This document shows positions 1 through 62,737 of a stretch of 62,737 nucleotides of DNA, one piece after another. Positions within the stretch are counted from its first letter, which is position 1. Each line of letters begins with the position of its first letter. The DNA comes from Deltaproteobacteria bacterium (GTDB lineage: Bacteria > Desulfobacterota > Syntrophia > Syntrophales > UBA2210). Under the pieces are notes generated by a model that was given only the letters and a program-made list of their open reading frames with translations, had not been told where the DNA came from and did no database searches. The stretch is from assembly GCA_016933215.1 (NCBI GenBank), contig JAFGBH010000056.1:1-62737 (forward strand). Direction: 5' to 3'. Position numbers and translations under genes: made by a program.

Positions 1-1062
1 CCTTTCTTTCTTTATATTCTCCGGGACATGATCGGAGAGTGAAAAGGCGGCGGTTCCGGGACGCTTTGAATAGGGGAAAACATGGAGATATTGAATGGGT
101 AATCGCTCTATGAAGGCCCTGGTATTTTCGAATTTCTCCTCGCTTTCACCAGGGAACCCGGCTATTATATCGATACCAATGCCTATGTCAGGTATTTCCT
201 GTACTATCGTTTCGATTCGTTCCTCGAACTGGCGCGAATCATAATTTCTGTTCATTGCCTTCAGGATTTTGTCATTGCCACTCTGAAGAGGGATATGAAG
301 ATGCCTGCATAGTATACTCGATTCCCTTATGAGTTCGATTATCCCGTCGGTAATTTCCATCGGCTCTGTCGAACTGATGCGGAGCCTTTCTATGTCCGTT
401 TCTTTTTCTATCCTCGAAAGGAGGTCTGAAAGCGAGGTCCGTGGCGAGAGTTCATGCCCGTACATTCCCAGATGTATTCCCGTAAGAATAATCTCCCTGT
501 AGCCAGCCTGGTAAAGTGATCGAATTTCCTCGATGATGCGGTTTTCGGGGAGACTTCTCGTGCGACCGCGGGCATAGGGGATGATGCAGTAGCTGCAAAA
601 GGCATTGCATCCGTCCTGAATTTTCAGATATGCCCGTGTCTGACCATGAAAGTCTGTCACCGAAAGACAGGAGAGGAAACGCTCATCATTGATATTTTTG
701 ACGTTGATTATCGTTTCTTTCCCCGCCTCACTGGACAACAGGTCGGGAATTGCTGCCTTTTGCCTCGTTCCCACCACCATTGTCACACCCGGTAAGGCTG
801 CCAGTATTTCAGGGGCGATCTGGGCATAACAGCCGGTGACAAAAATAGATGCCTCAGGGTTGGTCCTGTTTGCCCTCCGTATGAGCTGTCTTGACTGGTA
901 GTCAGTTTTTCCCGTGACGGTACAGGTATTGACGATGTAGATATCGGCCTCAGAACGAAAGGGAACAATGGAAAACCCCCGTGATCTGATTTCCTCCTCA
1001 ATGCCCGCCGATTCGTAATGATTTACCTTGCAGCCGAGTGTTGCTATGGCGACTCTAACCAC
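1..1062 (-). CDS. mtaB: tRNA t6A37 methylthiotransferase MtaB (3' end runs off the window; missed by ORF track)
   Basis: Manual translation from GTG at 1062: VRVAIATLGCKVNHYES...NTCTVT (UPF0004 domain), LKIQDGCNAFCSYCIIPYARG (CxxxCxxC radical SAM), HLHIPLQSG, DIIAGFPGE, HVFPYSKRPGT; overlaps the mnmA stop by 8 nt. Confidence 0.9.
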   Translation of the reverse strand, partial: MVRVAIATLGCKVNHYESAGIEEEIRSRGFSIVPFRSEADIYIVNTCTVTGKTDYQSRQLIRRANRTNPEASIFVTGCYAQIAPEILAALPGVTMVVGTRQKAAIPDLLSSEAGKETIINVKNINDERFLSCLSVTDFHGQTRAYLKIQDGCNAFCSYCIIPYARGRTRSLPENRIIEEIRSLYQAGYREIILTGIHLGMYGHELSPRTSLSDLLSRIEKETDIERLRISSTEPMEITDGIIELIRESSILCRHLHIPLQSGNDKILKAMNRNYDSRQFEERIETIVQEIPDIGIGIDIIAGFPGESEEKFENTRAFIERLPIQYLHVFPYSKRPGTAAFSLSDHVPENIKKER

Positions 1063-2122
1063 GGTGAACCCCCTTCGAGATCCACCCGCCACCGATGACC
1101 GCATCGTCCTGATAGAAAACGGCCGCCTGGCCAGGTGCCACGGCCTTCTGAGGGGTGTCAAAGTGTACAAAGACACTATCTCTTTCTTGAGGCATGAAGG
1201 TAATCTTCGAAGTTACTCCTCGGTGTCGGTAGCGTATATGAGTTCTGGCATCGAGGGAATCCGCATCTGGATGCATCGGTGAAACCCATAGAATCCGTTC
1301 CGCAATGAGACCCGCAAAAAACTGGTCCTCATCACGTCCCACAACGACTCGATTCTTTTTGCTGTCAATCTCTGTCACGTAATAGGGCCTCTCCGATGCA
1401 ATGTTGAGCCCCTTTCTCTGGCCGATTGTGACCGAGTGTATTCCACGGTGACGACCGACAATAGCACCATTTTTATCAACGATATTTCCGGGCTTGAAAG
1501 GGGAGGGGACGAGAAAGTCTTCGATGAATCGCCGGTAATTGTTGTCCGGAATAAAGCAGACTTCCTGACTCTCCCTTTCGGAAAAAGATCCGAGATGGAG
1601 GCCCCGGGCCATCTCACGTATCTCGTCTTTTGTTTTTTCACCATTGGGAAATATGGTTTTTGCGAGTTCTTTCTGTCCCAGTTCGAACAAAAAGTAGGAC
1701 TGGTCTTTGGTGGCGTCGATTCCCCGTAAAAGGCGGAAACCTTTTTCTATGCCCCTGTTTTCTATGCGGGCATAATGCCCCGTAGCGAGGTAATCGATTC
1801 CCCGTTTCTCGATCTCTTTGAGGAGATATCGAAACTTGATCTTTTTGTTACAGACAATGCAAGGGTTGGGCGTTCTGCCGGCAGCATATTCGGAGGCGAA
1901 ATATTCAACAATATCGTTGTTGAATTGACGCGTGAGGTCAATCTTATGGAGGGGTATGTCAAACTCGTTGGCAACACGCTCCGCTTCGACTTCGGCCCTC
2001 GTCGGAAAGCCGTTTCTGATATAAAGTCCCTCGGTACGAAAACCCTGTTCGATAAGGATTGCAGCGGCGACGGCGCTGTCGACACCACCGCTTATCCCAA
2101 TGAGGACGCTCTTTCTCGCCAT
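1055..2122 (-). CDS. mnmA: tRNA 2-thiouridine synthase MnmA
   Basis: SGGVDS PP-loop, TPNPCIVCN, ATGHYA, KDQSYFL, ESQEVCF, TIGQRKGL, PGQAAVFY motifs. Confidence 0.95.
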   Translation of the reverse strand: MARKSVLIGISGGVDSAVAAAILIEQGFRTEGLYIRNGFPTRAEVEAERVANEFDIPLHKIDLTRQFNNDIVEYFASEYAAGRTPNPCIVCNKKIKFRYLLKEIEKRGIDYLATGHYARIENRGIEKGFRLLRGIDATKDQSYFLFELGQKELAKTIFPNGEKTKDEIREMARGLHLGSFSERESQEVCFIPDNNYRRFIEDFLVPSPFKPGNIVDKNGAIVGRHRGIHSVTIGQRKGLNIASERPYYVTEIDSKKNRVVVGRDEDQFFAGLIAERILWVSPMHPDADSLDARTHIRYRHRGVTSKITFMPQERDSVFVHFDTPQKAVAPGQAAVFYQDDAVIGGGWISKGVHRG

Positions 2123-2401
2123 TAATTCTTATCCTGTAGCAGTTATTCCCATGCAGGTCGCTGCTTCTAAACATTTATTGTCTCAATGTCAATAATAAAG
2201 GAATATACATATTTTGACAACAATTCAGGGGGAATCAAAACGAAAGCAGCCTTGTTACCCATGGAAGGTAAGAAATTATGATACGTTAGCACGATAAATC
2301 AGACGGATTAATCAAAAAATAGTTGCCTTTTGACAGATATGTCATTACTGTAGCATCGGTATTTCCATGTAATGTATTCCATAGTGAAGGAGGAGTGAGA
2401 T

Positions 2402-2698
2402 ATGATCATTGTGTCTGCCGTTTTGGAGGCTCAGGCGGGGAAGGAAAATGATATGGAGCGTGCCTTGAAGGATTTTATGCCCAAGGTCCAGTCCGAAGAA
2501 GGAACCATCGCCTATATTCTCCATCGTTCGAAAGGGAATCCCGCTAAATTCATGGTCTATGAAAAATACGTCGATGAGGCTGCTCTTGCATATCATGGTT
2601 CAACAGACTATTTTAAGGAGCTTTTCGATAAGGTCGGGCCTATGCTTGCGGGGGCACCGAGTATCGAGATCTATGACGAGTTGGCGGCAAAGAAGTAG
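2402..2698 (+). CDS. Antibiotic biosynthesis monooxygenase (ABM)/putative quinol monooxygenase family protein
   Basis: 98 aa, EEGTIAYILHR...FMVYEKY.DEAALAYH pattern; AGGAG RBS. Confidence 0.8.
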   Translation: MIIVSAVLEAQAGKENDMERALKDFMPKVQSEEGTIAYILHRSKGNPAKFMVYEKYVDEAALAYHGSTDYFKELFDKVGPMLAGAPSIEIYDELAAKK

Positions 2699-2798
2699 AA
2701 AGAATTGACAAACAATAGCATTATGCTAATTATATTAAAAATATTCACGTAGGGGAATTGATAGGATGCATAGTTTTATGTCTAATCGATATGGAATA

Positions 2799-3260
2799 AT
2801 GAGAAAACTTATCGTACTTTTTGTGCTTATATTGTTGTGTGGTTGCTCATCAGACAAAGAATCTAAACTAGAGACAATTAACCCGGGACTTTATGAACTA
2901 AAGTTTACATTGAATTACGAAGGTCAGTCATACATAGTTTTACAAAAGACAAGATATAGTTCCGATGGTTCATATACGGCGATAACTTACAATAACGATA
3001 TTGCTGTCGAGGAACTCGAGGGTAAATATAAAGTTGAAAATGATCGACTTGTATACTTTGATAAAAGAAGACGGGCGATCCGCAAAGATGGGACATGGGC
3101 ACAGTGGGAAGAAATTAAATCATCAAGTGTGCTTATTCGGAATATAGATGAAGGCAGTTATCAGTATTATCTTGATGCGCCTGATGAAAGGGCAAAGGCT
3201 CAATATGAAGCCCTTGGCATTAGCGTGGGCTGGAAAACATTACTTCGCATTAGTGGATAG
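2799..3260 (+). CDS. Hypothetical lipoprotein
   Basis: MRKLIVLFVLILLCGC signal peptide with lipobox from ATG 2799 (ORF track starts at 2766); no family recognised. Confidence 0.65.
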   Translation: MRKLIVLFVLILLCGCSSDKESKLETINPGLYELKFTLNYEGQSYIVLQKTRYSSDGSYTAITYNNDIAVEELEGKYKVENDRLVYFDKRRRAIRKDGTWAQWEEIKSSSVLIRNIDEGSYQYYLDAPDERAKAQYEALGISVGWKTLLRISG

Positions 3261-3328
3261 TAAATATACATAGAACACTTCGAAAATAAAAGTCTTTTAA
3301 ACAAGCGTTTCCTCTGTATTCTCAAATT

Positions 3329-4282
3329 ATGCATATCAGAATCCTTGGGACAGAATCTCTCGGCGTCAGAGGCCTTTGCTGTTTTGTGGAAACGGAAAGC
3401 CGGAAGATATTAATCGATCCGGGTGCAGCGCTGGGCTACAAGAGGTACTCCCTTCTTCCCCACCCCCTTCAGATCGCACTTGATGAAGAAATACAGAGGC
3501 AGATCGTTGCGGCATGGTCGCAGGCCACCGATATCGTCATAAGCCATTTTCATGGTGATCACATTCCCCTCGTTGATGCAAATCCCTATCAGCTGAATAT
3601 GGAAAGGGTACGGGGGGTAAATCCAGATGTCAGGGTGTGGGCAAAGACGTCAGTTCTCTCGCAGACTGAAGAAAGACGGGCGCACGCTTTTTCACGTGTA
3701 TTGAATAAGAAACTCAATCCAGCGGAAGGGAGTGAGGGTCCATGTACCTTTTCAGACCCTGTTCCTCACGGGAGAGCCACTGATAATTGTGAGAAGGTTG
3801 TCATGACGAGAGTAGAGGAAGATTTTGTTTTTGTGCATGCCTCCGATATACAACTCCTGAATAATGAGGCGATTGCTGTTATACTTTCCTGGAGGCCGGA
3901 TGTGGTTTTCTTAAGCGGCCCTCCGATCTACTTATCGAGAGTTTCAAATGAGCAACTGGAGATGGCACGGAGGAATGCCCTTCTCCTCTCAAGGAAGATA
4001 GATACCCTGATTATTGATCACCACCTCTTAAGGGATCGGAAGGGCGCATTGTGGTTAGAAGAACTCTCATCGGAATCAATGAACCCTATTGTATGCGGTG
4101 CAGATTTTATGAAACGACCGAGGCTGCTCCTTGAAGCTGACCGCCAGATCCTCTATCAGAAAATGCCGGTGCGCGAAGGCTGGCATGAGGCATATGCGGA
4201 AGGGAGGGTAGGGACGGTGCCCTATAGAAAGCTGGTAAAAAGGTTTCATGAGTACGCTCACTTGGACAATTATTTGTCCTGA
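3329..4282 (+). CDS. Metallo-beta-lactamase-fold hydrolase, UPF0282/COG2248-like
   Basis: ESLGVRG..FVET..ILIDPG, SHFHGDHIP, HASDIQ, IIDHHLLRD motifs. Confidence 0.75.
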   Translation: MHIRILGTESLGVRGLCCFVETESRKILIDPGAALGYKRYSLLPHPLQIALDEEIQRQIVAAWSQATDIVISHFHGDHIPLVDANPYQLNMERVRGVNPDVRVWAKTSVLSQTEERRAHAFSRVLNKKLNPAEGSEGPCTFSDPVPHGRATDNCEKVVMTRVEEDFVFVHASDIQLLNNEAIAVILSWRPDVVFLSGPPIYLSRVSNEQLEMARRNALLLSRKIDTLIIDHHLLRDRKGALWLEELSSESMNPIVCGADFMKRPRLLLEADRQILYQKMPVREGWHEAYAEGRVGTVPYRKLVKRFHEYAHLDNYLS

Positions 4283-4299
4283 ATGAAGGATAAGAGAAA

Positions 4300-5163
4300 A
4301 TGACAAAACGGAAAGTTCACTTCAGCTCTGCGGGAAATACTATCAGGGGAATCCTTTTTATGCCCGATGTGTCAGGGGAGAAAGTTCCTGCTGTCATGAT
4401 TTCTCATGGTGCATTCGAATATAAAGAACGTTACGTTGAACTATGTGAAAATCTTGCGATGAATAAGATTGCATCATTAGTTGTGGATATGAACGGTCAT
4501 GGCGAGAGTGAAGGTGATCGCTATCATATTGACATGAGACGATGGATATCAGATATCAGGGCGGGAATCGATTTCCTGACGATGCAAACCGGAGTCAACC
4601 CTGACGCTGTTGCCGCCTTCGGCCTTTCTACGGGCGGTACGGCCGTTATTGAAGCAGCATTGGTTGATGCCCGGATAAAGGCCCTGATGCTTTTTGCACC
4701 GACGGTGCGAAACATTATGAAGGCAGGAGAGATTGTGTTATATTCCCTCCTGGCACCGCTTGGTTTCATAAAAAAGTTGGTAACGGGAGAACCCTTGAAG
4801 ATTTATATGCCCCAGGCTATCGGTAAAAAAGCCCTTGCCTGGGATAAAAAAATTAATACGACAATTATACAAGATAAACGCTTTCAAGAGAGCTACGTTC
4901 CGATACCCGGTTCCTGGCAGTCTTCGATGGTGGATACGATTAAACGAGCAGAGAGAATTACCATACCCACACTCATAATGCAGGGTGAGAATGATGAGAT
5001 CGATTCTCCCGACTCCTCGAAAATGTTATATAAAATCCTTCGATGCGAGAAAAATATCATCCTCATGCCCGAGACGGGGCATCTTGGTCATTTGGACGGG
5101 AAGAGAGAAAAAATGTTTGAGTATACCGCCGAGTGGGTTTACGAACATCTGGAAAAGGGTTAG
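4300..5163 (+). CDS. Alpha/beta hydrolase
   Basis: SHG oxyanion motif, GLSTGG nucleophile elbow, LIMQGENDEID, C-terminal GHLGH. Confidence 0.8.
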   Translation: MTKRKVHFSSAGNTIRGILFMPDVSGEKVPAVMISHGAFEYKERYVELCENLAMNKIASLVVDMNGHGESEGDRYHIDMRRWISDIRAGIDFLTMQTGVNPDAVAAFGLSTGGTAVIEAALVDARIKALMLFAPTVRNIMKAGEIVLYSLLAPLGFIKKLVTGEPLKIYMPQAIGKKALAWDKKINTTIIQDKRFQESYVPIPGSWQSSMVDTIKRAERITIPTLIMQGENDEIDSPDSSKMLYKILRCEKNIILMPETGHLGHLDGKREKMFEYTAEWVYEHLEKG

Positions 5164-5252
5164 AAGCGGCACAACGAAAAGAGGAGGATAAGGTTTTTCG
5201 AGGATAATGACCAATGTATGGAAATTGAAGGGTGTAGAAAGGGGGTTCCGTA

Positions 5253-5582
5253 TTGAATAATTTTATAGAATATCTATCAAGCCAGCCGATAGCACTTATT
5301 GTTTTTTCAACGACAGCGCTTATAGTTGTCTACTTTATAGTAAAAAAGCTGCTGAAGCTGGCATTGCTGTTTGGGCTTATCCTGATCGCGCTCTTTGGAT
5401 ACTATTATTATAAAGCACCGGGGGAATTTCCCGGCAATGTGAAGAGTACGATTTCCGATGTGAGGGAGCAGACGGGCGACATGGTAGAGAAGGGGAAGGC
5501 GGTCTATCAGAAAGGGAAGGAAATGGCCGAAGAAGTACTTAATGTGGCAGAAAAAAGAACGGAAGAGGTGCCCTCAGAGTAA
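5253..5582 (+). CDS. Hypothetical small membrane protein
   Basis: TTG start after GGGGG; two hydrophobic segments and a charged tail. Confidence 0.55.
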   Translation: MNNFIEYLSSQPIALIVFSTTALIVVYFIVKKLLKLALLFGLILIALFGYYYYKAPGEFPGNVKSTISDVREQTGDMVEKGKAVYQKGKEMAEEVLNVAEKRTEEVPSE

Positions 5583-5993
5583 GTCGATTTCCATTGCTCG
5601 TGCAGGACAGGCCGTAACGCAGAATTCGCAGCCGTTGCACTTTTCGGGGTCGAATAGAACCTTCATCGTTGTGTCGTCGAAATATAAGGCGTTGGTAGAA
5701 CAAAAGGCGAGGCATGCCCCACAGTGTACGCATTTCTCAACGTTTTGAGTAACGCTCTTTGAGAGAGGTTCAACCTTCAGCCCCGATTCCTTGAGATAAT
5801 TAATTCCCCTGTCGAAATTCTTTTTTGTTCCCGTCAGTTCAAGAACGAGCAACCCTTCTCTTCTTTGTGATACCCGCGCCCTCAGTATATTGAATGTAAG
5901 ATCATAAACCTGGACAAGACGACAGACGATTGGCTGATCGACGATTTCGGGGGTGTATCGAATGACAATTTTCTTTGAGTAGGTTTTATCCAT
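5574..5993 (-). CDS. NIL-domain / 2x[4Fe-4S] ferredoxin protein
   Basis: N-terminal QPIVCRLVQVYDLTFNILRARV (NIL); C-terminal CVHCGAC..C and CNGCEFCVTAC; likely ATG at 5993. Confidence 0.85.
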   Translation of the reverse strand: MDKTYSKKIVIRYTPEIVDQPIVCRLVQVYDLTFNILRARVSQRREGLLVLELTGTKKNFDRGINYLKESGLKVEPLSKSVTQNVEKCVHCGACLAFCSTNALYFDDTTMKVLFDPEKCNGCEFCVTACPARAMEIDLL

Positions 5994-6023
5994 AAAGATT
6001 CCATAACCCTTTAAAATCATCGT

Positions 6024-6052
6024 ATACTAATGTAACATCTATATCATGTCAA
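6024..6052 (-). promoter_or_regulatory. Candidate sigma70 promoter for the NIL-ferredoxin gene
   Basis: Minus strand TTGACA-N17-TAGTAT, about 30 nt upstream of the ATG. Confidence 0.5.
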
Positions 6053-6099
6053 GGAGTTAGTTCTGCAGAGTTTCACCAGGTGTATTCGCTAAATAGAGA

Positions 6100-6151
6100 T
6101 TGACTCAATAAGAGGAAATGAGTACCATTCATTTAATGAAATACATTCACT
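6100..6151 (+). promoter_or_regulatory. Candidate sigma70 promoter overlapped by two palindromic operator-like sites
   Basis: TTGACT-N17-TACCAT; AAATGA-N7-TCATTT (6116-6134) and AATGA-N7-TCACT (6135-6151). Confidence 0.5.
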
Positions 6152-6207
6152 TCAGTAAATAATTCTCTACCGTGCTTTAATTATCCACAAAAAAGGGAGG
6201 TTATCCC

Positions 6208-7044
6208 ATGTACAGCGACCTTGAAGGGAAGGCAGTGCTCGTTACCGGTTCTGGAAAGAGGACCGGGATCGGTTACGCTATGGCGGAAAAGCTTGCCTCC
6301 TGCGGTGCCAATGTCGTCATTGCCGATCTCGGAAAAACGGATAGTCATGACGGGTCAGTCACTACGGGCACATGGGAGGAAATGGAGGATATTGCTCGGG
6401 ATCTGGAGAGACGATTTGGCATAGAGGCGCTCCCCGTTAATCTCGATGTTACCGATAAGGGATCGATAGAAGCCATGATCGATAAGGTTAAGGATACGTT
6501 AGGTTCTGTCCATGTTCTCTGCAATAATGCGGGGGCCTCCTTCGGAGTTCCGAATGCCGTTAATACCTACGATGAAGCTGCATGGATGAAAACGATCGAT
6601 GTCAACCTTCACGGTGTATTCAGGGTTTCACGGGCGGTCATTCCCCTGATGCTTGGAACGGGAGGAAGCATTATAAATACGGCTTCAAGGGCCGGCAAAA
6701 AACCCCCGCTTTTCAATGGTGCCTATGCGGTGGCAAAGGCGGGTGTCATTATGCTTACCAAGGTGATGGCAACGGAACTTGCGGGGGCGGGCATCCGTGT
6801 CAACGCAGTCTGCCCCGGTCAGATAATGACTGATCTGGAACGATGGCGCTTCGGTCTCGAAGCGGAGGTTTACGGAACAAGCGTTGAAGAGAGGGAAAAA
6901 GAGATGTGCGCTACCATACCGTTGGGACGCATTGGCGAACCTATGGAGGTGGCAAATCTGGTGGCATGGCTTGCATCGAGAGAATCTTCTTATGTTACGG
7001 GGCAGGCCATTAATATAACGGGTGGTCAATTGATGGAATTGTAG
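6208..7044 (+). CDS. Short-chain dehydrogenase/reductase (classical SDR)
   Basis: TGSGKRTGIG, NNAG, YAVAK (YxxxK), VNAVCPG. Confidence 0.92.
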   Translation: MYSDLEGKAVLVTGSGKRTGIGYAMAEKLASCGANVVIADLGKTDSHDGSVTTGTWEEMEDIARDLERRFGIEALPVNLDVTDKGSIEAMIDKVKDTLGSVHVLCNNAGASFGVPNAVNTYDEAAWMKTIDVNLHGVFRVSRAVIPLMLGTGGSIINTASRAGKKPPLFNGAYAVAKAGVIMLTKVMATELAGAGIRVNAVCPGQIMTDLERWRFGLEAEVYGTSVEEREKEMCATIPLGRIGEPMEVANLVAWLASRESSYVTGQAINITGGQLMEL

Positions 7045-7060
7045 GAGTGGGGGAGTAACG

Positions 7061-8755
7061 ATGAAAGCTATAACTGGTGGTCAGCTGGCGGCAGAGGCCT
7101 TAATAGAAAAGGGAGTCGAATATGTTTTTACCATAAGCGGTGGCCATATCACGCCGATCTATCAATATCTTGAGGGCACGTCTGTAACCTTATTCGATAC
7201 ACGACATGAACAGGCCGCAGTGTTTATGGCGGAAGCATGGGGCAGAATGACAAGAAAACCGGGAATTGCGATGGTAACTGCCGGACCCGGTTTTACGAAT
7301 GCACTTTCAGGTGTCGCCAATGCCCGCCTTGCAAATTCCCCCCTGGTGCTTATAGCCGGGTGCATCGGACTCGAATCGAGGGAAAAACTCGATCTTCAGG
7401 ATATGAGTCAGATGCCCGTCATAAGTCCCATGGTAAAGAAGGCCTTCGCCTGTTACAACGCTGAACGTATTCCGGAGTTTGTGGACCTTGCCTATCGCAC
7501 TTCGATCAGCGGAAGGCCCGGTCCTGTCTATCTTGAATTGCCCGTTGATATTCTAAATGCAGCGGCAAATGAGGAGAAGATAAAACGGATTCATACCGAC
7601 GTCGATTCACGCCCCGTAGATCTCGATAAGGCAGGGAAAATCATTGAGATGATTCAAGAGGCACGATCACCGATCGTGATCGCCGGGAGCGGTGTGTGGT
7701 ATGCAGACGCTCCGTCCGAGCTTGTTCGATTTATCGAAAATACCGGTATCCCAGTCTTTACGTCTTCGCTGGGGCGGGGAACGATTTCCGATACCCACCC
7801 CCTGTGTTTTGAGTCGTCACTGGCAATAAGGCCGGGAGCGGCGCTCGTGGCGAACATGACGGCCGATCTTGTTATATTCCTTGGGTCCAGGATGGGCCTC
7901 TTCTATATATTCGGCGATATTTTCAGTAAGGATGTACGGATAATTCAGGTCGATATCGAGCAAGAGGAAATTGGAAGAAATCGCTCGGTAGAACTGGCGG
8001 TGATGAGTGATATCAAGCCGCTTCTCAAGGAATGTAACAGGATCATAGAGAGCAAGAACTTGGGTGACGGATTGAGGCAGAGTTTCAAAACCTGGGTCTC
8101 GACACTCAAAGAGGCGGAAATAGATGGAAAAAAGGAGGCCGAGGTCAATTGGACCAGCAACAATGTCCCTATCCATCCGATGCGGCTCGCCAGCGAAGTT
8201 AACCAGTTTATGTCGAGGGACGATGATATTGTCGTGGCCGATGGAGGCGATACGCAGATCTGGATGGGAATGACCAGAACGATTTGCAGGCCGGGACACT
8301 ATCTGGACTCGGGTCTCTTCGGGTGTCTCGCCGTGGGTATCCCCTATGCCAATACGGCCAAACTATTGAATCCTGATAAACGTGTCTGCCTTGTAATCGG
8401 TGACGGGTCCGTAGGTTTCAATTTTATGGAGTTTGAGATTTCCATAAGAAGAAAGTTGCCCATTGTCGTGGTGATAAGTAACGATCTCGGGTGGGGGATG
8501 ATACGCCACAGTCAGGAATTGAGGCTCGGGCACGCCATAAAAGAAGGTACCCATATCGGTAAGGTGGAGTATCATAAACTGGTCGAGGCGCTGGGAGGCA
8601 AGGGGATGTATGTTGAAAAACCGGAGGATATTCGTCCGGCCCTGGAGGAGGCATTCTCCTCGGGGAAGACAACCTGCATCAATGTAATGACTGATCCCAC
8701 AACGGTAAGTCCCGGCAGTGTGGCACTCGCTAACCTTGGGGCATACAAGGCGTAG
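7061..8755 (+). CDS. ThDP-dependent enzyme, acetolactate-synthase-like; resembles the benzaldehyde lyase / 2-hydroxyacyl-CoA lyase branch
   Basis: DTRHEQAA, TAGPGFTN, GPVYLELPVD, GDGSVGFN...ND ThDP motif; no ilvN/ilvH regulatory subunit adjacent. Confidence 0.85.
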   Translation: MKAITGGQLAAEALIEKGVEYVFTISGGHITPIYQYLEGTSVTLFDTRHEQAAVFMAEAWGRMTRKPGIAMVTAGPGFTNALSGVANARLANSPLVLIAGCIGLESREKLDLQDMSQMPVISPMVKKAFACYNAERIPEFVDLAYRTSISGRPGPVYLELPVDILNAAANEEKIKRIHTDVDSRPVDLDKAGKIIEMIQEARSPIVIAGSGVWYADAPSELVRFIENTGIPVFTSSLGRGTISDTHPLCFESSLAIRPGAALVANMTADLVIFLGSRMGLFYIFGDIFSKDVRIIQVDIEQEEIGRNRSVELAVMSDIKPLLKECNRIIESKNLGDGLRQSFKTWVSTLKEAEIDGKKEAEVNWTSNNVPIHPMRLASEVNQFMSRDDDIVVADGGDTQIWMGMTRTICRPGHYLDSGLFGCLAVGIPYANTAKLLNPDKRVCLVIGDGSVGFNFMEFEISIRRKLPIVVVISNDLGWGMIRHSQELRLGHAIKEGTHIGKVEYHKLVEALGGKGMYVEKPEDIRPALEEAFSSGKTTCINVMTDPTTVSPGSVALANLGAYKA

Positions 8756-8824
8756 CCGAGGGAATTAGACTTTCCACAGGGAAACAGACGGTGGGACCAA
8801 AAGGGCTTACGGGGGGAAGATATT

Positions 8825-10120
8825 ATGGAGAACAAAGTCAATGCCGATGGGTACCTGATATCCAAGAGATATTCGTACTATGTATTTTTTCTGCTCTTTC
8901 TTCTCTATATGTTCAATTATGTGGATCGAATGGTTGTTGTTTCGATATTTCCCTTTCTTCATAATGAATGGGGAATATCGGATACGAAATGCGGCCTCCT
9001 CGTGTCTGCCGCCTACTGGGCCATTCTCATATTCTCCCTCCCATTTTCCGTTCTCATTGACCGGTGGAGCAGGAGGAAGGCAATCGGAATTATGGCCGTC
9101 CTGTGGAGTGCCGCCACGGCACTGTGCGGTGCCACGAGAAGTTTTGCTCAGCTTTTCACAGCCAGGGCCGTTATAGGAATTGGTGAGGCCGGTTTTGCCC
9201 CCGGCGGTACAGCGATGATATCGGCAATTTTCCCGGAGGAAAAGAGAGCCCAGATTATGGGGTTCTGGAATGCCTCCATTCCCCTGGGGAGTGCCCTCGG
9301 GATTGCCCTTGGTGCCATAATAGCGGAACATTTTGGGTGGCGATATGCCTTCTTGGCCGTTGCGATACCCGGTCTTATTGCCGGTTTGGTATTCTTCCGT
9401 ATAAAGGATTATAAGACCGTTGATCTTTCAAAGACCATAAGGGGAGCCGATAGTGAAGATAAGAAAAAGATGAAGATGGCTGATATCGTAAGGGAATTTA
9501 CAGGGACACCATCTCTTATCCTTACTTATCTCGCCTTCGCGGGAAACCTTTTTGTGACCACATCACTTATGAGCTGGCTCCCCACTTACTTTCATCGTTC
9601 CGGGGAAATCTCCATGAGCAAAGCGGGAATGATGACCGGGGCAGTGATGGCCCTTGCCATAGTGGGTGCGCCCCTGGGAGGAGTCATCGCCGATAGATGG
9701 CAGAGAAAAAGAGGGAATGCACGACTGCTGTTCAGTTCCCTTTCTTCAACACTGACGGCACTGATATTCTTTATTGCCTTTGCCTTTTTCACTGGCAAAC
9801 TCCAGTATATGCTTTTTTTATGTGGCGGGATAAGTGCCGTTGCCTTTGTCCCCGCTGCGGCTGCCGTCACACAGGATGTGGTGCATCCGGGATTACGGGC
9901 CATATCATACAGCCTCTGCGTCATCGTCCAGCATATACTGGGAAGCTCTATAGGACCCGTTTTTGTTGGTGCCGTTTCGGACAGACATGATATCGGTACT
10001 GCCCTTACGATTGTGCCGCTCTTTTCTCTGATCGCGGGGCTGTTTTTCTTTGCAGGGTCCTTCTTCTATATGCGCGATAAGGAAAAGGTGGAGAAGGTTG
10101 CTATCACAATTGAAGAGTAA
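8825..10120 (+). CDS. MFS transporter (spinster-like)
   Basis: NYVDR, DRWSRRK motif A, GIGEAGF, about 12 TM segments. Confidence 0.9.
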   Translation: MENKVNADGYLISKRYSYYVFFLLFLLYMFNYVDRMVVVSIFPFLHNEWGISDTKCGLLVSAAYWAILIFSLPFSVLIDRWSRRKAIGIMAVLWSAATALCGATRSFAQLFTARAVIGIGEAGFAPGGTAMISAIFPEEKRAQIMGFWNASIPLGSALGIALGAIIAEHFGWRYAFLAVAIPGLIAGLVFFRIKDYKTVDLSKTIRGADSEDKKKMKMADIVREFTGTPSLILTYLAFAGNLFVTTSLMSWLPTYFHRSGEISMSKAGMMTGAVMALAIVGAPLGGVIADRWQRKRGNARLLFSSLSSTLTALIFFIAFAFFTGKLQYMLFLCGGISAVAFVPAAAAVTQDVVHPGLRAISYSLCVIVQHILGSSIGPVFVGAVSDRHDIGTALTIVPLFSLIAGLFFFAGSFFYMRDKEKVEKVAITIEE

Positions 10121-10173
10121 GCACTAAAGCTGAAAAGATCTGTGGCAGGAACACCTTTTAAGAAAGATGCCGA

Positions 10174-11694
10174 TTGTTTATGAAGATTAAAGAGAGACCA
10201 GACATTAACAGGGAAGAAGGGGATGTGGTTAAAGGGGATCCCCGTTCTTCCCTCTATAAGTTCGGATTTTTTACCGCTGCCTTCGTCCTTCTCGGAGTTA
10301 TCGCCATCCTTCCAAGTCCTGACCCGCTCGTCAAAGGGGGAGAGATGATACCTCTTGCCTGGAATGCAAAGGCCACCCTTGCACTCCTTGCAGCAGCGAT
10401 CGTGTTATGGATCACAGAGGTGATACCCTTCAGTATTACCGCGCTTATAATCATGCTTCTCATTCCTGTTTTCGGTATTGATTCCTTCAAACATGTAATC
10501 ATACTGGGATTCGGTAATCAGATCATAGCCTTTTTTATCGGCGTCCTGATACTATCCTCGGCATTTACGCGTTCGGGAATGGGGAACCGTTTGAGCGGTC
10601 TGATACTTTCAGTAATGGGGACGAAAACCAGAATGGTTATCCTGGGATTTATAATAGTTGGCACGCTTTTGTCAATGTGGGTTACCGATATGGCAGTGGC
10701 TGCGATTCTGATGCCACTCGGTGTTGCCATCCTCAGACAATCGGGGGTAAAGCCCCTGGAGAGCAACTTCGGCAAGGGCTTGATGATTTCCTGTGCCTGG
10801 GGCCCCCTCTTTGGCGGTATTGCAACCCCCTCCGGTTGCGGCCCCAATCCCCTCACGATCGGTTTTCTGAAGGGGCTTGCACATATCGATATAGATTTTA
10901 TCACCTGGATGAGCATGGGGCTTCCCGCCTCGCTTTTGATGATACCGGCGGGATGGCTTGTCATAACGAGGATTTTTCCGCCTGAAATTGAAAGAGTTCC
11001 ATTGGGAAAAGAAGAGATCAGAAAAAGACTTGACGATCTGGGGCCCCTTGGAATCAAGGAGAAATGGACACTCTCAATATTTCTTATCACAATCTCAGCA
11101 TGGATTGCCGCTCCCTTCATCAAGGATATGACGGGAGGAATGGTTGATATGCCAATGCAGGCCGTTGCGCTCTCGGGGGCGCTCTTTCTTTTTCTGCCGG
11201 GAATTGAGGTATTATCCTGGAAAGAGGCACAGGAGGACGTGGACTGGGGAGGCATAATCCTTATCTGTGCAGGGATATCTCTTGGTATGGTGGTCTACAA
11301 TACGGGTGCGGCACGATGGTTATCCTGGCTCCTTTTGGGCCCCGTTGTCCAACTGCCGGCCACTATAAGGGTCTTTGTCATTGTTCTTGGCGTAAGCCTT
11401 CTTCATCTGGCTTTTTCCAGCAACACGGTGACAGGGACAATCATTATCCCTCTTCTGATCGCGCTGGCGACTGATCTCAATATAAATCCCTGGCTGATAT
11501 GTGCACCGGCGGCATTTACCTCGTCTCTTGCTTTTATTCTTGTTACCGAGACTCCGACAAATGTCATACCCTACTCGGCGGGATATTTTGCGATCAAGGA
11601 TATGGCCAAGGCGGGAATCGTGATGACACTCGTGGCGGCATTGTGTGTCGGTATTTCGATTCTTGTCTTCGGTAATCTGTGGGGAAACTATTGA
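10174..11694 (+). CDS. DASS/SLC13 family anion:sodium symporter
   Basis: SMWVTD, GGIATPSGCGPN, FSSNT, ETPTN hairpin motifs; many TM helices. Confidence 0.88.
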   Translation: MFMKIKERPDINREEGDVVKGDPRSSLYKFGFFTAAFVLLGVIAILPSPDPLVKGGEMIPLAWNAKATLALLAAAIVLWITEVIPFSITALIIMLLIPVFGIDSFKHVIILGFGNQIIAFFIGVLILSSAFTRSGMGNRLSGLILSVMGTKTRMVILGFIIVGTLLSMWVTDMAVAAILMPLGVAILRQSGVKPLESNFGKGLMISCAWGPLFGGIATPSGCGPNPLTIGFLKGLAHIDIDFITWMSMGLPASLLMIPAGWLVITRIFPPEIERVPLGKEEIRKRLDDLGPLGIKEKWTLSIFLITISAWIAAPFIKDMTGGMVDMPMQAVALSGALFLFLPGIEVLSWKEAQEDVDWGGIILICAGISLGMVVYNTGAARWLSWLLLGPVVQLPATIRVFVIVLGVSLLHLAFSSNTVTGTIIIPLLIALATDLNINPWLICAPAAFTSSLAFILVTETPTNVIPYSAGYFAIKDMAKAGIVMTLVAALCVGISILVFGNLWGNY

Positions 11695-11841
11695 AGATCT
11701 CCGCAATCCCGTATAAGCGGGATCTCCGCTTTTGCTCCGACAGTTGCGGAGGATCTCCGATTGTAAAGGAAAATATTTGTTTTTTTATTCTCGCTTCCCC
11801 CGCCTAAAGGTAGCGGGATATGCGCTCGCTGTTCAATTCAA
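11691..11841 (-). mobile_element. Miniature IS200/IS605-like element, family A copy 1 (coordinates include the flanking TTGAA pentamer)
   Basis: Minus strand: TTGAA|TTGAACAGCGAGCGCA-hairpin-GCGAGAATAA...ATCGGAGATCCTCCGCAAC...TTGCGGAGATCTTCAA; homologous to six other copies in the window. Confidence 0.8.
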
Positions 11842-11860
11842 TGTAGCGTGGTGGTGAACT

Positions 11861-12883
11861 ATGAAAGCGGTCGTCTATGATAGCAAAAGGAAGCTCATGG
11901 TGGCAGATGTTCCGATGCCGGAGTTGAGTGATAATGAGGCCCTGGTAAAGGTGGTGAATACCGGTTTCTGCGGATCGGATCATTCACTGATTGAGAGCGG
12001 CGGTCTCGGTAATGGCACCATAATCGGGCACGAGGTAAGCGGTACCGTGGCAGATGTGGGTCGAAATGTGGATGGACCATCGGTGGGTGAAAGAGTGATG
12101 ATTCGTCCCACCTATTGCGGAGCTTGCAGGGAATGCAGACTGGGGAAGCCATATCTCTGTCAGGTAGAGAGAAGAACGATCGGTCTCGGCGATTTCCAGG
12201 GTGGATTCGCGGAATATTGTAAAGTGGACCCGCGAATGCTGATCCCGGTTCCGGTGGGCGTCGATTCACAAAATGCCGCACTTGCTGAGGCCTTTGCGGC
12301 GTCTCTTCATGGAATAGAATGCTCCGGCAAAAAGGAGGGATCGGCGCTCGTAATCGGGGGTGGATCAATAGGGCTCGCCCTGGTGAGACTTTTAAAGATT
12401 ATGGGTTTCGGACCGATTGCCCTTTCGGAACCGGTGGAAAAAAAGAGAGTGATCGCAGGCCTCTATGGTGCAGATGCGGTCATCGATCCTTTTCATGAAA
12501 ATCTGATAGTGCGCGCAATGGATGAGACGGGAGGAAAGGGTTTCGATTCTGTCTTTGAATGTTCCGGTGCCGTTGAATCCGTTCAGGCTGCCATCAATAC
12601 TGCGGCAGTAGGTGGTACGGTCTGTATCGTCAGTATCATCATGAAAAATATCGAGATCATTCCGCTGACGCTGAACTTCAAGGAGGTCTGGCTCACCGGG
12701 TCTTATTCAAACACGCATGAGGAAAACATCCGGTGTCTCAACTGGATGAAAGAGGGAAAGATCGATGGGCGGCCGCTGATTTCCGATTATATCGGCCTTG
12801 ACGACTTGCCGCGAGTCTATGAAGAGCGCATCGATACGGGCGAAGCAGTCAAGGTAATGATAAGAATCGGGGAAGAATTTTAG
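11861..12883 (+). CDS. Zinc-dependent alcohol dehydrogenase (MDR family)
   Basis: GFCGSD, GHE, CGACRECRLGKPYLC structural Zn site, GGGSIG. Confidence 0.92.
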   Translation: MKAVVYDSKRKLMVADVPMPELSDNEALVKVVNTGFCGSDHSLIESGGLGNGTIIGHEVSGTVADVGRNVDGPSVGERVMIRPTYCGACRECRLGKPYLCQVERRTIGLGDFQGGFAEYCKVDPRMLIPVPVGVDSQNAALAEAFAASLHGIECSGKKEGSALVIGGGSIGLALVRLLKIMGFGPIALSEPVEKKRVIAGLYGADAVIDPFHENLIVRAMDETGGKGFDSVFECSGAVESVQAAINTAAVGGTVCIVSIIMKNIEIIPLTLNFKEVWLTGSYSNTHEENIRCLNWMKEGKIDGRPLISDYIGLDDLPRVYEERIDTGEAVKVMIRIGEEF

Positions 12884-12988
12884 TTGATTGCAGTGATTAC
12901 GAAAATGAGCAGAGGAATAATACCTTCGATTGTTGATCGGAGAAGGGGCTCGTGATAAGGACTCTCGTCACAGCATAAAGAGGGCGAA

Positions 12989-13630
12989 GTGGGATTAAAA
13001 GAACGAAGAAAACGGGAAAAAGAACTCAGAAGAAAACAGATCCTCGATGCGGCGCGAGCCTTGCTTCTCAAGAGAGGAATTTCGTCGACATCGATGAATC
13101 GGATTGCTCGGGATGCAGAGCTCAGCGTCGGCACACTCTATATCTATTTTAAGAACAAGGAAGACCTCTATGCCGAACTCCAGGAAGAGGGGTTGAATCT
13201 CCTCTACGATAAAGTAAAAGAGGCAAAAGAAAGGGGGAATGACCCGCAGGATACATTAAGGGACATTGCAATTGCCTACCTCGATTTCAGCGAGGAGAAC
13301 AGGAACTACTTCGATATAATAAATTATTTTCTCTCTGCACCCGAAATAATATTTCCCCCGCACCTGAAATCGAGAATAGACCTTCAGGGCAAAAGGATTC
13401 TCTCCCTCATCGAGGAGGTTCTGGGAGATATTGATCCGGTAAGGGGAATCAGTGAAGGGCTCGTAAAACGATATGCCATCATACTATGGTCAAGTCTTCA
13501 CGGGATGCTGCAGCTGAGAAAACTCAAAAATACCATACTGAAAGACCAGGATTTCAGGGAACTGTATCTCTCAAGTGCGATGTTGACCATCAGCTCCATA
13601 ACAGCGAAAAAGGAAGATGATGTCCTCTGA
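12989..13630 (+). CDS. TetR/AcrR family transcriptional regulator
   Basis: ILDAARALL...IARDAELSVGTLYIYFKNKEDL HTH; GTG start. Confidence 0.92.
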   Translation: MGLKERRKREKELRRKQILDAARALLLKRGISSTSMNRIARDAELSVGTLYIYFKNKEDLYAELQEEGLNLLYDKVKEAKERGNDPQDTLRDIAIAYLDFSEENRNYFDIINYFLSAPEIIFPPHLKSRIDLQGKRILSLIEEVLGDIDPVRGISEGLVKRYAIILWSSLHGMLQLRKLKNTILKDQDFRELYLSSAMLTISSITAKKEDDVL

Positions 13631-13645
13631 CGAGGAGGGCTATAC

Positions 13646-14131
13646 CTAATTATTTATCTCAAGAAGATCGTCCCAGTCAAAGGTTGGAAAAGTGGTGCTC
13701 AGCGGATGATCATCATTCACGGTGTTGTAGCTGATATTCGGAAAAATTGACGTTGCTATTTTTCTAACGGGCTCTAAGGGGACAACGTCATCCTGACTTC
13801 CATGATAAGCGATAACAGGGATATCCATTTTCTTTGAAAGATAGTGTTCGAATTCCTCGAGGTCCAGTGCAGGTGCCAGGAGAATAAGCTTTTTCACTTT
13901 CCCTTCATTCTCACAGGCGTAGATGGCGGCCATTAATCCTCCGTAACTTGATCCGACCAGTATCAAATCTTTCCTGCCTGCCAGGGTATCGTTCAGTGTG
14001 TTCATTCTTTCACCAAGTGTCCCGACATAGTCTCTGACGATCATATCGGGATAGCGTTTCCTGAAGTAGGTCCCCTTGGTTCCGTCACTGCTGCTTTCCA
14101 AGCCGTGAATAAAGACTCTGGTGACACTCAT
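13646..14131 (-). CDS. Small alpha/beta hydrolase (YqiA/UPF0227-like esterase)
   Basis: FIHGLESS, GSSYGG, HGSQDDVVP, C-terminal DH. Confidence 0.8.
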   Translation of the reverse strand: MSVTRVFIHGLESSSDGTKGTYFRKRYPDMIVRDYVGTLGERMNTLNDTLAGRKDLILVGSSYGGLMAAIYACENEGKVKKLILLAPALDLEEFEHYLSKKMDIPVIAYHGSQDDVVPLEPVRKIATSIFPNISYNTVNDDHPLSTTFPTFDWDDLLEINN

Positions 14132-14259
14132 CCTGGTTTCCTTTCCATGCGGTATGTGAAAAGGTCATACTATTGATGAGAGAATTTTGCAAGGTACCAA
14201 AAAGATTGATTAGAATGTGCATAGTGTGTTAGACAGACCAAATTTGGAAAGGATTATAT

Positions 14260-15501
14260 ATGGCAGCTATAATTCCCTTCAGGGCTGTAAGACCACAAAA
14301 GAGATATGCGAAAAAGGTGGCATCCTGTCCCTATGATATTCTCACCTCTGACGAAGCACGAACAATCGCCAGAAAGAACGAGAAAAGCTTTTTGCATGTT
14401 ATAAAGTCAGAGATAGATTTGCCCGAAGATATCGATCCTTATGATGATATCGTTTATGAAACAGCCAGAAAAAAGCTTTTCAACTTTCTCAAGGAAGGAA
14501 CACTCTTTCAGGAAAAAAGAGAATGTTTCTATATCTATCAGCAGAAGATGGGGAGCCATGTGCAAAATGGAATTGTCGCCTGCATCGATACCTCCGATTA
14601 TATAGCGGGTTATATAAAAAGGCACGAACTGACAAGAACCGACAAAGAGGCAGACAGAACGAAACATATTGATACTCTCAACGCCCAGACGGGACCGGTA
14701 TTCCTTACACATAGGGCTGTGGACGCGGTTGATCGTATCGTTGGTCGTATTGTTGAGGAAAAACCGGAATATAATTTTATTGCCGATGATGGAATAGCTC
14801 ATACCGTCTGGAAAGTGGATGATGACACTGTTATATCGGATTTACAGGGGACATTTATGAAAAAGGGTACTCTCTATATCGCTGACGGTCATCATCGGGC
14901 TGCATCCGCTGTGGCTGTTGCGGGGATGCGTCGGAGGGAAAATCCGGACCATCGGGGTTATGAAGAGTATAATAGAATGATGGCAGTGATCTTTCCGCAT
15001 AACCAGCTTACAATCATGGACTATAACCGACTTGTCAGGGATTTATGCGGTATGACGGTGGAGGAATTCCTGGCGAAGGTTTCCGATGCCTTTACGCTTC
15101 TTCAAGACGTTCCAGGAAAAGCCCCCCGTCGTTTGCACGAATTCGGAATGTACCTGGACAAGAAATGGTACAGGCTGTCCGCAAAAGAGGGGAGTTATGA
15201 TGAGGGTGATGTGGTAGGAGCGCTTGATGTGTCCATTCTTCAGGATAACTTGCTGACGCCGATTCTGGGGATCGGAGACGTGAGAGCCGATGAGAGAATC
15301 GCCTTCGTCGGAGGCATCCTTGGGATGGAAAAGCTGGAGGAGATGGTGGACTCCGGAGAGTTCGCTGTGGCCTTTTCCCTTTATCCTACAACAATGGATC
15401 AATTAATGGAGGTCTCCGATGCCGGGAAAATAATGCCTCCTAAATCCACCTGGTTTGAGCCGAAACTTCGGAGCGGACTCTTTATCCATCTCCTCGATTA
15501 G
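14260..15501 (+). CDS. DUF1015 family protein
   Basis: PYDI, IKRHELTR, YIADGHHR, IMPPKSTWFEPKLRSGL. Confidence 0.9.
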   Translation: MAAIIPFRAVRPQKRYAKKVASCPYDILTSDEARTIARKNEKSFLHVIKSEIDLPEDIDPYDDIVYETARKKLFNFLKEGTLFQEKRECFYIYQQKMGSHVQNGIVACIDTSDYIAGYIKRHELTRTDKEADRTKHIDTLNAQTGPVFLTHRAVDAVDRIVGRIVEEKPEYNFIADDGIAHTVWKVDDDTVISDLQGTFMKKGTLYIADGHHRAASAVAVAGMRRRENPDHRGYEEYNRMMAVIFPHNQLTIMDYNRLVRDLCGMTVEEFLAKVSDAFTLLQDVPGKAPRRLHEFGMYLDKKWYRLSAKEGSYDEGDVVGALDVSILQDNLLTPILGIGDVRADERIAFVGGILGMEKLEEMVDSGEFAVAFSLYPTTMDQLMEVSDAGKIMPPKSTWFEPKLRSGLFIHLLD

Positions 15502-16892
15502 CTATCCGAGGGGCCTTCGGCAACGGCTTTTTGCCGTTCGAGTATTTTGAATTCCCTCTGTGTCCATCTGAGGATAATGAAAAAGACCAGAACATTCGCT
15601 ATCGGCTGGGCCATCCATACACCGTTTAATCCGAAGAAGGATGGCAAAATATAGATAAGGGGGATGAGAAAGACAAGCTGGCGGGTCAAAAGAAGCGCCA
15701 TCGACGTCATTCCCTTACCGATTCCGTTGAAGAGGTTGATCCACACTATGTTGGGTCCTACGAGGAACTGTGTGAGAACGTATATACGGAATGCCGGAAT
15801 GGCAATCGCCAGAAGTTCCGGATCTTTCGTAAATATCGAAAGAAGCGGGTAGGTAAATACCTCGATAAAAAGACAGCTTATCCCACCTAAAAGTGCCGAG
15901 AATCGAGCTGCGACGCGGATGATCTCTTTCAGTCTCTCATAGTTGCGTGCCCCGTAGTTAAATCCTACCATCGGCATCACTCCATGCCCGATGCCGAAAA
16001 GCACCATCATAAGAATGCCGTTTATTCGAAACCCGAGTCCCAGTGTCGCAATCGCGAGCGAACCGTAATTTCCGAGTACCTGATTATAGATGGTAAGGAC
16101 AAGGCTCATTGCTATGTGAATGATAAAGGTAGGAATGCCGACCTTATATATGGAGTAAATGGTAGAGAAATGGGGCATCAAATGGGAAGGCTTCAGTTTG
16201 TATTTAGAATGAGAAAAAAAGAGGAAGTAGATCGAAAGGAAAATTACTACAAACTGCGATATGACGGTCGCCAGAGCTGCTCCCTTGATTCCCATCTCGG
16301 GGAAGGGGCCCCATCCGAATATGAGAAAAGGATCGAGAACGGTATTCAGGGCGGCCGAAAAGGAAATCACATACATCGGCACATTGGGATTTCCCTCGGC
16401 CCGGAAAAGATAATCCGTCATCATCATAAACAAGAGAAAGGGCGTTCCGAAAACGACGACGGTAAGATAGTGGGCAGAGAGTGGAAGGATGGTTTCGGTG
16501 GCACCAAAAAATCGCAGAATGGGCTCGTAAAAAAAGACTCCCGAGAGAATAATCATCACACCGAAAAAAAGAGAAAGGAATATGACCTGTCCCGCCGCCC
16601 TTTGGGCTTTGCCGTCATCGCCCATCCCGAACATTCGAGATACATATGACCCGGCGCCTACTCCCGTCGCAATTCCGAGTCCCCCGAATATCATCTGAAT
16701 GGGAAAACAGATGGTCAGGGCGGCAATGGCCTCGGAGCTGATCTTAGCGATCCAGAACGTATCGATCACGTTGTAAAGAGCCATGACGAGCATCGCCACG
16801 ATTGAGGGAAGACTCATCTTAATAAGAAGAGAAACGATGGGGTCCCGGCCGAGATCAAGTCCTTTTTTGATGTTAATGTTTGTCATTCGCAA
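15498..16892 (-). CDS. MATE family efflux transporter
   Basis: YNVIDTFW, LFRAEGN, LDPFLIFG...GIKGAALAT, PMVGFNYGA. Confidence 0.92.
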   Translation of the reverse strand: MRMTNINIKKGLDLGRDPIVSLLIKMSLPSIVAMLVMALYNVIDTFWIAKISSEAIAALTICFPIQMIFGGLGIATGVGAGSYVSRMFGMGDDGKAQRAAGQVIFLSLFFGVMIILSGVFFYEPILRFFGATETILPLSAHYLTVVVFGTPFLLFMMMTDYLFRAEGNPNVPMYVISFSAALNTVLDPFLIFGWGPFPEMGIKGAALATVISQFVVIFLSIYFLFFSHSKYKLKPSHLMPHFSTIYSIYKVGIPTFIIHIAMSLVLTIYNQVLGNYGSLAIATLGLGFRINGILMMVLFGIGHGVMPMVGFNYGARNYERLKEIIRVAARFSALLGGISCLFIEVFTYPLLSIFTKDPELLAIAIPAFRIYVLTQFLVGPNIVWINLFNGIGKGMTSMALLLTRQLVFLIPLIYILPSFFGLNGVWMAQPIANVLVFFIILRWTQREFKILERQKAVAEGPSDS

Positions 16893-17028
16893 GGGTGTCT
16901 GGTTTCGTTACGTGCCACTATATAATGCCAAAGCATCTTTTATACAAACAAATTAATTTACTATGAAAGCAGTATCATGCCCTTCGGGTTGATGAAGGAC
17001 AGGGAGGCATGATAAGGAATAACAAACG

Positions 17029-17970
17029 ATGAAAAACAACCGTTATAATTTGATAGTGATACTTGGACAGACAGCGACGGGTAAAACGGCGCTTGCGGCG
17101 AGGCTCGCGCGGGATCTGGGATCAGAAATTATATCTGCAGACTCACGTCAGGTATACAGGGGCATGGATCTCGGAACGGGCAAAGACCTTGATGATTTTG
17201 TCGTTGACGGTGTCGCCGTTCCCTACCATCTCATCGATATCGTCGATCCGGATCATGAGTTCAGCGTCTTTGAATATCAGAAGCGATTTTATGAATCGTT
17301 TCTTGAAATTTCGAAACGGGGAATAGTACCCGTAATGGTTGGAGGAACGGGCCTCTATATCGAAGCGATTATAGAGGGGTACCGGATGCGTCAAGTTCCG
17401 GAAGATTTCGAATTGAGAAAGAGGCTTGAAAAAAAGGACGATGAGACCTTGCGGGCTCGCCTGCGTGAGTTGAACCCCGTTATCCATAACACGACAGACG
17501 TTCTGGACAGAAACCGTCTTCTACGGGCCCTCGAGATTGCCGAATATACGGAGACTCATCGACTTGATAAGGAAGAAGCAAGCCCGGAAATCATACCTTT
17601 TATTGTCGGTATACGGTGGGAGAGAGATGTGCTTCGTCTGAGGATCAGGGAGCGCCTCCAAAAACGGTTTGCCATGGGGATGGTGGAGGAAGTGAAGTCA
17701 CTCCATGAATCGGGAATCAGTTGGGAAAAATTAGACTTTTTTGGCCTGGAGTATCGTTACGTGAGCCTCTATCTGCAGGGTGAGATGGAATATGATGTAA
17801 TGTTTGAAAAATTGGTGACAAAAATTCGACAGTTTTCGAAGCGTCAGGGTACCTGGTTTCGGCGCATGGAAAAAAGAGGAACCTTGATTCACTGGATCGA
17901 CGGGGGCGGCTACAGAGCGCTGGAGAATCTTATATCAAAACATCTGACCATACATGACACGAAAAAATAG
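17029..17970 (+). CDS. miaA: tRNA dimethylallyltransferase
   Basis: GQTATGKT, ISADSRQVYRGMDLGTGK, VGGTGLY, FSKRQGTWFR. Confidence 0.92.
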   Translation: MKNNRYNLIVILGQTATGKTALAARLARDLGSEIISADSRQVYRGMDLGTGKDLDDFVVDGVAVPYHLIDIVDPDHEFSVFEYQKRFYESFLEISKRGIVPVMVGGTGLYIEAIIEGYRMRQVPEDFELRKRLEKKDDETLRARLRELNPVIHNTTDVLDRNRLLRALEIAEYTETHRLDKEEASPEIIPFIVGIRWERDVLRLRIRERLQKRFAMGMVEEVKSLHESGISWEKLDFFGLEYRYVSLYLQGEMEYDVMFEKLVTKIRQFSKRQGTWFRRMEKRGTLIHWIDGGGYRALENLISKHLTIHDTKK

Positions 17971-19318
17971 AACCCTTACAAAATATATTGAAAGGTATTC
18001 CGTGGGTGATAGGTGGCCCCTTGTCTGCAATGTACGGAGGAATGTGGATAATATCGTAGTCATTCCCGCCCTCGCCGAATTGTCGCATCTTTTTCGTACC
18101 CTCGAGAGCCTTTCGAAGAACCCCGTTTCCGAGCTTGCGCGAACACTCGTCATCTGTGTCGTGAACAACCGGGCCGGATCATCCGAGGAAGAGATCGACG
18201 ACAATCAAAGGACGCTCACGATAGTGCGTTCTCTCATACATGGCCGGGTAGTGGACGGGATTGAAGCGGGTCCCGTCCCGATGCCGATTATTCATACGAT
18301 AGTGAAAAGCGGGATCAAGATTGGATATGTCGATGCCTCTTCACCGGGGTGTGAAATGGACGATCGAGATGGCGGCGTTGGTCTTGCGCGGAAAATCGGT
18401 TTTGATCGTGCCCTTGAGCTTTTTGACCATGGAAAAGAGGGCGTTAAGCTCCTCTTTTCTCTCGATGCCGATACGCTGGTGAATAATAATTATCTTTCAG
18501 CGGTACGGGATTATTTTGAAAAAACAGGATCGAGAGCCGCAGTTCTCTCCTTTGAACACCAGAAAGCGATGGAGAGAAAGGAACAGGAGGCTATCTGCTG
18601 TTACGAAATGTTCCTCCGTTCCTATGTTCTCGGTCTCAGATATGCCGGGTCTCGCTATGCGCACCATTCTGTCGGGTCTATTATTGTGTGTACTGCAGAG
18701 GCCTATACAGATGTAAGGGGCATGAACAAGAGAAAGGCGGGCGAAGATTTCTACTTTCTCAACAAGCTTGCGAAGGCTCACACGATCGGTCTCGTCAATA
18801 CGACGAGGGTGTATCCATCGTCCCGTTCCTCGAATCGCGTTCCTTTCGGTACGGGAAGGAGAATCGAGGGATTTAAAAACGGTTCATCGAATGAATACCT
18901 TGCCTATAATCCGAAGACCTTTCATGTGTTAAAAGAATGGTTGCGTTTTATGTCTTCGGGCGAGTCGGAAGATATGGATAGGATACTGTCGAGGGCAAAA
19001 AAGATTCACATCGCTCTGGAGGCATTCCTTCGGGAGAATCGTTTTAATGAGGCGTGGCCGCGATTGGTGAAAAACGCGAAGACCCCGGATGTTCTTTCTG
19101 CGCACTTCCATTTATGGTTTGACGGTTTTAAGCAGTTCAAGCTTATCCGTTACCTGACGCGGAACTCATTTCCAGCGGTGAATATGTTTGAGGCCATCGA
19201 AAAATTGCTGGAGATGACGGGAGAAAAGAACCCCATTGATTGCAAAGACGGAGAAATCCCCCCGCTTTGTAATCAGGAAAAGGTACTTGATTACCTCAGG
19301 CACGTGGAATACGATTAA
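17954..19318 (+). CDS. Glycosyltransferase family 2-like protein
   Basis: VVIPALAE, GVGLARKIGFD, SLDADT (DxD), AGEDFYFL. Confidence 0.7.
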   Translation: MTRKNRTLTKYIERYSVGDRWPLVCNVRRNVDNIVVIPALAELSHLFRTLESLSKNPVSELARTLVICVVNNRAGSSEEEIDDNQRTLTIVRSLIHGRVVDGIEAGPVPMPIIHTIVKSGIKIGYVDASSPGCEMDDRDGGVGLARKIGFDRALELFDHGKEGVKLLFSLDADTLVNNNYLSAVRDYFEKTGSRAAVLSFEHQKAMERKEQEAICCYEMFLRSYVLGLRYAGSRYAHHSVGSIIVCTAEAYTDVRGMNKRKAGEDFYFLNKLAKAHTIGLVNTTRVYPSSRSSNRVPFGTGRRIEGFKNGSSNEYLAYNPKTFHVLKEWLRFMSSGESEDMDRILSRAKKIHIALEAFLRENRFNEAWPRLVKNAKTPDVLSAHFHLWFDGFKQFKLIRYLTRNSFPAVNMFEAIEKLLEMTGEKNPIDCKDGEIPPLCNQEKVLDYLRHVEYD

Positions 19319-19394
19319 TTTCATAATTGATGCGCCGTGGTCTTCGTGCTATAAAACAGCGTTTTAATAAACAGAAAACGAAAAGAAGCGATAC

Positions 19395-20468
19395 GTGGAA
19401 ACAATACAGATTCCGAGAAGGAAGACAAAATCCATCCATGTTGGTTCTGTAATGATAGGGGGTGGAGCGCCCGTTGCCGTTCAGTCGATGACCTGCACCG
19501 ATACGAGAGACGTAAAAGCTACCCTTGATCAGATAAAAAGGCTGGAGGACGCTGGGTGCGAAATAGTGAGGGTGGCCGTTCCCGATGAGGAAGCGGCAGA
19601 TGCCCTGGTTGATATAAGGCGTGGCATTACCATACCCCTTATCGCCGATATCCATTTTAATCACCTGCTTGCCCTGAAGTCTATGGAAAATGGTGTTGAC
19701 GGAATACGGATTAATCCCGGCAACACTAAAAGAGAGAAGATTAAAGAGATTGTCATGGCGGCAAAGGAGCATGATGTTGCCATCCGCATCGGGATCAATG
19801 CCGGTTCTCTGGAAAAGGATATCCTGGCAAAGCACGGACGGCCAACGGTAGACGCACTCCTGGAGAGCACGCTGAGAAGTATAGAGCTTTTCGAGGATCT
19901 GAACTTTGATAATTTGAAACTTTCATTAAAGTCATCCGATGTGAATACCATGGTCGAGTCATGCAGGAGAATTTCCGAAAAGACCGATTACCCTCTTCAC
20001 CTGGGTGTAACCGAGGCGGGAAGCCTGATCAATGCGGCAATTAAGTCTTCGATCGGCCTTGGAATACTTCTTCACGAGGGTATAGGAGATACGATTCGGG
20101 TTTCCGTGACCGGAGATCCTGTGGGTGAAATAGACGTAGCATATGGAATCCTGAGGGCATTAAATATCAGAAGGGTAGGACCTGATATTATATCCTGTCC
20201 CACCTGCGGACGATGCGAGATTGATCTTTTTGGCCTCTCGGAGGAGGTAGAAACGAGGCTTTCCGGGATGAAGGACTATATGAAAATCGCCATTATGGGA
20301 TGTGTCGTAAACGGACCGGGAGAAGCGGCCGAAGCGGATATAGGAATCGCCGGCGGCCGCCATATGGGTCTCCTGTTCAAAAAAGGAAAGGCAGTGAGGA
20401 AGATAAAGGAAGAAGAGTTTGTCGATGCCTTGATAGATGAGATTACTACGATGATATCGAACAAGTGA
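19395..20468 (+). CDS. ispG: (E)-4-hydroxy-3-methylbut-2-enyl-diphosphate synthase
   Basis: VQSMT, ADIHF, RINPGN, HLGVTEAG, SCPTCGRC, MGCVVNGPGEA. Confidence 0.96.
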   Translation: METIQIPRRKTKSIHVGSVMIGGGAPVAVQSMTCTDTRDVKATLDQIKRLEDAGCEIVRVAVPDEEAADALVDIRRGITIPLIADIHFNHLLALKSMENGVDGIRINPGNTKREKIKEIVMAAKEHDVAIRIGINAGSLEKDILAKHGRPTVDALLESTLRSIELFEDLNFDNLKLSLKSSDVNTMVESCRRISEKTDYPLHLGVTEAGSLINAAIKSSIGLGILLHEGIGDTIRVSVTGDPVGEIDVAYGILRALNIRRVGPDIISCPTCGRCEIDLFGLSEEVETRLSGMKDYMKIAIMGCVVNGPGEAAEADIGIAGGRHMGLLFKKGKAVRKIKEEEFVDALIDEITTMISNK

Positions 20469-20480
20469 TGAGGAGGAATA

Positions 20481-22205
20481 ATGCGCTATTCTGAGATGTT
20501 TTTGCCGACCACGCGAGAGATTCCGTCGGATGCAGAAACGGTAAGCCATCAGCTTATGCTGAGGGCTGGAATGATACGGAAGCTGACGAGCGGTATATAT
20601 TCATATCTGCCCCTTGGTTACAGGGTGATTAAAAAGGTGGAGAGGATAGTTCGTGAGGAAATGAACAGGGCCGGTGCCGAGGAGGTTTTTCTCCCTGCGG
20701 TGCAACCCTCGGAGCTCTGGAAAGAATCGGGTCGCTGGGATTTTTACGGTAAAGAGCTTCTGCGATTGAAAGACAGGCACAACAGGGAATACTGTTTCGG
20801 GCCGACTCATGAGGAGGTTATGACCGATCTGGTAAGGAACGAAATCCAGACCTACCGGCAGCTTCCAAAGAATCTCTATCAGATTCAGACAAAGTTTCGG
20901 GATGAGATACGCCCCCGTTTCGGCATCATGAGATGCCGGGAATTCGGGATGAAAGATGCCTACAGCTATGATGTGGATGAAGAGAGTGCCATCGTGAGTT
21001 ATCAGAAGATGTTCGAGGCCTATAAAAGAATCTTCAGTCGCTGCGGTCTTCGATTCAGGCCCGTTGAGGCGGATAGTGGTAATATCGGAGGGAGCTATTC
21101 TCACGAGTTTATGGTCTATGCCGATTCGGGGGAGGATGCAATGATGTTCTGCACCTCCTGTGATTATGCGGCCAATCTTGAAAAAGCCGAGATCTCGGAA
21201 CCGGAAAAAGCGCCGGTAGACGAGAGCGTGTTTCTTCCCCTTGAAGAGGTTCATACACCCGACGTGAGGACAATAGAGGAAGTGTCAGGGTTTCTTGGGG
21301 TTACACCTCAATGTATCGTGAAGACACTCATATTTACTGCCGATGAAAGGCCTGTTGCGGTTTTGATACGGGGTGATGAAGAGATAAACGAGGCAAAACT
21401 GAGGAACTTTCTGGGGTGTGATAATCTTGAGCTGGCAATGGATGACATTATTAAAGAGGTGACAGATTCACCCAGGGGGTTTGCCGGTCCCATAGGCATA
21501 AAGTGCGAAATAATCGCCGATTATTCGCTCATCAATATGAATAATTTTGTCATTGGTGCCAACAAAGAGGATCACCACATAATAAACTGCAACATCGGAA
21601 GGGACTTCAGTGTTGCGAACTTTTCCGATCTCAGGATGATCACTGAAAAAGATAGATGTCCGAGATGCGGAAGCCCCATCAGCTTTGCCAGGGGCATTGA
21701 AGTGGGACACGTATTTAAACTGGGAACGAAATACAGCAAGGCAATGAACGCAACCTATCTGGACAGAGACGGAAAAGATAAACTCATGGTTATGGGGTGT
21801 TATGGAATAGGAATCGGAAGGACATCGGCCGCATGCATCGAGCAGAACAATGACAAGGATGGAATCGTATGGCCGATGCCTATTGCGCCCTTTCATGTTA
21901 TAATTACACCCGTTAACGTGAAGGATGAAGATATTTTGAAGACCTCCGACGAGATATATCGCTCGCTTGAGGCGGAAGGAATCGAGGTTGTCCTCGATGA
22001 CAGGGATGAGAGGGCGGGCGTCAAGTTTATCGATGCCGACCTTATCGGTATTCCCCTCAGGATTACGGTGGGAAAGAAAAACCTGGTCGATGGAAATGTG
22101 GAGGTACGGTTCAGACGTTCGGGCGAGGTTGAGATAGTGCCGGTTGAAGAAGTCAGAGATTATGTTGTTGCTAAGGTGAGGGAGGGGCTGGGCGAGACAG
22201 ACTAA
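20481..22205 (+). CDS. proS: Proline--tRNA ligase (long form with editing domain)
   Basis: GPTHEE, YQIQTKFRDE.RPRFG, IEVGHVFKLG, MGCYGIG. Confidence 0.97.
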   Translation: MRYSEMFLPTTREIPSDAETVSHQLMLRAGMIRKLTSGIYSYLPLGYRVIKKVERIVREEMNRAGAEEVFLPAVQPSELWKESGRWDFYGKELLRLKDRHNREYCFGPTHEEVMTDLVRNEIQTYRQLPKNLYQIQTKFRDEIRPRFGIMRCREFGMKDAYSYDVDEESAIVSYQKMFEAYKRIFSRCGLRFRPVEADSGNIGGSYSHEFMVYADSGEDAMMFCTSCDYAANLEKAEISEPEKAPVDESVFLPLEEVHTPDVRTIEEVSGFLGVTPQCIVKTLIFTADERPVAVLIRGDEEINEAKLRNFLGCDNLELAMDDIIKEVTDSPRGFAGPIGIKCEIIADYSLINMNNFVIGANKEDHHIINCNIGRDFSVANFSDLRMITEKDRCPRCGSPISFARGIEVGHVFKLGTKYSKAMNATYLDRDGKDKLMVMGCYGIGIGRTSAACIEQNNDKDGIVWPMPIAPFHVIITPVNVKDEDILKTSDEIYRSLEAEGIEVVLDDRDERAGVKFIDADLIGIPLRITVGKKNLVDGNVEVRFRRSGEVEIVPVEEVRDYVVAKVREGLGETD

Positions 22206-22307
22206 ATGCGTGGCCGCCGTTTCTGAGAGTATGCGGAATTCCCGCTGAGAATATGCCGCTGAGTTTTATCTTAGTTTAAGACTCCGAGTGTCTGGTGTAA
22301 AAAGAGA

Positions 22308-24485
22308 ATGATACGGATAACAGATATATTAGAAAAAGCGCAGGAGTATCTTCCCGAAGATGATCTTGAAATGATAGAGAAGGCCTATATCTTCTCTGCA
22401 TCTGTTCATCAGGGACAGATTCGCATGTCAAAGGAGCCCTACCTTATTCACCCCTTGGAGGTTGCGGGAATTCTCGTTGATATGAAGCTTGATGCCGCTA
22501 CTATTACGACGGGTCTTCTTCATGATACCATTGAGGATACCGTTGCAAGGATTGAAGAGATAGAAGAAGCATTTGGCAAGGAGATTGCCTCCCTCGTGGC
22601 CGGGCTTACAAAAATAAGCAGAATTACACTGGGAGACCTGCTGGAGCACCAGGCGGAAAACTTCAGAAAGATGATATTGGCCATGTCTGCCGATATACGG
22701 ATCATCCTGGTGAGACTCGCTGACAGAGTCCATAATATGCGAACGCTCGAGTATCAAAGCCCCGAAAGGCAAAGGTTTATTGCACGGGAGACTCTTGAAG
22801 TGTACGCTCCCCTGGCAAATCGTCTCGGTATCAACTGGATTAAACTGGAACTGGAAGATCATGCCTTCAAGTATGTATATACTGATGAGTATTTCGAACT
22901 GATAGAGCGGGTTGATAAAAAGAAAGATGAACGGGATCAGTATACTGAAAAGGTCAAGAATGTAATACAGGCTGAAATGGAGAAGTATGACCTCAAGGGA
23001 GAGGTTGAGGGGAGGGCCAAACATTTTTACAGCATATATAAGAAAATGAAGGAGCAGGGCATAGATTTTGATGAGGTCTATGATCTTACTGCCTTCAGGG
23101 TAATCCTTGATTCGAACAAGGAGAGAGAGTGTTACGAGGTGTTGAGTATTGTACATGCACTCTGGAAGCCCGTACCGGGCCGTTTTAAGGATTACATCGC
23201 GATGCCGAAGGCGAATAATTATCGCTCTCTCCATACGACGGTCATAGGCCCCTACGGCGAAAGGATGGAAGTGCAGATCAGGACGAGAGAGATGCACGAG
23301 TGGGCTGAAAAGGGGATCGCCGCTCACTGGCGATATAAGGAAGGAAAGGCCTTTTCATCCGATGAGGAAGTCCAGATTGCCAAATTGAGAGAACTTCTTG
23401 ATGTTCAGCAGGGCCAGGACGACGCCAGGGAGTTCATGAAAAACCTGAAGCTGGCCCTCTATCCCGATGAGGTCTATGTCTTCACTCCCAAGGGGGATGC
23501 AAAGGCATTTCCCAGGGGCGCGACGCCTATCGATTTTGCCTATAGTATTCATACCGACGTGGGAAATCAGTGCATCGGTGCCAGAGTTAACAGAAGCCTC
23601 GTTCCTTTGAAATATAAGCTTCAAAATGGTGACACCGTTGAAGTCATTACACAACCGAACCATTATCCAAGCAAGGATTGGCTGAAATATGCTGTGACGT
23701 CGAGGGCGATAGCTAAGATAAAACAGTGGATAAAGACGGAAGAGAGAGAAAAAAGCGTTGCTCTCGGGAAAGACATTTTTGAAAAGGAGCTGAAACGACA
23801 CCATCTCAAATACAGTACTATAGTCAAGTCGAACGAGTTCAAGGCTGTTTTGACGGACTATTCTCTCAATACCACGGACGATATGCTTGCCCTCATCGGC
23901 TACGGAAAGTTATCGGCCAAACATGTGGTAAATAAGTTTATCCATGTCGAAGAGAAAGAAAAAGAAGAAAGTATTTTCGAGAGGGTCAAAAAGAGATTCA
24001 GAAGGACATACGATGCGGGTGTATCCATAACGGGAATTGATAATGTAATGGTGCGTTTTGCAAAGTGTTGCAGTCCCCTTCCTGGAGACGATATTGTGGG
24101 CTGTATTACAAGAGGCAGAGGGGTAAGTGTTCACGTTGCAAACTGTCCCATGATACAAAATATGGAGCCCGAGAGGATCATCGACGTTAACTGGAATATC
24201 TCGATGAAACAGACATATCCAGTGAATATAAGGGCTTCCTGCAGAGACAAAAAAGGACTTCTGACGGAGCTCAGCAATGTAATCTCCTCACTGGGAATTA
24301 ACATAAGTTATGTTAACATCGAAACCATGCCAGGCAATCTGGCTATCTGCGACTTTCAGCTTGAGGTAAGTGACCTCGAGCAGTTTAATATGGTTTTAAC
24401 GGGACTTAAAAAACTGAAGAGCGTTCATTCCGTTGAAAGGATCAAGGGGCTCGTGTCTCGCGACGACAAGAGGGGGCAGTTATGA
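22308..24485 (+). CDS. spoT: Bifunctional (p)ppGpp synthetase/hydrolase (long RSH)
   Basis: Intact LLHDTIED hydrolase motif, GRAKH/YRSLHT/EVQIRT synthetase motifs, TGS, AKCC ZFD and ACT domains. Confidence 0.93.
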   Translation: MIRITDILEKAQEYLPEDDLEMIEKAYIFSASVHQGQIRMSKEPYLIHPLEVAGILVDMKLDAATITTGLLHDTIEDTVARIEEIEEAFGKEIASLVAGLTKISRITLGDLLEHQAENFRKMILAMSADIRIILVRLADRVHNMRTLEYQSPERQRFIARETLEVYAPLANRLGINWIKLELEDHAFKYVYTDEYFELIERVDKKKDERDQYTEKVKNVIQAEMEKYDLKGEVEGRAKHFYSIYKKMKEQGIDFDEVYDLTAFRVILDSNKERECYEVLSIVHALWKPVPGRFKDYIAMPKANNYRSLHTTVIGPYGERMEVQIRTREMHEWAEKGIAAHWRYKEGKAFSSDEEVQIAKLRELLDVQQGQDDAREFMKNLKLALYPDEVYVFTPKGDAKAFPRGATPIDFAYSIHTDVGNQCIGARVNRSLVPLKYKLQNGDTVEVITQPNHYPSKDWLKYAVTSRAIAKIKQWIKTEEREKSVALGKDIFEKELKRHHLKYSTIVKSNEFKAVLTDYSLNTTDDMLALIGYGKLSAKHVVNKFIHVEEKEKEESIFERVKKRFRRTYDAGVSITGIDNVMVRFAKCCSPLPGDDIVGCITRGRGVSVHVANCPMIQNMEPERIIDVNWNISMKQTYPVNIRASCRDKKGLLTELSNVISSLGINISYVNIETMPGNLAICDFQLEVSDLEQFNMVLTGLKKLKSVHSVERIKGLVSRDDKRGQL

Positions 24486-24569
24486 AAGGATTGTTTGGCT
24501 CCTGTCAGCGGAAAAAGAGTTCTAACTAATGGCGAAGGTCAGCCCTGCGCCTCTGGAGAAAAATCTGAA

Positions 24570-25283
24570 ATGAGAAGACATTGTATCACCAGGGTGTTGT
24601 ATATTATCATAACGGTATTACTTTTTTTAACCCTTACCTCTGCTTCGGCATTTGCCATTAAGGACAGATATGAAGTGGTTATCGATCCGGCTCACGGCGG
24701 GAGCGATTCTGGCGTGATTCTTACACGCAGTGTCAGCGAGAAAGAAGTGACCCTTGCAATTGCAAAGATGATAAAACAGAATCTCGACAAGACTGAGAAC
24801 ATAAGGGTGAAACTCACCAGGTCGACGGATACGGATATTTCGATACGAGACAGGAAAAAGATGGTCGACAAAGCAACAACAGATTTGTTTGTCAGTATTC
24901 ACATCAATGCAGGTTTTGGAAACAAATCAGCCGGTTATGAAATCTATTATACATCGTCCAAAAGAGGTACTTCATCAGGCGAAACTGGATCAAAGGAAAT
25001 TGTCGAAGACATGATAGAAAGCAGATATATCAATGACAGCATCCTCTTTGCCCAGCTTGCCCAGAGAAATATTGAAAAGGTTTTTCCGCGGGAAGGGCGG
25101 GGTATCAGGAGTGCGCCCGTTTTCGTTTTGGACGGCTTGTCAGTTCCTGCAATTGAGATAGAACTGGGCTTTGCGACACATATAAAAAGCAAGAAGAAAC
25201 TTGCCGATGAAGAGATTCAGAAATCGATTGCCGATGGGCTGAGCAAGAGTATAAAGGAATTTTTCACAAGCTCCGGGGAATAA
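24570..25283 (+). CDS. N-acetylmuramoyl-L-alanine amidase (Amidase_3)
   Basis: IDPAHGG, EKEVTL, FVSIHINA, IEIELGF; N-terminal hydrophobic signal from ATG 24570 (ORF track starts at 24495). Confidence 0.85.
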   Translation: MRRHCITRVLYIIITVLLFLTLTSASAFAIKDRYEVVIDPAHGGSDSGVILTRSVSEKEVTLAIAKMIKQNLDKTENIRVKLTRSTDTDISIRDRKKMVDKATTDLFVSIHINAGFGNKSAGYEIYYTSSKRGTSSGETGSKEIVEDMIESRYINDSILFAQLAQRNIEKVFPREGRGIRSAPVFVLDGLSVPAIEIELGFATHIKSKKKLADEEIQKSIADGLSKSIKEFFTSSGE

Positions 25284-25286
25284 ATT

Positions 25287-26009
25287 ATGCGCAATGATGG
25301 ACGTAAGTGGGACGAAATACGGAAATGCAGGGTAACGAGAAAGTATCTGCCAAACGCAAACGGCTCCGCCCTCATCGAAATGGGCGGTACAAAGGTGATC
25401 TGTACCGCTTCTGTCGAGGACAGGGTGCCGCCTTTTTTAAGAGATAGCGGAAGAGGATGGCTGACTGCAGAATACTCGATGCTTCCCATGGCAACACCCA
25501 CAAGGAATACAAGAGAAGCAACAAGGGGGAGACTGGGCGGAAGGACTCATGAGATTCAGCGATTGATAGGAAGATCCCTCCGTTCTGTAACGGACCTGAC
25601 CCTTTTTGGCGAAAAGACGATATACATAGACTGTGACGTTATACAGGCCGATGGGGGAACAAGAACGGCGTCGATTACGGGGAGTTTCATTGCGCTCGTC
25701 GATGCCTTTCGGTCGCTCAAGGAAGAGGGGAGAATCGATCACTTTGGAATTTCCGATTATGTCTCTGCCATAAGCGTGGGGCTTGTTGGAGGGGAAATCA
25801 TGCTCGACCTCGATTACAGTGAGGATTCGACAGCTGACGTTGATGCCAATTTTGTCATGACGAGAAGCGGAAATATCATCGAGATACAGGGTACGGCGGA
25901 GGGTGAACCCTTCAGGCGCACCCTCCTGGATAAGATGATCGATGTGGCGCAAAAGGGGGTAGCTGAACTGACGGAAATGCAAATAAATCTCCTGGGAGAG
26001 TTGATCTGA
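25287..26009 (+). CDS. rph: Ribonuclease PH
   Basis: [39 protein letters not shown]. Confidence 0.97.
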
Positions 26010-26602
26010 AAAAAATAGTATTCGCTTCCAAAAACAAGGGGAAGATAAAAGAACTTAAAGCATTGCTTGAAGGTATTTCCGTCGAAGTGGCGTCCATTGA
26101 TGATTATCCGGAGATACCCGATGTCGTCGAAGATGGAAGCAGTTTTTTCGAAAACGCCATGAAAAAGGCGAGGCTCATCTTTGACTATACGGGTCAGATG
26201 GTAATTGCCGATGATTCGGGTCTCGAGGTTGATTATTTGGGAGGAAGGCCCGGTGTACACTCGTCCCGATATGCGGGAGAAAATGCCACCGATGAGGAAA
26301 ATAATAAAAAGCTTTTGAGCGAACTGGCAAGTGTTCCTGATGAAAAGCGGGGGGCCGCCTTCAGGTGTGTCCTGATACTCTTTATGGGCAGTGAAAACTA
26401 CGAATCGTTCGAGGGAAAGCTTGAGGGAAAAATAGGAACTGAGCTGAAGGGTAACGAGGGTTTCGGCTATGATCCCGTTTTTATCGTCTCCGAATATGGA
26501 AAAACAGTTGCCGAGTTAGGTGCGTCTATCAAAAACAGAATAAGTCACAGAGCGGTTGCGTTCCAAAAACTGAAAAAAAGCTTGAAAGAAGAAGTCAAAT
26601 AA
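26006..26602 (+). CDS. rdgB: dITP/XTP pyrophosphatase (Ham1/RdgB); probable CTG start
   Basis: [16 protein letters not shown] lies upstream of the ORF-track start (26063); [29 protein letters not shown]. Confidence 0.92.
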
Positions 26603-26620
26603 AATAGAAGCTCTGACAGT

Positions 26621-26697
26621 CGGGGCGTAGCGCAGCCTGGTAGCGCGCATGCTTTGGGAGCATGATGTCGCAGGTTCAAATCCTGCCGCCCCGACCA
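26621..26697 (+). tRNA. tRNA-Pro (TGG)
   Basis: CGGGGCG/CGCCCCG acceptor stem, D-loop CCTGGTA, anticodon arm CATGC-TT TGG GA-GCATG, GGTTCAAATCC T-loop, encoded CCA. Confidence 0.97.
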
Positions 26698-26699
26698 AA
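26671..26699 (+). repeat. att site copy within the tRNA-Pro 3' end
   Basis: CAGGTTCAAATCCTGCCGCCCCGACCAAA, identical to 33319-33347. Confidence 0.9.
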
Positions 26700-26711
26700 T
26701 AATATTTGTAA

Positions 26712-27881
26712 TTACAGTTGGTTAGCATTTTCAATATGCCCCAAATTCTTTACCACTTCTTTACCAGAAGCGTCTTTATAAATCTCTCGTAAATCATCAG
26801 CTTCAATTCTGAAATATCGCTCAAATGCCTTGTTGGTATGATGACCTGATGCTTTTTTAATTTCCTCTGGTGATCTTCCCGCTTTTCTTAATGCTCGTGC
26901 TGAACTGTGACGAGTACCACCGTACAAGTCAACGCCATTAACGCCGATGTTTTTACACGCTTTTTTCCACCAATTTGACAGTACGTGCTGACCAAAAGGA
27001 GAGCCCGCTTTTCTACCTGAACCCTTTGTATGTCTGAGAAACCTGAGGTTTGGCAGACCCCGGGGGAACGATCTGAATATCTCTATATCTTCATCAATAA
27101 GAGGTACTGCTTTATATTTCTTTTCTTTCGGCTTCGGAAAGTAAAGATATCCGTTTCCAAGGTCAATATTACCTTCTTCAAGAGATATCAATTCTCCCGG
27201 CCTTATTGATATGTAGGTGGATAGCAGCTTTATTGCGAACCAGATTTTTGGATTATAATTAGCTGTAAGTTTCTTGACCTCGTTGAGTATGGCAATCTGT
27301 GTTTCCTTGTCGATAGTCTTTCTATATCCTATCTCAACGTCTGTGCTTGGGAATTCTGGAAAGTCCTGCATTGAAATGTATTTACATTTGCGGAGCCATT
27401 CCCAGAAGGTGTGTAATGCGTCAATATAGTTCTTCTGCGTCTTTGAGCTGAGTTTACTGAGAGAGTATTTAAAGTCTTCGAGTTCAGGATATCCGATATC
27501 CTTGATGTTTGTATCAGCAAAGAAAGCAGAAGCTTTTGAAGCATAATTCTTAAGATTGTTATAATTTTTGGGCTTTACCTCTTGTTTCTTACGCTCAATC
27601 CACTTCTCAATTAGTGTTGAGAATCCTAACGGCTTATTCTTTCGATAATCACGATCATCAAAGTTACCTTCATCGTACTTAAATCTTAACCCTTCAAGAA
27701 AACGTTTAGCATTATCATAATTGTTAAATCGCTGATGTACGCTTTTAAATCTTGCAGAAAATCTTGTTGCTACTATCTTGTTGTGATTTGGACATTTTAA
27801 CGACTTTTTCCCGTCGTCTTTAAACGTTGAACTACAGACAGGACACCTCTGATCTGAATAGATTCCTCCAATCATACACAT
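26712..27881 (-). CDS. Tyrosine recombinase/integrase
   Basis: IRPGEL (R), KPKEKK, RHSSAR (HxxR), SGHHT (H), FERYF (Y); likely start ATG 27881 after GGGGGTG. Confidence 0.92.
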
Positions 27882-27930
27882 TTCACCCCCTTTATTTTGG
27901 GAGCTATTATGTCCGAGAGATGAATTCAAA

Positions 27931-29262
27931 TCAAGGCTTCCTTTCGAGTGCGTCTTTTATCCTCTTGGCACCTTCACTTTCCATTAACGTTTCAGTGGGC
28001 AATCCCAATTTTATCGCTTTCTTTTCATACTCCTCTTTGAAATCTTTCTTATTGCTTAAATACATAGCTATATCGTTCATGGCGTTTCGTAATGCGCTTT
28101 CTTGGTTTTTCTTCTGCGATATAACCGCATAACCTATAAGCAAGCCTGCCATTCTCGATACATAAGGGTCTAATGTCCGATGTGCTGTTTTCCTATATTC
28201 CCTCTTGATGTTTGATATTTCTCCAAATCGATTCTTGCAATTGATTACGTCCTGCCAAAATTCAAGGTATGTTCTCCGTTCAGTTTTTTCGTTGTCGAGA
28301 TGCCGTAAAGAAAACCATTCTGTCGTTAAATATTCCCAAATGTCAGCTATTGTTTTTTCAAGGTCATCCAGTGTTTCTATCTTGTATTGTTTCAATATAG
28401 ATCGTCTTATCTGGTATTCGATGCGCCATACATCCTCAGAATTATCGGTATTCCAAATTTCCAGCCATCGTTTCTCGGTGTCCTTCTTCGTTATCTCCAG
28501 ACCCTTGTTATATATCCTCAACTTAATGTCCGCTTTACCAACGCCGAAGTATATTGACTCAAGGATATCACCATTTTTATATTCAAGGGTCTTAATGCTC
28601 CTACCTACCTTATGCTTTTTCAGATAATCAGCGTCCAATCCTCCCGTAATTCTATAGTCTGCGCAGATATCCACTCTACTAGGCTTTATAAGCGTTATTC
28701 TTCCACCTAATACTGTTATGTCTTGCCATATCGCTATTACTGCGCTGTGATACCCTATGCTCCATAGTGCCTCTGAATTTATAGACACAAATACATTCGG
28801 GCTGTTGTTCTTCGGTTCTTCTGATATTGCTATAAAGATATGATATTCAGGAAATTGTAGATGATAACGGTAATTCGGCTGTTTCCCACCTGGTAGAAAC
28901 AGATATTTCCTCGTCTCAGTTAAATTAACTAATATGCCGTCAGTACCAAACGCCAGCTCCTTTCTGGCTTGAAAGATATCCTTCTTATCTTCCCAATCAT
29001 TGTTCCAGTTAACGTATACACCTAAATCTAGTGTATCTATACCGCATGATAAAAGCTCCCATTCTGTCCGCTGTGGGTTTTGCACATGGCGTGTTACAGA
29101 CAACGCCATGTTTTCATCCATACCATTTGATTGATTGTTTTGTGTCTGTCCGACCGCCTGCCCACCGCAGCCGTCCGGACAGACCACACCCATCTCTACC
29201 GATGATTTTGGATTATCAGTGTGGTCATAGATAGTATCTCTATGTGGTGCTCTTTCCTCCAT
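27931..29262 (-). CDS. Rep_trans-family rolling-circle replication initiator/relaxase
   Basis: GIDTLDL, SRVDICAD, ESIYFG, KLRIYNKGLE (catalytic Tyr, like RepC/RepD RIYNK), VWRIEYQIRR; exact start uncertain. Confidence 0.78.
   Translation of the reverse strand: MEERAPHRDTIYDHTDNPKSSVEMGVVCPDGCGGQAVGQTQNNQSNGMDENMALSVTRHVQNPQRTEWELLSCGIDTLDLGVYVNWNNDWEDKKDIFQARKELAFGTDGILVNLTETRKYLFLPGGKQPNYRYHLQFPEYHIFIAISEEPKNNSPNVFVSINSEALWSIGYHSAVIAIWQDITVLGGRITLIKPSRVDICADYRITGGLDADYLKKHKVGRSIKTLEYKNGDILESIYFGVGKADIKLRIYNKGLEITKKDTEKRWLEIWNTDNSEDVWRIEYQIRRSILKQYKIETLDDLEKTIADIWEYLTTEWFSLRHLDNEKTERRTYLEFWQDVINCKNRFGEISNIKREYRKTAHRTLDPYVSRMAGLLIGYAVISQKKNQESALRNAMNDIAMYLSNKKDFKEEYEKKAIKLGLPTETLMESEGAKRIKDALERKP
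29085..29110 (-). other. Candidate double-strand origin / nick-site hairpin
   Basis: CATGGCGT-TGTCTGTAAC-ACGCCATG: perfect 8-bp stem, 10-nt loop ending in TAAC, within the 5' part of rep. Confidence 0.45.
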
Positions 29263-29311
29263 GCGTAAAATTATGACAGAGAAAAGGAAAGAGAACCGGA
29301 CAGGAATTTAA

Positions 29312-30304
29312 TTATTTTTTGTCCGGTTTTGGAATGGTTTGCCAGAAGGTTTTTGCTCTTTGGATTGCTTTCTCGAATGACTCATCATTTATAATGTGGT
29401 CTGGATCATATGCTTCATCACCCTTATCACGGGCAATGACATTAAATAAGTCATCTATCTCTTTTGCAGTAAGTTTCTGTCCCATTACAATTGATATAAT
29501 TGAAATCAGACCTGCAAGGTTATATTTAATCTTCTTCAGGTCTAGTTTCATTTTTGGTGTTTTACCTGTAGCCGTTTTGAAGCAATACCTCATGCTTTGT
29601 TTTTTTGATACCTTTGCCTGATGATGTATTTCCATTATCTTCGGGTCATGAATTATTGAATCATCTAATCTGTATAATTTTTCAATGGCATCTTCATCAC
29701 CATGTCTGGCCTTCCTCAGAATATTAACGGGATAATCCCCGTAGAAGAGCCAGCAGGGAAGAAATACCCTGAGAAAATATATCATCTCAGGTTTTGCTTG
29801 AATCGCCCTGACTCTTTTCTTTGTATCGTTATCAGGTTCATTCTCTTTTTTACTATCGTTTCCTATAACATTGATGGCAATGAATTCCTGAATAACACCA
29901 GTATAGGTAATCGCTGTATTTATGATTTCCTGTTGCTTTTCCTGAGTCAATTTTTGAATTTCCCGATTAATTTCTTCGGGCGTCATTCCTTTGATTTGGT
30001 TGAATCCTCCCATCATAAGTTCGTAGATGTCTAGTGCCTTTGCAGTCGTATCGTTAAGGCTTCTGAATTCATCGGTGACGCCGTAATAGACTCTCCTGTG
30101 ATTGCGATAAAGGGATAGCCATTCTTGTATAGAGGGAAGCTTAGTTTCGCCTTCAATCCGTTTTCCCACTTTAAACATCTCAAGCAATTCAAGGCAGTAC
30201 TCAACACTTCCGGCAATAACAAGAGATGCTATGGCCAGCAAGAGACTCTTGTTATTTGCCCACTCATTGAAGTGCTTCATACCTGGAATATTGATTGTTG
30301 TCAT
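29312..30304 (-). CDS. Hypothetical protein (element-borne orphan)
   Basis: 330-aa open frame with GAGGGGGAG RBS; no family recognised. Confidence 0.75.
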   Translation of the reverse strand: MTTINIPGMKHFNEWANNKSLLLAIASLVIAGSVEYCLELLEMFKVGKRIEGETKLPSIQEWLSLYRNHRRVYYGVTDEFRSLNDTTAKALDIYELMMGGFNQIKGMTPEEINREIQKLTQEKQQEIINTAITYTGVIQEFIAINVIGNDSKKENEPDNDTKKRVRAIQAKPEMIYFLRVFLPCWLFYGDYPVNILRKARHGDEDAIEKLYRLDDSIIHDPKIMEIHHQAKVSKKQSMRYCFKTATGKTPKMKLDLKKIKYNLAGLISIISIVMGQKLTAKEIDDLFNVIARDKGDEAYDPDHIINDESFEKAIQRAKTFWQTIPKPDKK

Positions 30305-30346
30305 TTCTCCCCCTCATGTCGCCGGCAGTATGTAGCACGAGCGCCA

Positions 30347-30395
30347 TTTCTGTCAAGGGTTCCCTTCGGCTCACTTCGTTCGGCCTTGACAGAAA
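30347..30395. repeat. 12-bp inverted repeat upstream of the element's core genes
   Basis: TTTCTGTCAAGG (30347-30358) ... CCTTGACAGAAA (30384-30395), 25-nt spacer. Confidence 0.75.
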
Positions 30396-30718
30396 CGTCT
30401 TTTCTCGTGCTTAAAAGGAATTAGGCGACGGTGAGAGGGTATGGCTCATAGACTCTGATAAAAGGGTTATTTTCGCCATTTCGACAAGTTGAGGCGTATG
30501 TTTTGAACGGAGCTTAACCGTTTCGCCTGCTAATCAATGAATCAATCAAAGAGAAAAAAACGTCGGTTATGAGTTGAAATCTTCAATATGAAAAATTGGT
30601 ATTGAGCTATTGTTAAGTGGCACGTGTCATTAAATTACGAACACGATGGCTGAATAATTGACTTTACAAAACATGTATTGAAGGGACTGCTGCCAAGCTC
30701 TGATACTTCAACGCTTTT

Positions 30719-32158
30719 CTACTTCCAAGATCTTAAGAGAAAGAATAAAAGCAACCCGAATATCTCAAGTCGTCCTAGAAGCATATCTCCCGTAAGAATC
30801 CACTTTCCGATCTCTGGAATATTACCGAAGTTGCTCACTGAACCAACCAGACCAAATCCCGGCCCTACATTACCCATCGTAGCTGCCGAGGCAGAGAATG
30901 CCGTCATAATATCAATTCCCATAAAACATATGAGGAGGCTCGATACAAACACGATGGCGACATAGAGTATTATATAGAGAAGACTTGCCTCAAGAACGTC
31001 ATCGTCGATTGCGATGCCCTCTATTTTCGCTTTCACGACGGCGTGGGTATGTTGGACTTTTGTGATCCTCTTTTTTATTGCATGCCAGAGCAGGACAGCC
31101 CTGTCAACTTTGATTCCGCCCGACGTGGAACCGCTGCAGGCGCACAGTAAAGTAAAAAAGACAATCAGCATCTGGGAGAATGGCGGCCAGATATTACTGT
31201 CAGTTGAGGCAAAACCGGTCGACGTTCCAATGGATATAACCTGAAAAGCGGCATGTCTTATTGTCTCTCCCCAGCCTCCGTATACTGCCCCATGGATATT
31301 GACAGCCACTAATACAACACCGGCAAAGAGCATAATCAGGTAGGTCCGAAGAACCGTTGATCTGAGCAAGACCTTTAGTTTGCCTGATAAGGAGAGAAAC
31401 AGGAGGCCGAAATTGATTCCCGAGAGAATCATGAAGATCATGATAATGGTTTCAATCTGCGGGCTTCTATAGTAAGCGACACTGAGATTTTTCGGCGAGA
31501 ATCCTCCGGTGGCGATGGTGGTAAAGGAATGGTTTATCGCATCAAATAGACTCATCCCGCAGGCCACGAGAGCGATGGTCTCCGCAACTGTCAAGCCCAC
31601 ATAGACCGTCATGATGATCCGCAAAGTCTCCCGTGTCTGATACCTGAAATTGGCAGCGGCAAGCGGCGATATTTCAGATCTATAGAGCATCATACCGATT
31701 TTTCCCATTGAGGGTAGAACCGAGAGGGCAAATATGATAATGCCTACGCCTCCGATCCATTGGGTGGCGGAACGCCAGAACAGAAGCCCGTCGGGAAGCG
31801 CCTCGATGTTCGTCAGAATGGACGACCCCGTCGTAGTAAATCCCGATACACTTTCAAACCATGCGTTCGTAAGGGTAAATTCACCACCCCACAGAACATA
31901 GGGAATCATTCCGATAAGACAGGAGAGAAGCCAGCTCGAAACGACGATGGTAAATCCTTCCTTGATCGATATTTCTTCTGTCGGCGGAATGAAGATGAAC
32001 GGGAATGCCCCGAACAATGCCGCTATAAGGCATGTATAGATAAGAGGGAAAAGGGCAGAGTCCCCTTTCAAAAATGAAATGATCGCAGATATGAAGAGGA
32101 ATGCAGCATTTATCAGCAAGATGATTCCCACATAACGGAGAACGATGTGGTATCTCAT
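30719..32158 (-). CDS. trkH: Trk-system potassium uptake membrane protein
   Basis: FESVSGFTTTGSS, SFTTIATGGFS, STGFAS, GSTSGGIK, GNVGPG, MLLGRLE P-loop motifs; likely ATG 32158. Confidence 0.92.
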   Translation of the reverse strand: MRYHIVLRYVGIILLINAAFLFISAIISFLKGDSALFPLIYTCLIAALFGAFPFIFIPPTEEISIKEGFTIVVSSWLLSCLIGMIPYVLWGGEFTLTNAWFESVSGFTTTGSSILTNIEALPDGLLFWRSATQWIGGVGIIIFALSVLPSMGKIGMMLYRSEISPLAAANFRYQTRETLRIIMTVYVGLTVAETIALVACGMSLFDAINHSFTTIATGGFSPKNLSVAYYRSPQIETIIMIFMILSGINFGLLFLSLSGKLKVLLRSTVLRTYLIMLFAGVVLVAVNIHGAVYGGWGETIRHAAFQVISIGTSTGFASTDSNIWPPFSQMLIVFFTLLCACSGSTSGGIKVDRAVLLWHAIKKRITKVQHTHAVVKAKIEGIAIDDDVLEASLLYIILYVAIVFVSSLLICFMGIDIMTAFSASAATMGNVGPGFGLVGSVSNFGNIPEIGKWILTGDMLLGRLEIFGLLLFFLLRSWK

Positions 32159-32168
32159 GAATCCTGCC

Positions 32169-32918
32169 TCACCTTTCCGACTTTGCAATCAGGCTTTCAA
32201 CCGAGGAAACCAGTTTCGAGATTTCATCCTCGGTATCGACTTTCACCTTAAGCGGAATTCCCGAATCGATGTATCTCTGAATACCGTCGGTGACTTTTAT
32301 TATAGGAGTAACGACAAAAAGGTTAATCAGGAAACTGAAGATAATTGCAAAAACAAAGGCAGATATAATAGCAATAATACCCGGCATTGTCGCCCGGTGG
32401 GCTCTGCTTTCCATATCGGATGCTGTCCGGTACATCATCTGATCATTCAGCGACATGAGATTTTGGACGGAGAGCTTTGCCATGAGAAAAGATGAGTGAA
32501 CCTCACTGAAATACCAACTAAGGTTTCCTTCCCGAGCAGTTTCAACGATTGGTTTGCTCCACAGGGCCTTATAATTGTCGTATGCCCTTGATACGGCATC
32601 GACGTACTCCTGTTCGCCCGGAATTGTCACGTTATTTCGGGCGGTTTCATAGGCTTTTCTGAATGAAGCATCAGCGGACTGTAAAATTGCCCGGCCCTCT
32701 TTCTGTTTGCCCAATAGCAAAAGCAGGATAGCGCTGTCTTCCCGTTCGAGGGCCTCGACCATCAACTTTGCAGCATTGATGCTCTTGTAGTTGTCATCGA
32801 GAATTCTCTGAACGGAGATGCCGATATTGCTCAATTCGTAAATAGACCATGCGCCAGCAACCAGCAACATGATGGCCATTATCAGGAATCCTGAAAATAT
32901 CTTTGCCCGTATTCCCAT
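32169..32918 (-). CDS. Membrane protein with extracytoplasmic four-helix sensor domain and HAMP, no output domain
   Basis: Two TM helices flanking an NYKSI..A..M.EALER four-helix region; C-terminal PI.KVT.GI...DEISKL HAMP then stop. Confidence 0.7.
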   Translation of the reverse strand: MGIRAKIFSGFLIMAIMLLVAGAWSIYELSNIGISVQRILDDNYKSINAAKLMVEALEREDSAILLLLLGKQKEGRAILQSADASFRKAYETARNNVTIPGEQEYVDAVSRAYDNYKALWSKPIVETAREGNLSWYFSEVHSSFLMAKLSVQNLMSLNDQMMYRTASDMESRAHRATMPGIIAIISAFVFAIIFSFLINLFVVTPIIKVTDGIQRYIDSGIPLKVKVDTEDEISKLVSSVESLIAKSER

Positions 32919-33318
32919 GGTCTTCTCCTTATCGGGTCTAAGAGTAAAAAAATCCAGATATGCACTTTATACTACACAAAGCCGGTTTTAAATATATTTT
33001 ATGAGCCCTGTGGGGACGGCAATGCATTTTAGAACAGCGATATAGTAACATTAATCCAAGTTTTTTTCATTCTGTTAATGATTACCAGATGAAGCGTGTA
33101 TGTTTTCTGAAGAGGTCAAGATATTGACTTCAGTCAACAATGATTACCACAAGAAAGCTGGTATCATTTGTTCAATTTCAAATCTGATTACTTCAGGAAG
33201 GAAGAAATATCTCCTTCTCATATTTTATTATTCAACAGATTTGCTACGGATTACTTTCTCATTCTTTACCAATTCTTTACCAGACCCCTCGGAAACTCAA
33301 TACTGGTAAGGATGTTGA

Positions 33319-33347
33319 CAGGTTCAAATCCTGCCGCCCCGACCAAA
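33319..33347 (+). repeat. Distal att site (duplicated tRNA-Pro 3' end)
   Basis: Identical to 26671-26699; the flanking bases differ on both sides. Confidence 0.9.
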
Positions 33348-33525
33348 AATATCAAATCATAGTAACCGCCATCGTTCGATTTACCAACGTACAATGAGAA
33401 AGAATACTCACTGGAAACGAGTGAAACCTTTCACACTATTCCACCCCCATTTTCATTGACCGGAAAAAATCTTTTCCCTATAATCTTCCATAATAAACGG
33501 AAATCTTTATAACATCTGAGAGACT

Positions 33526-36500
33526 ATGCTGGTTCGGGAAACCACAGACGAAATAAAGTATCAGGTAGAGTGGTCCACACAGGACTTTCACGGGACGGGA
33601 ACATTTACCTGGCCCGATGGCAGTTGCTATGAAGGTGATTTTCACGATGGACACCTTCATGGTTATGGGGTCTTCACCTGGGCCGACGGGAGCAATTACA
33701 CAGGTCAATGGCAAAACGATTTGCCCCACGGAAGGGGTGTGTTTACTCTGCCTGATGGAAGTCAAACTGCCGGTGAATGGAACCAGGGAAGGGCAAGCAG
33801 ACAAGATGAACTGAAAAAGGCGGAAGAATCGAGAAAACGAGCAGAGGAAGCAGCGAGAATAGTTAGCGGAGAGGAATTAAAACTTACCGCTGAAGAGGAA
33901 GCGCTGAGGAAAAAGGCAGAAGAGGCCAGGCAAAGGACTGATGAAGCTGCCGCAAGGCTGGCTGAAGAAGAGGCGAAGCTCAAGGCTGAAGAGGAAGCGC
34001 TGAGTAAAAGGGCGGAAGAGGCCAGACAAAAAACCAAGGAAGCTGCCAGGAGACTTGCTGAAGAGGAAGCCAGACTCAAAGAAGAAGAGGAAACACGAAG
34101 AAAGGCAGAAGAGGCAAGAAAAGAGGCAGAGGAAGCGGCAAAAAGATTCGCCGAGGAAGAAGCGAGGCTCAAAGCTGAAGCTGAAGTGCTGAGAAAAAAA
34201 GCAGAAGAGGCGAAACAACGGACCGAAGAGGCGGCCAGAAGACTGGCGGAAGAAGAAACCAGACTCCAGGCCGAAGAGGAGGCGAGAGTAAAGGCTGAAG
34301 AAGCAAGACAAAAAGCCGAAGAAATGGCACGGAGACTTGCCGGAGAGGAAGCCAGAATAAGATCCGAAGAAGCAGAATTGACGAAAAAGGCCGAAGAAGC
34401 AAGGCAAAAGACCGAAGAAACGGCAAGAAGACTTGCTCAAGAGGAAGCCAAACTCAGAGCTGAGGAGGAAGCGAGCAGAAGAGCTGAAGAGGAATTGAGA
34501 ATAAGGGCCGAAAAGGCCATGAGAGAGGCAGAAGAAATATCATTTCGAATGGTCGAGGAAGAGGCCAGGCTGAAAGCTGATGAGGATGAACTGAGGAGAA
34601 GGGTTGAAGAATCAAGGGCAATTGCCTTTGAGACTGCCCGACGGCTTGCCGAGGAAGAAGCGAAACTGAGAGCCGAAGAGGAAGCGAGCAAGAAAGCCGA
34701 GGAGGAACTGAAGAAACGGGAGGCAGACGCCAAACAGCGGGCAAAGGAAGCGGCCATGAGAATGGCCGAGATGGAAGCCAGAATAAGATCCGAAGAAGCA
34801 GAATTGACAAAAAAGGCCGAAGAAGCAAGACAAAAGACTGAGGAAACTACCAGGAGGCTTGCCGAGGAAGAAGCCAGGTTGAGGGCCGAAGAGGAGGAGA
34901 GCAGAAGAGCGGAAGAAGAATTGAGAATAAAGGCCGAAGAGGTCAGGAAAAGAACCAGTGAAGCAAACCAGAGACTGGCCGAAGAAGAGGCCAGGCTCAA
35001 AGCTGACGAGGAAGAGTGGAAAATAAAGGCAGATGAAGGCAAACTTGAGGCTAAAAAAGAAGAGTTGAGAGCCAAAGCCAGTGCTGCACGACAGAAGATC
35101 GAAGCAGAAGCCAGGAAACTTGCCGAAGAGGAAAACAGGTTGAGGGCTGAGGAAGAAGCACTCAAGATAAAAGCTGTTAAGGCCAAACAAAATATTGAGG
35201 AAGCGGCGAGGAGATTGGCTGAAGAAGAAGCGAATCTCCGGATTGAAGAGGAGACAAGTAAAAAGGCTGAAGAAGAATTAAGAATAAAGGCCGAGGAGGC
35301 CAGACGGCGAGCGGAGGAAACAGCGGCAAGACTGTTAGAAGAGGAAGCCCGGCTCGCGGCTGAAGAGGAAGCATTAAGGAATAAATCAGAAGAGACGAGA
35401 CAGAAGGCAGAGGAGACTGCCCGCAGAATTGCAAGAGAAGAAGCACGGCTTCGCGCTGATGAAATGGCGCTTAAAAATGCAGAAGAAGAGGTGAGGATAA
35501 AGGCTCAAGAAACACGGCTAAAGACGGAAGAAGCAACAAAGAGACTCTCCGAAGAGGAAAACAGGCTAAAGGCTGAGACGGAAGAGTTACAGAAGAAGGT
35601 AGATGAAGCGAGGAAGAAAACCTATGATGCTGCCCAAAAACTTGCCGAAAAAGAGGCAAGGTTCAGAGCCGAAGAGGAGGCAAGCAAGAAAGCGGAAGAG
35701 GAGCTGCGGGTAAAGGCCGATGAAGCCAGACAGCGGGCCGAAGAAGCGGCACAAAGACTGGCAGAGGAGATCGAAAGAGCGAAGGAAGACGAAGAAAAGA
35801 CGCAGGAGCTCCTTGAAAAGGAGCGGTTTACCAGGATATCAGAAGTTGAAGGGGCCAAACGAATTGCCGAAAGAGAGGCCATGCTGAGGGCCGAAGAGGA
35901 GGCAAGCAAGAAAGCGGAAGAGGAGCTGCGGGCAAAGGCCGAAGAAGCCAGACAGCGGGCCGAAGAGGCTGCAAGGAGAATTGCCGAAGAGGAGACAAAA
36001 CTTCGAGCTGAAGAGGAGGCAAGCAAGAAAGCGGAAGAGGACCTTCGCAGAAAGGTCGAAGAAGCCAGACGGAGGGCAGAAGATGCGGCCCGGAGACTGG
36101 ATGAGGAAGAAGCCAGACTGAAATTCGAAGAAGAGGAGTTGCGTAAAAAGGCGGAAGACGCCCGACGGAGAACTGAAGAAACGGCAGAAAAGGTGGCCGC
36201 AGAAGAAGCGAGATTAAAAGCCGAAGAGGAAAAGCTTCGAAAGAAGGCGGAAGAGTTGGCAAGAATTTCTCTTGAAGAAGATGGAGCCGCGATTACCTCG
36301 GGGCGTATATCGAAGACCTTTCCTGACGGCAGCACATATGTCGGCGAAATAGTGAGGGGAATGCCACAGGGTCAGGGAGTTATGAACTATGCCGAAGGAA
36401 GCAAGTACGTCGGAGATTGGAAAGAGGGTAAACAGGATGGACACGGTATTCTTACCCTCTCCGATGGAACGATCTACATATGCCAGTGGAAGGAGGGTAA

Positions 36501-36945
36501 AAAGAACGGGAACGGAACGGCAACCATGCCGAATGGGAAAAAGTATATTGGCGATTGGAAAAACGACCGTTATGACGGCCAGGGAACAGAAACCTTTCCG
36601 GACGGCATGAAATACAATGGTCAGTTTAGGGATGGAAAGTTTCACGGCAGAGGGATTCTGGTCCTGCCTGACGGAAGACGATATACAGGTGAGTTCAAGG
36701 ATAGTGCCTTTCATGGAAAGGGAATTCTGGTATTTTCAACGGGGGACCGGTATGAGGGCGATTTTAAGAACAACCGGTATCATGGCAAGGGAAAAATGAT
36801 TATGGCAGACGGCAGATATTACTCGGGCGAACTTGAAAATGGCCTGCCTCACGGAATGGGGACAATGGTATTTACCAGCGGAAAAGAGAATGTTGGTCAA
36901 TTCGTAGAAGGAAGGTTTGTCGGAGAGAGAGAGGTGAGCAGATGA
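33526..36945 (+). CDS. MORN-repeat protein with a very long central E/K/R/A-rich helical repeat region
   Basis: About 3 MORN repeats (YxGxWxxGxxHGxG) at the N-terminus and about 8 at the C-terminus; residues ~92-915 are AEEARQKAEEAARRLAEEEARLKAEEE-type repeats. Confidence 0.88.
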   Translation: MLVRETTDEIKYQVEWSTQDFHGTGTFTWPDGSCYEGDFHDGHLHGYGVFTWADGSNYTGQWQNDLPHGRGVFTLPDGSQTAGEWNQGRASRQDELKKAEESRKRAEEAARIVSGEELKLTAEEEALRKKAEEARQRTDEAAARLAEEEAKLKAEEEALSKRAEEARQKTKEAARRLAEEEARLKEEEETRRKAEEARKEAEEAAKRFAEEEARLKAEAEVLRKKAEEAKQRTEEAARRLAEEETRLQAEEEARVKAEEARQKAEEMARRLAGEEARIRSEEAELTKKAEEARQKTEETARRLAQEEAKLRAEEEASRRAEEELRIRAEKAMREAEEISFRMVEEEARLKADEDELRRRVEESRAIAFETARRLAEEEAKLRAEEEASKKAEEELKKREADAKQRAKEAAMRMAEMEARIRSEEAELTKKAEEARQKTEETTRRLAEEEARLRAEEEESRRAEEELRIKAEEVRKRTSEANQRLAEEEARLKADEEEWKIKADEGKLEAKKEELRAKASAARQKIEAEARKLAEEENRLRAEEEALKIKAVKAKQNIEEAARRLAEEEANLRIEEETSKKAEEELRIKAEEARRRAEETAARLLEEEARLAAEEEALRNKSEETRQKAEETARRIAREEARLRADEMALKNAEEEVRIKAQETRLKTEEATKRLSEEENRLKAETEELQKKVDEARKKTYDAAQKLAEKEARFRAEEEASKKAEEELRVKADEARQRAEEAAQRLAEEIERAKEDEEKTQELLEKERFTRISEVEGAKRIAEREAMLRAEEEASKKAEEELRAKAEEARQRAEEAARRIAEEETKLRAEEEASKKAEEDLRRKVEEARRRAEDAARRLDEEEARLKFEEEELRKKAEDARRRTEETAEKVAAEEARLKAEEEKLRKKAEELARISLEEDGAAITSGRISKTFPDGSTYVGEIVRGMPQGQGVMNYAEGSKYVGDWKEGKQDGHGILTLSDGTIYICQWKEGKKNGNGTATMPNGKKYIGDWKNDRYDGQGTETFPDGMKYNGQFRDGKFHGRGILVLPDGRRYTGEFKDSAFHGKGILVFSTGDRYEGDFKNNRYHGKGKMIMADGRYYSGELENGLPHGMGTMVFTSGKENVGQFVEGRFVGEREVSR

Positions 36946-37562
36946 TTAATAAAAAATCTCTTTCTCATATGTCGCTCCGCAAGTCCTCTGCAAAAGAAAC
37001 CATTCATTTTTATTGGGATGAAAGTTTGTTGAGCAGTAATGCTGCCTTGTCATATCCCGATGGATCGAGATATAGCGGCTATTTCCACGAGGGGGTATTC
37101 CACGGTAGCGGAATATTTATATGGTCCGATGGGAGTCGTTATGAGGGTCGATGGGAAAACGGCTATCCCCATGGACGAGGTACGATGCTTTTGTCCAACG
37201 GAAATAGATACGAAGGGGAATGGAAGAACGGGGAAGCCGAAGGGGATGGAAAAGAGACGATGTCTGACGGCAGCAGATATTCGGGTAAATGGGAAAAGGG
37301 CCAAAAAAGCGGAAAGGGTGAAATGATTTATGCCGACGGTAATAAATATAGTGGTGAATGGAGAGATGGTCTCTGTCACGGTCATGGGGTTTTGCATTTT
37401 TCATCAAATGGATCAAAATACGAAGGGGAATGGGCTGAAAATTATATGATAGGAACAGGAATACTGACATCTCAGGATGGAACAAGGTACCGGGGGGAGT
37501 GGAAAGAAAACGGATTTAACATTATCGAGGACTCCCCAAAGACGGCCTCTCGCAAAGGGTAG
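36942..37562 (+). CDS. MORN-repeat protein
   Basis: About 6 MORN repeats; ATGA overlap with the upstream gene. Confidence 0.85.
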   Translation: MINKKSLSHMSLRKSSAKETIHFYWDESLLSSNAALSYPDGSRYSGYFHEGVFHGSGIFIWSDGSRYEGRWENGYPHGRGTMLLSNGNRYEGEWKNGEAEGDGKETMSDGSRYSGKWEKGQKSGKGEMIYADGNKYSGEWRDGLCHGHGVLHFSSNGSKYEGEWAENYMIGTGILTSQDGTRYRGEWKENGFNIIEDSPKTASRKG

Positions 37563-37574
37563 TCAGGGGAAAAT

Positions 37575-37605
37575 AAAAAAGGCCTTGCTTTGTTTGACAA
37601 GGCCT
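37575..37605 (-). terminator. Rho-independent terminator of the oxidoreductase/ACT operon
   Basis: Minus strand AGGCCTTG-N10-CAAGGCCT followed by a T-run, between convergent genes. Confidence 0.65.
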
Positions 37606-37640
37606 CATGTATTGTTTTCTGATTGATAATACAATGATTA

Positions 37641-38072
37641 TTACATATGATAGAGTTCACTTCCCAGAGTTCTTATCCAGTTATCTTTCAAGACCTTCAG
37701 TGCCTTATTAACCGATTCGACGCCGAGTATAAGAACGGTGATCTCGCCCCCTCCGATATAGGGATAAATGTAATCAACATTTATTTTAGCTAACTTCAGA
37801 GGCTTCAATACTGCATTGAGTCCACCGGGGTGATGGGGTACCACACAGGCGATGACATCTTTGGTCTCTATATCATATCCGGCCGTTTTCATGACGTTCA
37901 TGGCCTTGTCAGGATCATTTGCTATAAAATGAAGTTTTCCTTCTTTTCCCTGTGCCGTAAAGTAAAAGGCGAGAATATTAACTCCATTAAAACCCAAAAG
38001 CTCGCTGACGGCTGATAACGCGCCCGGTTCGTTTTTTAGTGAGTGATTGATCTGCAAAACCGTTTTCATCAA
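37641..38072 (-). CDS. Tandem ACT-domain protein
   Basis: NEPGAL..V..LL...GVNI and HHPGGLNAVL..L....INVDYIY ACT repeats. Confidence 0.85.
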   Translation of the reverse strand: MMKTVLQINHSLKNEPGALSAVSELLGFNGVNILAFYFTAQGKEGKLHFIANDPDKAMNVMKTAGYDIETKDVIACVVPHHPGGLNAVLKPLKLAKINVDYIYPYIGGGEITVLILGVESVNKALKVLKDNWIRTLGSELYHM

Positions 38073-38617
38073 CTGGCTCCTTTCAAAACATATTCAGCAC
38101 CGATATCAAGGCTTTTTCGGTTCAGCTTCATCATTGCCGCCTTTTTCCCTTTTGAAATTTCCTCCAGTGCGCCCATAATCGATTCAAGCGATGTTACCTG
38201 TGTTTTCGTGACAAAGGCGCCGAGCATAATCATGTTGACCGAGCGTTCATTGCCGAATTCTTCTTTAGCAATTTTGTTTGCGGGTAACTTGACGGCCGTA
38301 ATATCGGTTCTCGTTATATCAGAGTCAACGAGGCTTGTGTTGAGTATGACGATTCCCTTTTCGTTTATGGCACTCTCGAATTTTGAGAGGGAGGGGTTGT
38401 TCATAATGACGCCATAATCCGGTGAAGATGCCACGGGTGAGAAAATTTCCTCATCCGACACGGCGACGGTACAGTTGGCGGTTCCCCCCCGCACCTCTGC
38501 TCCGTATGAGGGAAGATAGGTTACTTCATAGCCGTCCCTCATGGCAGCGACGGCAAATACATACCCCATCATAAGTACCCCTTGTCCTCCGAAACCTGCG
38601 AATACTGTTTTTTTCAT
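38069..38617 (-). CDS. 2-oxoacid:ferredoxin oxidoreductase gamma subunit
   Basis: AGFGGQGV, PSYGAEVRGGTANC, NMIMLGA. Confidence 0.92.
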   Translation of the reverse strand: MKKTVFAGFGGQGVLMMGYVFAVAAMRDGYEVTYLPSYGAEVRGGTANCTVAVSDEEIFSPVASSPDYGVIMNNPSLSKFESAINEKGIVILNTSLVDSDITRTDITAVKLPANKIAKEEFGNERSVNMIMLGAFVTKTQVTSLESIMGALEEISKGKKAAMMKLNRKSLDIGAEYVLKGAS

Positions 38618-38631
38618 ACACTACAATCCAT

Positions 38632-39381
38632 TCAGTCGATGTTTCCCGCTTCGTCTTTGATAACCTTCATCGGATAAGTCTTTACGATTGTTTCATCTAT
38701 CCACTTGCAGGCATCGACGGGAGACAGCTTCCAGTTGGTGGGACAGGGAGAAAGCACTTCAATAAGTGAAAAACCCAGACCCGCCATCTGAATCTTGAAA
38801 GCCTTTTTAATGGCTTTTTTTGTCTTTCTTATGTTCTTGGGTGAATTCACGGACGTACGCTCGATATAAACACTTCCTTTTGTAATGGCGAGCATCTCAC
38901 TTAAATCGATGGGTGTGCCATCTCGTAATGAATCGCGACCGCCCGGAGTTGTTGAGGAGTTCTGACCGAGAATGGTAGTGGGAGCCATCTGACCGCCCGT
39001 CATTCCGTAACAGCTGTTATTTACGAATATAATGGTTATGTTTTCGCCCCTGTTTGCGGCATGAATCGTTTCCGCTGTTCCTATGGCGGCAATATCTCCG
39101 TCTCCCTGGTATGAGAATACTATCCTGTCGGGAAGTGCTCGTTTGACACCCGTTGCAACAGCGGCACCCCTGCCGTGAGGCGCTTCGCACATGTCGAGAT
39201 CGAAATAATCATAGGCCAGAACAGCACAACCTGCCGGAGGTACGCCAATGGTCTTTTCAGCGATATCAAGCTCTTCTATTACCTCAGCCACCAGACGGTG
39301 AATAATGCTGTGACCGCACCCGGGGCAGTAGTGAAATACTGCGTCTTTAAGATATTTTGGTCTTTGGAATATCTGTTTCAT
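38632..39381 (-). CDS. 2-oxoacid:ferredoxin oxidoreductase beta subunit (ThDP-binding)
   Basis: YCPGCGH, HGRGAAVATG, YQGDGD...NN..YGMTGGQ, SPCPTNW. Confidence 0.92.
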   Translation of the reverse strand: MKQIFQRPKYLKDAVFHYCPGCGHSIIHRLVAEVIEELDIAEKTIGVPPAGCAVLAYDYFDLDMCEAPHGRGAAVATGVKRALPDRIVFSYQGDGDIAAIGTAETIHAANRGENITIIFVNNSCYGMTGGQMAPTTILGQNSSTTPGGRDSLRDGTPIDLSEMLAITKGSVYIERTSVNSPKNIRKTKKAIKKAFKIQMAGLGFSLIEVLSPCPTNWKLSPVDACKWIDETIVKTYPMKVIKDEAGNID

Positions 39382-39387
39382 CAGCCC

Positions 39388-40467
39388 CTATTCCTCTTCC
39401 AGATGCTGGCGGTAATAAATGCTGCTGATTTCCTTCGAAATTTCATCAGGTGTGGAGATGATACCGCCTGGCCGGCCATAGAAATGGATAGTGCTCCTAC
39501 CTTCAAGCGAGAGCCTGACATCCTCGATCATCTGGCCGGTGTTCATCTCAAATACGAGGAAATGCTTAACTACCCTGCTCATCTCAAGGAGTTCTTTACT
39601 TGGAAAAGGATAGAGCGTGATTGGCCTGAAAAGTCCCACCTTCAATCCCATTTCCCGGACCCTTTTAATGGCACCCTTGGCAATCCGGGCAGCCGTTCCG
39701 TATGCAATGACCACCATATTGGCATCTTCTGTGAGATATGATTCGGCAGTAGTGATTTCGCGTGCAATATTTTCGTATTTTCGTGCCAGCTTCCAGTTAT
39801 GATCTTCCATTTCCCTGGTATTGAGAATCAGGGATTTAATAATACGGCTCGGTCGCCCCTTGGCACCGTCGAGTATCCAGGGTTTTGGAGGCAAATCGAG
39901 GGCATCGATGGGATCGGGAAATATCACTGGTTCCATCATCTGCCCCATCATTCCGTCAACGAGGATCAAAACTGGTGTGCGGTATTTGTCGGCATATTCA
40001 AACGCCTTTCGCGTGAGATCAGCTTGCTCCTGACCGGAAGCGGGTGCGAGGACAATGGATCGGTAATCGCCATGACCGCCGCCACGTGTGGCCTGAAAAT
40101 AGTCACCCTGTGAGGGGGCAATATTTCCGAGTCCCGGTCCACCTCTCATGGTGTTCACGATTACGGCGGGAAGCTCGGAAGCTGCAAGAAAGGAGATTCC
40201 CTCCTGTTTAAGGCTCAGGCCGGGGCTTGAGGAACTCGTCATTGAACGAACACCTGCGGTTGAAGCACCCAATACCATATTGATAGCGGCGATTTCGCTT
40301 TCTGCCTGGATAAACGTTCCGTCAGAAAGCTCTGCCATGGCGTTTGCCATATATTCGGTCATCTCGTTTTGCGGGGTGATCGGATAGCCGGCATAAAACC
40401 TGCAGCCTGCGCGAATGGCTGCTTCAGCGATAACCTGACTTCCCCTCATTAATTGTTTTTCACTCAC
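39388..40467 (-). CDS. vorB: 2-oxoacid:ferredoxin oxidoreductase alpha subunit, Vor (2-ketoisovalerate) type
   Basis: YAGYPITPQNE, QAESEIAA, SSSPGLSLKQE, RGGPGLGNIAPSQGDY. Confidence 0.88.
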   Translation of the reverse strand: MSEKQLMRGSQVIAEAAIRAGCRFYAGYPITPQNEMTEYMANAMAELSDGTFIQAESEIAAINMVLGASTAGVRSMTSSSSPGLSLKQEGISFLAASELPAVIVNTMRGGPGLGNIAPSQGDYFQATRGGGHGDYRSIVLAPASGQEQADLTRKAFEYADKYRTPVLILVDGMMGQMMEPVIFPDPIDALDLPPKPWILDGAKGRPSRIIKSLILNTREMEDHNWKLARKYENIAREITTAESYLTEDANMVVIAYGTAARIAKGAIKRVREMGLKVGLFRPITLYPFPSKELLEMSRVVKHFLVFEMNTGQMIEDVRLSLEGRSTIHFYGRPGGIISTPDEISKEISSIYYRQHLEEE

Positions 40468-40702
40468 GGTAAACCTCTATCGCAATATCGGGACACACAA
40501 GTGCACAGAGGGCACAACCAGTGCAACCCTTATCGCTTTCGCCATCGCCGGGATTTGAAAATACTGCGGGGTAATAGCCCTTCTGATTTAATTTGTCTGA
40601 AATAGAAATAAGCTGGTTCGGGCATGCCGATATGCAGAGATGACAACCCTTGCACAATTCCCTGTCAATCGTGATTGTGCCTCTCATCTTTTTCTTGCCC
40701 AT
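40460..40702 (-). CDS. 4Fe-4S dicluster ferredoxin (delta subunit)
   Basis: CKGCHLCISAC and CTGCALCALVCPD. Confidence 0.9.
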   Translation of the reverse strand: MGKKKMRGTITIDRELCKGCHLCISACPNQLISISDKLNQKGYYPAVFSNPGDGESDKGCTGCALCALVCPDIAIEVYRE

Positions 40703-40740
40703 ATCCTTTTAGCCAATCTTCCTAAAGCATTCCAGAGTCA

Positions 40741-40916
40741 CTGAACTGAACAGCGACCGCATAAAAACTAACATTTTCCTTAATCCCGACAATCAGGATA
40801 AGTAAATTAAAGGATTAATTTTCTGCCAGAAAACACAGAAAATAAATCCTAACGGACTAAACAATCGGAGATACCCCGCAACTATCGGAGTTATAAGGGA
40901 TTGCGGGGAGCTTCAA
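40741..40916 (+). mobile_element. Miniature IS200/IS605-like element, family A copy 2 (left hairpin missing)
   Basis: CTGAA|CTGAACAGCGACCGCATAA...middle module...CCCCGCAAC...TTGCGGGGAGCTTCAA. Confidence 0.8.
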
Positions 40917-41169
40917 TTTTGCGTTGCGGAATATTGGTTTTTTCACCGTACCAATTTATATATATGGGCATGAGTAAATATGCTTCGTTTTAAAATTTGT
41001 CAAGCTTTTTAAATATCTAATTTAAAATAAATTCAAGTCAAATTACATTACCTCGACCTAAGTTGGCTATTATCTCCAACATTATAGCAGAAAATATGTA
41101 ATTATATCATATAAATAAAAGACCACCATGGGTCGCATGCGATATGGTCTGTATCGATAAAAACTCTTG

Positions 41170-41293
41170 TTGTTACTACGGCAATTAAATATATCAAATG
41201 TCATACCGGACTTGATCCGGCATCCAGGCTAATTCTAAATTCCGGCTTCCGCCGGAATGACGGGCTTGACGTCTGTTATTGCCGGAGTAATAA
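41170..41293. mobile_element. MITE-like element with terminal inverted repeats and internal REP-like hairpins (family C)
   Basis: TTGTTACTACGGCAAT ... ATTGCCGGAGTAATAA (14/16 inverted match) around GTCATACCGGACTTGATCCGGCATCC and ATTCCGGCTTCCGCCGGAATGAC. Confidence 0.6.
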
Positions 41294-41375
41294 GCTCCTC
41301 GGTTATAATTTATGATATAGATGTTGACTGACCCTATAATATTTTATAGGTTTTGGCGGAAACAAAGTGCTCTAT

Positions 41376-41426
41376 TTGACCGGGGGCGCACCCGCAAGCC
41401 GCGCCCTCTGGGCGGGGAGATTCACA
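41376..41426 (+). repeat. 51-bp dispersed repeat, family B copy 1
   Basis: 46/51 identical to 51991-52041; TTGAC...CGCCC-TCT-GGGCG...TTCAC. Confidence 0.8.
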
Positions 41427-41458
41427 ATTCATAAAAGGGGAGAGAACAAAATCGACCA

Positions 41459-42259
41459 ATGTTAGAAATAGCAGAATTTGAAGATATTACTCAGATCAGG
41501 ATGAGCAGGGTGTTGGATGGAGTGCCGATATACTGGGTGTCCGCCTATCTTGTGGACGGTCTTTTAATCGATACGGGTTGCAGTTATACGGCGGAGGAGC
41601 TGGCTTCCTATCTTAAGGATAGAAAAATTGATATGGCCGTCAACACTCATTTCCATGAGGACCACGTCGGGTGTAATTACCTTATAAACGATATGGTTGG
41701 CGGAGCCATATACGCCCATCCGGAATCTATCCCTCTGATCGGCAAAGAGGCCTTTCTGTACCCTTATCAGGAAACGGTGTGGGGATATCCGGTACCAACG
41801 GAGGTACAATCCATTCCAGAAGTGATAAAAACGAAACATTTTACTTTTGAGGTAATAGAAACGCCCGGTCATAGCGTGGGTCACGTAGCCCTCCTGGAAA
41901 AGAATAAAGGCTGGTGTTTTTCGGGCGACATATTTTCAAGAGAAACACTGAAGTTTATCAGGCCGGAAGAGGATATGGGCGTAACGATAGACTCGATGAA
42001 AAAACTCATGGACTATGATACCGAGAGACTGATACTCTTTACATCCGTGGGTAAGATAATCGAGGACGGTCGGGGCGCTTTCAAACGATGTATCAGCTAT
42101 CTTGAAGACCTTTCAGGAAAGGCAAAGAGGCTGAGAAATGATGGACAGACGATTGAGAAAATCATAGCGGAACTTTTTGGCGGTGAGCATGACTTTGTGG
42201 AGCTGACCAACGGCCAGTACACGACAGAGAATCTCGTGCGATCGGTCCTCAGTATGTAA
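41459..42259 (+). CDS. Metallo-beta-lactamase-fold hydrolase
   Basis: LLIDTG, THFHEDHVG, TPGHSVGH, FSGD. Confidence 0.88.
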   Translation: MLEIAEFEDITQIRMSRVLDGVPIYWVSAYLVDGLLIDTGCSYTAEELASYLKDRKIDMAVNTHFHEDHVGCNYLINDMVGGAIYAHPESIPLIGKEAFLYPYQETVWGYPVPTEVQSIPEVIKTKHFTFEVIETPGHSVGHVALLEKNKGWCFSGDIFSRETLKFIRPEEDMGVTIDSMKKLMDYDTERLILFTSVGKIIEDGRGAFKRCISYLEDLSGKAKRLRNDGQTIEKIIAELFGGEHDFVELTNGQYTTENLVRSVLSM

Positions 42260-42296
42260 CAATTGATCGAGAATGCTGCTTTTTTCTTGAGTTAGT

Positions 42297-42493
42297 TTGA
42301 ACTGAGAAGCGAGCGCAATCCCCGCTTTATGAGGCGGGGTTAGCGAACGAATACAAAATAAACACTTTCCTTAATCCCGACAATCGGGATAAGTGAGGTA
42401 ACAAATTTATTTTCTGCCAGAAAACACAGAAAATAAATCCTAACTTACTTAACAGTCGGAGATTCCCCGCAACTTCTTGCGGGGGAACTTCAA
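42297..42493 (+). mobile_element. Miniature IS200/IS605-like element, family A copy 3 (complete)
   Basis: TTGAA|CTGAGAAGCGAGCGCA-hairpin...ATCCCGA-CAA-TCGGGAT...ATTTATTTTCTG/CAGAAAATAAAT...CCCCGCAA-CTTC-TTGCGGGG-GAACTTCAA. Confidence 0.82.
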
Positions 42494-42522
42494 TGCTTAT
42501 AAATCCTAAGGGGGGAAATTCC

Positions 42523-43596
42523 ATGCCAAAGAAAATAAGTATTGTACTACTTCTGCTGTTACTCATACTGGTTTTGATCTTTGTTTTTAAAGAGACGCCC
42601 GTTAATTCCGTTCCCTACACGCCGCCTGCGGCACCTGATTTGGCCGGTATCCTTGCACCCAATAATCTTTTAAAAAATTCCGAGATTATTGCCGCGGGCA
42701 GGATAAACGGTCCCGAAGATGTGGCTGTCGATGAGAATGGGCGTTTATACGGGGGGACACACGACGGCGAGATTATTCGCATCTGGCCCGATGGAAAAAT
42801 TGAGACTTTTGCGGTAACCGATGGTCGTCCTCTTGGGCTCCACTTTGATGGGGAAGGAAATCTTATTGTATGTGATGCATACAAGGGGCTTCTTGCTATC
42901 GATAGAGAGGGGAATGTTACCATTCTTGCTCAATCGGCTGATGGCGTTCCCTTTAAATTTACCGATGATCTCGATATTGCGAGTGACGGTACCATCTATT
43001 TCTCCGACGCAAGCGATACCTTTGACCACGCTCATTATCTCTTCGATCTGGTGGAATCACGGCCTCATGGCAGACTGATGAGTTACGATCCTGCCGACGG
43101 TACGGTTCAAGTCCTGTTAAGCAATCTCTATTTTGCCAACGGTGTGGCCCTTTCGGAGAATGAAGATTTTGTCCTCGTGAACGAGACATACCGATACCGG
43201 ATCATCCGTTACTGGCTCAGGGGGCCGAAGGCGGGAACACGTGATATTTTCGCCGACAATCTGCCCGGGTTTCCCGACGGGATATCGGCGAACAGAAAGG
43301 GTACGTTCTGGTTGGCGCTCTTCACCGTTCGCAACCCCATTATGGACACAATTTACCCCTATCCCTTTCTCAAGACCCTTTTAGCAAAACTTCCGGCGTC
43401 GCTGTGGCCGAAACCGAAACCTTACGGTTTTGTACTGGCCTTCGATGAGGAGGGTAATATTATTAAAAATCTCCAGGAGCCAACGGGTAAATATCTTCGG
43501 GAAATTACCTCGGTTCAGGAACATGAAGGGTACCTCTATCTGGGGAGCCTCCATAACGACAGGATCGGCAGGTATAGACTGCCCAAAGCGAAATAA
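42523..43596 (+). CDS. SMP-30/gluconolactonase/strictosidine-synthase-like beta-propeller protein with N-terminal anchor
   Basis: GPEDV, GRPLGLHF, FTDDLDI..DG.IYFSDAS, FANGVALS, LPGFPDGI; likely ATG 42523. Confidence 0.88.
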   Translation: MPKKISIVLLLLLLILVLIFVFKETPVNSVPYTPPAAPDLAGILAPNNLLKNSEIIAAGRINGPEDVAVDENGRLYGGTHDGEIIRIWPDGKIETFAVTDGRPLGLHFDGEGNLIVCDAYKGLLAIDREGNVTILAQSADGVPFKFTDDLDIASDGTIYFSDASDTFDHAHYLFDLVESRPHGRLMSYDPADGTVQVLLSNLYFANGVALSENEDFVLVNETYRYRIIRYWLRGPKAGTRDIFADNLPGFPDGISANRKGTFWLALFTVRNPIMDTIYPYPFLKTLLAKLPASLWPKPKPYGFVLAFDEEGNIIKNLQEPTGKYLREITSVQEHEGYLYLGSLHNDRIGRYRLPKAK

Positions 43597-43609
43597 AGGA
43601 GGAACGTGT

Positions 43610-44503
43610 ATGTCAAGATTATTGAATATCCTCGGATGTAGCTATCCAATCATTCAGGGCCCCATTGGGGCAATGAACAGTCCTGAAATGGTGGCGGCAA
43701 TCTCTGAGGCGGGGGCATTTGGAATGCTGGCTCTGGGATTCACCCCTAATGCGGAAGAAGCTAAAAAACTGGTGGGAGCTGTGAGGAATCTGACGGATAA
43801 GCCCTTCGGTGCAAATCTTATGACAATGAATCCCGCAAACCCGGAGATTCTGAAAATTCTTGCGGAAGCAGGAGTAAAAACCGTAACGTCCTCGGCGGGT
43901 TCTGCGAAAAATCTTTACCCGGTCATTCATGAGATGGGGATGAAGGGGTTTCATGTTGTCCTCGCCCTTTCATATGCCCTAAAGGCCGAAGATGCCGGTG
44001 CCGATGGTATCGTAATATCCGGTTCGGAATCGGGAGGACTGCGCTCTGTAAAGCAGGAATCCTCGAATATGATACTTATTCCTATGGCGGTGGATAATGT
44101 AAAAGTGCCCGTGGTTGCGGCGGGAGGCATTGCCGATTCGCGCGGTTACAGGGCAGCACTCGCTTTGGGTGCCGAAGGTGTTCAGGTAGGCACCCGCTTT
44201 CTGATATCGGAGGAGAGTCCGGCACCAAAGGCATGGAAGGAAGCGATACTCAACTGCGCTGAAGGGAATACGGCGCTTTTGCCGCTGGGAAATATGATGA
44301 TGAGGGTTATTATGAACCCCAAACTCAAGGAGCAGATGAGCAATCCGGAAACGGATCTTATGAAGGAATACAATCTCATGAATGCACCCGAGGCATGGGG
44401 TACGGGAAACTTCGACCTTTTTCCCGCTGGCGGCGGGCAGGTGAGCGCCCTCATTCGCGAAATCAAACCGGTAAAGGAAATCATAGAGGAGATGGTGTCA
44501 TAG
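43610..44503 (+). CDS. Nitronate monooxygenase / FabK-like flavin oxidoreductase
   Basis: PIIQGP, ESGG, PVVAAGGIAD, LGAEGVQVGTRF; start ATG 43610 after AAGGAGG (ORF track over-extended to 43430). Confidence 0.88.
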   Translation: MSRLLNILGCSYPIIQGPIGAMNSPEMVAAISEAGAFGMLALGFTPNAEEAKKLVGAVRNLTDKPFGANLMTMNPANPEILKILAEAGVKTVTSSAGSAKNLYPVIHEMGMKGFHVVLALSYALKAEDAGADGIVISGSESGGLRSVKQESSNMILIPMAVDNVKVPVVAAGGIADSRGYRAALALGAEGVQVGTRFLISEESPAPKAWKEAILNCAEGNTALLPLGNMMMRVIMNPKLKEQMSNPETDLMKEYNLMNAPEAWGTGNFDLFPAGGGQVSALIREIKPVKEIIEEMVS

Positions 44504-44759
44504 CGATTACCATCCTGAAACAGGCGCGGGCATGCACAATGCCGCGCCACATCCGACCGCTGCATCGACAATTCTTTCAGATAAGTGGCGATAGCGAATA
44601 TTTCTGATACACCGCGTCTCATCTTCATGTCTCTTTTTGCATCCTGTCTTATATTAAACTATCAGTATATTTATAAGATATTGTATTATATTTAGTAAAA
44701 TAATGTAAGTAATTGTAAAAAATGTAATATTATATAGTGTAACCGTGATAAATAATTTA

Positions 44760-44800
44760 TTGACTTACTATAGATAGCAATATATTATACTGATGGTATA
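44760..44800 (+). promoter_or_regulatory. Candidate promoter and palindromic operator upstream of the TetR/GRE cluster
   Basis: TTGACT-N17-TATTAT, with TATAC-TGATG-GTATA (44786-44800) overlapping the -10/+1 region. Confidence 0.45.
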
Positions 44801-44855
44801 CATAATGACTGTGATTAATAGCTGGATTGTATCGTAGCTATAATGTGGGAGAGAG

Positions 44856-45512
44856 ATGACAGGGAAACAGGGTTTTAATAAGAAAATGAAACAGCTTGTG
44901 ATTACGCAGGCTGCGAAGGAATTATTTCTTGAACATGGGTACGGTACGATTACCGTCGATCGAATTGCTGAGAGGGCAGGGGTGACCAAGAGGACACTGT
45001 ATAGCCATTACCCGTCGAAACTGGCACTCTTTGTACATGTCTTCGATGATTATTTACAGCAGTTGCATACCGAGATGGTGGCGGTTCTCGATGAAGGCCA
45101 TAGACTTGACATATTACTGAGAAGACTCACTGCCACCCTCTTTGAATTTACCAAAAGGAATGAAAAATTTATGCGCCTTTTCTGGACCCTCGGTACCGAC
45201 GAGTTTGACGGTCTGATCCCCGAAGAACTGGTTAATCGTATCAAGATGTGGAACAGGGTCCTGATCGATGAGGTTGTGAAGGTGAGTGAAGAGCCTCAGA
45301 ACAGGGGACTCATGAAAGACTATGATCCTGAACTTCTCTTTCATCTGATGTCTGCCATCAATAAGGGTATATTTCTCCATACAAATAAATCTTATCGATT
45401 CAAGATCGCCTCGCTTGATCCTGAAGAACTTTACGGCCTGATGATAGATCTTGTCGAGAAGGGTCTCTTCGGAGAATCGGATCAAAAGCGGTATGTTTCT
45501 CCGCCGGGATAA
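44856..45512 (+). CDS. TetR/AcrR family transcriptional regulator
   Basis: AAKELFLEHGY..ITVDRIAERAGVTKRTLYSHYPSKLAL. Confidence 0.92.
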   Translation: MTGKQGFNKKMKQLVITQAAKELFLEHGYGTITVDRIAERAGVTKRTLYSHYPSKLALFVHVFDDYLQQLHTEMVAVLDEGHRLDILLRRLTATLFEFTKRNEKFMRLFWTLGTDEFDGLIPEELVNRIKMWNRVLIDEVVKVSEEPQNRGLMKDYDPELLFHLMSAINKGIFLHTNKSYRFKIASLDPEELYGLMIDLVEKGLFGESDQKRYVSPPG

Positions 45513-45544
45513 ACGTTGCTGGTTACAAAGGAGGGAACAGTACG

Positions 45545-46534
45545 ATGGATTTTGACGGAATAACACTGGTTACCGGTGCTGCCGGTTTCATGGGGAGCCA
45601 TCTTGTCGAATACCTGGCAAAGCTTGGGGTTCGTGTCAGGGCAACGGCGAGACCTCGAAAAGATATATCTTTCTTCAATAATCTGGGAGTGGAATATGTT
45701 GGAGCGGATCTAACGAAGCCGGAAACCATTCCACCCCTTTTTGAGGGGAATGTTGACAGGTTGTTTCACCTCGGTGCCGTCTGCAACTTTTCCACCCCCT
45801 ATGAAGAACTCTATCCGATAAATGTAAAGGGCGTGGAACTCATCACCAAACACGCCCTTGAAGCCAAAGTGAAACGCTATATCCATGTCGGTTCCACCAG
45901 CGTTTATGCACAGTATAACGGAACACCCTTTTCTGAGGATTATCGTCAGGACCCACCTAATTCCTACGGGAAAAGCAAGCGTGACGGTGAGAAGGTAATA
46001 CGGAAGCGGATTGGCGAAGGGCTTCCCACTATCATTACAAGGCCTTGTACCGTCTACGGCCCCCGGTGTACCGACGGGGCAGGCAAGGCCTTTTCGCGAC
46101 CCACATCGATAACGGCAATTCCGGGAAGCGGAAGGCAACTCCTTTCCAATGTGAGGGCAGAAGACGTTGCCGCTGCCGTGGAACACCTCTCTCATCTTGA
46201 TGAAGCCGTCGGTGAGGCCTACAATATTTCTGATAACAGCAATCCGACACTGGAAGAGGCGTTGACTCTCGCGTCAGAGGCGTTCGGAATGAAGGCGCCG
46301 AAAATTCATCTTCCGCTGGGAATCGTCAAGATCGCTGCCCGTGTCGATGGATTCGTATCGAAGATGAGGGGAAAGGTTCCCGATCTGGAATATGATGCCG
46401 TCAATTACCTCTATGACAATTATGTGGTGGACAACACAAAACTGAAAAAAACGGGGTATAATTTCATCTATCCCGATTTTCGAGAATCAATGAAGCAGAT
46501 GGGGAAATGGTACGCAAGTCAGGTATGTCAATGA
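45545..46534 (+). CDS. Extended SDR (NAD-dependent epimerase/dehydratase, 3beta-HSD-like)
   Basis: TGAAGFMG, FHLGA, STSVY, YGKSK, RPCTVYGP. Confidence 0.88.
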   Translation: MDFDGITLVTGAAGFMGSHLVEYLAKLGVRVRATARPRKDISFFNNLGVEYVGADLTKPETIPPLFEGNVDRLFHLGAVCNFSTPYEELYPINVKGVELITKHALEAKVKRYIHVGSTSVYAQYNGTPFSEDYRQDPPNSYGKSKRDGEKVIRKRIGEGLPTIITRPCTVYGPRCTDGAGKAFSRPTSITAIPGSGRQLLSNVRAEDVAAAVEHLSHLDEAVGEAYNISDNSNPTLEEALTLASEAFGMKAPKIHLPLGIVKIAARVDGFVSKMRGKVPDLEYDAVNYLYDNYVVDNTKLKKTGYNFIYPDFRESMKQMGKWYASQVCQ

Positions 46535-46600
46535 AGCTAATCTTTTCAAAGATGCACCCTTTCGTCATTGGAACGACTGGGTAAAAGGAGGGTCGATTCT

Positions 46601-47431
46601 ATGAAGAAATCAGTGGTCATTACCGGTCTGGCCCAGGGAATGGGCCGTGAGGTGGCGAAAATTGTCGCAAGTTCCGGATGGAATGTGGCGGGCTTTGACG
46701 TGGATGGCGAGGGGATTGCGTCTCTCGGGGAAGAGCTGAGATCGATAGGGGGCGACCACCTGCTTGAGATCATGGACATAACGGACCGGCCCGGAATTCT
46801 GGCCTTTCGTGATCGGGTTTTGGAAAAATTCGGCAGTGTCAATACGGTGCTCTCCAACGTGGGGATCGGATTTTTCGGACCCTTTGAGGAGGTGGACCTC
46901 GAAAAGGCTCTTAAGTGCCTCGAGATCAATGTAATAGGCGCTTCCGCCATATTTCAGGCATTTATCCCGTCGATGCGTGAGCAACGATACGGGAAACTTA
47001 TTGCCATGTCATCCCTCGTGGGGCAGGTACCCTTTCCCTTTGAATCCATTTATTCGGCAAGCAAGTTTGCTATCGAAGGGCTTGTCCTGTCGCTGCGATA
47101 CGAAGTGGAACCCTTCGGGATCAGTGTTGCCCTTGTCGAACCGGCTCAGGTTTCCACCACATTTGCCGCAAAGATTCATGTGCTTCCACCGGAGGGGTCT
47201 CCCTACAGGGAACGGGCCAGGCGCTTTATCGAGAGGGATGATGAACTGATAAAAACCGCTCCCAATCCTCTGCAGGCGTCGCAGAAGATCGCAAAGTTAA
47301 TACAGGCCGATAAAGTAAAGCTTCATAACCAGGTGGATTTCATGAGTACTTTTTTCCTCTTTCTGAACAAATTTCTTCCCCGGTCTATGAGGGATGCAAT
47401 CTTGCTGAATCATATGGATATTAAAGTTTAA
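46601..47431 (+). CDS. Short-chain dehydrogenase/reductase
   Basis: TGLAQGMG, NVGIG, YSASKFA, VEP; start ATG 46601 after AGGAGG. Confidence 0.9.
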   Translation: MKKSVVITGLAQGMGREVAKIVASSGWNVAGFDVDGEGIASLGEELRSIGGDHLLEIMDITDRPGILAFRDRVLEKFGSVNTVLSNVGIGFFGPFEEVDLEKALKCLEINVIGASAIFQAFIPSMREQRYGKLIAMSSLVGQVPFPFESIYSASKFAIEGLVLSLRYEVEPFGISVALVEPAQVSTTFAAKIHVLPPEGSPYRERARRFIERDDELIKTAPNPLQASQKIAKLIQADKVKLHNQVDFMSTFFLFLNKFLPRSMRDAILLNHMDIKV

Positions 47432-47478
47432 TGTAGTACAATACAGATTAATTATTTTTAAAACGGGGGAAAATGGTT

Positions 47479-47688
47479 TTGAACTGAGCAGCGAGCGCAT
47501 ATCCCGTTGATTGCAGCAGGGTATGCGAGCGAATAAGAAATAACATTTTCCTTAATCCCGACAATCGGGATAAGTGAGTTAACGAATTTATTTTCTGCCA
47601 GAAAACACAGAAAATAAATCCTAACTTTCTAAACAATCGGAGATTCCACGCAACTGTCGGAGTTATAAGGGATTGCGGGAAGCTTCAA
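47479..47688 (+). mobile_element. Miniature IS200/IS605-like element, family A copy 4 (complete, longest)
   Basis: TTGAA|CTGAGCAGCGAGCGCA...GCGGGAAGCTTCAA, all three modules present. Confidence 0.82.
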
Positions 47689-47699
47689 AGGAGATCGTG

Positions 47700-50084
47700 A
47701 TGTCAACACTTGAAAGACCTGTCGAAATTGTTACTGATTCTCGAGTCACGAGACTCAGGAATCGTATTATAGATGCACCGCAGGAGGTCTGCGTGGAAAG
47801 GGCCCGGTATCTGACACGGTCGATGTCAAAAAACTGGGACCTGCATCCGCTTACCCGCATAAGCATGGCCCTGGAGGATATACTCGATAATATTACCGTT
47901 ACCATAAGGGACGACGAGTTCATCGTCGGGTGCAGAACAAGCAAACTCAAAGGGGCACCCCTTTTCCCCGAAGGAAAATCGCGCTGGATCGAAGGGGATG
48001 TAGATACCTTTGATACACGGGTCTATCAGCGGGCCCTCATAACGGAGGAGGAAAAGCGGGAGCTTCTTGAGGAGATTCTTCCCTTCTGGGAGGGGCGAAC
48101 AATAGAGGAGCGTCTTTATGAGTCCATGCCCGATGATATCGAGGCGGACATGGATAAGTATGTCTTTCTCATGGCCCTTCAGATTACCTATGGAATCGGT
48201 CATTTTACGATGGATCATCCGAGACTCCTCGCATCGGGCCTGAGAGGGATCATTGAGGATGCCGAAAAACGCTCCAATTCACTTTCCCCGCAGGAGCGTG
48301 AAGGAGAGAAGAGGCTTTTCTATGACACCGTCATGCGCTCTCTCCATGCCTCGATCCGTTTTGCCCATCGCTATGCCACACTTGCAGAATCGATGGCAGA
48401 AAATGAGATTGATACCGAGCGTGCGGAAGAATTAAGGAGAATCGCTCGTATATGCACCCGTGTTCCGGAATACCCCGCCGAGACATTTGAGGAGGCCATA
48501 CAGAGCGTCTATTTCATTCACCTTATCGCTCAGATTGAATCGGGAGGGAATTCCATTTCTCTGGGCCGTATCGACCAGATCCTCCATCCCTATTATAAGG
48601 CGGATCTGAATGCGGGGAGAATCACCCCGGATCGGGCACGGGAACTGATGGCCATGCTCTTCATCAAGGTGAATGAAATATGGAATGTTCTTGAAGAGGC
48701 TTTTATCCCCGGTGGCGAGGGGACAGAGGGAAAGACAACACAGAACGTGACCGTGGGCGGTATCGGTAAAGATGGAGAAGATGCAACCAATGAACTGAGC
48801 TATATAGGTCTTGATGCCTTTGCCGATGTCAGGACTGTACAGCCCGATTTCGGTGTTCGTCTCAGCTCAAAGGCTCCCGATAATTTCTTCCTGAGGGCTG
48901 TGGAGTATACAAAAGACGGCGTGCCGATGCATTTTTTCAATGACGATAGTATTGTTGAGGCTCTGATGAACGGGGGACATTCCATTGAAGATGCGAGAAA
49001 TTATGGCGTTGTTGGTTGTCTTGAGCCCAATGCCCAGGGAAAGACCTTCGGTTCTACCTTTGCCGTGCAGATAAACGGCATTAAATGTGTTGAGTTTGCT
49101 CTCAGCAACGGTATCGACAATACCTTCGGATATCAGTCGGGGATAGAAAGCGGAGAGGTTGAATCCTTTTCTTCCTTTGAAGATGTGTGGAATGCCTATT
49201 GCGCGCAGATGTCCTATTTTATAGGGCAGGTCGTCAGGGGAATGGATGTCCTTGATGGGATTATTGCGAATCAATTGCCGTCGCCGCTCGCCTCCGCTAT
49301 GATCGAAGGACCGCTGGAAAAGGGTTTCGATCTCACAAAGGGAGGCGCCGTCTATAATTCAACGGGCGTCCAGTATATCGGATTCGGCAATGTTGTGGAC
49401 AGTCTCTATGCCATAAAAAAAGCCGTTTTTGAAGACGGTACCGTTTTGCTCCCCGATCTCGCCGCGTGGCTTTCTGACGACTGGGATGGTGTCGAGGATA
49501 AACGGTCCTATTTCCTGAATAAAATACCAAAATACGGCAACGATATCGACGACGTGGATGAGATGGCTAAAAAGGTTCTCAATCATTTCTGTGATGAGCT
49601 GAAACAATATACGAATTACCGGGGAGGCGCCTTCTGGCCGGGCGTATTTTCCGTGGGATTTCATCTCGCCTTCGGTTCCTTTACGGCAGCAACACCCGAT
49701 GGCAGGTACTCGGGAGATGTTCTCGGGAATGGTCTCACACCGACGACCGGGAATGCCCTCACGGGTCCCACTGCGGTAATGAATTCGGTGACGAAAATCC
49801 CCCTTACACGACTTTATAACGGTGCCAATCTCAATATGAGATTCTCCGGCAAGAGGATCGGTGCAGAAAAGCTTATGGCTCTTATGAAGGCCTATTTCGA
49901 TCGCGGTGGAATCCAGGTTCAGTACAACATGATAGACTCGGAGATCTTACAGGATGCGAAAGTCAATCCGGAGAGACATAGGGATCTGGTCATAAGGATA
50001 AGCGGATATTCGACGCTCTTTACCGGTTTAACGGAAACCGCGCAGGATGAGATTATCAGCCGCACAGAATACGGACGACTGTAG
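47700..50084 (+). CDS. Glycyl radical enzyme, single-Cys non-PFL type, reaction unknown
   Basis: C-terminal LVIRISGYS glycyl-radical loop; GVVGCLEP thiyl loop; SISLGRIDQ, TAATPDGR; start ATG 47700 after AAGGAG. Confidence 0.93.
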   Translation: MSTLERPVEIVTDSRVTRLRNRIIDAPQEVCVERARYLTRSMSKNWDLHPLTRISMALEDILDNITVTIRDDEFIVGCRTSKLKGAPLFPEGKSRWIEGDVDTFDTRVYQRALITEEEKRELLEEILPFWEGRTIEERLYESMPDDIEADMDKYVFLMALQITYGIGHFTMDHPRLLASGLRGIIEDAEKRSNSLSPQEREGEKRLFYDTVMRSLHASIRFAHRYATLAESMAENEIDTERAEELRRIARICTRVPEYPAETFEEAIQSVYFIHLIAQIESGGNSISLGRIDQILHPYYKADLNAGRITPDRARELMAMLFIKVNEIWNVLEEAFIPGGEGTEGKTTQNVTVGGIGKDGEDATNELSYIGLDAFADVRTVQPDFGVRLSSKAPDNFFLRAVEYTKDGVPMHFFNDDSIVEALMNGGHSIEDARNYGVVGCLEPNAQGKTFGSTFAVQINGIKCVEFALSNGIDNTFGYQSGIESGEVESFSSFEDVWNAYCAQMSYFIGQVVRGMDVLDGIIANQLPSPLASAMIEGPLEKGFDLTKGGAVYNSTGVQYIGFGNVVDSLYAIKKAVFEDGTVLLPDLAAWLSDDWDGVEDKRSYFLNKIPKYGNDIDDVDEMAKKVLNHFCDELKQYTNYRGGAFWPGVFSVGFHLAFGSFTAATPDGRYSGDVLGNGLTPTTGNALTGPTAVMNSVTKIPLTRLYNGANLNMRFSGKRIGAEKLMALMKAYFDRGGIQVQYNMIDSEILQDAKVNPERHRDLVIRISGYSTLFTGLTETAQDEIISRTEYGRL

Positions 50085-50126
50085 CTGACCTGGAAGAGGG
50101 AGTGAAGTGACTATGGGAGGTATCGG

Positions 50127-51062
50127 ATGAGCAAGGTTATGCCGATGAAAGAGGCGGTACAACGGTATGTTATTGATGGTGATTTTCTTTTTATCGGTGG
50201 CTATATATGCAGAACCCCCTTTGCCGCTGTCCACGAGATTATCCGTCAGAAAAAAAGAGATCTGACAATAACCAGGAGCAATGCCGCCGACGACTTTGAT
50301 ATGATGATCGGTGCAGGTGTTGTCAAGCGCTTTATCGGCACCTTTCTTTCCCTCGGTCTTTACGGCCTCGGCCGCTGCTATCGGCGTTCAATCGAAAAGG
50401 AAATACCTCACAAAATCGAGTTAGAGGAATATACAAACCTCTCACTCCCCATGATGCTCATGGCAGGTTCCATGGGAATGCCCTTCGTTCCGGTGAAGGA
50501 TATGGCCGGGTCAGATCTCTTAAATGTAAAATCCTTTATGGGGGAGGATAAGTACAAGGTTATCGATTCTCCTTTCGATGGAAGCCCCACCGTTTTGGTG
50601 CCCGCGCTCAATCCCGACGTGGCGATCATTCATGTTCAGCAGGCCGATGAGATGGGAAATGCCCAGATCTGGGGAATTGGGGGTGATTGCAAGGTCGGAG
50701 CCAATGCCGCAAAGAAGGTAATTGTGAGTTGCGAGCGGATAGTCTCAAGAGAGGTAATCGGGAAGGATCCGTCACGGACTATTGTTCCGGACTTTAAAGT
50801 GGCAGCGGTGGTAGAGGAGCCCTTTGGCGCCCATCCCGGATATACGCCGGGATTCTACGATGTGGACTTTTCCTTTGGTTCTCTCTATCAGCAGGCTTCC
50901 AATACGGTCGAGGGATTTGAGGAATTTCTGAATGAGTGGGTCTTTGATGTGGAAGACAGAACTGCCTATGTCGGACATTACATAGAACGCTTCGGCTATC
51001 CGACCTTTAAAAACCTTGAGGCGGCTTTTGATTTTGGATATCCCGTCAGTTACGCATATTAG
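50127..51062 (+). CDS. Family I CoA-transferase subunit A (GctA-like)
   Basis: PFAAVHEIIRQ, AGSMGMPF, PALNPDVAIIHVQQADEMGN, PFGAHP. Confidence 0.88.
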   Translation: MSKVMPMKEAVQRYVIDGDFLFIGGYICRTPFAAVHEIIRQKKRDLTITRSNAADDFDMMIGAGVVKRFIGTFLSLGLYGLGRCYRRSIEKEIPHKIELEEYTNLSLPMMLMAGSMGMPFVPVKDMAGSDLLNVKSFMGEDKYKVIDSPFDGSPTVLVPALNPDVAIIHVQQADEMGNAQIWGIGGDCKVGANAAKKVIVSCERIVSREVIGKDPSRTIVPDFKVAAVVEEPFGAHPGYTPGFYDVDFSFGSLYQQASNTVEGFEEFLNEWVFDVEDRTAYVGHYIERFGYPTFKNLEAAFDFGYPVSYAY

Positions 51063-51140
51063 ATCTACTTTGCGTTATGAAGGGTTTCATTTTCATAGCA
51101 ATTGAAACTGAAAACCACGCTGTTTGAGGGAGAGATTTGT

Positions 51141-51941
51141 ATGCACACCCATCCTGACGATTATATAAAGCCTGAGCTGATGGCCTGCTGTGGTGCCAGG
51201 GAAATAACAGACGGAAATATCGTTATCGTGGGAACGGGCTTTCCCACAATGTCCGCCAACATAGCGAAATATACTAACGCGCCCAATGCTACTCTCATGC
51301 AGGAATCGGGAGTTTACGATGCAAGACCTGTGAGACCGGCGCTTTCCGTTGGCGATCCCTGTCTTAATCCAGGCGCTGCCATGATAGGCGGGCTGGTCGA
51401 TGTGATGGGGATGTTTCTGCAGTCGGGCTGGGTTGATGTAGGTTTTCTCTCGGGAAGCCAGGTAGATAAATTCGGGAATATCAATACGACGGTCATTGGC
51501 GATTATGAGAAACCGACGAGTCGGCTTCCCGGAAGCGGGGGGGCAAATCCGATCGGTTCGCTTGCGAAAAAGATTCTCATCATTGCCCTACACGACAAAA
51601 GGCGGCTATCCGAACGTGTCGATTTCATTACAACGCCGGGATATATCGATGGCCCCGGCTCGAGAGAGAAACGTGGACTGCCCGCCGGTACGGGCCCGGG
51701 GGTGATCATTACGAATAAGGCGGTATTGAGATTCGATGACGATACAAAAGAGGCCTATCTTGCAACCTATCACCCTGACAGTTCAGTGGATGAGGTGGTG
51801 AGCCTTACACCGTGGGATCTGAAAGTATCAGATGACGTCCATGAAACGGAGCCGCCGAGAGAAGAGGAACTGAGAGTCGTGCGTGAGATTCTCGATCCCT
51901 TCGGAATGATTAAAATATACGAAGGTCGGGGCTATGTATGA
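51141..51941 (+). CDS. Family I CoA-transferase subunit B (GctB-like)
   Basis: VGTGFP, MQESG (putative catalytic Glu), QVDKFGNINTT, LPGSGGA; likely ATG 51141. Confidence 0.88.
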   Translation: MHTHPDDYIKPELMACCGAREITDGNIVIVGTGFPTMSANIAKYTNAPNATLMQESGVYDARPVRPALSVGDPCLNPGAAMIGGLVDVMGMFLQSGWVDVGFLSGSQVDKFGNINTTVIGDYEKPTSRLPGSGGANPIGSLAKKILIIALHDKRRLSERVDFITTPGYIDGPGSREKRGLPAGTGPGVIITNKAVLRFDDDTKEAYLATYHPDSSVDEVVSLTPWDLKVSDDVHETEPPREEELRVVREILDPFGMIKIYEGRGYV

Positions 51942-51990
51942 TCATCTAAGGGGTTGTGAGTTGTAGGACAGGTTTTATTTCGTCATTTCC

Positions 51991-52041
51991 TTGACCGGGA
52001 GCGCACCCGCAAGCCTCGCCCTGTGGGCGTGGAGCTTCACA
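51991..52041 (+). repeat. 51-bp dispersed repeat, family B copy 2
   Basis: 46/51 identical to 41376-41426; just upstream of the MmgE/PrpD RBS. Confidence 0.8.
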
Positions 52042-52056
52042 GAAATAAGGGGGAAT

Positions 52057-53424
52057 ATGAATCACTCAAGATTGCTCGCGGAATTTTGCTCACAGATTTC
52101 ATTTGATAACCTCCCTGAAGAGGTTGTTTATAAGACAAAACTCTGCATACTCGATTGTATCGCCAATATCTATGGATCACGGGAACTCGAAGCCGTAAAA
52201 CATGTGGCCGATTATATCCGCTCGCAGCAGGGTGCTCTCCAGGCATCGGCCCTGGGATGGAATTTCGAAACGACCGTCAATGATGCAGCCTTTATAAACG
52301 GCACTGCCGCAGAGGCGATCGAGGCACAGGACGGGCTTCGTTTCGGCGGCAATCATCCGGGGACAGCGGTAATTCCCGCTGCCTTCGCCGTAGCCGAGCA
52401 TCTCGGACTTGGTGGCAGGGAGATCGTTGAGGCAGTCGTTGCCGGCTATGAGGCGGCGAACAGGCCTGCCGCGGCTATGCATCCATGGCATACACTCTCG
52501 GGATTTCTTCCCACGGGAACATGCGGGACATTCGGTGCTGCAACGGCAGCCGCAAAATTATACCGTTTTGACAGCAATCGTATGCTGAATGCCCTGGGTA
52601 ATGCAGGGTATTTGCTACCCCTTTCAATGGCCGAACATTTAATGGGAGGGTATACGATAAAGATAGTCCAGGGTGGTCAGGCGGCAAGCGCTGGTATCAG
52701 GGCGGCTGGTCTTGCAGGATCGGGTATCACAGGAGCTCCCTATGTTCTTGAAGGTTCCGAATTAAACGGAGGTTTTACGAAGATTACAACTAATGTGGAA
52801 CCGAACATGGATAAAATAATCGAGGGATTGGGCGAGCACTTTACCATAATGGATGTTTATTTCAAGCCCTATACCTCGTGCCGCCATACACACGGAGCAA
52901 TTCAGGCCACCCTTGAGATCGTGAAAAGAGAGAAGGTTTCCCCCGCGGATATCGAGAAGGTGGAAGTCTATACATACGGAATCGCCGTCATCGCGGTAGG
53001 GAAGGGCGTAAAGGACAACGACACCTTTGTATCGGCACAGTTTTCCATACCCTACTGTGTTGCCGCGTGTCTGACCGATGGAGAATTCGGTCCACAGCAG
53101 ATGAAGGAGGCACGAATCGAAGACCCCGGTGTTATCGAACTGTCGAGAAAGGTTCAGGTATTGATGGACGATGATCTGAATAATATCTATCCCGATATGA
53201 CATCGAGCAGGGTGAAAATATTTTTGAAAGATGGAAGAAAGCTGGTTCAGCAGATTGATATTCCGAAAGGTGATCCGAGGGATCCGATGGATGAGAAGGA
53301 GATCTCCCAAAAAGTCCGATATTTTGCAGGAGACAAGAGCGGAGGCCGGGTGAATAAGGTGATCGGCATGATACTTGATATTGAAAATATGGCAAATATC
53401 AAAGAACTTGCTCGATTAATCTAA
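52057..53424 (+). CDS. MmgE/PrpD family protein
   Basis: AAFINGTAAEAIEAQDG, HPGTAVIPA, FKPYTSCRHTH, AQFSIPY, PKGDPRDPM; start ATG 52057 (the ORF-track extension runs through the repeat). Confidence 0.9.
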   Translation: MNHSRLLAEFCSQISFDNLPEEVVYKTKLCILDCIANIYGSRELEAVKHVADYIRSQQGALQASALGWNFETTVNDAAFINGTAAEAIEAQDGLRFGGNHPGTAVIPAAFAVAEHLGLGGREIVEAVVAGYEAANRPAAAMHPWHTLSGFLPTGTCGTFGAATAAAKLYRFDSNRMLNALGNAGYLLPLSMAEHLMGGYTIKIVQGGQAASAGIRAAGLAGSGITGAPYVLEGSELNGGFTKITTNVEPNMDKIIEGLGEHFTIMDVYFKPYTSCRHTHGAIQATLEIVKREKVSPADIEKVEVYTYGIAVIAVGKGVKDNDTFVSAQFSIPYCVAACLTDGEFGPQQMKEARIEDPGVIELSRKVQVLMDDDLNNIYPDMTSSRVKIFLKDGRKLVQQIDIPKGDPRDPMDEKEISQKVRYFAGDKSGGRVNKVIGMILDIENMANIKELARLI

Positions 53425-53447
53425 AGGAAAGTATGAAAGGAGCGCGA

Positions 53448-54614
53448 ATGGACTTCAGTTTCAGTAGTGAACAGCAGATGTTGATTGAGACGTTGCGGAC
53501 GATGGGAAAACGGGAAAATTTCAAGGAACTCGCGGCACAGATAGACAGTACGGGGGAATTTCCCCACCACCTGATGAAAAAGTATGCCGAGATGGGACTG
53601 CTGGGTATGACGTTATCTTCAGAATACGGAGGAGGGGGAAGGCCGGCAATAGAGGCAATAATTGCAATCGAAGAGCTGGCAAAGTTCAGTCCCATGATAG
53701 CAGCTGCGGTATTTGAATCAAATGTCGGGCCGGTAAGGGTCATTGATATCTTCGGAACGGAAGAGCAGAAGAAATCGATAATTCCGGGGGTCTGCAGGGG
53801 CGAGCTTAGTGTCTCCGTGAGCATGACTGAACCCGAGGCAGGCTCCGATCTTACGTCACTGTCGACGACTGCCATAGAGCATGGCGATACGTATATATTA
53901 AATGGCCGGAAAGCTTTTATTACCGGCGGCGGCTATGCGAGCCACTATTTGGTCTATTCGAGATTTGATAATATTCCGGGCTATAAGGGTATCGGTGGAC
54001 TGATCGTGGAGAAAGACATGCCTGGTTTTACCTTTGGGAAACAGGAGGAATATATGGGGCTCAGAGGAATGCCCTCCTGTGATCTTATATTCGAGGATGT
54101 TGTAGTTCCGAAAGAAAATGTTGTGGTAAAGCCCGGTGATTTCAGAAATCTCATGTTGACCTTTGACATAGAAAGGTGTGGAAATGCCGCCATGTGTCTC
54201 GGTGTGGCAGGGGGTGCACTGGAGGAAGCAAAGATATACGCTCAACAGCGAGAGGCCTTTGGAAGACCCATTTGCGAGTTTCAGGCCGTTCAGTTTCCCG
54301 TCGTTGATATGGCCATGAAACTGGATGCTGCTCGACTTCTCGTTTACAGGGCCGCAACAGGGGCCGGCCAGGGATTGCCCTCCATATATGAATCGGCAAT
54401 GGCGAAGTGTTTCGCAAACGAGATGGTGGTTGACGTGACAAATGCCGCAATGGAGGTTTACGGTGGCTACGGATACAGCAAAGAATTTCCCGCCGAGAGA
54501 ATGCTTCGCGACGGAAGGGCATGGAGGGTCGCCGGGGGTACCATAAACATGCTCAGGATTACCATGGCGAGTCTCATCTTCGGAAGGAGATTCGATCAGC
54601 GCAAGGGAAAATAG
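53448..54614 (+). CDS. Acyl-CoA dehydrogenase
   Basis: MTEPEAGSD, LNGRKAFIT, AQQREAFGRPICEFQAVQ, GGYGYSKEFPAERMLRD. Confidence 0.93.
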   Translation: MDFSFSSEQQMLIETLRTMGKRENFKELAAQIDSTGEFPHHLMKKYAEMGLLGMTLSSEYGGGGRPAIEAIIAIEELAKFSPMIAAAVFESNVGPVRVIDIFGTEEQKKSIIPGVCRGELSVSVSMTEPEAGSDLTSLSTTAIEHGDTYILNGRKAFITGGGYASHYLVYSRFDNIPGYKGIGGLIVEKDMPGFTFGKQEEYMGLRGMPSCDLIFEDVVVPKENVVVKPGDFRNLMLTFDIERCGNAAMCLGVAGGALEEAKIYAQQREAFGRPICEFQAVQFPVVDMAMKLDAARLLVYRAATGAGQGLPSIYESAMAKCFANEMVVDVTNAAMEVYGGYGYSKEFPAERMLRDGRAWRVAGGTINMLRITMASLIFGRRFDQRKGK

Positions 54615-54665
54615 AAACCATTATTAAAAGACTTCAAATATTTTACAAAACGAGGAGGGACAGTA

Positions 54666-55106
54666 ATGGGAACATATTACAGAGACGCCGATCACCTTTT
54701 TGAGATCTATGGATATTTTTTGGATCGAGTTCTTACCGATGAGAAGATCGGGCCCAAGATGGCGAAGTCAAATATTATTATCAAGTTCATCTATACAGAT
54801 CCTGACTGTGAGATCACTATCGACCTGAAAAACCCGCCACAGAAAGAGGGGTACTACGGAAGTTATTATCTGGGGCCCTGTGATTTGAAGGAAGATGTCT
54901 GGTCCAAGCAGGCAGCTGATTTTTCCCATAGCTTCTGGCATGGATTTGAAAATCCGATAGCCGCTGTCACAAAGAGAAAGGTAAAACAGGGCGGCAAAAT
55001 AACGGCAATGATGAAACTTCTCCCCGTGGTCAAACCGGCATTCAAAGAATTTCCCTCGGCCCTTGCGGAGATGGGATACGGTGATCTTATTATTATAAAG
55101 AAATGA
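54666..55106 (+). CDS. SCP2 sterol/lipid-binding-domain-like protein
   Basis: A.DFSHSFWHG..NPIAAVTKRKVKQGGKITAMMKLLP resembles the SCP2 C-terminal signature. Confidence 0.65.
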   Translation: MGTYYRDADHLFEIYGYFLDRVLTDEKIGPKMAKSNIIIKFIYTDPDCEITIDLKNPPQKEGYYGSYYLGPCDLKEDVWSKQAADFSHSFWHGFENPIAAVTKRKVKQGGKITAMMKLLPVVKPAFKEFPSALAEMGYGDLIIIKK

Positions 55107-55153
55107 GGATTTTTGTATCAATATCGATCGACGAATAAAAAAAGGAGGGACTA

Positions 55154-55591
55154 ATGAGCGAGAGAAAAAACGAGCACCTTATCGTGAGAGAACCGATTAA
55201 CGTCAACAAGCTTCCCGATCATAAACTGAGCGACGTGATACCCTTTCCGGTGCTGATGTGCAAGGATCTGGTGCCCGAAGCACAGGCATGGGCTCTTTAC
55301 ATGTTCATAAAAGAGATAACGCAGGAAATGGTTGATCTTATGGATGCCGTAGGAAAGGCAACTCCACACCGGCATGACTTTGATGAAATGTATCTGATGA
55401 TAGGGGAAGAAAAGGCCATCACCTTTGAGGTCATGCTTGACGACGAATTCTACGAGGTTGCAACGCCGGGAGCGGTGTATATTCCGAAAGGACTTCCTCA
55501 TGCCATACGGCCGGTGAAGGCAACGGTGGGCCTTTCGGGTGGTCTCATTCCCGTGTGTCTGAACGGGGAATATGTTACACTACCGGTGTAA
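55154..55591 (+). CDS. Cupin-fold protein
   Basis: PHRHDFDEMY (H-x-H-x3-E) and AVYIPKGLPH cupin motifs. Confidence 0.75.
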   Translation: MSERKNEHLIVREPINVNKLPDHKLSDVIPFPVLMCKDLVPEAQAWALYMFIKEITQEMVDLMDAVGKATPHRHDFDEMYLMIGEEKAITFEVMLDDEFYEVATPGAVYIPKGLPHAIRPVKATVGLSGGLIPVCLNGEYVTLPV

Positions 55592-55656
55592 TTATTTATG
55601 AGCCAAACTATGGTATATGGTTGTTGATGAAATAATCGATGAAAAATGGGGTGGGG

Positions 55657-56505
55657 ATGATGAGTCAGAATATATCGACGAAGGAAGGCATGTTTGAAGC
55701 GGCCGACGGCTTTCAGTTATTTGAGAGATGGTGGGTGCCGGAGGGCGAGACGAAAGCGGTTGTTGTCATAGTCCACGGCCTGGCAGAACATAGCGGACGG
55801 TATTCACATGTGGCAAAACGACTGAACGAAGATGGATATGCCGTGTATACCTTCGATTTACGACTGCACGGAAGATCGGGCGGGGCAAAGGCCTTTGTGA
55901 AATCATTTGATGACTACCTTGCTGACCTCGACGTATTTCTTGCGAGGGTGCGTGAAAAAGAGCCTCAAAAACCACTGTTCCTTCTGGGGCACAGTATGGG
56001 CGGAACAATCTCAGCCCTTTTTGCAATAACAAGAAAGCCCGACATACGAGGCCTTCTGCTGAGCGCAGCGGCCCTGAAAATGGGTGATGACATCTCGCCC
56101 ATTCTTATAAGTTTATCGGGGATTATAGGAAGCATTCTGCCGAAACTGCCCACCGTCAAGCTTGACAGTGGCGCCATCTCGAAAGACCCTGAAGTAATAA
56201 AGAAGTATGATACCGATCCTCTCAACTATCGGGGAGGGACTCCGGCTCGAACGGGCGCAGAAATTGTGAGAGCCACACGAATTATTCAGGAGCGAATGGA
56301 AGAAATTAATGTGCCGATCCTTATCATGCACGGGACGGCAGACCGTCTCGCGAATATCGAGGGGAGCAAAGAGCTCAATGAACGTGCCCGTTCCGCTGAT
56401 AAGACACTGAAGTTATATGAGGGCCTCTATCATGAAATCCTCAATGAGCCGGAGAAAGAGGAGGTAATGGACGATATCATCGAATGGATGAATTCGCACT
56501 GCTGA
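55657..56505 (+). CDS. Lysophospholipase / monoacylglycerol lipase-like alpha/beta hydrolase
   Basis: VHGLAEHSGRY, DLRLHGRS, GHSMGG, HGTADRL, YHEILNE; start 55657 or 55660 (ORF track 55639). Confidence 0.9.
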   Translation: MMSQNISTKEGMFEAADGFQLFERWWVPEGETKAVVVIVHGLAEHSGRYSHVAKRLNEDGYAVYTFDLRLHGRSGGAKAFVKSFDDYLADLDVFLARVREKEPQKPLFLLGHSMGGTISALFAITRKPDIRGLLLSAAALKMGDDISPILISLSGIIGSILPKLPTVKLDSGAISKDPEVIKKYDTDPLNYRGGTPARTGAEIVRATRIIQERMEEINVPILIMHGTADRLANIEGSKELNERARSADKTLKLYEGLYHEILNEPEKEEVMDDIIEWMNSHC

Positions 56506-56713
56506 AAACGCTCTCTTCTTTAAAGATATGTTTGAGTTTGTCGGATAAATTATTACGTGAGAAGCTCAAGGCGGATCTATGAAAGAGTTGACAAAAAATA
56601 TAATTATATGTCATTAAACTCTATGGTTGAAGTTAATATAAGATAACAGAGCAAAGGCCGGCAGTACTTCTGATTATGAGAAAAAGGACCGTGATTAACG
56701 GGGGGAATGACAT

Positions 56714-57832
56714 ATGGCACGGCATTTATTAAATACATTCATATTTATCATAATAGTTACCCTGTTAATCGGTTGCGGAGCGAAAAAAAGGATCCCCCGA
56801 TTCATGCCCGTTGATCTTACCAAAGAGCTCAAGGAGGGGAAGTATGTACAAAAGGTCGATAATTTGATGATTGTTCTCGATGTATCCTCGTCAATGTCCG
56901 ATTCATATATGAAAAAGACGAAATTTGACGCTGCAAAAAATGTTATCGACAACATAAACCGGTGCCTCCCCGAAATGGAATTAGAGATAGGATTAAGAAC
57001 TTTCGGATATTATATCTCTCCCTTTGAAGAAGAAACAACGCTTGTTTACGGGCTTACAGATTATAGGAGAGATGAGTTTGGAAAGATTATAAGAAAAGTG
57101 GAAGCGGGAAATGGAAGAAGTCCAATGGTCCTGGGGATCAATGCAGCCAGTGAGGACTTGAAGGAAACAGAGGATGGAATAGCGGTTATTATCGTTAGTG
57201 ATTGGAAGAAAGCCGAAGAGTACGCGATACCCGCAGTAGAAAATATGAAGAATATGTACGGTGACAGGATTTGTATATATACCATTATGGTGGGAGAAGA
57301 CGAGGACGGCAAAGAGAGAATGGAAGAGGTCGCAAAGGCTGGATACTGCGGATTTCCCAAAAACTCCGCTGAGCTGGCATCGGGAAAACAGATGGCCGAT
57401 TTCATCAGAAAAGTTTTCTTGAAAAAAGCCCCACCAAAACCAGAGGTCGTGGAGGAAGTGCTGCCAGTTGAAATACCCGCGCCCGTTTATACCGAGAAGG
57501 TGGCATTCACGGCTACGCTCAAGGCGGACGTTCTCTTTGATTTTAACTCGGCAGACTTGAAGCCGGGCGCTGGAGAAGAATTATCCAGAATCATCACAAC
57601 ACTCAGAACATATCCGGAAACGGCAATAAGAGTTGAGGGACATACCGATTCGCGGGGTCCGGAGTGGTATAACCAGGATCTTTCAGAAAGGCGTGCCGCA
57701 GCTGTTAAAGATGCCCTTGTTCAAATGGGTGCCGATCCCACAAAGATAGAGGCCGTCGGCTTTGGCGAATCACAGCTCATATCGAGAGATCATGCACTGA
57801 ACAGAAGGGTAAATATCGTCACCGCTCCATAG
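56714..57832 (+). CDS. OmpA-family lipoprotein with N-terminal vWA domain
   Basis: LLIGC lipobox; VLDVSSSM / IIVSDW vWA; VLFDFNSA, VEGHTDSRG...YNQDLSERRA..V OmpA C-domain. Confidence 0.88.
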   Translation: MARHLLNTFIFIIIVTLLIGCGAKKRIPRFMPVDLTKELKEGKYVQKVDNLMIVLDVSSSMSDSYMKKTKFDAAKNVIDNINRCLPEMELEIGLRTFGYYISPFEEETTLVYGLTDYRRDEFGKIIRKVEAGNGRSPMVLGINAASEDLKETEDGIAVIIVSDWKKAEEYAIPAVENMKNMYGDRICIYTIMVGEDEDGKERMEEVAKAGYCGFPKNSAELASGKQMADFIRKVFLKKAPPKPEVVEEVLPVEIPAPVYTEKVAFTATLKADVLFDFNSADLKPGAGEELSRIITTLRTYPETAIRVEGHTDSRGPEWYNQDLSERRAAAVKDALVQMGADPTKIEAVGFGESQLISRDHALNRRVNIVTAP

Positions 57833-58018
57833 TGCTTTGATACTTTTCAAGACTGCCGGAACGAAAGAGAAGCGTCTTCAGAGAACCTACTTTATCTCCG
57901 GCCTTTGTATTAACAAGCCAGATTACGTCTTAACCAATACTTTTAAATACGCTATGGGAAGAATAACGAGAGCCATTTCACAAGCGATGGTAATAGTGTC
58001 CGCTGCAAGAGGAGATTC

Positions 58019-59239
58019 ATGGAATATTTGCTTGTTTTTATAATCGGAATAGTCCTGGGTGCTTTGATAGCTCTGGTGATCAGCTGGATACGTGCCCGGG
58101 AAGCGAAGATGATTGCACAGGAACTCGTATCCGAGGCAGAGCATCAGAAGATGCAGGACCTGGAGTCAATAATCGGCAGAGTGAAAGAGTCCTTCGGGGC
58201 GCTCTCTATGGATGCCCTCTCAAAGAATACGGAGGAATTTTTAAAGCTTGCAAACGAGAGGCTTTCGAAACAGACGGAGTCTGGAGAAAAAGACCTCGAC
58301 GGAAAGAAAAAGCTCATTGATCAGACCCTTGAGGCGATGAAAACGGACCTGAAAGGGATTCAGGACCTTGTGGTTACCCTTGAAAAAGACAGGGAGAAAA
58401 AATTTGGAGAACTTACCAGCCAGTTAAGGTCGACCTCTGAGCAGACGATAAAACTGCAGGAGACGGCTCATCAGTTGAAAGTTGCGCTTTCAAGCACAAA
58501 GACCCGCGGTCAATGGGGCGAGAGAATGGCCGAAGACGTGCTGAGGCTGGCAGGTTTTGTCGAAGGAATAAATTACAGAAAACAGAAGGCGCTCGAAACG
58601 GCAGCGACGCGACCCGATTACACCTTTTTCCTGCCTCAGGACCTGAAGGTCAACATGGACGTTAAATTTCCTCTCGACAATTATCTTCGATATCTCGAAT
58701 CGGAAAGCGATACGGAAAGGGAAAAGAATAAAAACAGATTTCTGAAGGATGTGCGCGAGAGGATAAAAGAGGTGTTGACGAGAGATTATATTAATCCCGA
58801 AGAAAATACGGTGGATTATGTAATCGTATTCATACCGAACGAGCAGGTCTATGCCTTTATAAATGAAAATGATGCAACAATTCTCGATGCGGCCCTCAAG
58901 GATAAGGTGATACTCTGTTCACCCATTACACTCTATGCAATTCTGGCGGTGATCAGGCAGGCAGTTGACAACTTCAATCTTGAGAAAACCGCGGCTCAGA
59001 TACTTTCGCTACTCGGCACCTTTTACAAGCAATGGGATTCGTTTATACGATCCTTCGAGAAGATGGGAAAGAGGATAGACGACGTTCAGAAAGAATTCAA
59101 TCATCTTACCTCAACGAGACGAAATCAGCTTGAGAAACCCCTCAGGAGAATAGAAGACCTCCGAAAGCAGAGAGGAATAGACGACGTTGAATTGGCGGCA
59201 GGAGATGAGACATCCTTTATTGATGTTGAGGAAAAATAG
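58019..59239 (+). CDS. rmuC: DNA recombination protein RmuC
   Basis: N-terminal TM and coiled coil; RGQWGE, RPD..F.LP, DVKFPL, FIPNE. Confidence 0.92.
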   Translation: MEYLLVFIIGIVLGALIALVISWIRAREAKMIAQELVSEAEHQKMQDLESIIGRVKESFGALSMDALSKNTEEFLKLANERLSKQTESGEKDLDGKKKLIDQTLEAMKTDLKGIQDLVVTLEKDREKKFGELTSQLRSTSEQTIKLQETAHQLKVALSSTKTRGQWGERMAEDVLRLAGFVEGINYRKQKALETAATRPDYTFFLPQDLKVNMDVKFPLDNYLRYLESESDTEREKNKNRFLKDVRERIKEVLTRDYINPEENTVDYVIVFIPNEQVYAFINENDATILDAALKDKVILCSPITLYAILAVIRQAVDNFNLEKTAAQILSLLGTFYKQWDSFIRSFEKMGKRIDDVQKEFNHLTSTRRNQLEKPLRRIEDLRKQRGIDDVELAAGDETSFIDVEEK

Positions 59240-59287
59240 GCACAAAGGGACAGAGCAAAAAAAGGTAAATGGGCACAAAGGCACAAA
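59239..59287 (+). repeat. 8-mer repeat array (GGCACAAA) upstream of the four-helix-bundle gene
   Basis: GGCACAAA at 59239, 59272 and 59280, plus variant GGGACAGA. Confidence 0.75.
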
Positions 59288-59298
59288 GTACAACAACG

Positions 59299-59767
59299 AT
59301 GAAAACATACAGAGACCTTATTGTATGGCAGAAGTCTGTGCACTTTGTAACGGTAATATATCAAATAACAAAGACGTTCCCTAAAGATGAAGCCTTTGGT
59401 TTGATTTCGCAGATGAGGCGATGTTCTGTTTCTATCCCCAGCAATATTGCAGAAGGTTACGGCCGAAGATCAAAAAATGATTATGTACGCTTCCTGCAAA
59501 TAGCAATGGGGGCGGTCTTAGAGTTACAAACCCAGTTAGAGATTAGCCGGAATCTGAAATATCTTACTCCAAATCAACTTGAAGAGATTTACGAACTGAA
59601 CAGCGAGCGCAATCCTCGCTGCTGGCGGCGGGGTTAGCGAGCGAATAAAAAATGCAGTTTTCCTTAACAGTCGGAGATCCCACGCAACTTGTTGCGGGGA
59701 GCTTCAATTAAGTCGAGAAATTGAACGAATGCTTAGTAGCCTGATCAATAAAGTACGAGCAAAATAG
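59299..59767 (+). pseudogene. Four helix bundle protein (TIGR02436 / 23S rRNA IVS protein-like) interrupted by a miniature element
   Basis: MKTYRDLIVWQKS..FP.DEAFGLISQMRRCSVSIPSNIAEG..ELQTQL; native tail LSREIERMLSSLINKVRAK* (59708-59767) is out of frame after a 112-bp insertion. Confidence 0.85.
59591..59707 (+). mobile_element. Miniature IS200/IS605-like element, family A copy 5 (no middle module), intragenic
   Basis: ACGAA|CTGAACAGCGAGCGCA...TTGCGGGGAGCTTCAA. Confidence 0.85.
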
Positions 59768-59782
59768 TCTTCGTCTCTTGAC

Positions 59783-59890
59783 TTTGTGCCTATGTGCCTT
59801 TGTCCCTTTTATTATTACTATATGCCTTTTTGCTTTTGCTTTTCTTTGTGCCTATGTGCCTTTGTTACTTTGTTCCTTTGTTACTTTGCC
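59783..59890 (-). repeat. 8-mer repeat array, inverted relative to 59239-59287
   Basis: Plus strand TTTGTGCC/TATGTGCC/TTTGTCCC/TTTGTTAC/TTTGTTCC units at 59783, 59791, 59799, 59845, 59853, 59861, 59869, 59877. Confidence 0.8.
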
Positions 59891-59897
59891 TTTAGTA

Positions 59898-61604
59898 TCA
59901 CAAAATAACGTTCAGAAGACCTCCCACCGTCAAAGCCGACACAATCATAATCAACATTGACTTCAGAAAATCCCGCAGTCCCAATTCCTTCAAAAGAACC
60001 ACGAACGTGGCAATGCAGGGGAAGAACATCGTAAGGACCACACTTCCAATAACCATCTGTTTGGCCGTGAGTGCCGAAATTGCGAGCATTCCGAGGGCGG
60101 CATCTTTCCTGATAAATCCGATCACGATTGCCACGATCGACTCTTCGGGTAGTCCCCAGATGCCGGTAATCACAGGTGCGGCAAATCTCGCGACATAATC
60201 AAAGATCCCAAAAATAAAGAGTATATTTATGATAAAGACGGCTGCCAGGATTATGGGCACTGCCTCCCTGAGAAAATTATCAATTCTGTAGAAGAGTTTC
60301 TGGAAGACGATTCCCCATGGCGGGATCCGGTAGGGTGGAATTTCTATCAGGAGTTCAGGGCTCAGACCTTTTAATATCTTGTTCAGGATATAACCGAGTA
60401 TGATCCATACCAGAAAAAGCGTTCCGTAAACCATGGCCACATATTTTCCGCCGAATTTACCGACGAGTCCAAAAATCATCGCCTGGGCAGACGCGCAGGG
60501 AATAGCGATGGAAACGAGCGTCGCCGCGATGAAACGTTCCCGCCTGCTTTCGAGGACGCGCGTTGCCATTATGGCGGGCACGTTGCATCCAAGTCCCAAA
60601 AGCGTGGGAACAATAGCGAATCCGTGCAAACCAATTTTGTGCATGGTGGTATCCAAAAGAACGGCCAGTCGGGGAAGGTACCCGATATCCTCGAGGAGTC
60701 CTATGACCAGGTAAAAGGAAATAATATAGGGGAGTACCATCGCGATCGGGACATAAAGGCCACTGCTTAGAAGCCCGAATGACTCAATAAAATGGATATT
60801 CCCGGAGATAAGCTTTCCCACAATGACATCATGGAGTAAACCGCCTTCGCCCATAAGAACGCTCAGCTTTGTCAATACCGGCAGCCATATCTTATAAAAG
60901 AAAGGATCAAGGATATAAGTGATGAGATTTTCGCCGACAAAGCGGATGATATAGTAAGAAATGGCAAGGACCGCCGCGGCGATAAAAAGACCGGTTTTCG
61001 GTTTTACACTTGCGTCTTCGAGACGCTCAAACCACCGGTGATGACGATGGGCGATGGTCTGAATATTGTCTATGATTTTTCCTACGAAGGCCCAGCGTTC
61101 GTCACGGTTCATGGACGTTATATCAGAAGTGGTGGCACGTGGAATGCTTTCCGCCAGGTCTTTTATTCCCTGTCCCGTGAGACCCGAGGTTGCGATGACG
61201 GGAACGCCGAGAATAGTTTCTAACTTTTTACGGTCAATTGAAATGCCGCGGTGTTTTGTGTCGTCCCAGAGATTGAGTGCCACGACAAGGGGAATCTTTT
61301 TTTCCAGTAGCTGAAGGGTCAGATAGAGGTTTCTTTCGAGGTTGGTTGCATCGACTACATTGATGACCACATCGCCCGATTTCAGCATGTCGAGTGCTAT
61401 TTCTTCCGCCTCACTGGTGGGTTCGAGCGTATAGGTACCGGGTACATCGATGATTTCGGCCGTTTCATCGCCGGTCTTCATAAAACCGCTTGTATAACTT
61501 ACGGTGGTACCGGGGTAATTAGACGAAACAACGCGCACTCCCGTAAGACGGGAGAATATGACGCTCTTTCCGACATTTGGATTACCCATGAGCAAAATCT
61601 TCAT
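59898..61604 (-). CDS. feoB: Ferrous iron transporter B
   Basis: GNPNVGKS, NYPGTTV, DVPG, DATNLERN, GLGCNVPA, FFPCIAT. Confidence 0.93.
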   Translation of the reverse strand: MKILLMGNPNVGKSVIFSRLTGVRVVSSNYPGTTVSYTSGFMKTGDETAEIIDVPGTYTLEPTSEAEEIALDMLKSGDVVINVVDATNLERNLYLTLQLLEKKIPLVVALNLWDDTKHRGISIDRKKLETILGVPVIATSGLTGQGIKDLAESIPRATTSDITSMNRDERWAFVGKIIDNIQTIAHRHHRWFERLEDASVKPKTGLFIAAAVLAISYYIIRFVGENLITYILDPFFYKIWLPVLTKLSVLMGEGGLLHDVIVGKLISGNIHFIESFGLLSSGLYVPIAMVLPYIISFYLVIGLLEDIGYLPRLAVLLDTTMHKIGLHGFAIVPTLLGLGCNVPAIMATRVLESRRERFIAATLVSIAIPCASAQAMIFGLVGKFGGKYVAMVYGTLFLVWIILGYILNKILKGLSPELLIEIPPYRIPPWGIVFQKLFYRIDNFLREAVPIILAAVFIINILFIFGIFDYVARFAAPVITGIWGLPEESIVAIVIGFIRKDAALGMLAISALTAKQMVIGSVVLTMFFPCIATFVVLLKELGLRDFLKSMLIMIVSALTVGGLLNVIL

Positions 61605-61612
61605 TTTGCCGC

Positions 61613-61843
61613 CTATTTTGTTTCGACGATTATTTTTTGTGCCATGCCGTAACCGATGGCAATCAGAGACCTGTTTATCTGAACGGTGACGGGACCCCTC
61701 AACATCATGGAACCTTTTTTCGTTACTTTCTTTCCCGGTATAATACCAAGAGAGTTCAGGCGATTGGTAAGTCCCTGACCCCCTCGTATTTCAATTATTG
61801 TACCGGCTTCTTCGGAATGAAGATCACCGAGAGATTTAACCAC
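61613..61843 (-). CDS. feoA: Ferrous iron transport protein A
   Basis: RLNSLGIIPG..V...GPVTVQI....IAIG..MAQKI; likely GTG 61843 (the ORF-track extension runs into a repeat). Confidence 0.88.
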   Translation of the reverse strand: MVKSLGDLHSEEAGTIIEIRGGQGLTNRLNSLGIIPGKKVTKKGSMMLRGPVTVQINRSLIAIGYGMAQKIIVETK

Positions 61844-61871
61844 TGTATATTCTTTCCTTCCAACTCTTAAA

Positions 61872-61926
61872 TTGAAGCTCCCCGAAGTATAATAGCCGAG
61901 GGGAATATACTCGCTGTTCAATTCAA
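61872..61926 (-). mobile_element. Miniature IS200/IS605-like element, family A copy 6 (minimal, ends only)
   Basis: Minus strand TTGAA|TTGAACAGCGAG...TTCCCC-TCGGCTATTATACTTC-GGGGAGCTTCAA. Confidence 0.7.
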
Positions 61927-62053
61927 TATAGTTATTTATACTATAAAAAACAAGGTACGTAAAAGATATTTACGAAAAACAAAGCGAATATATTGCCTTA
62001 CGTCATAGAGAGGAAAAGGCATATTCTCTTATGGTATGGCAAACTGTCATAAT

Positions 62054-62075
62054 AAAAGAGGCCCCTTGGGGCCTC
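62054..62075 (-). terminator. Rho-independent terminator downstream of csp
   Basis: Minus strand GAGGCCCC-AA-GGGGCCTC-TTTT. Confidence 0.6.
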
Positions 62076-62271
62076 CTCTGTATTCATCTATCTCCGCACT
62101 TTCCTGCGGTACTTTTTACATAAGGTTCTATCAGGCAAACCACTCTGATATGAGAATATTTAAGCAGTTCTACTGATAACATCCGGTATTTAAATTTTCT
62201 AACGCAGCCTTGTCAAACTTTGATTTAAAGAACTCTTTTTCTGTGTGACGATTTAGCTGGTTACTTTACTG

Positions 62272-62472
62272 TTATGGCTTTGTAACGTTTTTTGCCTGAA
62301 ACCCCCTGTCTGTCTCCTCGATGTCGAAGTTTACCTCTTCGCCCTCATTAAGGGTCCTGAAGCCATCCATGTTAATGGATGAGTAATGAACGAACAAATC
62401 TTGGCCATTTTCCTGCTGAATGAAACCAAACCCCTTCTTCTCATTAAACCATTTTACCGTTCCCGTTGCCAA
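62272..62472 (-). CDS. Cold-shock protein (CspA family)
   Basis: [22 protein letters not shown]; TTG start after AAGGAGG. Confidence 0.95.
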
Positions 62473-62676
62473 CGCAAAAACCTCCTTTTTAAAAAACAGT
62501 GAAACAATAAATAATAACTCGATCGGTTATCGGTTCACCGGCCTCCAATTAAAACTTGCCTCCGGAAAACCTTACCCCGAGCCCAACACAGATTGTTTAA
62601 TGTTTATACCGAGTTCTGTTATCCGTCAAGAAAAAAATGAGCCTTTATTTAAATTAGCATAAATTGTGCGTCAGTC

Positions 62677-62737
62677 TTGAACTGAATAGCGAGCGCATTC
62701 CCCGTTGCTTGCAGCGGGGTTAGCGAGCGAATAAAAA
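62677..62737 (+). mobile_element. Miniature IS200/IS605-like element, family A copy 7 (cut by the window end)
   Basis: TTGAA|CTGAATAGCGAGCGCA-TTCCCCGTTGC..GCAGCGGGG-TTAGCGAGCGAATAAAAA. Confidence 0.8.

Follow-up and report, generated by a model that had tools for sequence, protein, structure and literature searches.

The closest described relatives of the repeats analyzed here are the insertion sequences IS608 and ISDra2 and the gene-less PATEs. IS608 and ISDra2 carry subterminal hairpins on one strand and insert 3′ of a fixed 4–5-nt target without duplicating it (TTAC for IS608, TTGAT for ISDra2), and both show a bias toward the lagging-strand template (PMC5027513). In IS608, guide bases lie 5′ of the hairpin foot and pair as C1–G2, C2–G1, and C4–G4 (PMC3201880). 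PATEs have been described in Haloquadratum walsbyi, and PATE-like elements in Geobacillus stearothermophilus (PMC3119063; PMC10055086). They have neither terminal inverted repeats nor target duplications, their near-terminal palindromes are related to the palindromes of IS605-type transposons, targeting relies on a conserved oligonucleotide at the terminus, and they show strain-specific insertions and core deletions between repeats. In Haloquadratum C23T, PATEs appear mobile though all IS200-type transposases are pseudogenes (PMC3119063), a mobility usually ascribed to short-lived autonomous copies.

We analyzed a 62,737-nt stretch of DNA (contig JAFGBH010000056.1, hereafter the window) from the Syntrophales MAG ZodW_Metabat.303 (G000; estimated 97.8% complete), in which an earlier note had proposed seven copies of a miniature element with IS200/IS605 peel-and-paste signatures. 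These repeats share with PATEs every feature listed above, with TGAA as target, and they fall within the PATE definition given for Haloquadratum. They very probably derive from an IS200-group insertion sequence as non-autonomous elements without an ORF, belong to the PATE class, and move in single-stranded form by IS200/IS605 peel-and-paste. The family is a well-developed example, and a fresh member, of this already known class; the remaining puzzle is that no transposase able to move it was found in the genome.

Copies in the window

All seven proposed copies are present with the ends ascribed to them, and the window holds no further member of the family; the start coordinates given in the earlier note are those of the flanking pentamer rather than of the first base of the element. 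As it had described, all seven copies begin with YTGA(A/G)NAGCGA directly after a pentamer that is TTGAA in five, CTGAA in one, and ACGAA in one, in the six complete copies a GC-rich hairpin precedes the terminal TTCAA, and neither an ORF nor a flanking duplication is found. The copy at 11691–11836 (minus strand, 146 nt; left flank TTGAA at 11837–11841) has the T-type start TTGAAC, ends in GATCTTCAA, and is flanked by genes for a Na/sulfate symporter and an alcohol dehydrogenase; the orthologous contig of G001, a congeneric sister species, stops within this copy. The complete copy at 40746–40916 (plus strand, 171 nt; left flank CTGAA at 40741–40745) contains internal modules and has lost its left-end hairpin by deletion between its two AGCGAGCG repeats. 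Its site in G001 is filled by an orthologous copy from which two internal modules are missing.

Both ends are seen in the complete 192-nt copy at 42302–42493 (plus strand; left flank TTGAA at 42297–42301). Its left-end segment (42316–42339) consists of the guide CAAT (42316–42319) and a hairpin (42320–42339) whose foot is positioned 18 nt from the cleavage point, and its right-end segment (42461–42493) consists of the guide GATT (42461–42464), the hairpin CCCCGCAACTTCTTGCGGGG (42465–42484), and the tail to TTCAA. The complete copy at 47484–47688 (plus strand, 205 nt; left flank TTGAA at 47479–47483) combines internal modules with an extended hairpin at the right end, and a glycyl-radical enzyme gene starts 11 nt downstream; at this site the G010 sequence is short, ∼50 nt. 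A complete 112-nt copy at 59596–59707 (plus strand; left flank ACGAA) sits within the 3′ end of the 23S_rRNA_IVP gene (59269 onward) and truncates it. Removal of exactly 59596–59707 restores the G001-type C-terminus, and the ORF is then colinear with that of G001. The last two copies are a minimal 50-nt form with one degenerate hairpin at 61872–61921 (minus strand; left flank TTGAA at 61922–61926) and a left end at 62682–62737 (plus strand; left flank TTGAA at 62677–62681), the rest of which is lost at the contig end.

Abundance and structure of the family

Genome-wide BLASTN, a check that the earlier note had called for, placed ∼155 complete copies among ∼218–226 loci in G000, together ∼26.4 kb or ∼1% of the genome. 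The genome-wide density is ∼1 copy per 12 kb, compared with one per 9 kb in the window. The elements are modular and 46–220 nt long, with size classes of ∼46, 104, 112, 127, 145, 190, and 205 nt. The repeat set lies far beyond chance, as TGAA stands directly 5′ of 121 of the 155 complete copies against a tetramer background of 0.6%; T stands directly 3′ of 114. The consensus differs from genome to genome, and the copies in G041, a complete related chromosome, are 96.5% identical to the G041 consensus.

The two ends of the element differ, there is no ORF, and inverted repetition at the termini is limited to the 5 nt of the flank TTGAA and the end TTCAA. A MITE of a DDE transposon does not fit, given the lack of a target-site duplication and of any inverted repeat longer than 5 nt. 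Both hairpins are borne by the top strand and consist of a 9-bp stem closed by a TT loop (CCCCGNNNC-TT-GNNNCGGGG). They are strong (z = −2.6 and z = −4.3), and in the left hairpin pairing is preserved in 80–95% of copies at each of the nine pairs. The left hairpin foot is directly preceded by CATT, which is able to pair with the flank TGAA exactly 18 nt upstream, and the right hairpin foot by GATT, which is able to pair with the terminal TCAA. The right hairpin foot is directly followed by AG, as in IS608.

Empty sites and replication-strand orientation

Orthologous sites in G001 were compared for 29 G000 copies of 100–130 nt. Thirteen of the 29 are missing from the G001 site, which bears out the recent activity that the earlier note had proposed, and five are filled in both species. 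Nine sites could be aligned at base level and are clean, the 59596–59707 site among them: deletion of exactly [YTGAAC...TTCAA] gives the same length in both species, so that the insertion lies 3′ of nTGAA with no bases duplicated or lost. One G001 empty site reads GTATTGAA joined directly to ATAAATTAC, identical to the G000 flanks when these are joined. Three sites show the opposite situation, filled in G001 but empty in G000; two of them are equally precise, and one empty site reads TTGAA. The earlier claim of a duplication-free TTGAA target therefore holds for the lack of duplication, but the conserved core is TGAA (t-TGAA-t), looser than strict TTGAA.

The family is also strongly oriented with respect to replication. 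In G041 the top strand lies on the G-rich strand, the lagging-strand template, at 45 of 46 loci (p = 1e-12); that strand carries only 57% of genes, and the copies face their neighboring genes in mixed orientation. By local GC skew, G000 loci favor the lagging-strand template by 131 to 37 (complete copies, 100 to 30), against an even split of ORFs between strands (730 versus 740).

Guide code and relationship to IS200 elements

CATT and TGAA occur together in 67 copies in G000 and 18 in G041, and GATT, AG, and TCAA occur jointly in 28 and 27 copies, respectively (family A). A sibling family, B, has CAAG with TGAC on the left and GAAG with TCAC on the right, covarying as the IS608 rule predicts, and IS200 copies in relatives have GATG with TCAC, likewise fitting the predicted covariation. 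Judged by sequence complementarity, the cleavage sites appear to be recognized by the guide bases according to the IS608 rule. Two forms count against this explanation: the 104-nt class has TAAT upstream of its right-end hairpin, which is off the guide rule, and in the 45–50-nt single-hairpin forms the rule cannot be satisfied at both ends.

The guide position, its C1–G2, C2–G1, and C4–G4 pairs, the AG 3′ of the right hairpin, and the right-end cleavage site TCAA are all common to the family and IS608. The distance from the left cleavage site to the hairpin foot is 18 nt in the family and 19 nt in IS608, and the right tail is 8 nt as compared with 10 nt in IS608/ISDra2. Unlike IS608 and ISDra2, the family has no tnpA or tnpB, and its short modular copies have perfect 9-bp stems with TT loops. 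The earlier note had drawn its analogy from ISDra2; the target TTGAT agrees with the literature, but the right end TTCAA that it cited is absent from the ISDra2 source consulted for TTGAT.

The nearest autonomous relatives are an IS200 "group 1" from the same bacterial order (G017, G137, G158, and G313; 146-aa TnpA). Their right end, AGATG(CCCCGCGGC-TT-GCCGCGGGG)AG-CT-TCAC, has the hairpin architecture of the element right end, GATT(CCCCGCAAC-TT-GTTGCGGGG)AG-CT-TCAA, including the 9-bp stem, and the same right linker AG-CT-TCA; guide and site are GATG/TCAC in group 1 versus GATT/TCAA in the family. At the left end, in contrast, group 1 is cleaved between CTTT and GCAGAATA, its hairpin lies only 8 nt away from this point, and its guide is AATA. 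G000 has no group 1 copy. In addition, AAAAnTTTTCCT, positioned 3′ of the left hairpin, is common to the element and the IS200 of G026.

Search for a transposase

A tnpA/tnpB locus, for which the earlier note had proposed a search, was found neither in the G000 assembly (Pfam, tblastn) nor in complete G041. Neither Pfam PF01797 nor a tblastn search using 20 Y1 proteins detected a Y1 transposase in G000, though this MAG may have lost small multicopy contigs. G041 carries 46 element copies and no canonical IS200 TnpA; its only Y1 genes are four of the long type (220–226 aa), each between its own unrelated inverted repeats (GGGGACA.../...TGTCCCC). A Y1 HUH TnpA able to act in trans was found in neither genome. 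Other element-rich genomes (G012, G040, G021, G258, and G265) contain decayed IS200 remnants only, and across relatives the abundance of canonical TnpA is uncoupled from that of the element. No autonomous element with the left end CTGAACAGCGAGCG was found in 338 genomes of the order, in viral contigs, or in two metagenome pattern scans. An omega-RNA carrier of the TnpB/IscB kind, whose nuclease would use a guide RNA derived from the right end, does not fit: TnpB (PF07282) had no match in 25 genomes including G000, with controls matching. The Y2 HUH transposases of IS91/ISCR (PF04986) had none in seven genomes, where the control genomes were also without a match.

Discussion

Empty sites, strand orientation, guide complementarity, and end homology together uphold the IS200/IS605 peel-and-paste reading. 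The model predicts that a Y1 HUH TnpA supplied in trans would bind the element hairpins, and that the DNA of the element, rather than the protein, would specify the target. A target encoded in this way would explain why TGAA is unlike the targets of the closest autonomous IS200 (CTTT) and of sibling family B (TGAC). The circle junction formed from right end to left end is predicted to read ...GAGCTTCAA followed directly by CTGAACAGCG..., and size variants would arise through deletion between internal direct repeats or hairpins, plus module exchange among copies. The family differs from the described PATEs in its bacterial Syntrophales host, its derivation from a tnpA-only IS200 group with no TnpB (IS1341-type) partner and no encoded omega-RNA, and its two sibling families with compensating guide/target changes.

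REP/REPIN-type repeats are likewise abundant extragenic hairpin repeats linked to the Y1 HUH superfamily, and dispersal by a RAYT-like long-type Y1 (220–340 aa, common in the order) instead of an IS200 TnpA would draw on the long-type Y1 genes of most relatives and on their being the sole Y1 genes of complete G041, with its 46 young copies. This is very unlikely, as Y1 genes of every type are missing from G000, those of the long type in G041 have inverted repeats on either side that are not the element hairpins, and long-type genes are as frequent in element-free genomes. Moreover, the short GTAG-palindromes of REPs commonly occur as inverted pairs and flank a single RAYT gene, whereas the elements here are directional single units with two unlike ends, a fixed target, no RAYT, and a right end homologous to canonical IS200 right ends. 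The reading with the least probability of all is that the repeats are structured elements serving the host, such as terminators, small RNAs, or replication-oriented motifs, with orientation set by selection and not by the insertion mechanism. Polar, replication-oriented motifs do exist in bacteria, the hairpins are strong, and the majority of copies are intergenic. Against this, the repeats have no Rfam match, their orientation is independent of adjacent genes, one copy cuts short a coding region, presence varies among sister species at precise, target-specific junctions, and guide/cleavage-site covariation would serve no purpose if the copies were RNAs or terminators; secondary co-option of individual copies is possible.

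A mover other than a chromosomal Y1 enzyme, either one unrecognizable as a Y1 HUH transposase or a plasmid- or phage-borne helper, would explain young copies in tnpA-free genomes. Canonical TnpA is missing from two element-rich genomes, one of them complete, the rest carry just decayed remnants, and G000-specific insertions are numerous. Nevertheless, we consider such a mover highly improbable: the guide/cleavage-site geometry is exactly that of IS608 TnpA, no copy lies on viral contigs, the single additional nickase-like gene of the window (Rep_trans-like) does not co-occur with the family, neither a Y2 transposase (in a search lacking a working positive control) nor TnpB was found, and mobile PATEs with only pseudogene IS200 transposases are already on record from Haloquadratum C23T (PMC3119063). 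Young copies do persist in lineages without an intact Y1 transposase, including a complete chromosome, and from this follows the somewhat less remote, still unlikely suggestion that the young, insertion-polymorphic copies are moved by an unrecognized helper, which might be a single-strand nuclease, divergent or not of the Y1 type, or might reside on an unassembled extrachromosomal element. Milder and better supported is the proposal that the gene-less elements re-wrote the target encoded in their DNA through compensating changes in guide and cleavage site: the target is TGAA in family A and TGAC in B, as against CTTT in the nearest autonomous IS200.

For the host, copies are located at gene boundaries and at times truncate genes, and the repeats break short-read assemblies, as many contigs end within a copy. 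The missing helper transposase echoes the haloarchaeal observation. With its precise junctions, near-absolute lagging-strand-template bias, and guide/target covariation spanning two sibling families and autonomous relatives, the family puts the IS608 recognition code to a natural test. Since element DNA rather than the transposase would read the target, it seems that non-autonomous elements can evolve a target specificity of their own, and this re-writing is a natural counterpart of engineered IS608 retargeting.

Copies in the window and anatomy of the element

Repeat detection and direct reading place seven copies of the gene-less element (family A) in the window. Five are flanked on the left by TTGAA, at 11691–11836 (minus strand, 146 nt), 42302–42493 (plus, 192 nt), 47484–47688 (plus, 205 nt), 61872–61921 (minus, 50 nt) and 62682–62737 (plus, cut by the contig end); the copies at 40746–40916 (plus, 171 nt) and 59596–59707 (plus, 112 nt) follow CTGAA and ACGAA, respectively. 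The earlier note had described these copies, their ends and their pentamers accurately, its start coordinates being those of the flanking pentamer. All seven begin YTGA(A/G)NAGCGA, and the complete copies carry a GC-rich hairpin followed by terminal TTCAA.

The element is built as a mosaic of end modules, two hairpins and optional inner modules. From left to right these are the left end YTGAAC-AGCGAGCGCATT, a first hairpin CCCCG(Y)TGC-TT-GC(R)GCGGGG, the stretch TTAGCGAGCGAATAAAAAAT..TTTTCCTTAA, the optional inner modules, the stretch CAGTCGGAGATT, a second hairpin CCCCGCAAC-TT-GTTGCGGGG and the tail AGCTTCAA. Forms of 46–50 nt retain one hairpin only, and variants without the first hairpin look like deletions between two AGCGAGCG direct repeats. 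Whole modules differ between the 40746 copy and its orthologous counterpart in the sister species, G001.

Several other features share the window. A 124-nt repeat at 41170–41294, present in many copies in G001 and in three further relatives (G004, G010 and G012), looks like an unrelated MITE family; its ends TTACTACGGCAAT ... ATTGCCGGAGTAA are inverted and enclose a GGAATGAC/CCGGCTTCCGCCGG hairpin. At 26621–30304, a tRNA gene is followed by minus-strand genes for a tyrosine integrase (26712–27929), a 442-aa Rep_trans-like protein (27931–29262) and an ORF without a family match; this tRNA-linked island looks like a small integrated element. A 1139-aa ORF at 33526–36945 consists of ~17 diverged repeats (periods 96, 117 and 213 nt) and is rich in AEEEARLKAEEE (coiled-coil-like).

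Abundance in the genome and among relatives

The genome of origin, G000, is a 2.69-Mb MAG of 102 contigs, of which the window is contig C44. The earlier note had proposed a genome-wide BLAST comparison; with the window copies as queries it returned 218–226 loci, 155 of them complete copies, amounting to 26.4 kb or ~1% of the genome. Two JAFGWZ01 loci ("Deltaproteobacteria bacterium ZodW_Metabat.303") match at 100% identity. The element is widespread among Syntrophales MAGs, with about 180 candidate copies in the same genus, others in further genera of the family, and copies at 75–82% identity in other families of the order. The consensus differs genome by genome, and copies in G041, a complete related chromosome, average 96.5% identity to their own consensus. 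Many contigs end within an element copy, in G000 (e.g. C9, C18, C23, C27, C30, C53, C72, C84, C85, C90 and C98), in G001 and in Logan assemblies; the family is a main cause of assembly breaks in G000. A search for strain-level polymorphism in assembled contigs encoding the locus returned only identical contigs, the Logan contigs deriving from SRR13394436 and SRR13394437.

Insertion site and empty sites

The flanks of the element read t (52%), T (84%), G (86%), A (89%), A (89%) on the left and T (67%) on the right, with random sequence beyond. TGAA, whose background frequency is 0.6%, lies directly 5' of 121 of the 155 complete copies, and T lies directly 3' of 114. The empty-site comparison suggested in the earlier note was made with G001 (85–93% identity), in which the joined flanks of 29 G000 copies (100–130 nt) were searched; the G001 site was continuous, and so empty, in 13 cases and filled in 5. 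Nine alignments were read at base level, and in each, removal of exactly [YTGAAC...TTCAA] renders G000 and G001 colinear and of equal length, bearing out the proposed boundaries and the absence of target duplication. In one, G001 GTATTGAA|ATAAATTAC is identical to the joined G000 flanks; in another, G001 TTTGAT|TGTAAAGG corresponds to TTTGAA[element]TGTAAAGG in G000. In the opposite direction, three sites were filled in G001 but empty in G000, two of them equally precise (in one the empty G000 site is GTTTGAA|AGCAAG) and the third with a 5-nt discrepancy. At the intergenic sites near 44.6 and 47.5 kb, G001 and the relative G010 are too diverged for base-level reading.

Because the G000/G001 empty sites are precise, the pentamer is target rather than element, and insertion entails zero duplication or loss. 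The alternative in which the pentamer belongs to the element and insertion occurs 5' of TTCAA is ruled out by empty sites 18 and 19. Many insertions are younger than the split between the two species. By hand count of the clean pairs, filled and empty sites show ~8 differences in the pentamer preceding the insertion point and 1 in the pentamer following it, an excess that may reflect ascertainment or chance. The left pentamer is TTGAT in two of the empty sites and TTCAA or ATCAA in some others (pairs L285–L297).

The copy at 59596–59707 sits within the 3' end of a 23S_rRNA_IVP gene (59269–59800 region), and taking it out restores ...EEIYELSREIERMLSSLINKVRAK followed by the stop, colinear with G001. 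The 112-nt insertion has cost this four-helix-bundle gene its final 18 codons, and the reading frame now terminates within the element; T-rich tandem repeats of 8-nt period follow directly downstream, at 59769–59887.

Guide code and a sibling family

IS608 recognises its cleavage sites, TTAC and TCAA, with a four-base guide placed immediately 5' of each hairpin foot, through the pairs T-4:A-34 and C-3:G-35, plus C4:G4, with the third site base unpaired, while two bases (A, G) 3' of the right hairpin form triples (PMC3201880). Judged by base pairing in the sequence, both ends of family A obey this rule. At the left end, guide CATT accompanies a TGAA flank that lies exactly 18 nt 5' of the foot (67 copies in G000, 18 in G041), and the right end combines guide GATT, AG past the foot and terminal TCAA (28 and 27 copies, respectively). 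The two sites differ only by G/C at position 2, matched by C/G at guide position 1. Single-hairpin forms are common, yet they are unable to satisfy the rule at both ends.

G000 also contains 56 copies of a sibling family, B, two of which lie in the window at 41381–41425 and 51996–52040 (both plus strand). It starts CGGGGGCGCACCCGCAAG and ends AGCTTCAC, with hairpins CCCCGCC(Y)TGT(R)GGCGGGG and sizes of 45, ~105 and ~123 nt. Its left flank nTGAC lies 18 nt from the foot with guide CAAG, and its right end pairs guide GAAG with terminal TCAC; bona fide IS200 copies of relatives carry guide GATG with terminal TCAC. Compensating changes at position 4 keep the rule in family B and in these IS200 elements, and such covariation of guide and site across families is difficult to account for without TnpA-type, DNA-guided cleavage. 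At the place corresponding to window 12883, G001 carries a family B insertion for which the G000 site is cleanly empty. The strand bias of family B in G000 is weak (29 vs 17).

Replication-strand bias

The complete Syntrophales chromosome G041 (OY761459.1, 2,586,994 bp) has its cumulative GC-skew minimum at 1.00 Mb and maximum at 2.29 Mb. The strand reading from left to right end is the G-rich strand at 45 of 46 loci (p=1.3e-12), against 57% of long ORFs, and orientation relative to neighbouring genes is mixed (upstream gene co-oriented at 24, opposed at 22). Since the G-rich strand has leading-strand sequence, it serves as parental template for the lagging strand. By local GC skew in the fragmented G000 assembly, 131 loci lie on the expected strand vs 37 on the other; the counts are 100 vs 30 for complete copies only (p=5e-10) and 730 vs 740 for control ORFs. 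The lagging-strand template is where IS608, ISDra2 and other members of their family excise and integrate (PMC5027513), and the element bears the same signature.

Search for a helper transposase

Among autonomous elements, the nearest are IS200 'group 1' copies in four relatives (G017, G137, G158 and G313), which encode a 146-aa TnpA. They share the hairpin architecture of the element, and the chief difference of their right end, AGATG[hairpin]AG-CT-TCAC, is the compensating change of guide and site. A cognate tnpA of this group would be bracketed by CCCCGNNNC-TT-GNNNCGGGG hairpins, and a circle junction of right to left end would read ...GAGCTTCAA|CTGAACAGCG...

The tnpA/tnpB locus with the same ends that the earlier note had envisaged was not found in G000, G041 or 338 genomes of the order. 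Pfam and tblastn with 20 Y1 proteins detected no Y1 transposase in G000, and 25 genomes contain no TnpB. No autonomous parent was present as a long left/right end pair in G041 or G000, beside 40 Y1 loci, or among 30 IS200 loci of the 338 genomes; in other element-rich genomes, IS200 survives only as remnants that are truncated or interrupted by stops. Viral contigs gave 0 matches to the element, a metagenome scan for a YHLVW motif downstream of the left end gave 0, and a second scan with a wider gap gave only 2 chance matches, adjoining tRNA. A Y2 transposase search also gave 0 matches, but without a working control.

G041 has only four Y1 genes (PF01797; 61510–62175, 119709–120368, 1674749–1675426 and 1693207–1693878), paralogues encoding 220–226 aa with 39–61% mutual identity, each within its own unrelated short inverted repeats, e.g. 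AATAGGGACACTCCCC / GGGGAGTGTCCCTATT. These genes make up a RAYT-like element type of their own, which is widespread in the order and missing from G000; the long-type Y1 is rejected as helper on account of this absence and of its own repeats. The Rep_trans-like gene of the window is likewise rejected for lack of co-occurrence, its homologs in 8 of 41 relatives not tracking the element family. MAG binning can lose small multicopy contigs, an explanation that does not apply to G041, barring a plasmid-borne helper. In Haloquadratum strain C23T, PATEs are reported to be mobile although all its IS200-type transposases are pseudogenes (PMC3119063), and in Geobacillus autonomous copies were noted as unstable (PMC10055086).

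Classification of the element

Other readings of the repeat each fail at a defining feature. A structured RNA is disfavored by the lack of any Rfam match at gathering or E-value thresholds and by an orientation independent of neighbouring genes; a carrier of TnpB guides or omega-RNA, by zero TnpB in the 25 genomes. A REP/RAYT system does not fit G041 Y1 genes flanked by unrelated inverted repeats, nor does a DDE-type MITE fit a target that is not duplicated. The IS200/IS605 peel-and-paste reading put forward in the earlier note agrees with the boundaries, the unduplicated target, the strand bias and the guide code; its TnpA helper is the part that was not found. Together, these sequence comparisons support assignment of the family as a new member of the PATE class, a probable non-autonomous IS200/IS605 derivative with DNA-encoded targeting to TGAA.

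Follow-up and report, generated by a model that had tools for sequence, protein, structure and literature searches.

A small integrative element with a predicted Rep_trans-superfamily initiator in a proline tRNA gene of a Syntrophales bacterium

The window analyzed here is a contig of 62,737 nucleotides (JAFGBH010000056.1) from a bacterium of the Syntrophales, in which a mobile element of approximately 6.6 kb is inserted in a proline tRNA gene. An exact 29-bp duplication bounds the element, its left copy being the 3' end of the tRNA, and the five genes between the copies (int, rep, orf330, trkH, and a 4HB-HAMP sensor) all lie on the minus strand, so that the att duplication and the co-oriented integrase, Rep, and orphan reading frame with potassium transport cargo that an earlier note had read from this DNA all hold. 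The features are as follows.

26621–26697, plus strand: tRNA-Pro(tgg), the integration target, still intact after integration (ARAGORN; Rfam RF00005, 69.1 bits)
26671–26699, no strand: attL core, 29 bp, the tRNA 3' end plus 2 nt (exact direct repeat D9)
26712–27929, minus strand: int, tyrosine integrase of 405 aa (PF00589, Phage_int_SAM_5, phrog_1)
26746–26766, plus strand: two copies of TTCTTTACCA, spacing 11 nt, within the 3' end of int and at a distance of 46 nt from the core; candidate integrase-binding sites of the arm type (repeat family D13)
27931–29262, minus strand: rep, predicted rolling-circle initiator of the Rep_trans superfamily (fold, profile, and motif LRIYNKG)
29084–29111, minus strand: conserved hairpin at the rep 5' end, ACATGGCG / TTGTCTGTAACA / CGCCATGT, holding the ATG of M52; candidate Rep nick site (double-strand origin or oriT)
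29312–30304, minus strand: orf330, all-alpha protein to which matches assign no function; first gene of the orf330-rep-int operon
30309–30439, minus strand: conserved three-tier palindrome 5' of orf330; candidate single-strand origin and/or operon promoter-operator
30719–32188, minus strand: trkH, TrkH-family K+ uptake protein of 489 aa, cargo (PF02386, E 1e-60; NF008020, E 1e-96)
32169–32918, minus strand: 4HB_MCP-HAMP membrane sensor without an output domain, cargo, overlapping the start of trkH by 20 nt (PF12729, E 1e-9)
32919–33203, minus strand: upstream regulatory region that travelled with the cargo pair (nucleotide homology to the hamp-trkH locus of genome G008)
33262–33282, plus strand: two copies of TTCTTTACCA, spacing 11 nt, separated from attR by 36 nt; candidate arm-type counterparts in the second arm (D13)
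33319–33347, no strand: attR core, identical to attL over the 29 bp (D9)

Even with 3 mismatches allowed, the two copies are the only matches to the 29-bp repeat (0 expected from 100 shuffles), and no third, degenerate copy was found inside the element with up to 9 of 29 mismatches allowed. The int stop codon lies 13 nt past the attL core, and the locus has both marks of a tRNA-targeting tyrosine-integrase island, repeats that derive from the tRNA 3' end and an integrase that adjoins the tRNA. The 10-mer TTCTTTACCA is present in exactly 4 copies between 26000 and 34000, two close to either end, and short direct repeats common to both arms are found in several relatives as well. The GC content of the core is 0.36–0.41, versus 0.44–0.50 for host and cargo, and the orf330-trkH junction recurs in an independently assembled Logan contig (source-sample run SRR13394436). 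As the earlier note had claimed, the interval between the repeats contains no gene for a T4SS, coupling protein, capsid, Zot, or terminase; no FtsK/SpoIIIE-like Tra domain was found in any element ORF either. PF05707 (Zot), PF03135 (VirB4), and PF02534 (VirD4) are absent from the whole 2.69-Mb, 97.8%-complete metagenome-assembled genome (MAG), which for VirB4 and VirD4 is weak evidence, since MAGs can miss plasmids. The MAG offers no candidate helper, and nothing positive supports the satellite-like character that the note had inferred.

The profile check on the integrase gave a score above the cut-off for PF00589 (33.3 vs 27.1 bits) and a phrog_1 match at E 4e-27. Its translation reads the catalytic motifs IRPGE, RHSSAR, and ERY behind an N-terminal CxxC...CxxH segment, the start of int and the stop of rep overlap, and orthologues 51–58% identical are found at tRNA-Pro in 2 further family loci (L009 and L011). 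There is no excisionase gene in this element, and many relatives carry an HTH_17 Xis.

The trkH-hamp pair is cargo, and sequence comparison indicates that it is not native to the tRNA-Pro site. The GC content of trkH (0.47–0.49) is host-like in comparison with the core, and its orthologues in other genera (76–85% amino acid identity) lie outside tRNA-Pro. The HAMP region of the sensor matches histidine kinases and MCPs, and in relatives this sensor is always paired with this trkH. Nucleotide homology to the chromosomal hamp-trkH locus of G008 (L021) covers 30723–33032 and again 33129–33203, and the pair also stands in other chromosomal contexts in genomes G008, G021, and G003. It is likewise found within the repeats of a family element at tRNA-Arg (L081), whose TrkH is 77% identical to the one here. 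A smaller element than proposed would have been indicated by relatives with trkH and HAMP at the same position and no integrase; the hamp-trkH pairs of relatives instead lie away from tRNA-Pro, and a sister genome has no such pair at this site.

The rep product can be placed in the Rep_trans superfamily by its predicted fold, its catalytic motifs, and its homologues. The AF2 model (mean pLDDT 84.9) comprises a core at residues 64–330, a C-terminal helical domain at 334–440, and a TBP-like saddle as in the Rep_trans fold, and Foldseek retrieves 4cij (E 2e-12, probability 1.0) and 4cwc/4cwe (E 2e-10), followed by TBPs. Residues 1–63 are unconserved and modelled as disordered (pLDDT <50), with the conserved part beginning at M52 (29109). 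In a profile comparison with the PDB, the RxDLxxDF, RIYNK, and WRVE motifs align with RepDE (E 1e-4), where RvDLcaDf / RiYdK / WRvEfq of the profile pair with RLDLAFDF / RIYNK / WRVEIE. By motif, the catalytic tyrosine would be Y251 in LRIYNK, and D198, D202, Y251, K253, R280, and E282 are invariant across 46 Rep sequences. The protein itself scores 21.1 bits against PF02486, under the gathering cut-off of 29.6, and 37 of the 46 homologues match this family at E<=0.01 (best 2e-8). Because of the low score, the assignment rests on fold and profile and not on a direct Pfam match; the earlier reading of a Rep_trans-type initiator from its RIYNK motif is thus borne out by predicted fold and by homologues, and only the direct family match falls short. 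Distant relatives are the sole gene on 1.7-kb plasmids of Mesotoga and Synechococcus, and others lie on Bacillus plasmids with the annotation Rep. No free plasmid of this clade was found in PLSDB, where the best match is 31% identical.

Rep also resembles Phage_CRI (G2P) weakly (16.2 bits, cut-off 21.7; 11 of 46 homologues match at E<=0.01). This similarity would fit a satellite of a single-stranded DNA phage, filamentous or other, with a helper packaging Rep-made ssDNA circles, as happens for RS1 with CTX-phi. A distant Rep relative in the 6.5-kb Cellulophaga phage Omtje points the same way, and element sizes of 4–13 kb would suit the packaging range of such phages. We nevertheless regard a phage satellite as very improbable: the genome has no Zot-family gene, the family loci have no recurrent genes of coat-like or morphogenesis type, a search of 2.9 million IMG/VR contigs returned just 7 distant matches (24–31% identity), and no packaging signal was identified.

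In the hairpin at the rep 5' end, a stem of 8 bp closes a 12-nt loop whose conserved core reads YCTGTAACA; the structure was found in 74 of 79 family loci. In the alignment, 97.4% of stem cells are paired, each of the 8 pairs shows two-sided change, and 63 cells are compensatory. On 4 of 5 measures the observed values were reached by 0 of 500 shuffles, and on the fifth (pairs with two-sided change) by 2 of 500; slid controls gave 20–52% pairing. The nic hairpin of Rep_trans and MOB_T proteins has a GC-rich stem of 7 bp, and CT'AA lies in its 12-nt loop (PMC9371924). The rep hairpin mirrors this geometry, with GTAA in its loop TCTGTAACA versus CTAA at the characterized sites, and by this analogy it is probably the origin. 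It could also, or instead, control rep translation, because it overlaps the probable rep start codon.

Alternatively, the element could be an immobile remnant, its genes intact by chance or co-opted, in which excision and replication have been lost and the hairpin is only an mRNA structure that limits translation of rep. The conserved Met52 codon inside the hairpin would accord with such a role, but covariation of the stem extends to members with no ATG in the hairpin, and at synonymous positions the loop is conserved at the nucleotide level. A remnant might further be read from the missing excisionase and from a sister species, in which the same site is occupied by a decayed islet whose att copy is mutated, showing that such elements do die in place. 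The att copies here, however, match at 29 of 29 positions, where the sister has one mismatch, the three backbone ORFs are full length with their invariant catalytic residues, and the core GC is still foreign. A remnant has only a slim chance of being the right description.

The same hairpin and Rep would also serve a strictly integrative mobilizable element, in which Rep would function chiefly as a relaxase of the MOB_T kind on an oriT formed by the hairpin, and the nicked strand would be passed to the T4SS of a co-resident conjugative element, with replication still possible. MOB_T relaxases are relatives of Rep_trans proteins that nick the same type of hairpin and drive rolling-circle replication of excised elements (PMC9371924; PMC5704250), some streptococcal integrative mobilizable elements (IMEs) with only an integrase and a Rep_trans protein lack a coupling protein (PMC5704250), and the element here has no transfer genes of its own. 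Set against this, no HTH family matches Rep, and the N-terminal HTH that MOB_T requires is missing, the corresponding residues 1–63 being the disordered segment. VirB4 and VirD4 family genes are absent from the MAG, no coupling protein recurs over 78 family loci, and the hosts are diderm phyla for which MOB_T systems are not described. We consider this alternative unlikely, although it deserves to be kept in mind.

Upstream of rep, orf330 encodes a wholly helical protein (AF2 pLDDT 80.4) with no Pfam, PHROG, or NCBIfam match and no fold match in the PDB (best E 1.2). It has homologues in 962 cluster representatives at E<=1e-3 and adjoins rep in 37 of 78 family loci. The palindrome 5' of orf330 contains a promoter-like TTGACA-18-CATACT (30356–30327; promoter scan) and an invariant terminal loop of 23 nt, and its arms show some compensatory changes. 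Its nucleotide identity to relatives is 85–86%, compared with only 66–72% for their genes, and its minimum free energy as ssDNA is −32.7 kcal/mol versus −18.95±2.96 for shuffles (z −4.65). It was found in 9 distinct loci, all in Syntrophales, and lacks the CS-6 motif of ssoA.

Relatives of this element are found in at least 149 species genomes, in Syntrophales, Geobacterales, Desulfuromonadales, Planctomycetota, and Nitrospiraceae. Over 13 tRNA types their layout is constant: cargo, (orf330), REP, (a 499-aa protein, F4), (XIS), INT, and tRNA, where brackets mark optional genes. Repeats derived from the tRNA bound 19 of the relatives, in units of 3.9–13 kb. Across 78 family loci there is no recurrent gene for transfer or for a capsid, nor does F4 match FtsK. 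The search for the same three-gene core at tRNA-Pro in other genomes, which the earlier note had suggested, found it in two (L009, and L011/L034), the L011 unit of approximately 6.2 kb holding other cargo. Geomobilimonas luticola JCM 17780 carries one 5.48-kb element twice in identical form, at two tRNA-Gly genes and each time in its own junction context, which by sequence identity marks it as recently mobile. Family members are also carried by cultured Geobacter sp. AOG1, Pelotalea chapellei DSM 13688, and Geomonas species. A literature search found no such elements described for Syntrophales, Geobacter relatives, or Planctomycetota, in agreement with the note's remark that they are little described in this lineage; the element is no rarity, however, and it belongs to an apparently undescribed and large family in anaerobic bacteria of several phyla.

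Taken jointly, we consider it probable that the region is a single integrative element of 6,648 bp (one att copy counted) in the 3' end of tRNA-Pro that works as follows. The backbone would be one operon, orf330 to rep to int, read toward the tRNA and driven by the conserved promoter-like site inside the 130-nt palindrome. The tyrosine integrase would insert the element at the tRNA 3' end and later excise it. In the excised circle, the most likely nick site for Rep is the hairpin loop at the 5' end of rep, where by analogy with CT'AA the cut would fall at GT/AA within TCTGTAACA. Rep would bind covalently through Y251 and prime rolling-circle replication; the upstream palindrome is a candidate site of lagging-strand initiation. 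The hamp-trkH potassium-uptake pair appears to have been captured from a Syntrophales chromosome. Given no transfer or packaging genes in the element, movement between cells would have to rely on something outside it. A bolder proposal, to which we give little credence, is a distinct, phylum-spanning class of minimal integrative rolling-circle replicons in diderm anaerobes that move between cells with neither conjugation nor capsid genes; the single strand made by Rep would be exported or taken up by a route for which no connection to mobile elements has so far been drawn, with orf330 and the P-loop protein F4 as transfer or regulatory machinery.

Among characterized systems, Rep_trans plasmids (pT181/pC221 RepC/RepD; RepSTK1, PDB 4cij, 4cwc) have in common with this element the fold and three catalytic motifs, including the single tyrosine in RIYNK, as well as a nick-type hairpin with a GC-rich stem and a loop of approximately 12 nt in the 5' part of rep, which is where the nick hairpin of pT181 sits. 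The Rep here differs in its length (approximately 390 aa), its extra C-terminal helical domain, its score below the Pfam cut-off, and its GTAA loop, and it belongs to an element integrated by a tyrosine integrase in Desulfobacterota and Planctomycetota instead of a free plasmid in Firmicutes. Streptococcal IMEs and ICEs with MOB_T/Rep_trans proteins (IMESag-rpsI, ICESt3, ICEBs1, Tn916) likewise combine a tyrosine integrase and a Rep_trans-family protein in a small integrated element with the same type of nick hairpin, and transfer of the IMEs depends on outside functions. They differ in having an N-terminal HTH on Rep and a coupling protein or T4SS partner, neither found here, in targeting ribosomal-protein genes or oriT and not a tRNA, and in their host phyla; orf330 and F4 are unrelated to their accessory genes. 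Actinomycete ICEs of the pSAM2 type, of approximately 11 kb, carry their rep-(xis)-int operon directly beside a tRNA att site (tRNA-Pro for pSAM2) and replicate by rolling circle after excision. Those elements carry an FtsK/SpoIIIE-like Tra for double-stranded transfer and a Rep of another family, neither of which was found here. The RS1 satellite of CTX-phi in Vibrio cholerae is also integrated and keeps a rolling-circle Rep without structural genes, but it relies on XerCD of the host for integration at dif and on a helper phage with Zot; the present element encodes an integrase and uses a tRNA att site, in a genome with no inovirus genes.

An integrase together with a rolling-circle protein on small integrated elements is already known from streptococci and actinomycetes. 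What is new is a family with a fixed gene order and a strongly covarying candidate origin hairpin that can be used as a search signature, along with a variable cargo region, which in this element moves a gene pair for osmoadaptation. Since there are cultured carriers, one of which has the element twice in identical form, bench experiments on excision, replication, and transfer are feasible, and the rep-hairpin module could become a replicon or integration tool for anaerobes that are hard to engineer.

The genes bounded by an exact 29-bp att repeat that the earlier note described at tRNA-Pro are correctly described according to our ORF, repeat, and profile searches. The window is one entire contig (62.7 kb) of a 2.69-Mb MAG in 102 contigs (97.8% complete), and contains the following features in and around the element, with five co-oriented ORFs between the repeats:

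26621-26697, tRNA-Pro(tgg), the single tRNA in the window (ARAGORN)
26671-26699, attL, first copy of the exact 29-bp direct repeat (repeat finder)
Tandem pair of TTCTTTACCA (spacing 11 nt), 46 nt inside attL, candidate arm sites
26712-27929, minus strand, integrase (PF00589, 33.3 bits, cut-off 27.1; phrog_1, E 4e-27)
27931-29262, minus strand, Rep-like protein (PF02486, 21.1 bits, cut-off 29.6)
29312-30304, minus strand, orf330, 330 aa, no match in Pfam, NCBIfam, or PHROGs
30719-32188, minus strand, TrkH (PF02386, E 1e-60)
32169-32918, minus strand, 4HB_MCP/HAMP membrane protein of 249 aa (hamp)
Two copies of TTCTTTACCA, 36 nt inside attR, candidate arm sites
33319-33347, attR, second copy of the 29-bp direct repeat

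The 29-bp repeat has only these 2 copies at up to 3 mismatches (0 in 100 shuffles), and no third att-like copy was found between them, even at 9 mismatches. The 10-mer TTCTTTACCA is absent elsewhere in 26000-34000, and analogous arm repeats occur in several relatives. These repeats look like arm-type integrase sites, and their presence at both ends indicates that attL and attR are the ends of a single recombination unit. A composite of a new element and an older islet is ruled out by the lack of an internal att-like copy and by the position of the arm repeats at the outer ends. The tRNA was the sole match in an Rfam scan of the element, which contains no excisionase gene. The rep-orf330-trkH junction is also present in a Logan contig (run SRR13394436) that matches 28912-32142 at 100% identity, which shows that MAG assembly did not create it.

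The GC content of int-rep-orf330 is 0.36-0.41, versus 0.44-0.50 in the flanks and in trkH-hamp. Four other genera of the host family contain the hamp-trkH pair at 60-85% amino acid identity, in no case at tRNA-Pro; it is flanked there by unrelated chromosomal genes, which in one genome (G008) are a PEMT gene and one for a glycine-betaine ABC transporter, and in another (G021) encode a histidine kinase and a CitMHS transporter. Nucleotide homology to G008 covers two stretches, one reaching from the stop codon of trkH (30723) up to 33032 and one at 33129-33203, marking the limits of the captured cargo module. In an 8.6-kb relative at tRNA-Arg (L081), trkH (77% amino acid identity) and hamp (69%) lie within that locus's own 60-nt repeats and adjoin orf330 in reversed orientation. 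The sister species has only the other trkH, which is 36% identical. The pair being native to this site is ruled out by the relatives' contexts and the sister genome, and no relative without the integrase was found carrying it there. Judged from these sequence contexts, the hamp-trkH pair is cargo, as the earlier note had proposed. The 2 genes overlap by 20 nt and are translationally coupled (window 30719-32918), and they are conserved as a unit in at least 6 genomes. The hamp protein is without an output domain and no trkA adjoins trkH; TrkH may be gated by the HAMP sensor, which would replace the usual TrkA ring.

Four lines of evidence, namely homologues, Pfam matches across the family, profile comparison, and an AlphaFold model, identify Rep as a Rep_trans protein at the superfamily level. 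The earlier note's interpretation is partly supported. Its proposals of a single integrative element, a Rep type, and cargo hold, with the qualification that Rep_trans is upheld by fold, profile, and homologues and the PF02486 score of the window protein is below the cut-off (21.1 against 29.6); excision, a replicating circle, and a need for a helper are predicted features. A collection of 5.8 billion proteins yielded 161 Rep homologues at E<=1e-3, several of which carry the name "replication initiation factor" (Syntrophus, Geobacter, and Citrifermentans). PF02486 is matched by 37 of the 46 aligned members (best E 2e-8) and Phage_CRI by 11 of 46. The alignment profile matches staphylococcal RepDE (4cwc, E 1e-4), with the motif pairing (Rep versus RepDE) RvDLcaDf/RLDLAFDF, RiYdK/RIYNK, and WRvEfq/WRVEIE, and D198, D202, Y251, K253, R280, and E282 are invariant in the alignment. 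The AlphaFold model (mean pLDDT 84.9) matches RepSTK1 (4cij, E 2e-12) and RepDE (~2e-10), followed in rank by TATA-binding proteins, whose fold kinship with Rep_trans is known. Residues 1-63 are unconserved and disordered, and since conservation begins at M52 the real protein is probably ~392 aa long. It has no N-terminal HTH, and residues 334-440 form an additional helical domain at the C terminus. Plasmids of 1.7 kb from Mesotoga and Synechococcus encode a distant relative (22-31% identity) as their only gene, and others carry a Rep annotation on plasmids of Bacillus and in the Cellulophaga phage Omtje (6.5 kb); this occurrence on plasmids and a phage supports a replication role. IMG/VR contained only seven distant Rep relatives, and PLSDB no close one.

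The rep gene contains a hairpin, ACATGGCG-TTGTCTGTAACA-CGCCATGT on the rep-sense strand (29111-29084), that has a homologue in 74 of 79 loci, where Rep itself is only 31-50% identical. Across 63 distinct sequences, 97.4% of the hairpin cells are paired, all eight pairs change on both sides, and 63 cells are compensatory, with the alternative stems GCAGGGGG/CCCCCTGC, GCATGATG/CATCATGC, and GGACTACCCG/CGGGTAGTCC replacing the common GCATGGCG/CGCCATGC. None of 500 column shuffles reached the observed percentage paired, compensatory cells, further pair types, or covariation score, and 2 of 500 did so for the number of pairs with a two-sided change; when the partner was shifted by 1-3 columns, pairing fell to 20-52%. 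The loop core, YCTGTAACA, is constant. Covariation in the stem together with a constant loop shows that selection acts on nucleic-acid structure rather than on the encoded peptide. The published nick site of Rep_trans/MOB_T proteins, CT'AA, lies in a loop of 12 nt closed by a GC-rich stem of 7 bp (PMC9371924); the window hairpin also has a 12-nt loop, but its stem is 8 bp and it carries GTAA instead of CT'AA. By analogy, Rep most likely nicks at the conserved hairpin. This hairpin also includes the conserved Met52 codon, making a second role in limiting rep translation possible.

A second structured region lies upstream of orf330, where 30309-30467 has 85-86% nucleotide identity with relatives that share only 66-72% identity in their genes. 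The fold of 30309-30439 as single-stranded DNA is a three-tier hairpin of -32.7 kcal/mol, compared with -18.95 +/- 2.96 in shuffles (z = -4.65). The 23-nt terminal loop of this palindrome is invariant, some arm changes are compensatory, and a promoter scan found TTGACA, 18 nt, and CATACT in the inner 3' arm, followed by the orf330 ribosome-binding site. The palindrome may serve as a single-strand origin, as the promoter and operator of the operon, or in both roles. It was found in nine Syntrophales loci only, ruling it out as a family-wide feature.

Whole-genome searches of relatives and of one genome per GTDB species found a Rep relative encoded in at least 149 genomes. Hosts include Syntrophales (with Smithella), Geobacter, Geomonas, Pelotalea, Geomobilimonas, and Desulfuromonadales, as well as Syntrophobacter, Syntrophorhabdaceae, Planctomycetota, and Nitrospiraceae. 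When all ORFs of 81 loci were clustered, Rep had only five recurrent neighbours: the integrase (44 loci), orf330 relatives (37), a 499-aa protein, F4 (22), and 2 small HTH_17 excisionase-like groups. No conjugation, capsid, or morphogenesis gene was recurrent in the family loci. The gene order is fixed as cargo, (orf330), rep, (F4), (xis), int, tRNA, with Pro, Gly, Arg, Met, Leu, Glu, Phe, Val, Asn, SeC, Ser, Ala, and Gln tRNAs as targets. In 19 further relatives a tRNA 3'-end repeat of 19-60 nt occurs on the far side, giving units of 3.9 to ~13 kb. The int-rep-orf330 core (amino acid identities of 51-58% for the integrase, 46-50% for Rep, and 48-51% for orf330) was also recovered at tRNA-Pro in other genomes: L009, a locus from another genus, has it after relA-amidase-rph-rdgB as in the window, and in L011/L034 it makes up a unit of ~6.2 kb with tRNA-Pro-derived repeats and three different cargo ORFs. 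Integrase genes or fragments of the same type also lie next to the tRNA-Pro downstream of rdgB in three further genera (L029, L030, and L031, in G021, G010, and G017), indicating a recurrent landing site in the family.

An exhaustive profile search showed orf330 to belong to a large family, and a PDB profile search and Foldseek with its pLDDT-80 model, like the Pfam, PHROGs, and NCBIfam searches, returned no match. F4 is directly downstream of rep in 22 members (L075:5322-6821 and 21 other loci) and absent from the window element; it is highly conserved (mean column identity 69%), has a P-loop-like PERGKSRTGKS, and had no match in Pfam, PHROGs, NCBIfam, or a PDB profile search. A 7.1-kb contig with rep and F4 (L046, CAZDTW010000085.1) is binned in a MAG labelled Methanobacterium, probably reflecting a binning error and not an archaeal host.

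No clean empty tRNA-Pro site was found in relatives; the sister species holds a decayed islet, and more distant genera lose right-flank synteny. The sister islet (2.4 kb) has neither int nor rep; it keeps 124 nt left over from non-coding sequence of the element, and its att copy differs at one position. Beside the att site, the sister genome (L025, G001:C10, 7732-12997) has two copies of a ~109-bp sequence that occurs once in the window (33380-33488), and the 5-kb block separating them encodes a 4Fe-4S protein and a glycyl-radical enzyme of 991 aa; this resembles an insertion, or else a deletion through recombination between the repeats. The 1139-aa protein encoded in the right flank (33526-36945) is shared with the sister species, where it is conserved; MORN repeats lie at its two ends, and it has a long repeat region rich in E/K/R/A.

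The pSAM2-type elements of actinomycetes have a rep-xis-int module, and the window element is similar in operon layout. In function it can be likened to a pT181-type rolling-circle replicon with an acquired tRNA-specific integrase, and to streptococcal IMEs that pair an integrase with a Rep_trans protein (PMC5704250). It differs from MOB_T systems in having no HTH and no coupling protein or T4SS, from AICEs in having no FtsK-like Tra, from inovirus satellites in having no Zot or coat genes, and from Pfam Rep_trans in its sub-threshold Rep. The MAG contains no gene of the Zot, VirB4, or VirD4 families. We found no literature report of elements of this kind from these phyla.

The cultured Geomobilimonas luticola JCM 17780 (G061) has several related elements in tandem at two tRNA-Gly genes (L041, L122-L128), including two identical copies of one 5.48-kb element. 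This element (int, rep, and two other ORFs) is assembled as one collapsed contig bounded by a 23-nt att core. Junction contigs show it in two contexts, immediately at one tRNA-Gly and, at a second tRNA-Gly, behind a different element. Of the junction contigs at its far end, one continues into chromosomal flank and the other into a third, related element. A circular episome was considered for this 5,480-bp, 462x contig and ruled out because its terminal 23-nt repeat is the att core, the junction contigs represent two integrated copies in tandem arrays, and the assembly has no attP junction contig. The identical copies suggest, indirectly, that the family is active, and G. luticola JCM 17780 is a cultured strain suited to experiments. 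The added value of the analysis lies mainly in the definition of this family and in its covarying candidate origin hairpin.

What the first reader, a model, noticed from the sequence alone, without database searches (positions are those of the whole stretch)
33526..36945. Dumbbell protein: MORN heads on both ends of an ~820-residue charged helical rod
Seen: residues ~92-915 are almost only E/K/R/A in ~30-aa quasi-repeats with no proline, including near-exact DNA duplications (GAAGCCAGAATAAGATCCGAAGAAGCAGAATTGAC near 34347 and 34776). There is no signal peptide or TM helix. If fully helical (0.15 nm/residue), the rod is about 120 nm long. Known: ER/K-rich segments form single alpha-helices or coiled coils, and MORN repeats bind extended peptides or membranes in eukaryotic tethers such as junctophilins. 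Inference: a cytoplasmic spacer, tether or cytoskeletal element whose length can evolve by repeat expansion.
Basis: partly seen in the sequence, partly recalled or inferred. Interest (0 to 1): 0.65.

Follow-up and report, generated by a model that had tools for sequence, protein, structure and literature searches.

The report
Two-headed MORN protein with giant charged linker
An uncultured syntrophic bacterium (Syntrophales) makes a 131-kDa cytoplasmic protein with small MORN binding domains at both ends of an 824-residue charged helix, always paired with a small MORN partner gene; this undescribed family keeps its heads constant while the connector changes freely in length and chemistry, which fits a long-reach tether of unknown target.

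Summary
ORF 33526-36945 (+) encodes 1139 aa: 3.5 MORN repeats, an 824-residue proline-free E/A/R/K segment built from 32- and 39-residue units, then 8.5 MORN repeats. No signal peptide or TM helix occurs in it or in any ortholog.

An independently assembled same-genus MAG carries a 1139-aa ortholog that aligns without gaps. dN/dS in the rod (0.12) equals that of the C-head, so the repeat is real and under selection.

New findings:
- The gene overlaps (ATGA) a 206-aa MORN-only partner, and only this pair is syntenic.
- The pair occurs in 75 of 300 sampled Syntrophales genomes.
- Heads are conserved, but the linker ranges from about 116 to 1307 aa and exists in at least four chemistries: ER/K octads, a 46-aa Ala-rich repeat, Pro/Glu-rich, and coiled-coil-like.
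- The C-head superposes on eukaryotic MORN1 (TM 0.9).

The rod shows a strong single-alpha-helix charge pattern plus a sparse Leu stripe, so SAH is favoured over coiled coil but not proven. As an SAH it would be a semi-flexible tether (contour 124 nm, rms about 57 nm), not a rigid rod.

Function and targets are unknown. This is a new variant of a known kind, of moderate interest.

The parts
33456..33484 (+). sigma-70-like promoter candidate TTGACC-17-TATAAT, 42 bp upstream of the start codon
   Evidence: Consensus scan, 11 of 12 matches. This is a pattern match only.
33526..36945 (+). Long gene: MORN - charged helical linker - MORN, 1139 aa, 131 kDa, pI 5.2, net charge -48
   Evidence: M1 and L2 are invariant among orthologs, which supports this start codon.
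33526..33798 (+). N-head, residues 1-91: leader strand plus 3.5 MORN repeats
   Evidence: Pfam MORN stretches. AF2 beta-hairpins 23-86 with pLDDT 74-89. 43-77 % identical among orthologs.
33799..36270 (+). Linker ('rod'), residues 92-915: about 24 units of 32 or 39 aa derived from an AEEEARLK octad; no Pro; net charge -40
   Evidence: AF2 assigns helix to 718 of 824 residues at pLDDT 50-75. dN/dS is 0.12 against the same-genus ortholog.
34347..34382 (+). First copy of the 36-bp exact internal repeat
34773..34808 (+). Second copy of the 36-bp exact internal repeat, 142 codons (two 71-aa super-repeats) downstream
36271..36942 (+). C-head, residues 916-1139: 8.5 MORN repeats, MORN1(7-15)-like; repeats C6-C8 are the most conserved
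   Evidence: AF2 pLDDT 82-95. The ortholog model superposes on 6t4d/6t68 at TM 0.87-0.91 and rmsd 1.6-2.0 A.
36942..37562 (+). Partner gene: 206-aa MORN-only protein (about 7.5 repeats). Its start overlaps the stop of the long gene (ATGA), and a GAGGTGA Shine-Dalgarno-like motif lies upstream.
   Evidence: A partner follows 20 of 21 complete long genes. Residues 10-99 align gap-free to N-head residues 1-90 at 40 % identity.
37579..37606 (.). GC-rich hairpin between the convergent MORN operon and the ACT-domain gene; likely a bidirectional terminator
   Evidence: The scan scored it on the minus strand. On the plus strand it follows an A-run and precedes a weak T-tract.

Best explanation
The locus is a self-contained two-gene operon of a Syntrophales lineage. 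It encodes a soluble cytoplasmic two-headed tether and a small partner.

Shown:
- Two conserved MORN arrays, an N-head of 3.5 repeats and a MORN1-like C-head of 8.5 repeats, are joined by a long, acidic, hydrophilic connector.
- A MORN-only protein whose N-terminal half is a paralogue of the N-head overlaps the long gene's stop codon (ATGA), consistent with translational coupling.
- Heads and partner are conserved across the order. The connector varies more than ten-fold in length and has been replaced by chemically different sequences.

Inferred:
- The heads are protein-binding modules, by analogy with the MORN groove that binds helices in MORN4-Myo3a and junctophilin.
- The highly conserved last C-head repeats form a tail-to-tail dimer or partner interface, as in MORN1.
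- In this genome the connector is an ER/K-type single alpha-helix that links whatever the two heads bind. Its contour length is up to about 124 nm. Its typical end-to-end distance is about 57 nm, from a worm-like chain with the published 15-nm persistence length.
- Selection acts on reach, charge and solubility rather than on a specific linker sequence.

The targets of the heads are unknown.
For: - Architecture and lack of export signals.
- Conserved pair with no other conserved neighbour.
- Distribution of 75 of 300 Syntrophales genomes in 31 of 72 genera, patchy within families. Taxon names come from the record titles.
- Linker length 116-1307 aa, with types mapping to clades of the head tree (PE clade 100/100, A46 clade 100/98, ER/K elsewhere).
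- SAH signature: 0.43 opposite-charge i/i+3,4 pairs per residue against 0.21+-0.01 shuffled; only 13.5 % hydrophobic residues; a/d occupancy 0.34 against 0.56 for tropomyosin.
- Orthologs L032 and L036 have 4-6 % hydrophobic residues and near-perfect AEEEARRK octads, which cannot form a coiled coil.
- Designed AEEEKKK and AEEEKRK repeats are monomeric SAHs (PMC5347031).
- Between the two same-genus orthologs, charge sign is kept at 89 % of rod positions, Glu is 89 % identical, there are no indels, and dN/dS is 0.12.
- AF2 gives confident MORN heads and an 87 % helical rod.
- The C-head superposes on MORN1(7-15) at TM 0.87-0.91, 35-38 % identity.
- MORN1 dimerises through its last repeats and the MORN groove binds protein (PMC7725318).
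- Repeats C6-C8 are the most conserved.
Against:
- The rod also carries a sparse, long-range coherent hydrophobic stripe: period 3.53, R 0.405 against a shuffle maximum of 0.297, compared with 0.50 for tropomyosin. The rod is also Arg-rich. Arg-rich AEEEKRR designs oligomerise, so self-association cannot be excluded.
- One family member (P0152) has a genuinely coiled-coil-like linker.
- AF2 confidence in the rod is low (pLDDT 50-75, pTM 0.32), and its helix breaks may be packing artefacts.
- Nothing excludes contact between the two heads.
- The gene is absent from most Syntrophales genomes, so it is dispensable.
Confidence: 0.5

Rival explanations
1. The protein is a coiled-coil cytoskeletal element. 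The rod pairs with a second chain in a parallel dimer or higher bundle, giving a stiff filament with MORN domains at its ends. Possible MORN-MORN end-to-end contacts would build a scaffold comparable to bacterial coiled-coil-rich proteins or to MORN1 assemblies.
For: - The hydrophobic stripe is coherent over all 824 residues at period 3.53 (R 0.405 against 0.50 for tropomyosin).
- Hydrophobic positions are 86 % class-conserved between same-genus orthologs.
- Family member P0152 has 67-68-aa repeats with a/d occupancy 0.47 and a precomputed Pfam Tropomyosin (PF00261) annotation.
- Arg-rich ER designs oligomerise.
- MORN1 forms dimers and higher-order assemblies.
Against: - Only one core position per heptad is hydrophobic, and the i+-3/4 neighbours are mostly Glu.
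- Hydrophobic content is 13.5 % and a/d occupancy 0.34.
- Orthologs with 4-6 % hydrophobic octad linkers, or with 19-31 % proline linkers, cannot form coiled coils yet keep the same heads and partner.
- No Pfam coiled-coil family reaches its threshold on the rod.
Confidence: 0.22
2. The protein has a single composite MORN domain with a looped-out insertion. As in junctophilins, where a long joining region splits MORN 1-6 from 7-8, the N- and C-terminal repeats would stack into one 12-repeat array. The linker would then be an excursion (a helical hairpin stalk or a disordered loop), not an end-to-end spacer.
For: - Junctophilin structures (7rw4, 7rxe) are among the structural matches.
- The N-head ends and the C-head begins with half-repeats.
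- The sequence nature of the linker is unconstrained across the family, as expected for a loop.
- AF2 breaks the rod into pairs of helices of similar length, for example 685-792 and 800-907.
Against: - In the ortholog model, the low-rmsd Foldseek alignments cover only about 196 residues (the C-head). The alignments that extend to 263 columns have rmsd 19 A. pTM is 0.50. However, that ortholog's linker contained a masked N-run, so the test is weak.
- Tandem gain and loss of 32-, 39- or 46-aa units would constantly unbalance a hairpin.
- The linker is under purifying selection with no indels between same-genus orthologs, which is unusual for a mere loop.
Confidence: 0.1
3. The rod is a multivalent platform decorated by the small MORN partner. 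Each repeat unit of the helix would be a docking site for the MORN groove of the partner, as calmodulin decorates IQ motifs or as MORN4 clamps the Myo3a tail helix. This would stiffen or regulate the rod.
For: - The MORN groove binds alpha-helices in MORN4-Myo3a (cited in PMC7725318).
- The rod has about 24 regular units with a conserved Leu stripe.
- The partner gene overlaps the long gene's stop codon and is always present.
Against: - The partner is 43-82 % identical across lineages whose linkers are unrelated in sequence, including proline-rich ones. The partner's conserved target is therefore more likely a head than the linker.
- Translational coupling would favour roughly 1:1 stoichiometry, not 1:24.
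Confidence: 0.08

Closest known systems
MORN1 of Trypanosoma brucei, Toxoplasma gondii and Plasmodium falciparum (PDB 6t4r, 6t68, 6t69, 6t6q, 6t4d; PMC7725318)
   Same: The C-head of the family superposes on MORN1 repeats 7-15 at TM 0.87-0.91 and rmsd 1.6-2.0 A, with 35-38 % identity. The last repeats are the best conserved here, and they are the dimer interface in MORN1.
   Different: MORN1 is made of 15 MORN repeats only. It is eukaryotic and part of a cytoskeletal complex. It has no long linker, no second head and no partner gene.
Junctophilins (JPH1/2; PDB 7rw4, 7rxe, 9uo9)
   Same: MORN arrays are combined with a long alpha-helical spacer in a distance-setting tether, and the MORN array is interrupted by a long variable region. 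They appear among the structural matches.
   Different: Junctophilins end in a transmembrane anchor and bridge two membranes. This protein has no hydrophobic segment at all, has MORN domains at both ends, and its helix is several-fold longer. It is bacterial.
ER/K (charged) single alpha-helix domains: myosin VI and X, caldesmon, INCENP, the CAF-1 KER region, and the designed AEEEKKK and AEEEKRK polypeptides (PMC5347031, PMC4183817, PMC10335832)
   Same: Both have E/K/R/A composition and a dense i to i+4 opposite-charge pattern. The AEEE-x-x-x(-x) unit here is nearly that of the designed SAHs. Both connect two functional domains.
   Different: Known SAHs are typically 40-200 residues. This one is 824 residues, and up to about 1300 in relatives. 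It also has a sparse heptad-like Leu stripe and more Arg than Lys, so monomeric behaviour is not assured.
TolA domain II and similar E/K/A-rich bacterial envelope rods
   Same: The composition is similar. There is a weak NCBIfam TolA hit of 42.6 bits, and sources annotate several compositional look-alikes as 'TolA' or 'colicin uptake' proteins.
   Different: The score is far below the cut-off of 213. There is no N-terminal membrane anchor and no TolA C-terminal domain, and the gene is not in a tol-pal context.
Bacterial coiled-coil-rich cytoskeletal proteins (crescentin, FilP/Scy, Ccrp; named from general knowledge, not tested here)
   Same: They are long, helical, cytoplasmic, repeat-built proteins of variable length.
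   Different: Those have canonical heptad or hendecad hydrophobic cores. This rod has half-empty core positions occupied by Glu, and relatives have linkers that cannot form a coiled coil. None of those proteins has MORN end domains.

Membership tests
MORN repeat proteins (Pfam PF02493) | Tandem 23-residue YxGxW...GxG repeats that score above the Pfam gathering threshold | tested here: met
   P0001 scores 194.3 bits and P0002 119.2 bits against a cut-off of 22.5.
MORN repeat proteins (Pfam PF02493) | Elongated array of beta-hairpins superposable on solved MORN structures | tested here: met
   AF2 heads have pLDDT 82-96. Foldseek gives TM 0.87-0.91 to 6t4d, 6t68 and 6t4r.
Junctophilin family | C-terminal transmembrane anchor | tested here: not met
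   The maximum 19-residue hydropathy is 0.16 in P0001 and at most 0.91 in all orthologs.
Junctophilin family | Split MORN array (6+2) that forms one domain with a backbone helix | tested here: inconclusive
   The array is split 3.5 + 8.5. The model of an ortholog did not show the heads as one rigid body, but its linker was masked.
TolA (NCBIfam NF007065) | Score above the curated cut-off, an N-terminal membrane anchor and a C-terminal TolA domain | tested here: not met
   The score is 42.6 bits against a cut-off of 213, covering only the charged region. There is no hydrophobic segment.
ER/K charged single alpha-helix (SAH/CSAH) | High E/K/R content with regularly alternating charge clusters that give dense i/i+4 salt-bridge potential, and few hydrophobic residues | tested here: met
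   57 % of residues are charged. There are 0.43 stabilising pairs per residue against 0.21+-0.01 shuffled, and 0.02 destabilising. 13.5 % are hydrophobic.
ER/K charged single alpha-helix (SAH/CSAH) | Monomeric, highly helical in solution, with non-cooperative unfolding | not testable with these tools
   This needs CD, AUC or SEC-MALS. AF2 predicts 87 % helix at low confidence.
Canonical coiled coil | Hydrophobic residues at both the a and d positions of a persistent heptad (or related) register | tested here: not met
   a/d occupancy is 0.34 against 0.56 in tropomyosin. There is one hydrophobic position per heptad, with Glu at i+-3/4. A coherent sparse stripe does exist (R 0.405).
Known anti-phage defence proteins (PADLOC-DB) | Match to any defence-system model | tested here: not met
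   There were no hits for P0001 or P0002.

The most novel reading that the evidence does not exclude
Syntrophales would carry a dedicated intracellular distance-setting system. The two different MORN heads would grip two distinct cellular structures, for example an envelope-associated complex and a cytoplasmic body or the nucleoid. The free N-head-like partner would compete with or cap one end. An exceptionally long single alpha-helix (more than 800 residues here, about 1300 in relatives, against 40-200 in known SAHs) would act as a tunable constant-force spring. Its length would be retuned quickly by gain and loss of repeats. This would be a bacterial functional counterpart of junctophilin-type tethers, built without any membrane anchor.
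Probability: 0.2. Interest if true: 0.75.

Novelty: new variant of a known kind. Interest (0 to 1): 0.5.

Why it matters
All solved MORN structures found here are eukaryotic, and full-text searches turned up no paper on a bacterial MORN-rod-MORN protein or on MORN proteins in Syntrophales.

The family is a natural experiment on linker design. The same two heads and partner are kept while the connector is swapped between an ER/K helix, an Ala-rich repeat, a Pro/Glu-rich chain and a coiled-coil-like repeat, and its length varies ten-fold.

If the rod is a single alpha-helix, it would be several times longer than the characterised examples. That would make it a useful test object for SAH mechanics and a ready-made long spacer for protein engineering.

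Biologically, it points to an unknown long-range organising element in the cytoplasm of slow-growing syntrophs that are hard to study by genetics.

Tried and rejected
- Whole-protein homology search was swamped by compositional matches to E/K/R/A linkers in unrelated proteins (HEAT, kinases, PilB, AsmA, TolA-like). None carried MORN, so it says nothing about orthology.
- The C-head region search and the exhaustive profile search with the N-head ranked proteins by their number of MORN repeats. They yielded only two further family members (P0152, P0371) and gave no usable family census.
- The first AF2 job used the 'shortest-linker' ortholog L048. Its linker later proved to contain a 72-residue masked N-run, so it could not settle whether the heads touch.
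- A PDB sequence search with 400 rod residues gave no hit.
- PADLOC gave no hit.
- Synteny: only the pair is conserved. A GAF-domain gene and hypD/hypF follow it in one clade only.
- Phylogenetic profile against flagellin showed no association: 35 of 75 genomes with the pair have flagellin, against 98 of 225 without it.
- Misassembly was rejected on indirect grounds.
- TolA-like, secreted-adhesin and defence readings were rejected.
Full report
**Observation.** The window holds an uninterrupted ORF at 33526-36945 (+) of 1139 codons.
- Pfam finds MORN repeats at both ends: 194 bits against a cut-off of 22.5. By motif and by AF2 strands these are a leader plus 3.5 repeats (residues 1-91) and 8.5 repeats (916-1139).
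- Residues 92-915 are 28.5 % Glu, 20 % Ala, 15 % Arg, 11 % Lys and 7.5 % Leu, with no proline.
- The segment is periodic. Identity autocorrelation peaks at 32, 39, 71 and 142 residues (0.36-0.40 against a background of 0.16). TRF reports 96-, 117- and 189-nt periods.
- The units are four or five AEEEARLK-type octads. The 32- and 39-residue units largely alternate into a 71-residue super-repeat.
The copies are 142 codons apart, and their flanks are only 64-74 % identical.
- The protein is 131 kDa with pI 5.2 and net charge -48. It has no hydrophobic segment: the maximum 19-residue hydropathy is 0.16.
- The strong purine and GC skew of 34-36 kb is the codon bias of this composition on the coding strand.

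- The species representative of the same genus is a separately assembled MAG. It encodes a protein of exactly 1139 residues that aligns to this one without a single gap at 76.6 % identity. Identity is evenly spread: N-head 77 %, rod 76 %, C-head 78 %.
- At synonymous divergence near saturation (dS about 1), dN/dS is 0.12 in the rod and 0.12 in the C-head.
- Charge sign is kept at 89 % of rod positions, and Glu is 89 % identical.
- Only 36 bp are exactly repeated, so collapse by short reads is unlikely.
- Relatives from single-contig chromosome-level MAGs (for example L054, a 2.92-Mb chromosome) carry linkers of about 840 residues.
- Other MAG contigs often end, or carry N-runs, inside the rod. 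Lengths taken from such records were therefore discarded.

**Family and distribution.**
- A search with the N-head in relatives found orthologs, each followed by a MORN-only gene of about 200 aa.
- Record titles place them in Syntrophaceae, Syntrophales and Syntrophus sp. MAGs.
- In an even sample of 300 genomes of the order, 75 have a match at E <= 1e-20 to the N-head profile, which also detects the N-head-like partner gene. These fall in 31 of 72 genera, and presence is patchy even within the window's own family. The pair is therefore dispensable.
- Outside the order, the same scan returned only generic MORN proteins, many with signal peptides.
- Beyond the genus, nothing but the gene pair is syntenic. 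One clade has a GAF-domain gene and hypD/hypF downstream, which looks like local synteny.
- In the window the pair has its own promoter-like site (TTGACC-17-TATAAT, 33456-33484) and a hairpin at 37579-37606 before the convergent ACT-domain gene.
I saw only the tRNA-Pro gene and a tRNA 3'-end-like fragment near 33310-33347.

**The linker is the variable part.**
- Heads are 43-78 % identical across the family, but the linker ranges from about 116 to about 1307 residues.
- There are at least four linker chemistries:
  - near-perfect AEEEAR(R/L)K octads (L031, L032, L036);
  - the 32/39/71 pattern of this genome and its clade;
  - a 46-residue Ala/Glu/Arg repeat punctuated by GKK;
  - Pro/Glu-rich chains with 19-31 % proline.
  
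  These are documented. A Syntrophus sp. lineage instead has ten coiled-coil-like repeats of 67-68 residues.
- On a tree of the concatenated heads, the Pro/Glu and 46-mer types are each one well-supported clade nested among ER/K types. Sister sequences with almost identical heads (branch lengths 0.009 and 0.02) differ by 244 linker residues.
- Apart from length, the shared properties are hydrophilicity, high Glu in most types (14 % in the coiled-coil-like one) and a net negative charge in all but one.
- This is the pattern expected of a connector selected for physical reach, not for a sequence-specific interaction.

**Single helix or coiled coil?**
- The rod has 0.43 stabilising opposite-charge i/i+3,4 pairs per residue against 0.21+-0.01 in shuffles, and almost no like-charge pairs. 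Only 13.5 % of residues are hydrophobic.
- Its unit is close to the designed AEEEKKK and AEEEKRK polypeptides, which are monomeric single alpha-helices. The same paper gives a typical SAH length of 40-200 residues and a persistence length of about 15 nm, and notes that Arg-rich versions oligomerise (PMC5347031).
- Orthologs with 4-6 % hydrophobic residues and an 8-residue period cannot form a coiled coil.
- Against a pure SAH, the hydrophobic residues of this rod form a sparse stripe that stays in phase over all 824 residues at period 3.53. R is 0.405, against a shuffle mean of 0.195 and maximum of 0.297; tropomyosin gives 0.50. The neighbouring core-type positions are mostly Glu. The stripe is 86 % class-conserved between the same-genus orthologs.
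- AF2 puts 718 of 824 rod residues in helices of 90-139 residues, but at pLDDT 50-75 and pTM 0.32. The breaks sit at its least confident points.
- I therefore favour an SAH, roughly 60:40 over some self-association. This needs biophysics.
- If it is an SAH, my own worm-like-chain arithmetic (contour 824 x 0.15 = 124 nm, persistence length 15 nm) gives an rms end-to-end distance of about 57 nm. That is a semi-flexible tether, not a rigid 120-nm rod.

**Heads and partner.**
- The AF2 heads are confident, with pLDDT 82-96.
- The C-head of an ortholog superposes on MORN1 repeats 7-15 of three protists at TM 0.87-0.91, rmsd 1.6-2.0 A and 35-38 % identity. Junctophilins, radial-spoke MORN proteins and MORN4 follow.
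- MORN1 forms tail-to-tail dimers through its last repeats and did not bind membranes, and the MORN groove clamps a helix in MORN4-Myo3a (PMC7725318).
- In this family the most conserved repeats are C6-C8, with majority frequency 0.75-0.81 against 0.65-0.73 elsewhere. This is compatible with a conserved interface at that end.
- The 206-aa partner overlaps the long gene's stop (ATGA) behind a GAGGTGA motif, and a partner follows 20 of 21 complete long genes. The exception is a second copy in a genome that also has a full pair.
- Partner residues 10-99 align without gaps to residues 1-90 of the N-head at 40 % identity. The partner is thus a free, longer version of the N-head. It could cap, compete with or pair with a head; none of this was tested.

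**Rivals.**
- A coiled-coil filament (0.22) is kept alive by the stripe and by the coiled-coil-like relative.
- A junctophilin-like looped insertion, with the two heads forming one array (0.10), is not excluded. My only structural test used an ortholog whose linker was a masked N-run.
- Decoration of the rod by the partner (0.08) is unlikely, because the partner is conserved across unrelated linkers.
- TolA (42.6 bits against 213), secreted or anchored proteins, defence systems and an association with flagella (35 of 75 against 98 of 225) were rejected.

**Verdict.**
It needs three corrections: flexibility of the rod, the partner gene, and linker replacement in other lineages.
- The parts (MORN arrays and ER/K helices as spacers) are known. 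Earlier notes of this scan show that giant charged rods between binding domains recur in uncultured bacteria; I used those notes only as context.
- The combination appears undescribed: two MORN heads, a coupled MORN partner, restriction to one order, a helix four or more times longer than characterised SAHs, and repeated linker swaps.
- I class it as a new variant of a known kind, with interest 0.5. The function remains inferred.

Noticed in passing
proteins P0003-P0122: AEEEAR(L/R)K-type charged octad rods like this one occur as long linkers in many unrelated bacterial proteins. Examples are HEAT-repeat proteins, Ser/Thr kinases, PilB N-terminal domain proteins, AsmA-like proteins, DUF4388 proteins and GGDEF response regulators. 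This suggests a widely reused plug-in spacer module.
   Followed up: no
P0152 (Syntrophus sp. MAG): A family member keeps the same heads, but its linker is ten coiled-coil-like repeats of 67-68 residues, each with a conserved Cys (DRCRALE). The hit table lists a precomputed Pfam Tropomyosin (PF00261) annotation for it. A cluster member is annotated only as 'hypothetical protein'.
   Followed up: partly
G039 (L025:5014-7584), L058, L085: One clade replaces the helical rod with a 450-550-residue Pro/Glu-rich (19-31 % Pro), strongly acidic, non-helical linker between the same MORN heads.
   Followed up: partly
L040-L054, downstream of the pair (e.g. L054:11162-13474): In one clade a 394-aa GAF-domain protein, then HypD and a HypF-like gene, follow the MORN pair on the same strand. 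This arrangement is absent from the window's clade.
   Followed up: partly
L034, L042, L046, L050, L057 (contig ends); L035, L039, L048 (N-runs): Many MAG contigs break, or carry masked or N stretches, inside the rod-coding repeat. Apparent short forms such as the 416-aa protein of L048/G026 are therefore unreliable.
   Followed up: yes
window 33300-33347 and 26621-26697: A tRNA 3'-end-like sequence (GGTTCAAATCCTGCCGCCCCGACCA) lies about 180 bp upstream of the MORN gene, and a tRNA-Pro gene lies 6.6 kb further up. The MORN operon lies just outside it.
   Followed up: partly
window 41459-56505: A paper on anaerobic limonene metabolism by a glycine radical enzyme in a methanogenic enrichment that mentions Syntrophales (PMC12583861) turned up in a literature search. 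It may bear on the glycyl-radical-enzyme cluster in this window.
   Followed up: no
window 32169-32918 (-) and 37641-38072 (-): The flanking genes are a 4HB_MCP-type sensory-module membrane protein (inside the mobile element) and an ACT-domain-pair protein that heads a 2-oxoacid:ferredoxin oxidoreductase operon. Neither travels with the MORN pair outside the genus.
   Followed up: partly

Follow-up and report, generated by a model that had tools for sequence, protein, structure and literature searches.

Introduction

The glycyl radical enzyme (GRE) described here has its nearest characterised counterparts in the glycerol dehydratase of Clostridium butyricum (1r8w/1r9d) and in the propanediol dehydratases 5i2a and 9rco, the latter a GRM3 enzyme (PMC12756279). 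Fold, length, Gly loop and Cys-x-Glu loop are alike in all of them. However, neither a microcompartment nor an adjacent activase accompanies our GRE, whose partners are an SCP2-fold protein, two SDRs, a CoA-transferase or ligase and an acyl-CoA dehydrogenase (ACAD). The Cys-x-Glu motif is also found in YbiW/PflD, acting on 1,5-anhydrohexitol-6-phosphate, and in the DHPS sulfolyase HpsG, which eliminate a group other than OH beside a secondary carbinol: HpsG expels sulfite and YbiW/PflD cleave a ring ether (PMC13450708). These enzymes score 321-465 bits against our GRE. They bind polar, anionic substrates through Arg and Gln residues, a set that is not evident in the GRE studied here, and the operon context is unlike.

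Two further systems resemble the genes around the GRE. In the Pseudomonas methylsuccinate module an MmgE/PrpD isomerase feeds a stereoselective CoA-transferase, which is followed by methylsuccinyl-CoA dehydrogenase (PMC12290011), and this is the only published coupling of the PrpD family to a CoA-transferase and an ACAD that we found in the literature. The module uses Ict instead of a GctAB-type class I transferase and contains no GRE, SCP2 or SDRs, while the PrpD-like protein of our locus has lost the conserved His and the DFDD motif. Peroxisomal MFE-2/SCPx, which deal with branched and bulky acyl-CoAs, share with the locus an HSD17B-type SDR, an SCP2 domain and the dehydrogenation of a bulky acyl-CoA, and the SCP-2L domain of MFE-2 is the best fold match of the small protein p146. 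They are, however, eukaryotic, fused and oxygen-linked, and the likeness is one of logic and not of orthology. No published description of the gene cassette reported below was found in the literature.

The gene cluster and its conserved core

The window, that is, the whole stretch of 62,737 nucleotides analysed, contains 14 consecutive genes, all on the plus strand (Table 1). Pfam and NCBIfam confirmed the gene calls of a first-pass annotation of this DNA, with SCP2 recognised by fold and with a weak assignment for the cupin-like protein, which has a weak BLASTP match (E=4e-5) to a Cupin_2 protein of another locus, L021. The N-terminus of the propeller is a hydrophobic anchor, ISIVLLLLLLILVLIFVF, and the true start of the NMO/FabK-like gene is probably 3' of the propeller stop codon. 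The GRE open reading frame spans 47673-50084, and its true start, an ATG at 47700 preceded by an AAGGAG site, gives 794 aa compared with 793 aa in homologues; the MmgE/PrpD-like protein likely starts near 52057, giving 455 aa as in its 455-aa homologues. As the first-pass annotation had stated, microcompartment shell genes and small bssBC-like subunit genes are absent, the cluster having no room for either. The flanking genes within 38.6-61.6 kb encode, according to Pfam, 2-oxoacid:ferredoxin oxidoreductase subunits, an OmpA/VWA protein, RmuC, a 23S-IVS protein and FeoB. Promoter-like sites occur at 44760-44844, near the TetR gene, in a scan that overall was no better than chance.

Table 1. 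Genes of the cluster, in order along the window
Product	Coordinates	Strand	Evidence	Remark
MBL hydrolase, metallo-beta-lactamase fold	41459-42259	+	Pfam Lactamase_B, 72.7 bits	peripheral
Six-bladed propeller, strictosidine-synthase/SGL lactonase type, membrane-anchored	42493-43596	+	Pfam Str_synth, SGL, SSL_N	peripheral
NMO/FabK-like FMN enzyme	43430-44503	+	Pfam NMO, 168 bits; NCBIfam FabK, 200 bits (cut-off 453)	peripheral
TetR-family regulator	44856-45512	+	Pfam TetR_N; weak NCBIfam matches to FasR, FadR, KstR types	
Extended SDR, 3beta-HSD/epimerase/NAD_binding_4 type	45545-46534	+	Pfam	core
Classical SDR	46568-47431	+	Pfam adh_short, 140 bits	core
GRE	47700-50084	+	Pfam PFL-like, 652 bits, and Gly_radical; TIGR01774, 722 bits	PFL2/glycerol-dehydratase superfamily
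CoA-transferase subunit A, class I, GctA-like	50127-51062	+	PDB 1poi_A, 198 bits	core
CoA-transferase subunit B, class I, GctB-like	51102-51941	+	PDB 1poi_B, 198.6 bits	core
MmgE/PrpD-family protein, divergent	51991-53424 (ORF)	+	Pfam MmgE_PrpD_N, MmgE_PrpD_C	core
ACAD	53433-54614	+	Pfam ACAD N, M and C domains	core
Predicted SCP2-fold, lipid-carrier-like protein, 146 aa (p146)	54666-55106	+	AF2 model and Foldseek	core
Cupin-like small protein (weak assignment)	55154-55591	+	Cupin_2, E=0.034	peripheral
Alpha/beta hydrolase, Hydrolase_4 (lysophospholipase/monoacylglycerol lipase) type	55639-56505	+	Pfam Hydrolase_4, 272 bits	peripheral

Conservation of the genes was judged against 89 related loci. 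The first-pass annotation had treated the 14 genes as a single system; all are present, but they are not one evolutionary unit, and only eight, from the extended SDR through the SCP2-fold gene, form a cassette conserved elsewhere (extended SDR, classical SDR, GRE, both CoA-transferase subunits, MmgE/PrpD-like protein, ACAD and SCP2-fold protein). These eight are collinear, with 57-93% identity, in MAGs of Desulfobacterota, Chloroflexota, Spirochaetota, Actinomycetota and others. The two SDR genes lie directly upstream of the GRE gene in 52 of the 59 loci having enough flank, and the classical SDR is 58-90% identical in related loci.

The downstream half of the cassette occurs in two architectures. 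Where a type A locus extends for 5.2 kb or more downstream (32 loci), it always has both CoA-transferase subunits (subunit A at 77-89% identity), the ACAD and the MmgE/PrpD-like gene, which no type B locus has. In type B, represented by 17 of 72 loci, a CoA ligase of the AMP-forming, fatty-acyl type stands in for the CoA-transferase and PrpD genes; among the NCBIfam models it matches long-chain-fatty-acid-CoA ligase best (418 bits). The SCP2-fold gene is found in 27/32 long type A and 10/10 long type B loci.

The remaining genes behave differently. The MBL hydrolase has no homologue in any of the 89 loci, tblastn gave none for the cupin-like protein in the other loci, and the Hydrolase_4 gene is likewise confined to the window among the loci compared. 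For the propeller and NMO genes the only other locus is L028, whose GRE is 92% identical, and the propeller has no significant similarity to the PON/arylesterase of nine other loci. These five genes are lineage-specific; the first-pass annotation had based part of its glycerolipid reasoning on such genes, the lipase-like hydrolase among them. The regulator is TetR in 3 of 50 loci and PadR, at the position that TetR holds here, in 30.

Recurrent partners were also observed outside the window. Of the 30 loci that extend 8 kb or more downstream, 15 contain AFOR or ALDH, and the best match of the ALDH is the class 3 enzyme benzaldehyde dehydrogenase MdlD. Locus L025 has an Fe-ADH, an ALDH and an activase inside the operon, and in L014 the additional genes encode an activase, an ALDH, a thioesterase and two crotonases. 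The ligase exchange, the recurrent aldehyde oxidisers and the in-operon activase of some genomes did not figure in the first-pass annotation. The core cassette itself contains no dedicated aldehyde oxidiser, nor is there one nearby in the window. An MFS partner resembles monocarboxylate and bile-salt carriers, so that a carboxylate could already be present on the imported substrate. This genome yielded no cognate activase: the three activases that it encodes share only 37-44% identity with the one in the L025 operon, and each adjoins another GRE.

The glycyl radical enzyme and its pocket

The GRE carries the Gly loop RISGYS and the Cys loop GCLEP. It passes the cut-off of TIGR01774 and falls far below that of every NCBIfam equivalog model; its best solved relatives, glycerol dehydratase and two propanediol dehydratases, score 520-553 bits, compared with 1280-1790 bits within its own family. 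The pocket was mapped onto glycerol dehydratase by sequence alignment. The diol-binding His and Ser (equivalents of His164 and Ser282) are kept, while H281 is changed to N, Y339 to T, W445-H446-D447 to S-T-F, Q636 to W, Y640 to F and N645 to H. At these six sites (eight residues) 121 family members show little or no variation, and the substitutions, mostly to apolar residues, are identical in both architectures. The enzyme belongs to an uncharacterised subfamily, a new branch of the PFL2/glycerol-dehydratase superfamily, and the view that it stands outside the characterised groups is borne out: it does not cluster tightly with any characterised enzyme, and several active-site residues differ.

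That it would be an ordinary glycerol or 1,2-propanediol dehydratase amid unrelated neighbours is barely credible: glycerol and propanediol dehydratases are indeed its top PDB matches, but their scores compare with about 1300 bits within its own family, the altered sites are a family trait, a microcompartment, 1,3-propanediol dehydrogenase or PduP/L/W set is missing, and about 90 loci share a collinear neighbourhood. Radical 1,2-elimination beside a carbinol is the most likely reaction, because fold, Gly and Cys loops, His and Ser are shared with these best-scoring dehydratases.

The leaving group could be an alkoxide instead of OH. The GRE would then be an ether lyase, abstracting the carbinol hydrogen of a 1-O-alkyl- or 1-O-aryl-glycerol or of a terminal 2-alkoxyethanol group; the hydrophobic alcohol set free would be oxidised to an acid by AFOR/ALDH together with the two SDRs (or Fe-ADH), to be converted to a CoA ester and desaturated. 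We regard this as unlikely. Of the residues that contact the diol in glycerol dehydratase, those for C1-OH and C2-OH are kept, while the positions that hold C3-OH are changed, two of three to Phe. Every universal gene, including the two SDRs directly upstream of the GRE, would have a job; SCP2 relatives are fused to Fe-alcohol dehydrogenases, the ligase is of long-chain type and the ALDH class-3-like, and ester-hydrolase-type accessories appear in different lineages (PON in nine loci, Hydrolase_4 and MBL here). Ether cleavage by a GRE has its precedent in the ring ether opened by YbiW/PflD (PMC13450708). However, alkoxide is a poor leaving group, the small product (hydroxyacetone or acetaldehyde) needs enzymes of its own and none is conserved, and PrpD and CoA-transferase would still lack an explanation. 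Moreover, the active site of GREs is buried, and no eliminase is known to act on a substrate of lipid size.

The partner enzymes

The best NCBIfam matches of the extended SDR are HpnA, thioester reductase, SdmB and OleD, all under cut-off. For the classical SDR the top PDB match is 17beta-HSD1, and its specific NCBIfam neighbour is 3-ketodihydrosphingosine reductase. The latter match, together with the lipid suggested by SCP2 and the long-chain ligase and with pocket aromatics that could stabilise a cation, would agree with C-N elimination from a lipophilic amino alcohol such as a sphingoid base, releasing ammonia and a long-chain carbonyl. This is highly improbable, since the match (136 bits) is far under its cut-off of 400, the Asp that pairs with ammonium in CutC is His in our GRE, and no nitrogen-handling gene is conserved.

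In CoA-transferase subunit B the motif ESG aligns with ESG of GctB and the catalytic Glu, the nucleophile Glu54 in GctB, is retained. The top PDB match of the MmgE/PrpD-like protein is IDS epimerase (121 bits), with EAQD replacing DFDD and Leu replacing the His of the W-H-P/N motif. To our knowledge, the substrates of GctAB-type transferases are short C3-C6 (di)carboxylates and not lipophilic acids, and all characterised MmgE/PrpD enzymes act on 1,4-dicarboxylates, none of which is used in the pathway proposed below, and this counts against it. Both facts would suit a GRE of the fumarate-adding type that makes or handles a substituted succinate, with the PrpD-like protein as X-succinate epimerase preceding an X-succinate CoA-transferase and an X-succinyl-CoA dehydrogenase. 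The same three functions make up the methylsuccinate route (PMC12290011), and a related archaeal PFL2 (2f3o, 495 bits) has been proposed as an alkylsuccinate synthase (PMC13450708). Yet such a function is very unlikely: the GRE has the eliminase motif Cys-x-Glu plus an acid-base His, BSS and MASS reach only 256-265 bits, far under the dehydratases, genes for beta or gamma subunits are lacking, and 17 loci have the ligase in place of PrpD and CoA-transferase with the same GRE pocket. The Arg that presumably binds fumarate in BSS is missing, the aligned stretch being F-A, and the PrpD-like protein has changes in two motifs that the solved family members conserve and that presumably form part of the dicarboxylate site.

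The best PDB matches of the ACAD are the Bcd enzymes 4l1f and 5ol2. Its VAGGT aligns with IYEGT of Bcd and its FDIER with LDGGR; the Glu of YEGT is thus lost and a Glu gained on helix G, a pattern kept in both architectures, which suggests that the catalytic base has been relocated to the IVD/LCAD-type position.

For p146 no Pfam match was obtained. Its AF2 model (pLDDT 76) gave only SCP2 or SCP-2L proteins as top Foldseek matches (1ikt, E=1.4e-5, TMt 0.72), remoter relatives match PF02036 directly, and fusions of relatives with Fe-ADH and with E1 dehydrogenase occur. The model thus points to an SCP2 fold, lipid-carrier-like.

A putative pathway

We infer the type of reaction, the order of the steps, the roles of the SDRs and of the PrpD-like protein and the class of substrate as follows. 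With a probability slightly above one half, the cassette serves the anaerobic breakdown of an amphiphilic or hydrophobic HO-C-C-X compound, its end most likely a vicinal diol, by radical 1,2-elimination to an aldehyde that would pass through acid and acyl-CoA to enoyl-CoA. Once activated by a radical-SAM activase encoded elsewhere, the GRE would abstract the carbinol hydrogen through a thiyl radical on Cys440 and remove the neighbouring OH (or, alternatively, alkoxy) group with Glu442 as base and His168 as acid. This chemistry would be that of the B12-independent glycerol and propanediol dehydratases, in a pocket rebuilt to be largely apolar on the third-carbon side. The hydrophobic aldehyde would be oxidised to the acid by the co-located tungsten-type AFOR or class-3-like ALDH of many genomes, and in this genome by a housekeeping enzyme. 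The GctAB-like class I transferase, or the AMP-forming fatty-acyl-type ligase of type B, would form the thioester, which the ACAD, with its catalytic Glu at the IVD/LCAD position, would desaturate before general beta-oxidation takes over. The first-pass annotation had spoken of CoA/beta-oxidation enzymes, but the core contains no beta-oxidation set, a hydratase and a thiolase both being absent.

The SCP2-fold protein would shuttle poorly soluble intermediates, and the two SDRs would act on hydroxyls, interconverting stereoisomers or the ketol form of the diol, or oxidising a released alcohol. By analogy with the Pseudomonas methylsuccinate isomerase, the PrpD-like protein is probably an epimerase or isomerase of the free acid that serves a stereoselective transferase. 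Expression would be controlled by TetR, and by PadR in other loci. The substrate range of GctAB, the lacking aldehyde oxidiser, the carboxylate-type MFS partner and the failure to find a cognate activase count against this pathway.

A hydrophobic substrate had been suggested by the first-pass annotation, and the SCP2-fold partner, the apolar changes in the pocket, the 17beta-HSD- and 3beta-HSD-like SDRs, the IVD/LCAD-type base of the ACAD, the fatty-acyl-type ligase and the class-3-like ALDH all argue for it. The neighbourhood had been expected to recur in other genomes if it were a genuine system, and the core does so strongly. As far as sequence comparison can tell, the segment 45545-55106 appears to be one copy of a widespread, horizontally shared cassette, which uncultured anaerobes from a number of phyla carry with little change.

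Gene cluster and conserved cassette

The 14 co-oriented genes described by the first-pass annotation around the glycyl radical enzyme (GRE) were confirmed by ORF calling and by Pfam and NCBIfam searches, and a hydrophobic N-terminal anchor was seen in the propeller protein, as that annotation had stated; its cupin call corresponds to a weak match. Microcompartment shell genes, pta/ack/focA and small bssBC-like genes, which had been reported as missing, were likewise not found within 38.6-61.6 kb when ORFs were called and scanned against Pfam.

Positions of the features discussed (window coordinates unless stated)
Feature	Position	Strand	Size	Remark
Co-oriented gene cluster	41459-56505	+		14 genes
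Cassette	45545-55106	+		extended SDR, SDR, GRE, CoA-transferase A and B, PrpD-like protein, acyl-CoA dehydrogenase (ACAD), SCP2-fold protein
GRE gene	47700-50084	+	794 aa	ATG start
SDR-GRE spacer	47432-47699		268 bp	AT-rich, strong AAGGAG site at its end
Propeller gene end shared with longest NMO ORF	43430-43596		167 bases	Pfam match of the NMO ORF begins at residue 62
Broken GRE gene in L015 (delta-proteobacterial MAG)	9900-12350 of L015			several frames; all neighbours intact

The GRE gene starts at the ATG preceded by the AAGGAG site and not at the TTG at 47673. The 268-bp spacer upstream could contain an internal promoter or operator. Rfam detected no riboswitch or other RNA across 40.5-57.5 kb, this spacer included, and a promoter and terminator scan gave nothing above chance. 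The true start of the NMO gene is probably downstream of that of the longest ORF.

The distribution of the cluster was analyzed in 89 related loci, gathered by exact-protein look-ups with GRE and PrpD homologues, one genome scan and an alignment-based metagenome scan (212 relatives confirmed, 80 of them kept), and mapped by tblastn with reference proteins; the scan of genome contigs with a single GRE query gave 3 loci. At E<=1e-50, 962 proteins were found in a word-indexed search, and the 120 with the highest scores are 68-97% identical to the query GRE. The named sources among the matches include Thermodesulfobacteriota, Desulfomonilia, Syntrophales, Desulfobacterales, Dehalococcoidia, Geothermincolia, Spirochaetota and one Chitinophagales MAG. 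The extended and classical SDR genes lie immediately 5' of the GRE gene in 52 of the 59 loci with sufficient flank. What follows it takes two forms. In architecture A (54/72 loci) the GRE gene is followed by those of both CoA-transferase subunits, the PrpD-like protein, the ACAD and usually the SCP2-fold protein; the first four are all present in each of the 32 long loci of this type, and SCP2 in 27 of them. In architecture B (17/72 loci), which has neither CoA-transferase nor PrpD, the order is GRE, sometimes a PON/arylesterase, SCP2, AFOR or ALDH, MFS, ACAD and an AMP-forming CoA ligase. Each core gene is 57-93% identical to its counterpart in the window.

The neighbourhood claimed to be conserved is thus so for the eight genes from the extended SDR to SCP2, and not for the MBL hydrolase, the cupin-like protein and Hydrolase_4, which among the 89 loci occur in the window only. 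The propeller and NMO genes are found besides in one locus, L028, and the TetR regulator is confined to the window and its two closest relatives, L027 and L028 (GRE identity 87% and 92%, respectively); the regulator is a PadR protein in 30 of 50 loci. This pattern of conservation indicates that the unit is the eight-gene cassette, here set amid lineage-specific hydrolase and flavoenzyme genes. Genes for rve-type transposases adjoin the cassette in four metagenome loci (L038, L068, L083 and L084), which, together with 66-90% identity across phyla, suggests horizontal movement; this conserved unit is probably shared horizontally.

Some loci depart from the general scheme. In L020, L030, L032-L034, L036, L066 and L093 an SCP2 gene and one or two genes for Peripla_BP_6 (LivJ-type) binding proteins replace PadR 5' of the SDR genes, which suggests ABC-type substrate uptake in those lineages. 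The GRE gene of L015 is either an assembly error or in decay. The propeller of the window was considered as the equivalent of the PON/arylesterase of other loci and rejected, their similarity not being significant.

Active site of the radical enzyme

The GRE matches PF02901 (PFL-like, 652 bits) and PF01228 (77.5 bits), and has RISGYS as its glycine-radical motif. Its Cys loop, GCLEP, corresponds to GCVEP in glycerol dehydratase and contains the Cys-x-Glu motif (C440-L-E442) that marks the 1,2-eliminase and isomerase classes of GREs (PMC13450708). Gly769, Cys440 and Glu442 are invariant in 121 relatives. The view that the enzyme belongs to no characterised group is supported: it passed only the broad PFL2/glycerol-dehydratase subfamily cut-off (722 bits) and remained far under every NCBIfam equivalog cut-off, those of HpfG, HpsG, PflD, HypD, CutC and the decarboxylases. 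Members of its own family score about 1280-1790 bits, whereas the best solved relatives are the glycerol dehydratase of C. butyricum at 553 bits, 9rco, a propanediol dehydratase of GRM3 (PMC12756279), at 522 bits, and a diol dehydratase from Roseburia at 520 bits. The scores fall to 256-265 bits with the X-succinate synthases BSS (TutD) and MASS (MasD) and to 134 bits with PFL.

These scores bear on the reading in which the enzyme would handle a substituted succinate in the style of the fumarate-adding GREs, which is very improbable. The eliminase motif, the low similarity to X-succinate synthases and the existence of architecture B all contradict it; moreover, the cassette leaves no room for small-subunit ORFs, and the stretch after the Cys loop (STFAV), where we assume the fumarate-binding Arg of BSS to be located, has no Arg. 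A fumarate-adding role was rejected on these grounds.

Alignment with glycerol dehydratase reveals what the two enzymes share and where they part. The Gly loop, C433/E435, H164 and S282 are common to both; His164 has been proposed to protonate the hydroxyl that leaves glycerol (PMC13450708). On the other hand, they differ at H281 of glycerol dehydratase, where the GRE has N, and at Y339 (T), W445-H446-D447 (S-T-F), Q636 (W), Y640 (F) and N645 (H). The substituted residues are invariant or nearly so in 121 family members and are the same in architectures A and B. Hence, from the set that binds glycerol (H164, H281/S282, Y339, D447 and Y640) only H164 and S282 are retained; D447, Y339 and Y640 are, as we understand the 1r9d structure, the residues that hold the third hydroxyl of glycerol. 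That the enzyme is an ordinary glycerol or propanediol dehydratase, in spite of these being its nearest solved relatives, is scarcely credible, and this candidate was rejected because most of the binding residues are replaced, the substitutes being fixed in the family, and no equivalog model is reached. No enzyme in the June 2026 review of GREs matches its sequence pattern or gene context (PMC13450708).

In the favoured model the enzyme would act as a radical dehydratase of an amphiphilic vicinal diol, a reading to which we assign a probability of roughly 0.55.

Partner enzymes

The CoA-transferase is GctAB-like, its A subunit scoring 198 bits with 1poi_A and its B subunit 198.6 bits with 1poi_B. 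In the B subunit the catalytic Glu is kept within an ESG motif that aligns with the ESG of GctB, site of the nucleophile of that protein; the enzyme is therefore a real transferase and no lyase of the IpdAB or AibAB type.

The PrpD-like protein matches PF03972 (179 bits) and PF19305 (137 bits) and has iminodisuccinate epimerase as its closest match (121 bits). The HP His and the equivalents of both Lys align, while EAQD replaces DFDD and Leu replaces the His of W-H-P/N; the set that binds dicarboxylates in the MmgE/PrpD family is presumably the one formed in human CAD by H103, H159, K207 and K272.

The ACAD has the domains PF02771, PF02770 and PF00441 and is closest to bifurcating butyryl-CoA dehydrogenases. 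Where these have IYEGT and LDGGR, it has VAGGT and FDIER, a pattern found in both architectures. VAGGT in place of IYEGT means that the canonical base is absent; the Glu of FDIER falls at what we take to be the helix-G base position of IVD and LCAD. A helix-G base is associated in ACADs with branched or bulky substrates.

As for the two SDRs, the classical one resembles 17beta-HSD1, with a match to 3-ketosphinganine reductase under the cut-off, and the extended one resembles HpnA, 3beta-HSD, thioester reductase and OleD types.

The last protein of the cassette (146 aa) has no Pfam match, and distant relatives match PF02036 directly. It was modelled with AlphaFold from eight orthologues (pLDDT 76), and all top Foldseek matches of the model are SCP2 or SCP-2L proteins (TMt up to 0.73; 1ikt, E=1.4e-5, TMt 0.72). 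The modelled protein has the SCP2 fold, and its role as a carrier is putative. Most of its relatives stand alone as proteins of some 140 aa. In several others (P0278, P0310, P0380, P0346 and P0349) the domain is part of a fusion, attached C-terminally to Fe-alcohol dehydrogenases or N-terminally to ThDP-dependent E1 dehydrogenases, which hints that this subfamily serves alcohol/aldehyde redox enzymes with poorly soluble substrates.

Accessory genes and proposed order of the pathway

Of the 30 loci that extend 8 kb or more downstream, 12 have AFOR and 5 have ALDH, so that at least one of these is present in 15; MFS occurs in 9, PON/arylesterase in 6, the AMP ligase in 4 and an activase in 2. 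The ALDH is closest to the benzaldehyde dehydrogenase MdlD, of class 3 (fatty or aromatic aldehydes); the AMP ligase to long-chain-fatty-acid-CoA ligase, steroid-24-oyl-CoA synthetase scoring lower; and the MFS protein to carriers of conjugated bile salts and lactate. In L025, a Syntrophales locus, Fe-ADH and ALDH genes sit between those of the SDRs and the GRE, and in another locus, L014, the additional genes encode an activase, a pair of crotonases, an ALDH and a thioesterase of the 4HBT type.

Since a CoA ligase can take the place of the CoA-transferase and PrpD with no change in the GRE pocket or the ACAD, the step served by these back ends is the activation of a free acid, and the recurrence of aldehyde oxidisers indicates that an aldehyde precedes that acid. 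The GRE would thus yield an aldehyde, converted successively into the acid, the acyl-CoA and the enoyl-CoA, with the SCP2-fold protein as the carrier. The PrpD-like protein occurs only together with the CoA-transferase. The sole published coupling that we found of a PrpD-family protein with a CoA-transferase and an ACAD is that of methylsuccinate isomerase, which provides the CoA-transferase with its preferred enantiomer (PMC12290011). By analogy, the PrpD-like protein may be an epimerase or isomerase of the free acid, and this role is the weakest link of the model.

A different reaction, ether cleavage by the GRE as an ether lyase, gives the best account of the two SDRs and is possible, though a good deal less probable than diol dehydration. 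It underlies a further reading, which we hold to be unlikely, in which the GRE and the SCP2-fold protein would form the first anaerobic system for cleavage of ether lipids: the radical eliminase would act on alkyl- or isoprenyl-glycerol ethers, from bacterial and archaeal lipids, at their glycerol end, and the released alcohol would be oxidised and enter beta-oxidation. Action on an amino alcohol, with the GRE as its lyase, is very improbable. A quaternary-amine, carnitine-like substrate was rejected, as BCCT and TMA genes are missing and the partners indicate lipids.

Activation of the radical enzyme

The window contains no activase gene. The genome from which it derives (2.69 Mb, 102 contigs) encodes five GREs versus only three activases, each adjoining another GRE. 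In L025, a bona fide activase gene follows that of SCP2 (TIGR02494, 326 bits), and in L014 this place is taken by a radical-SAM protein with Fer4 domains. The three activases of the genome are 37-44% identical to the L025 activase, and at this low identity none resembles a cognate activase. The GRE of the cassette may be activated in trans, or its activase gene may have been missed.

All five GREs of the genome are of the PFL2/glycerol-dehydratase type and none reaches an NCBIfam equivalog cut-off. Besides the window, they lie on contigs C54, C70, C95 and C38 (loci L010-L013 and L001-L003), three with adjacent activases. The copy on C38 is split by an in-frame TAA into 610 + 230 aa, that on C54 adjoins a GlpC-like Fe-S subunit, and that on C70 is longer by about 190 aa at its N-terminus.

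Significance

Full-text literature searches and the 2026 review of GREs gave no published description of this family or of its cassette. The substrates of GRE eliminases to date are small and polar: glycerol, propanediol, choline, hydroxyprolines, isethionate, DHPS and anhydro-sugar phosphates (PMC13450708). The new results are the census of about 90 loci; the finding that the back end has two exchangeable forms and that aldehyde oxidisers recur; activases located within operons; an ACAD base that has changed its place; altered motifs in PrpD; and fusions of Fe-ADH with SCP2. With the two back ends and the activases found in the L014 and L025 operons, the system is open to direct testing.

The GRE family is as widespread as several known GRE eliminases, and it is paired with a putative lipid-carrier partner and enzymes of hydrophobic acids in Desulfobacterota, Chloroflexota, Spirochaetota and other anaerobes of sediments and groundwater. 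Identification of the substrate would define a new class of GRE reaction as well as a new anaerobic route for the turnover of carbon, which could involve ether lipids, long-chain or aryl diols, or ethers of the ethoxylate type. If the ether-lipid reading were true, this would be the first GRE eliminase acting on a substrate of lipid size and would account for the turnover of ether lipids in anoxic sediments.
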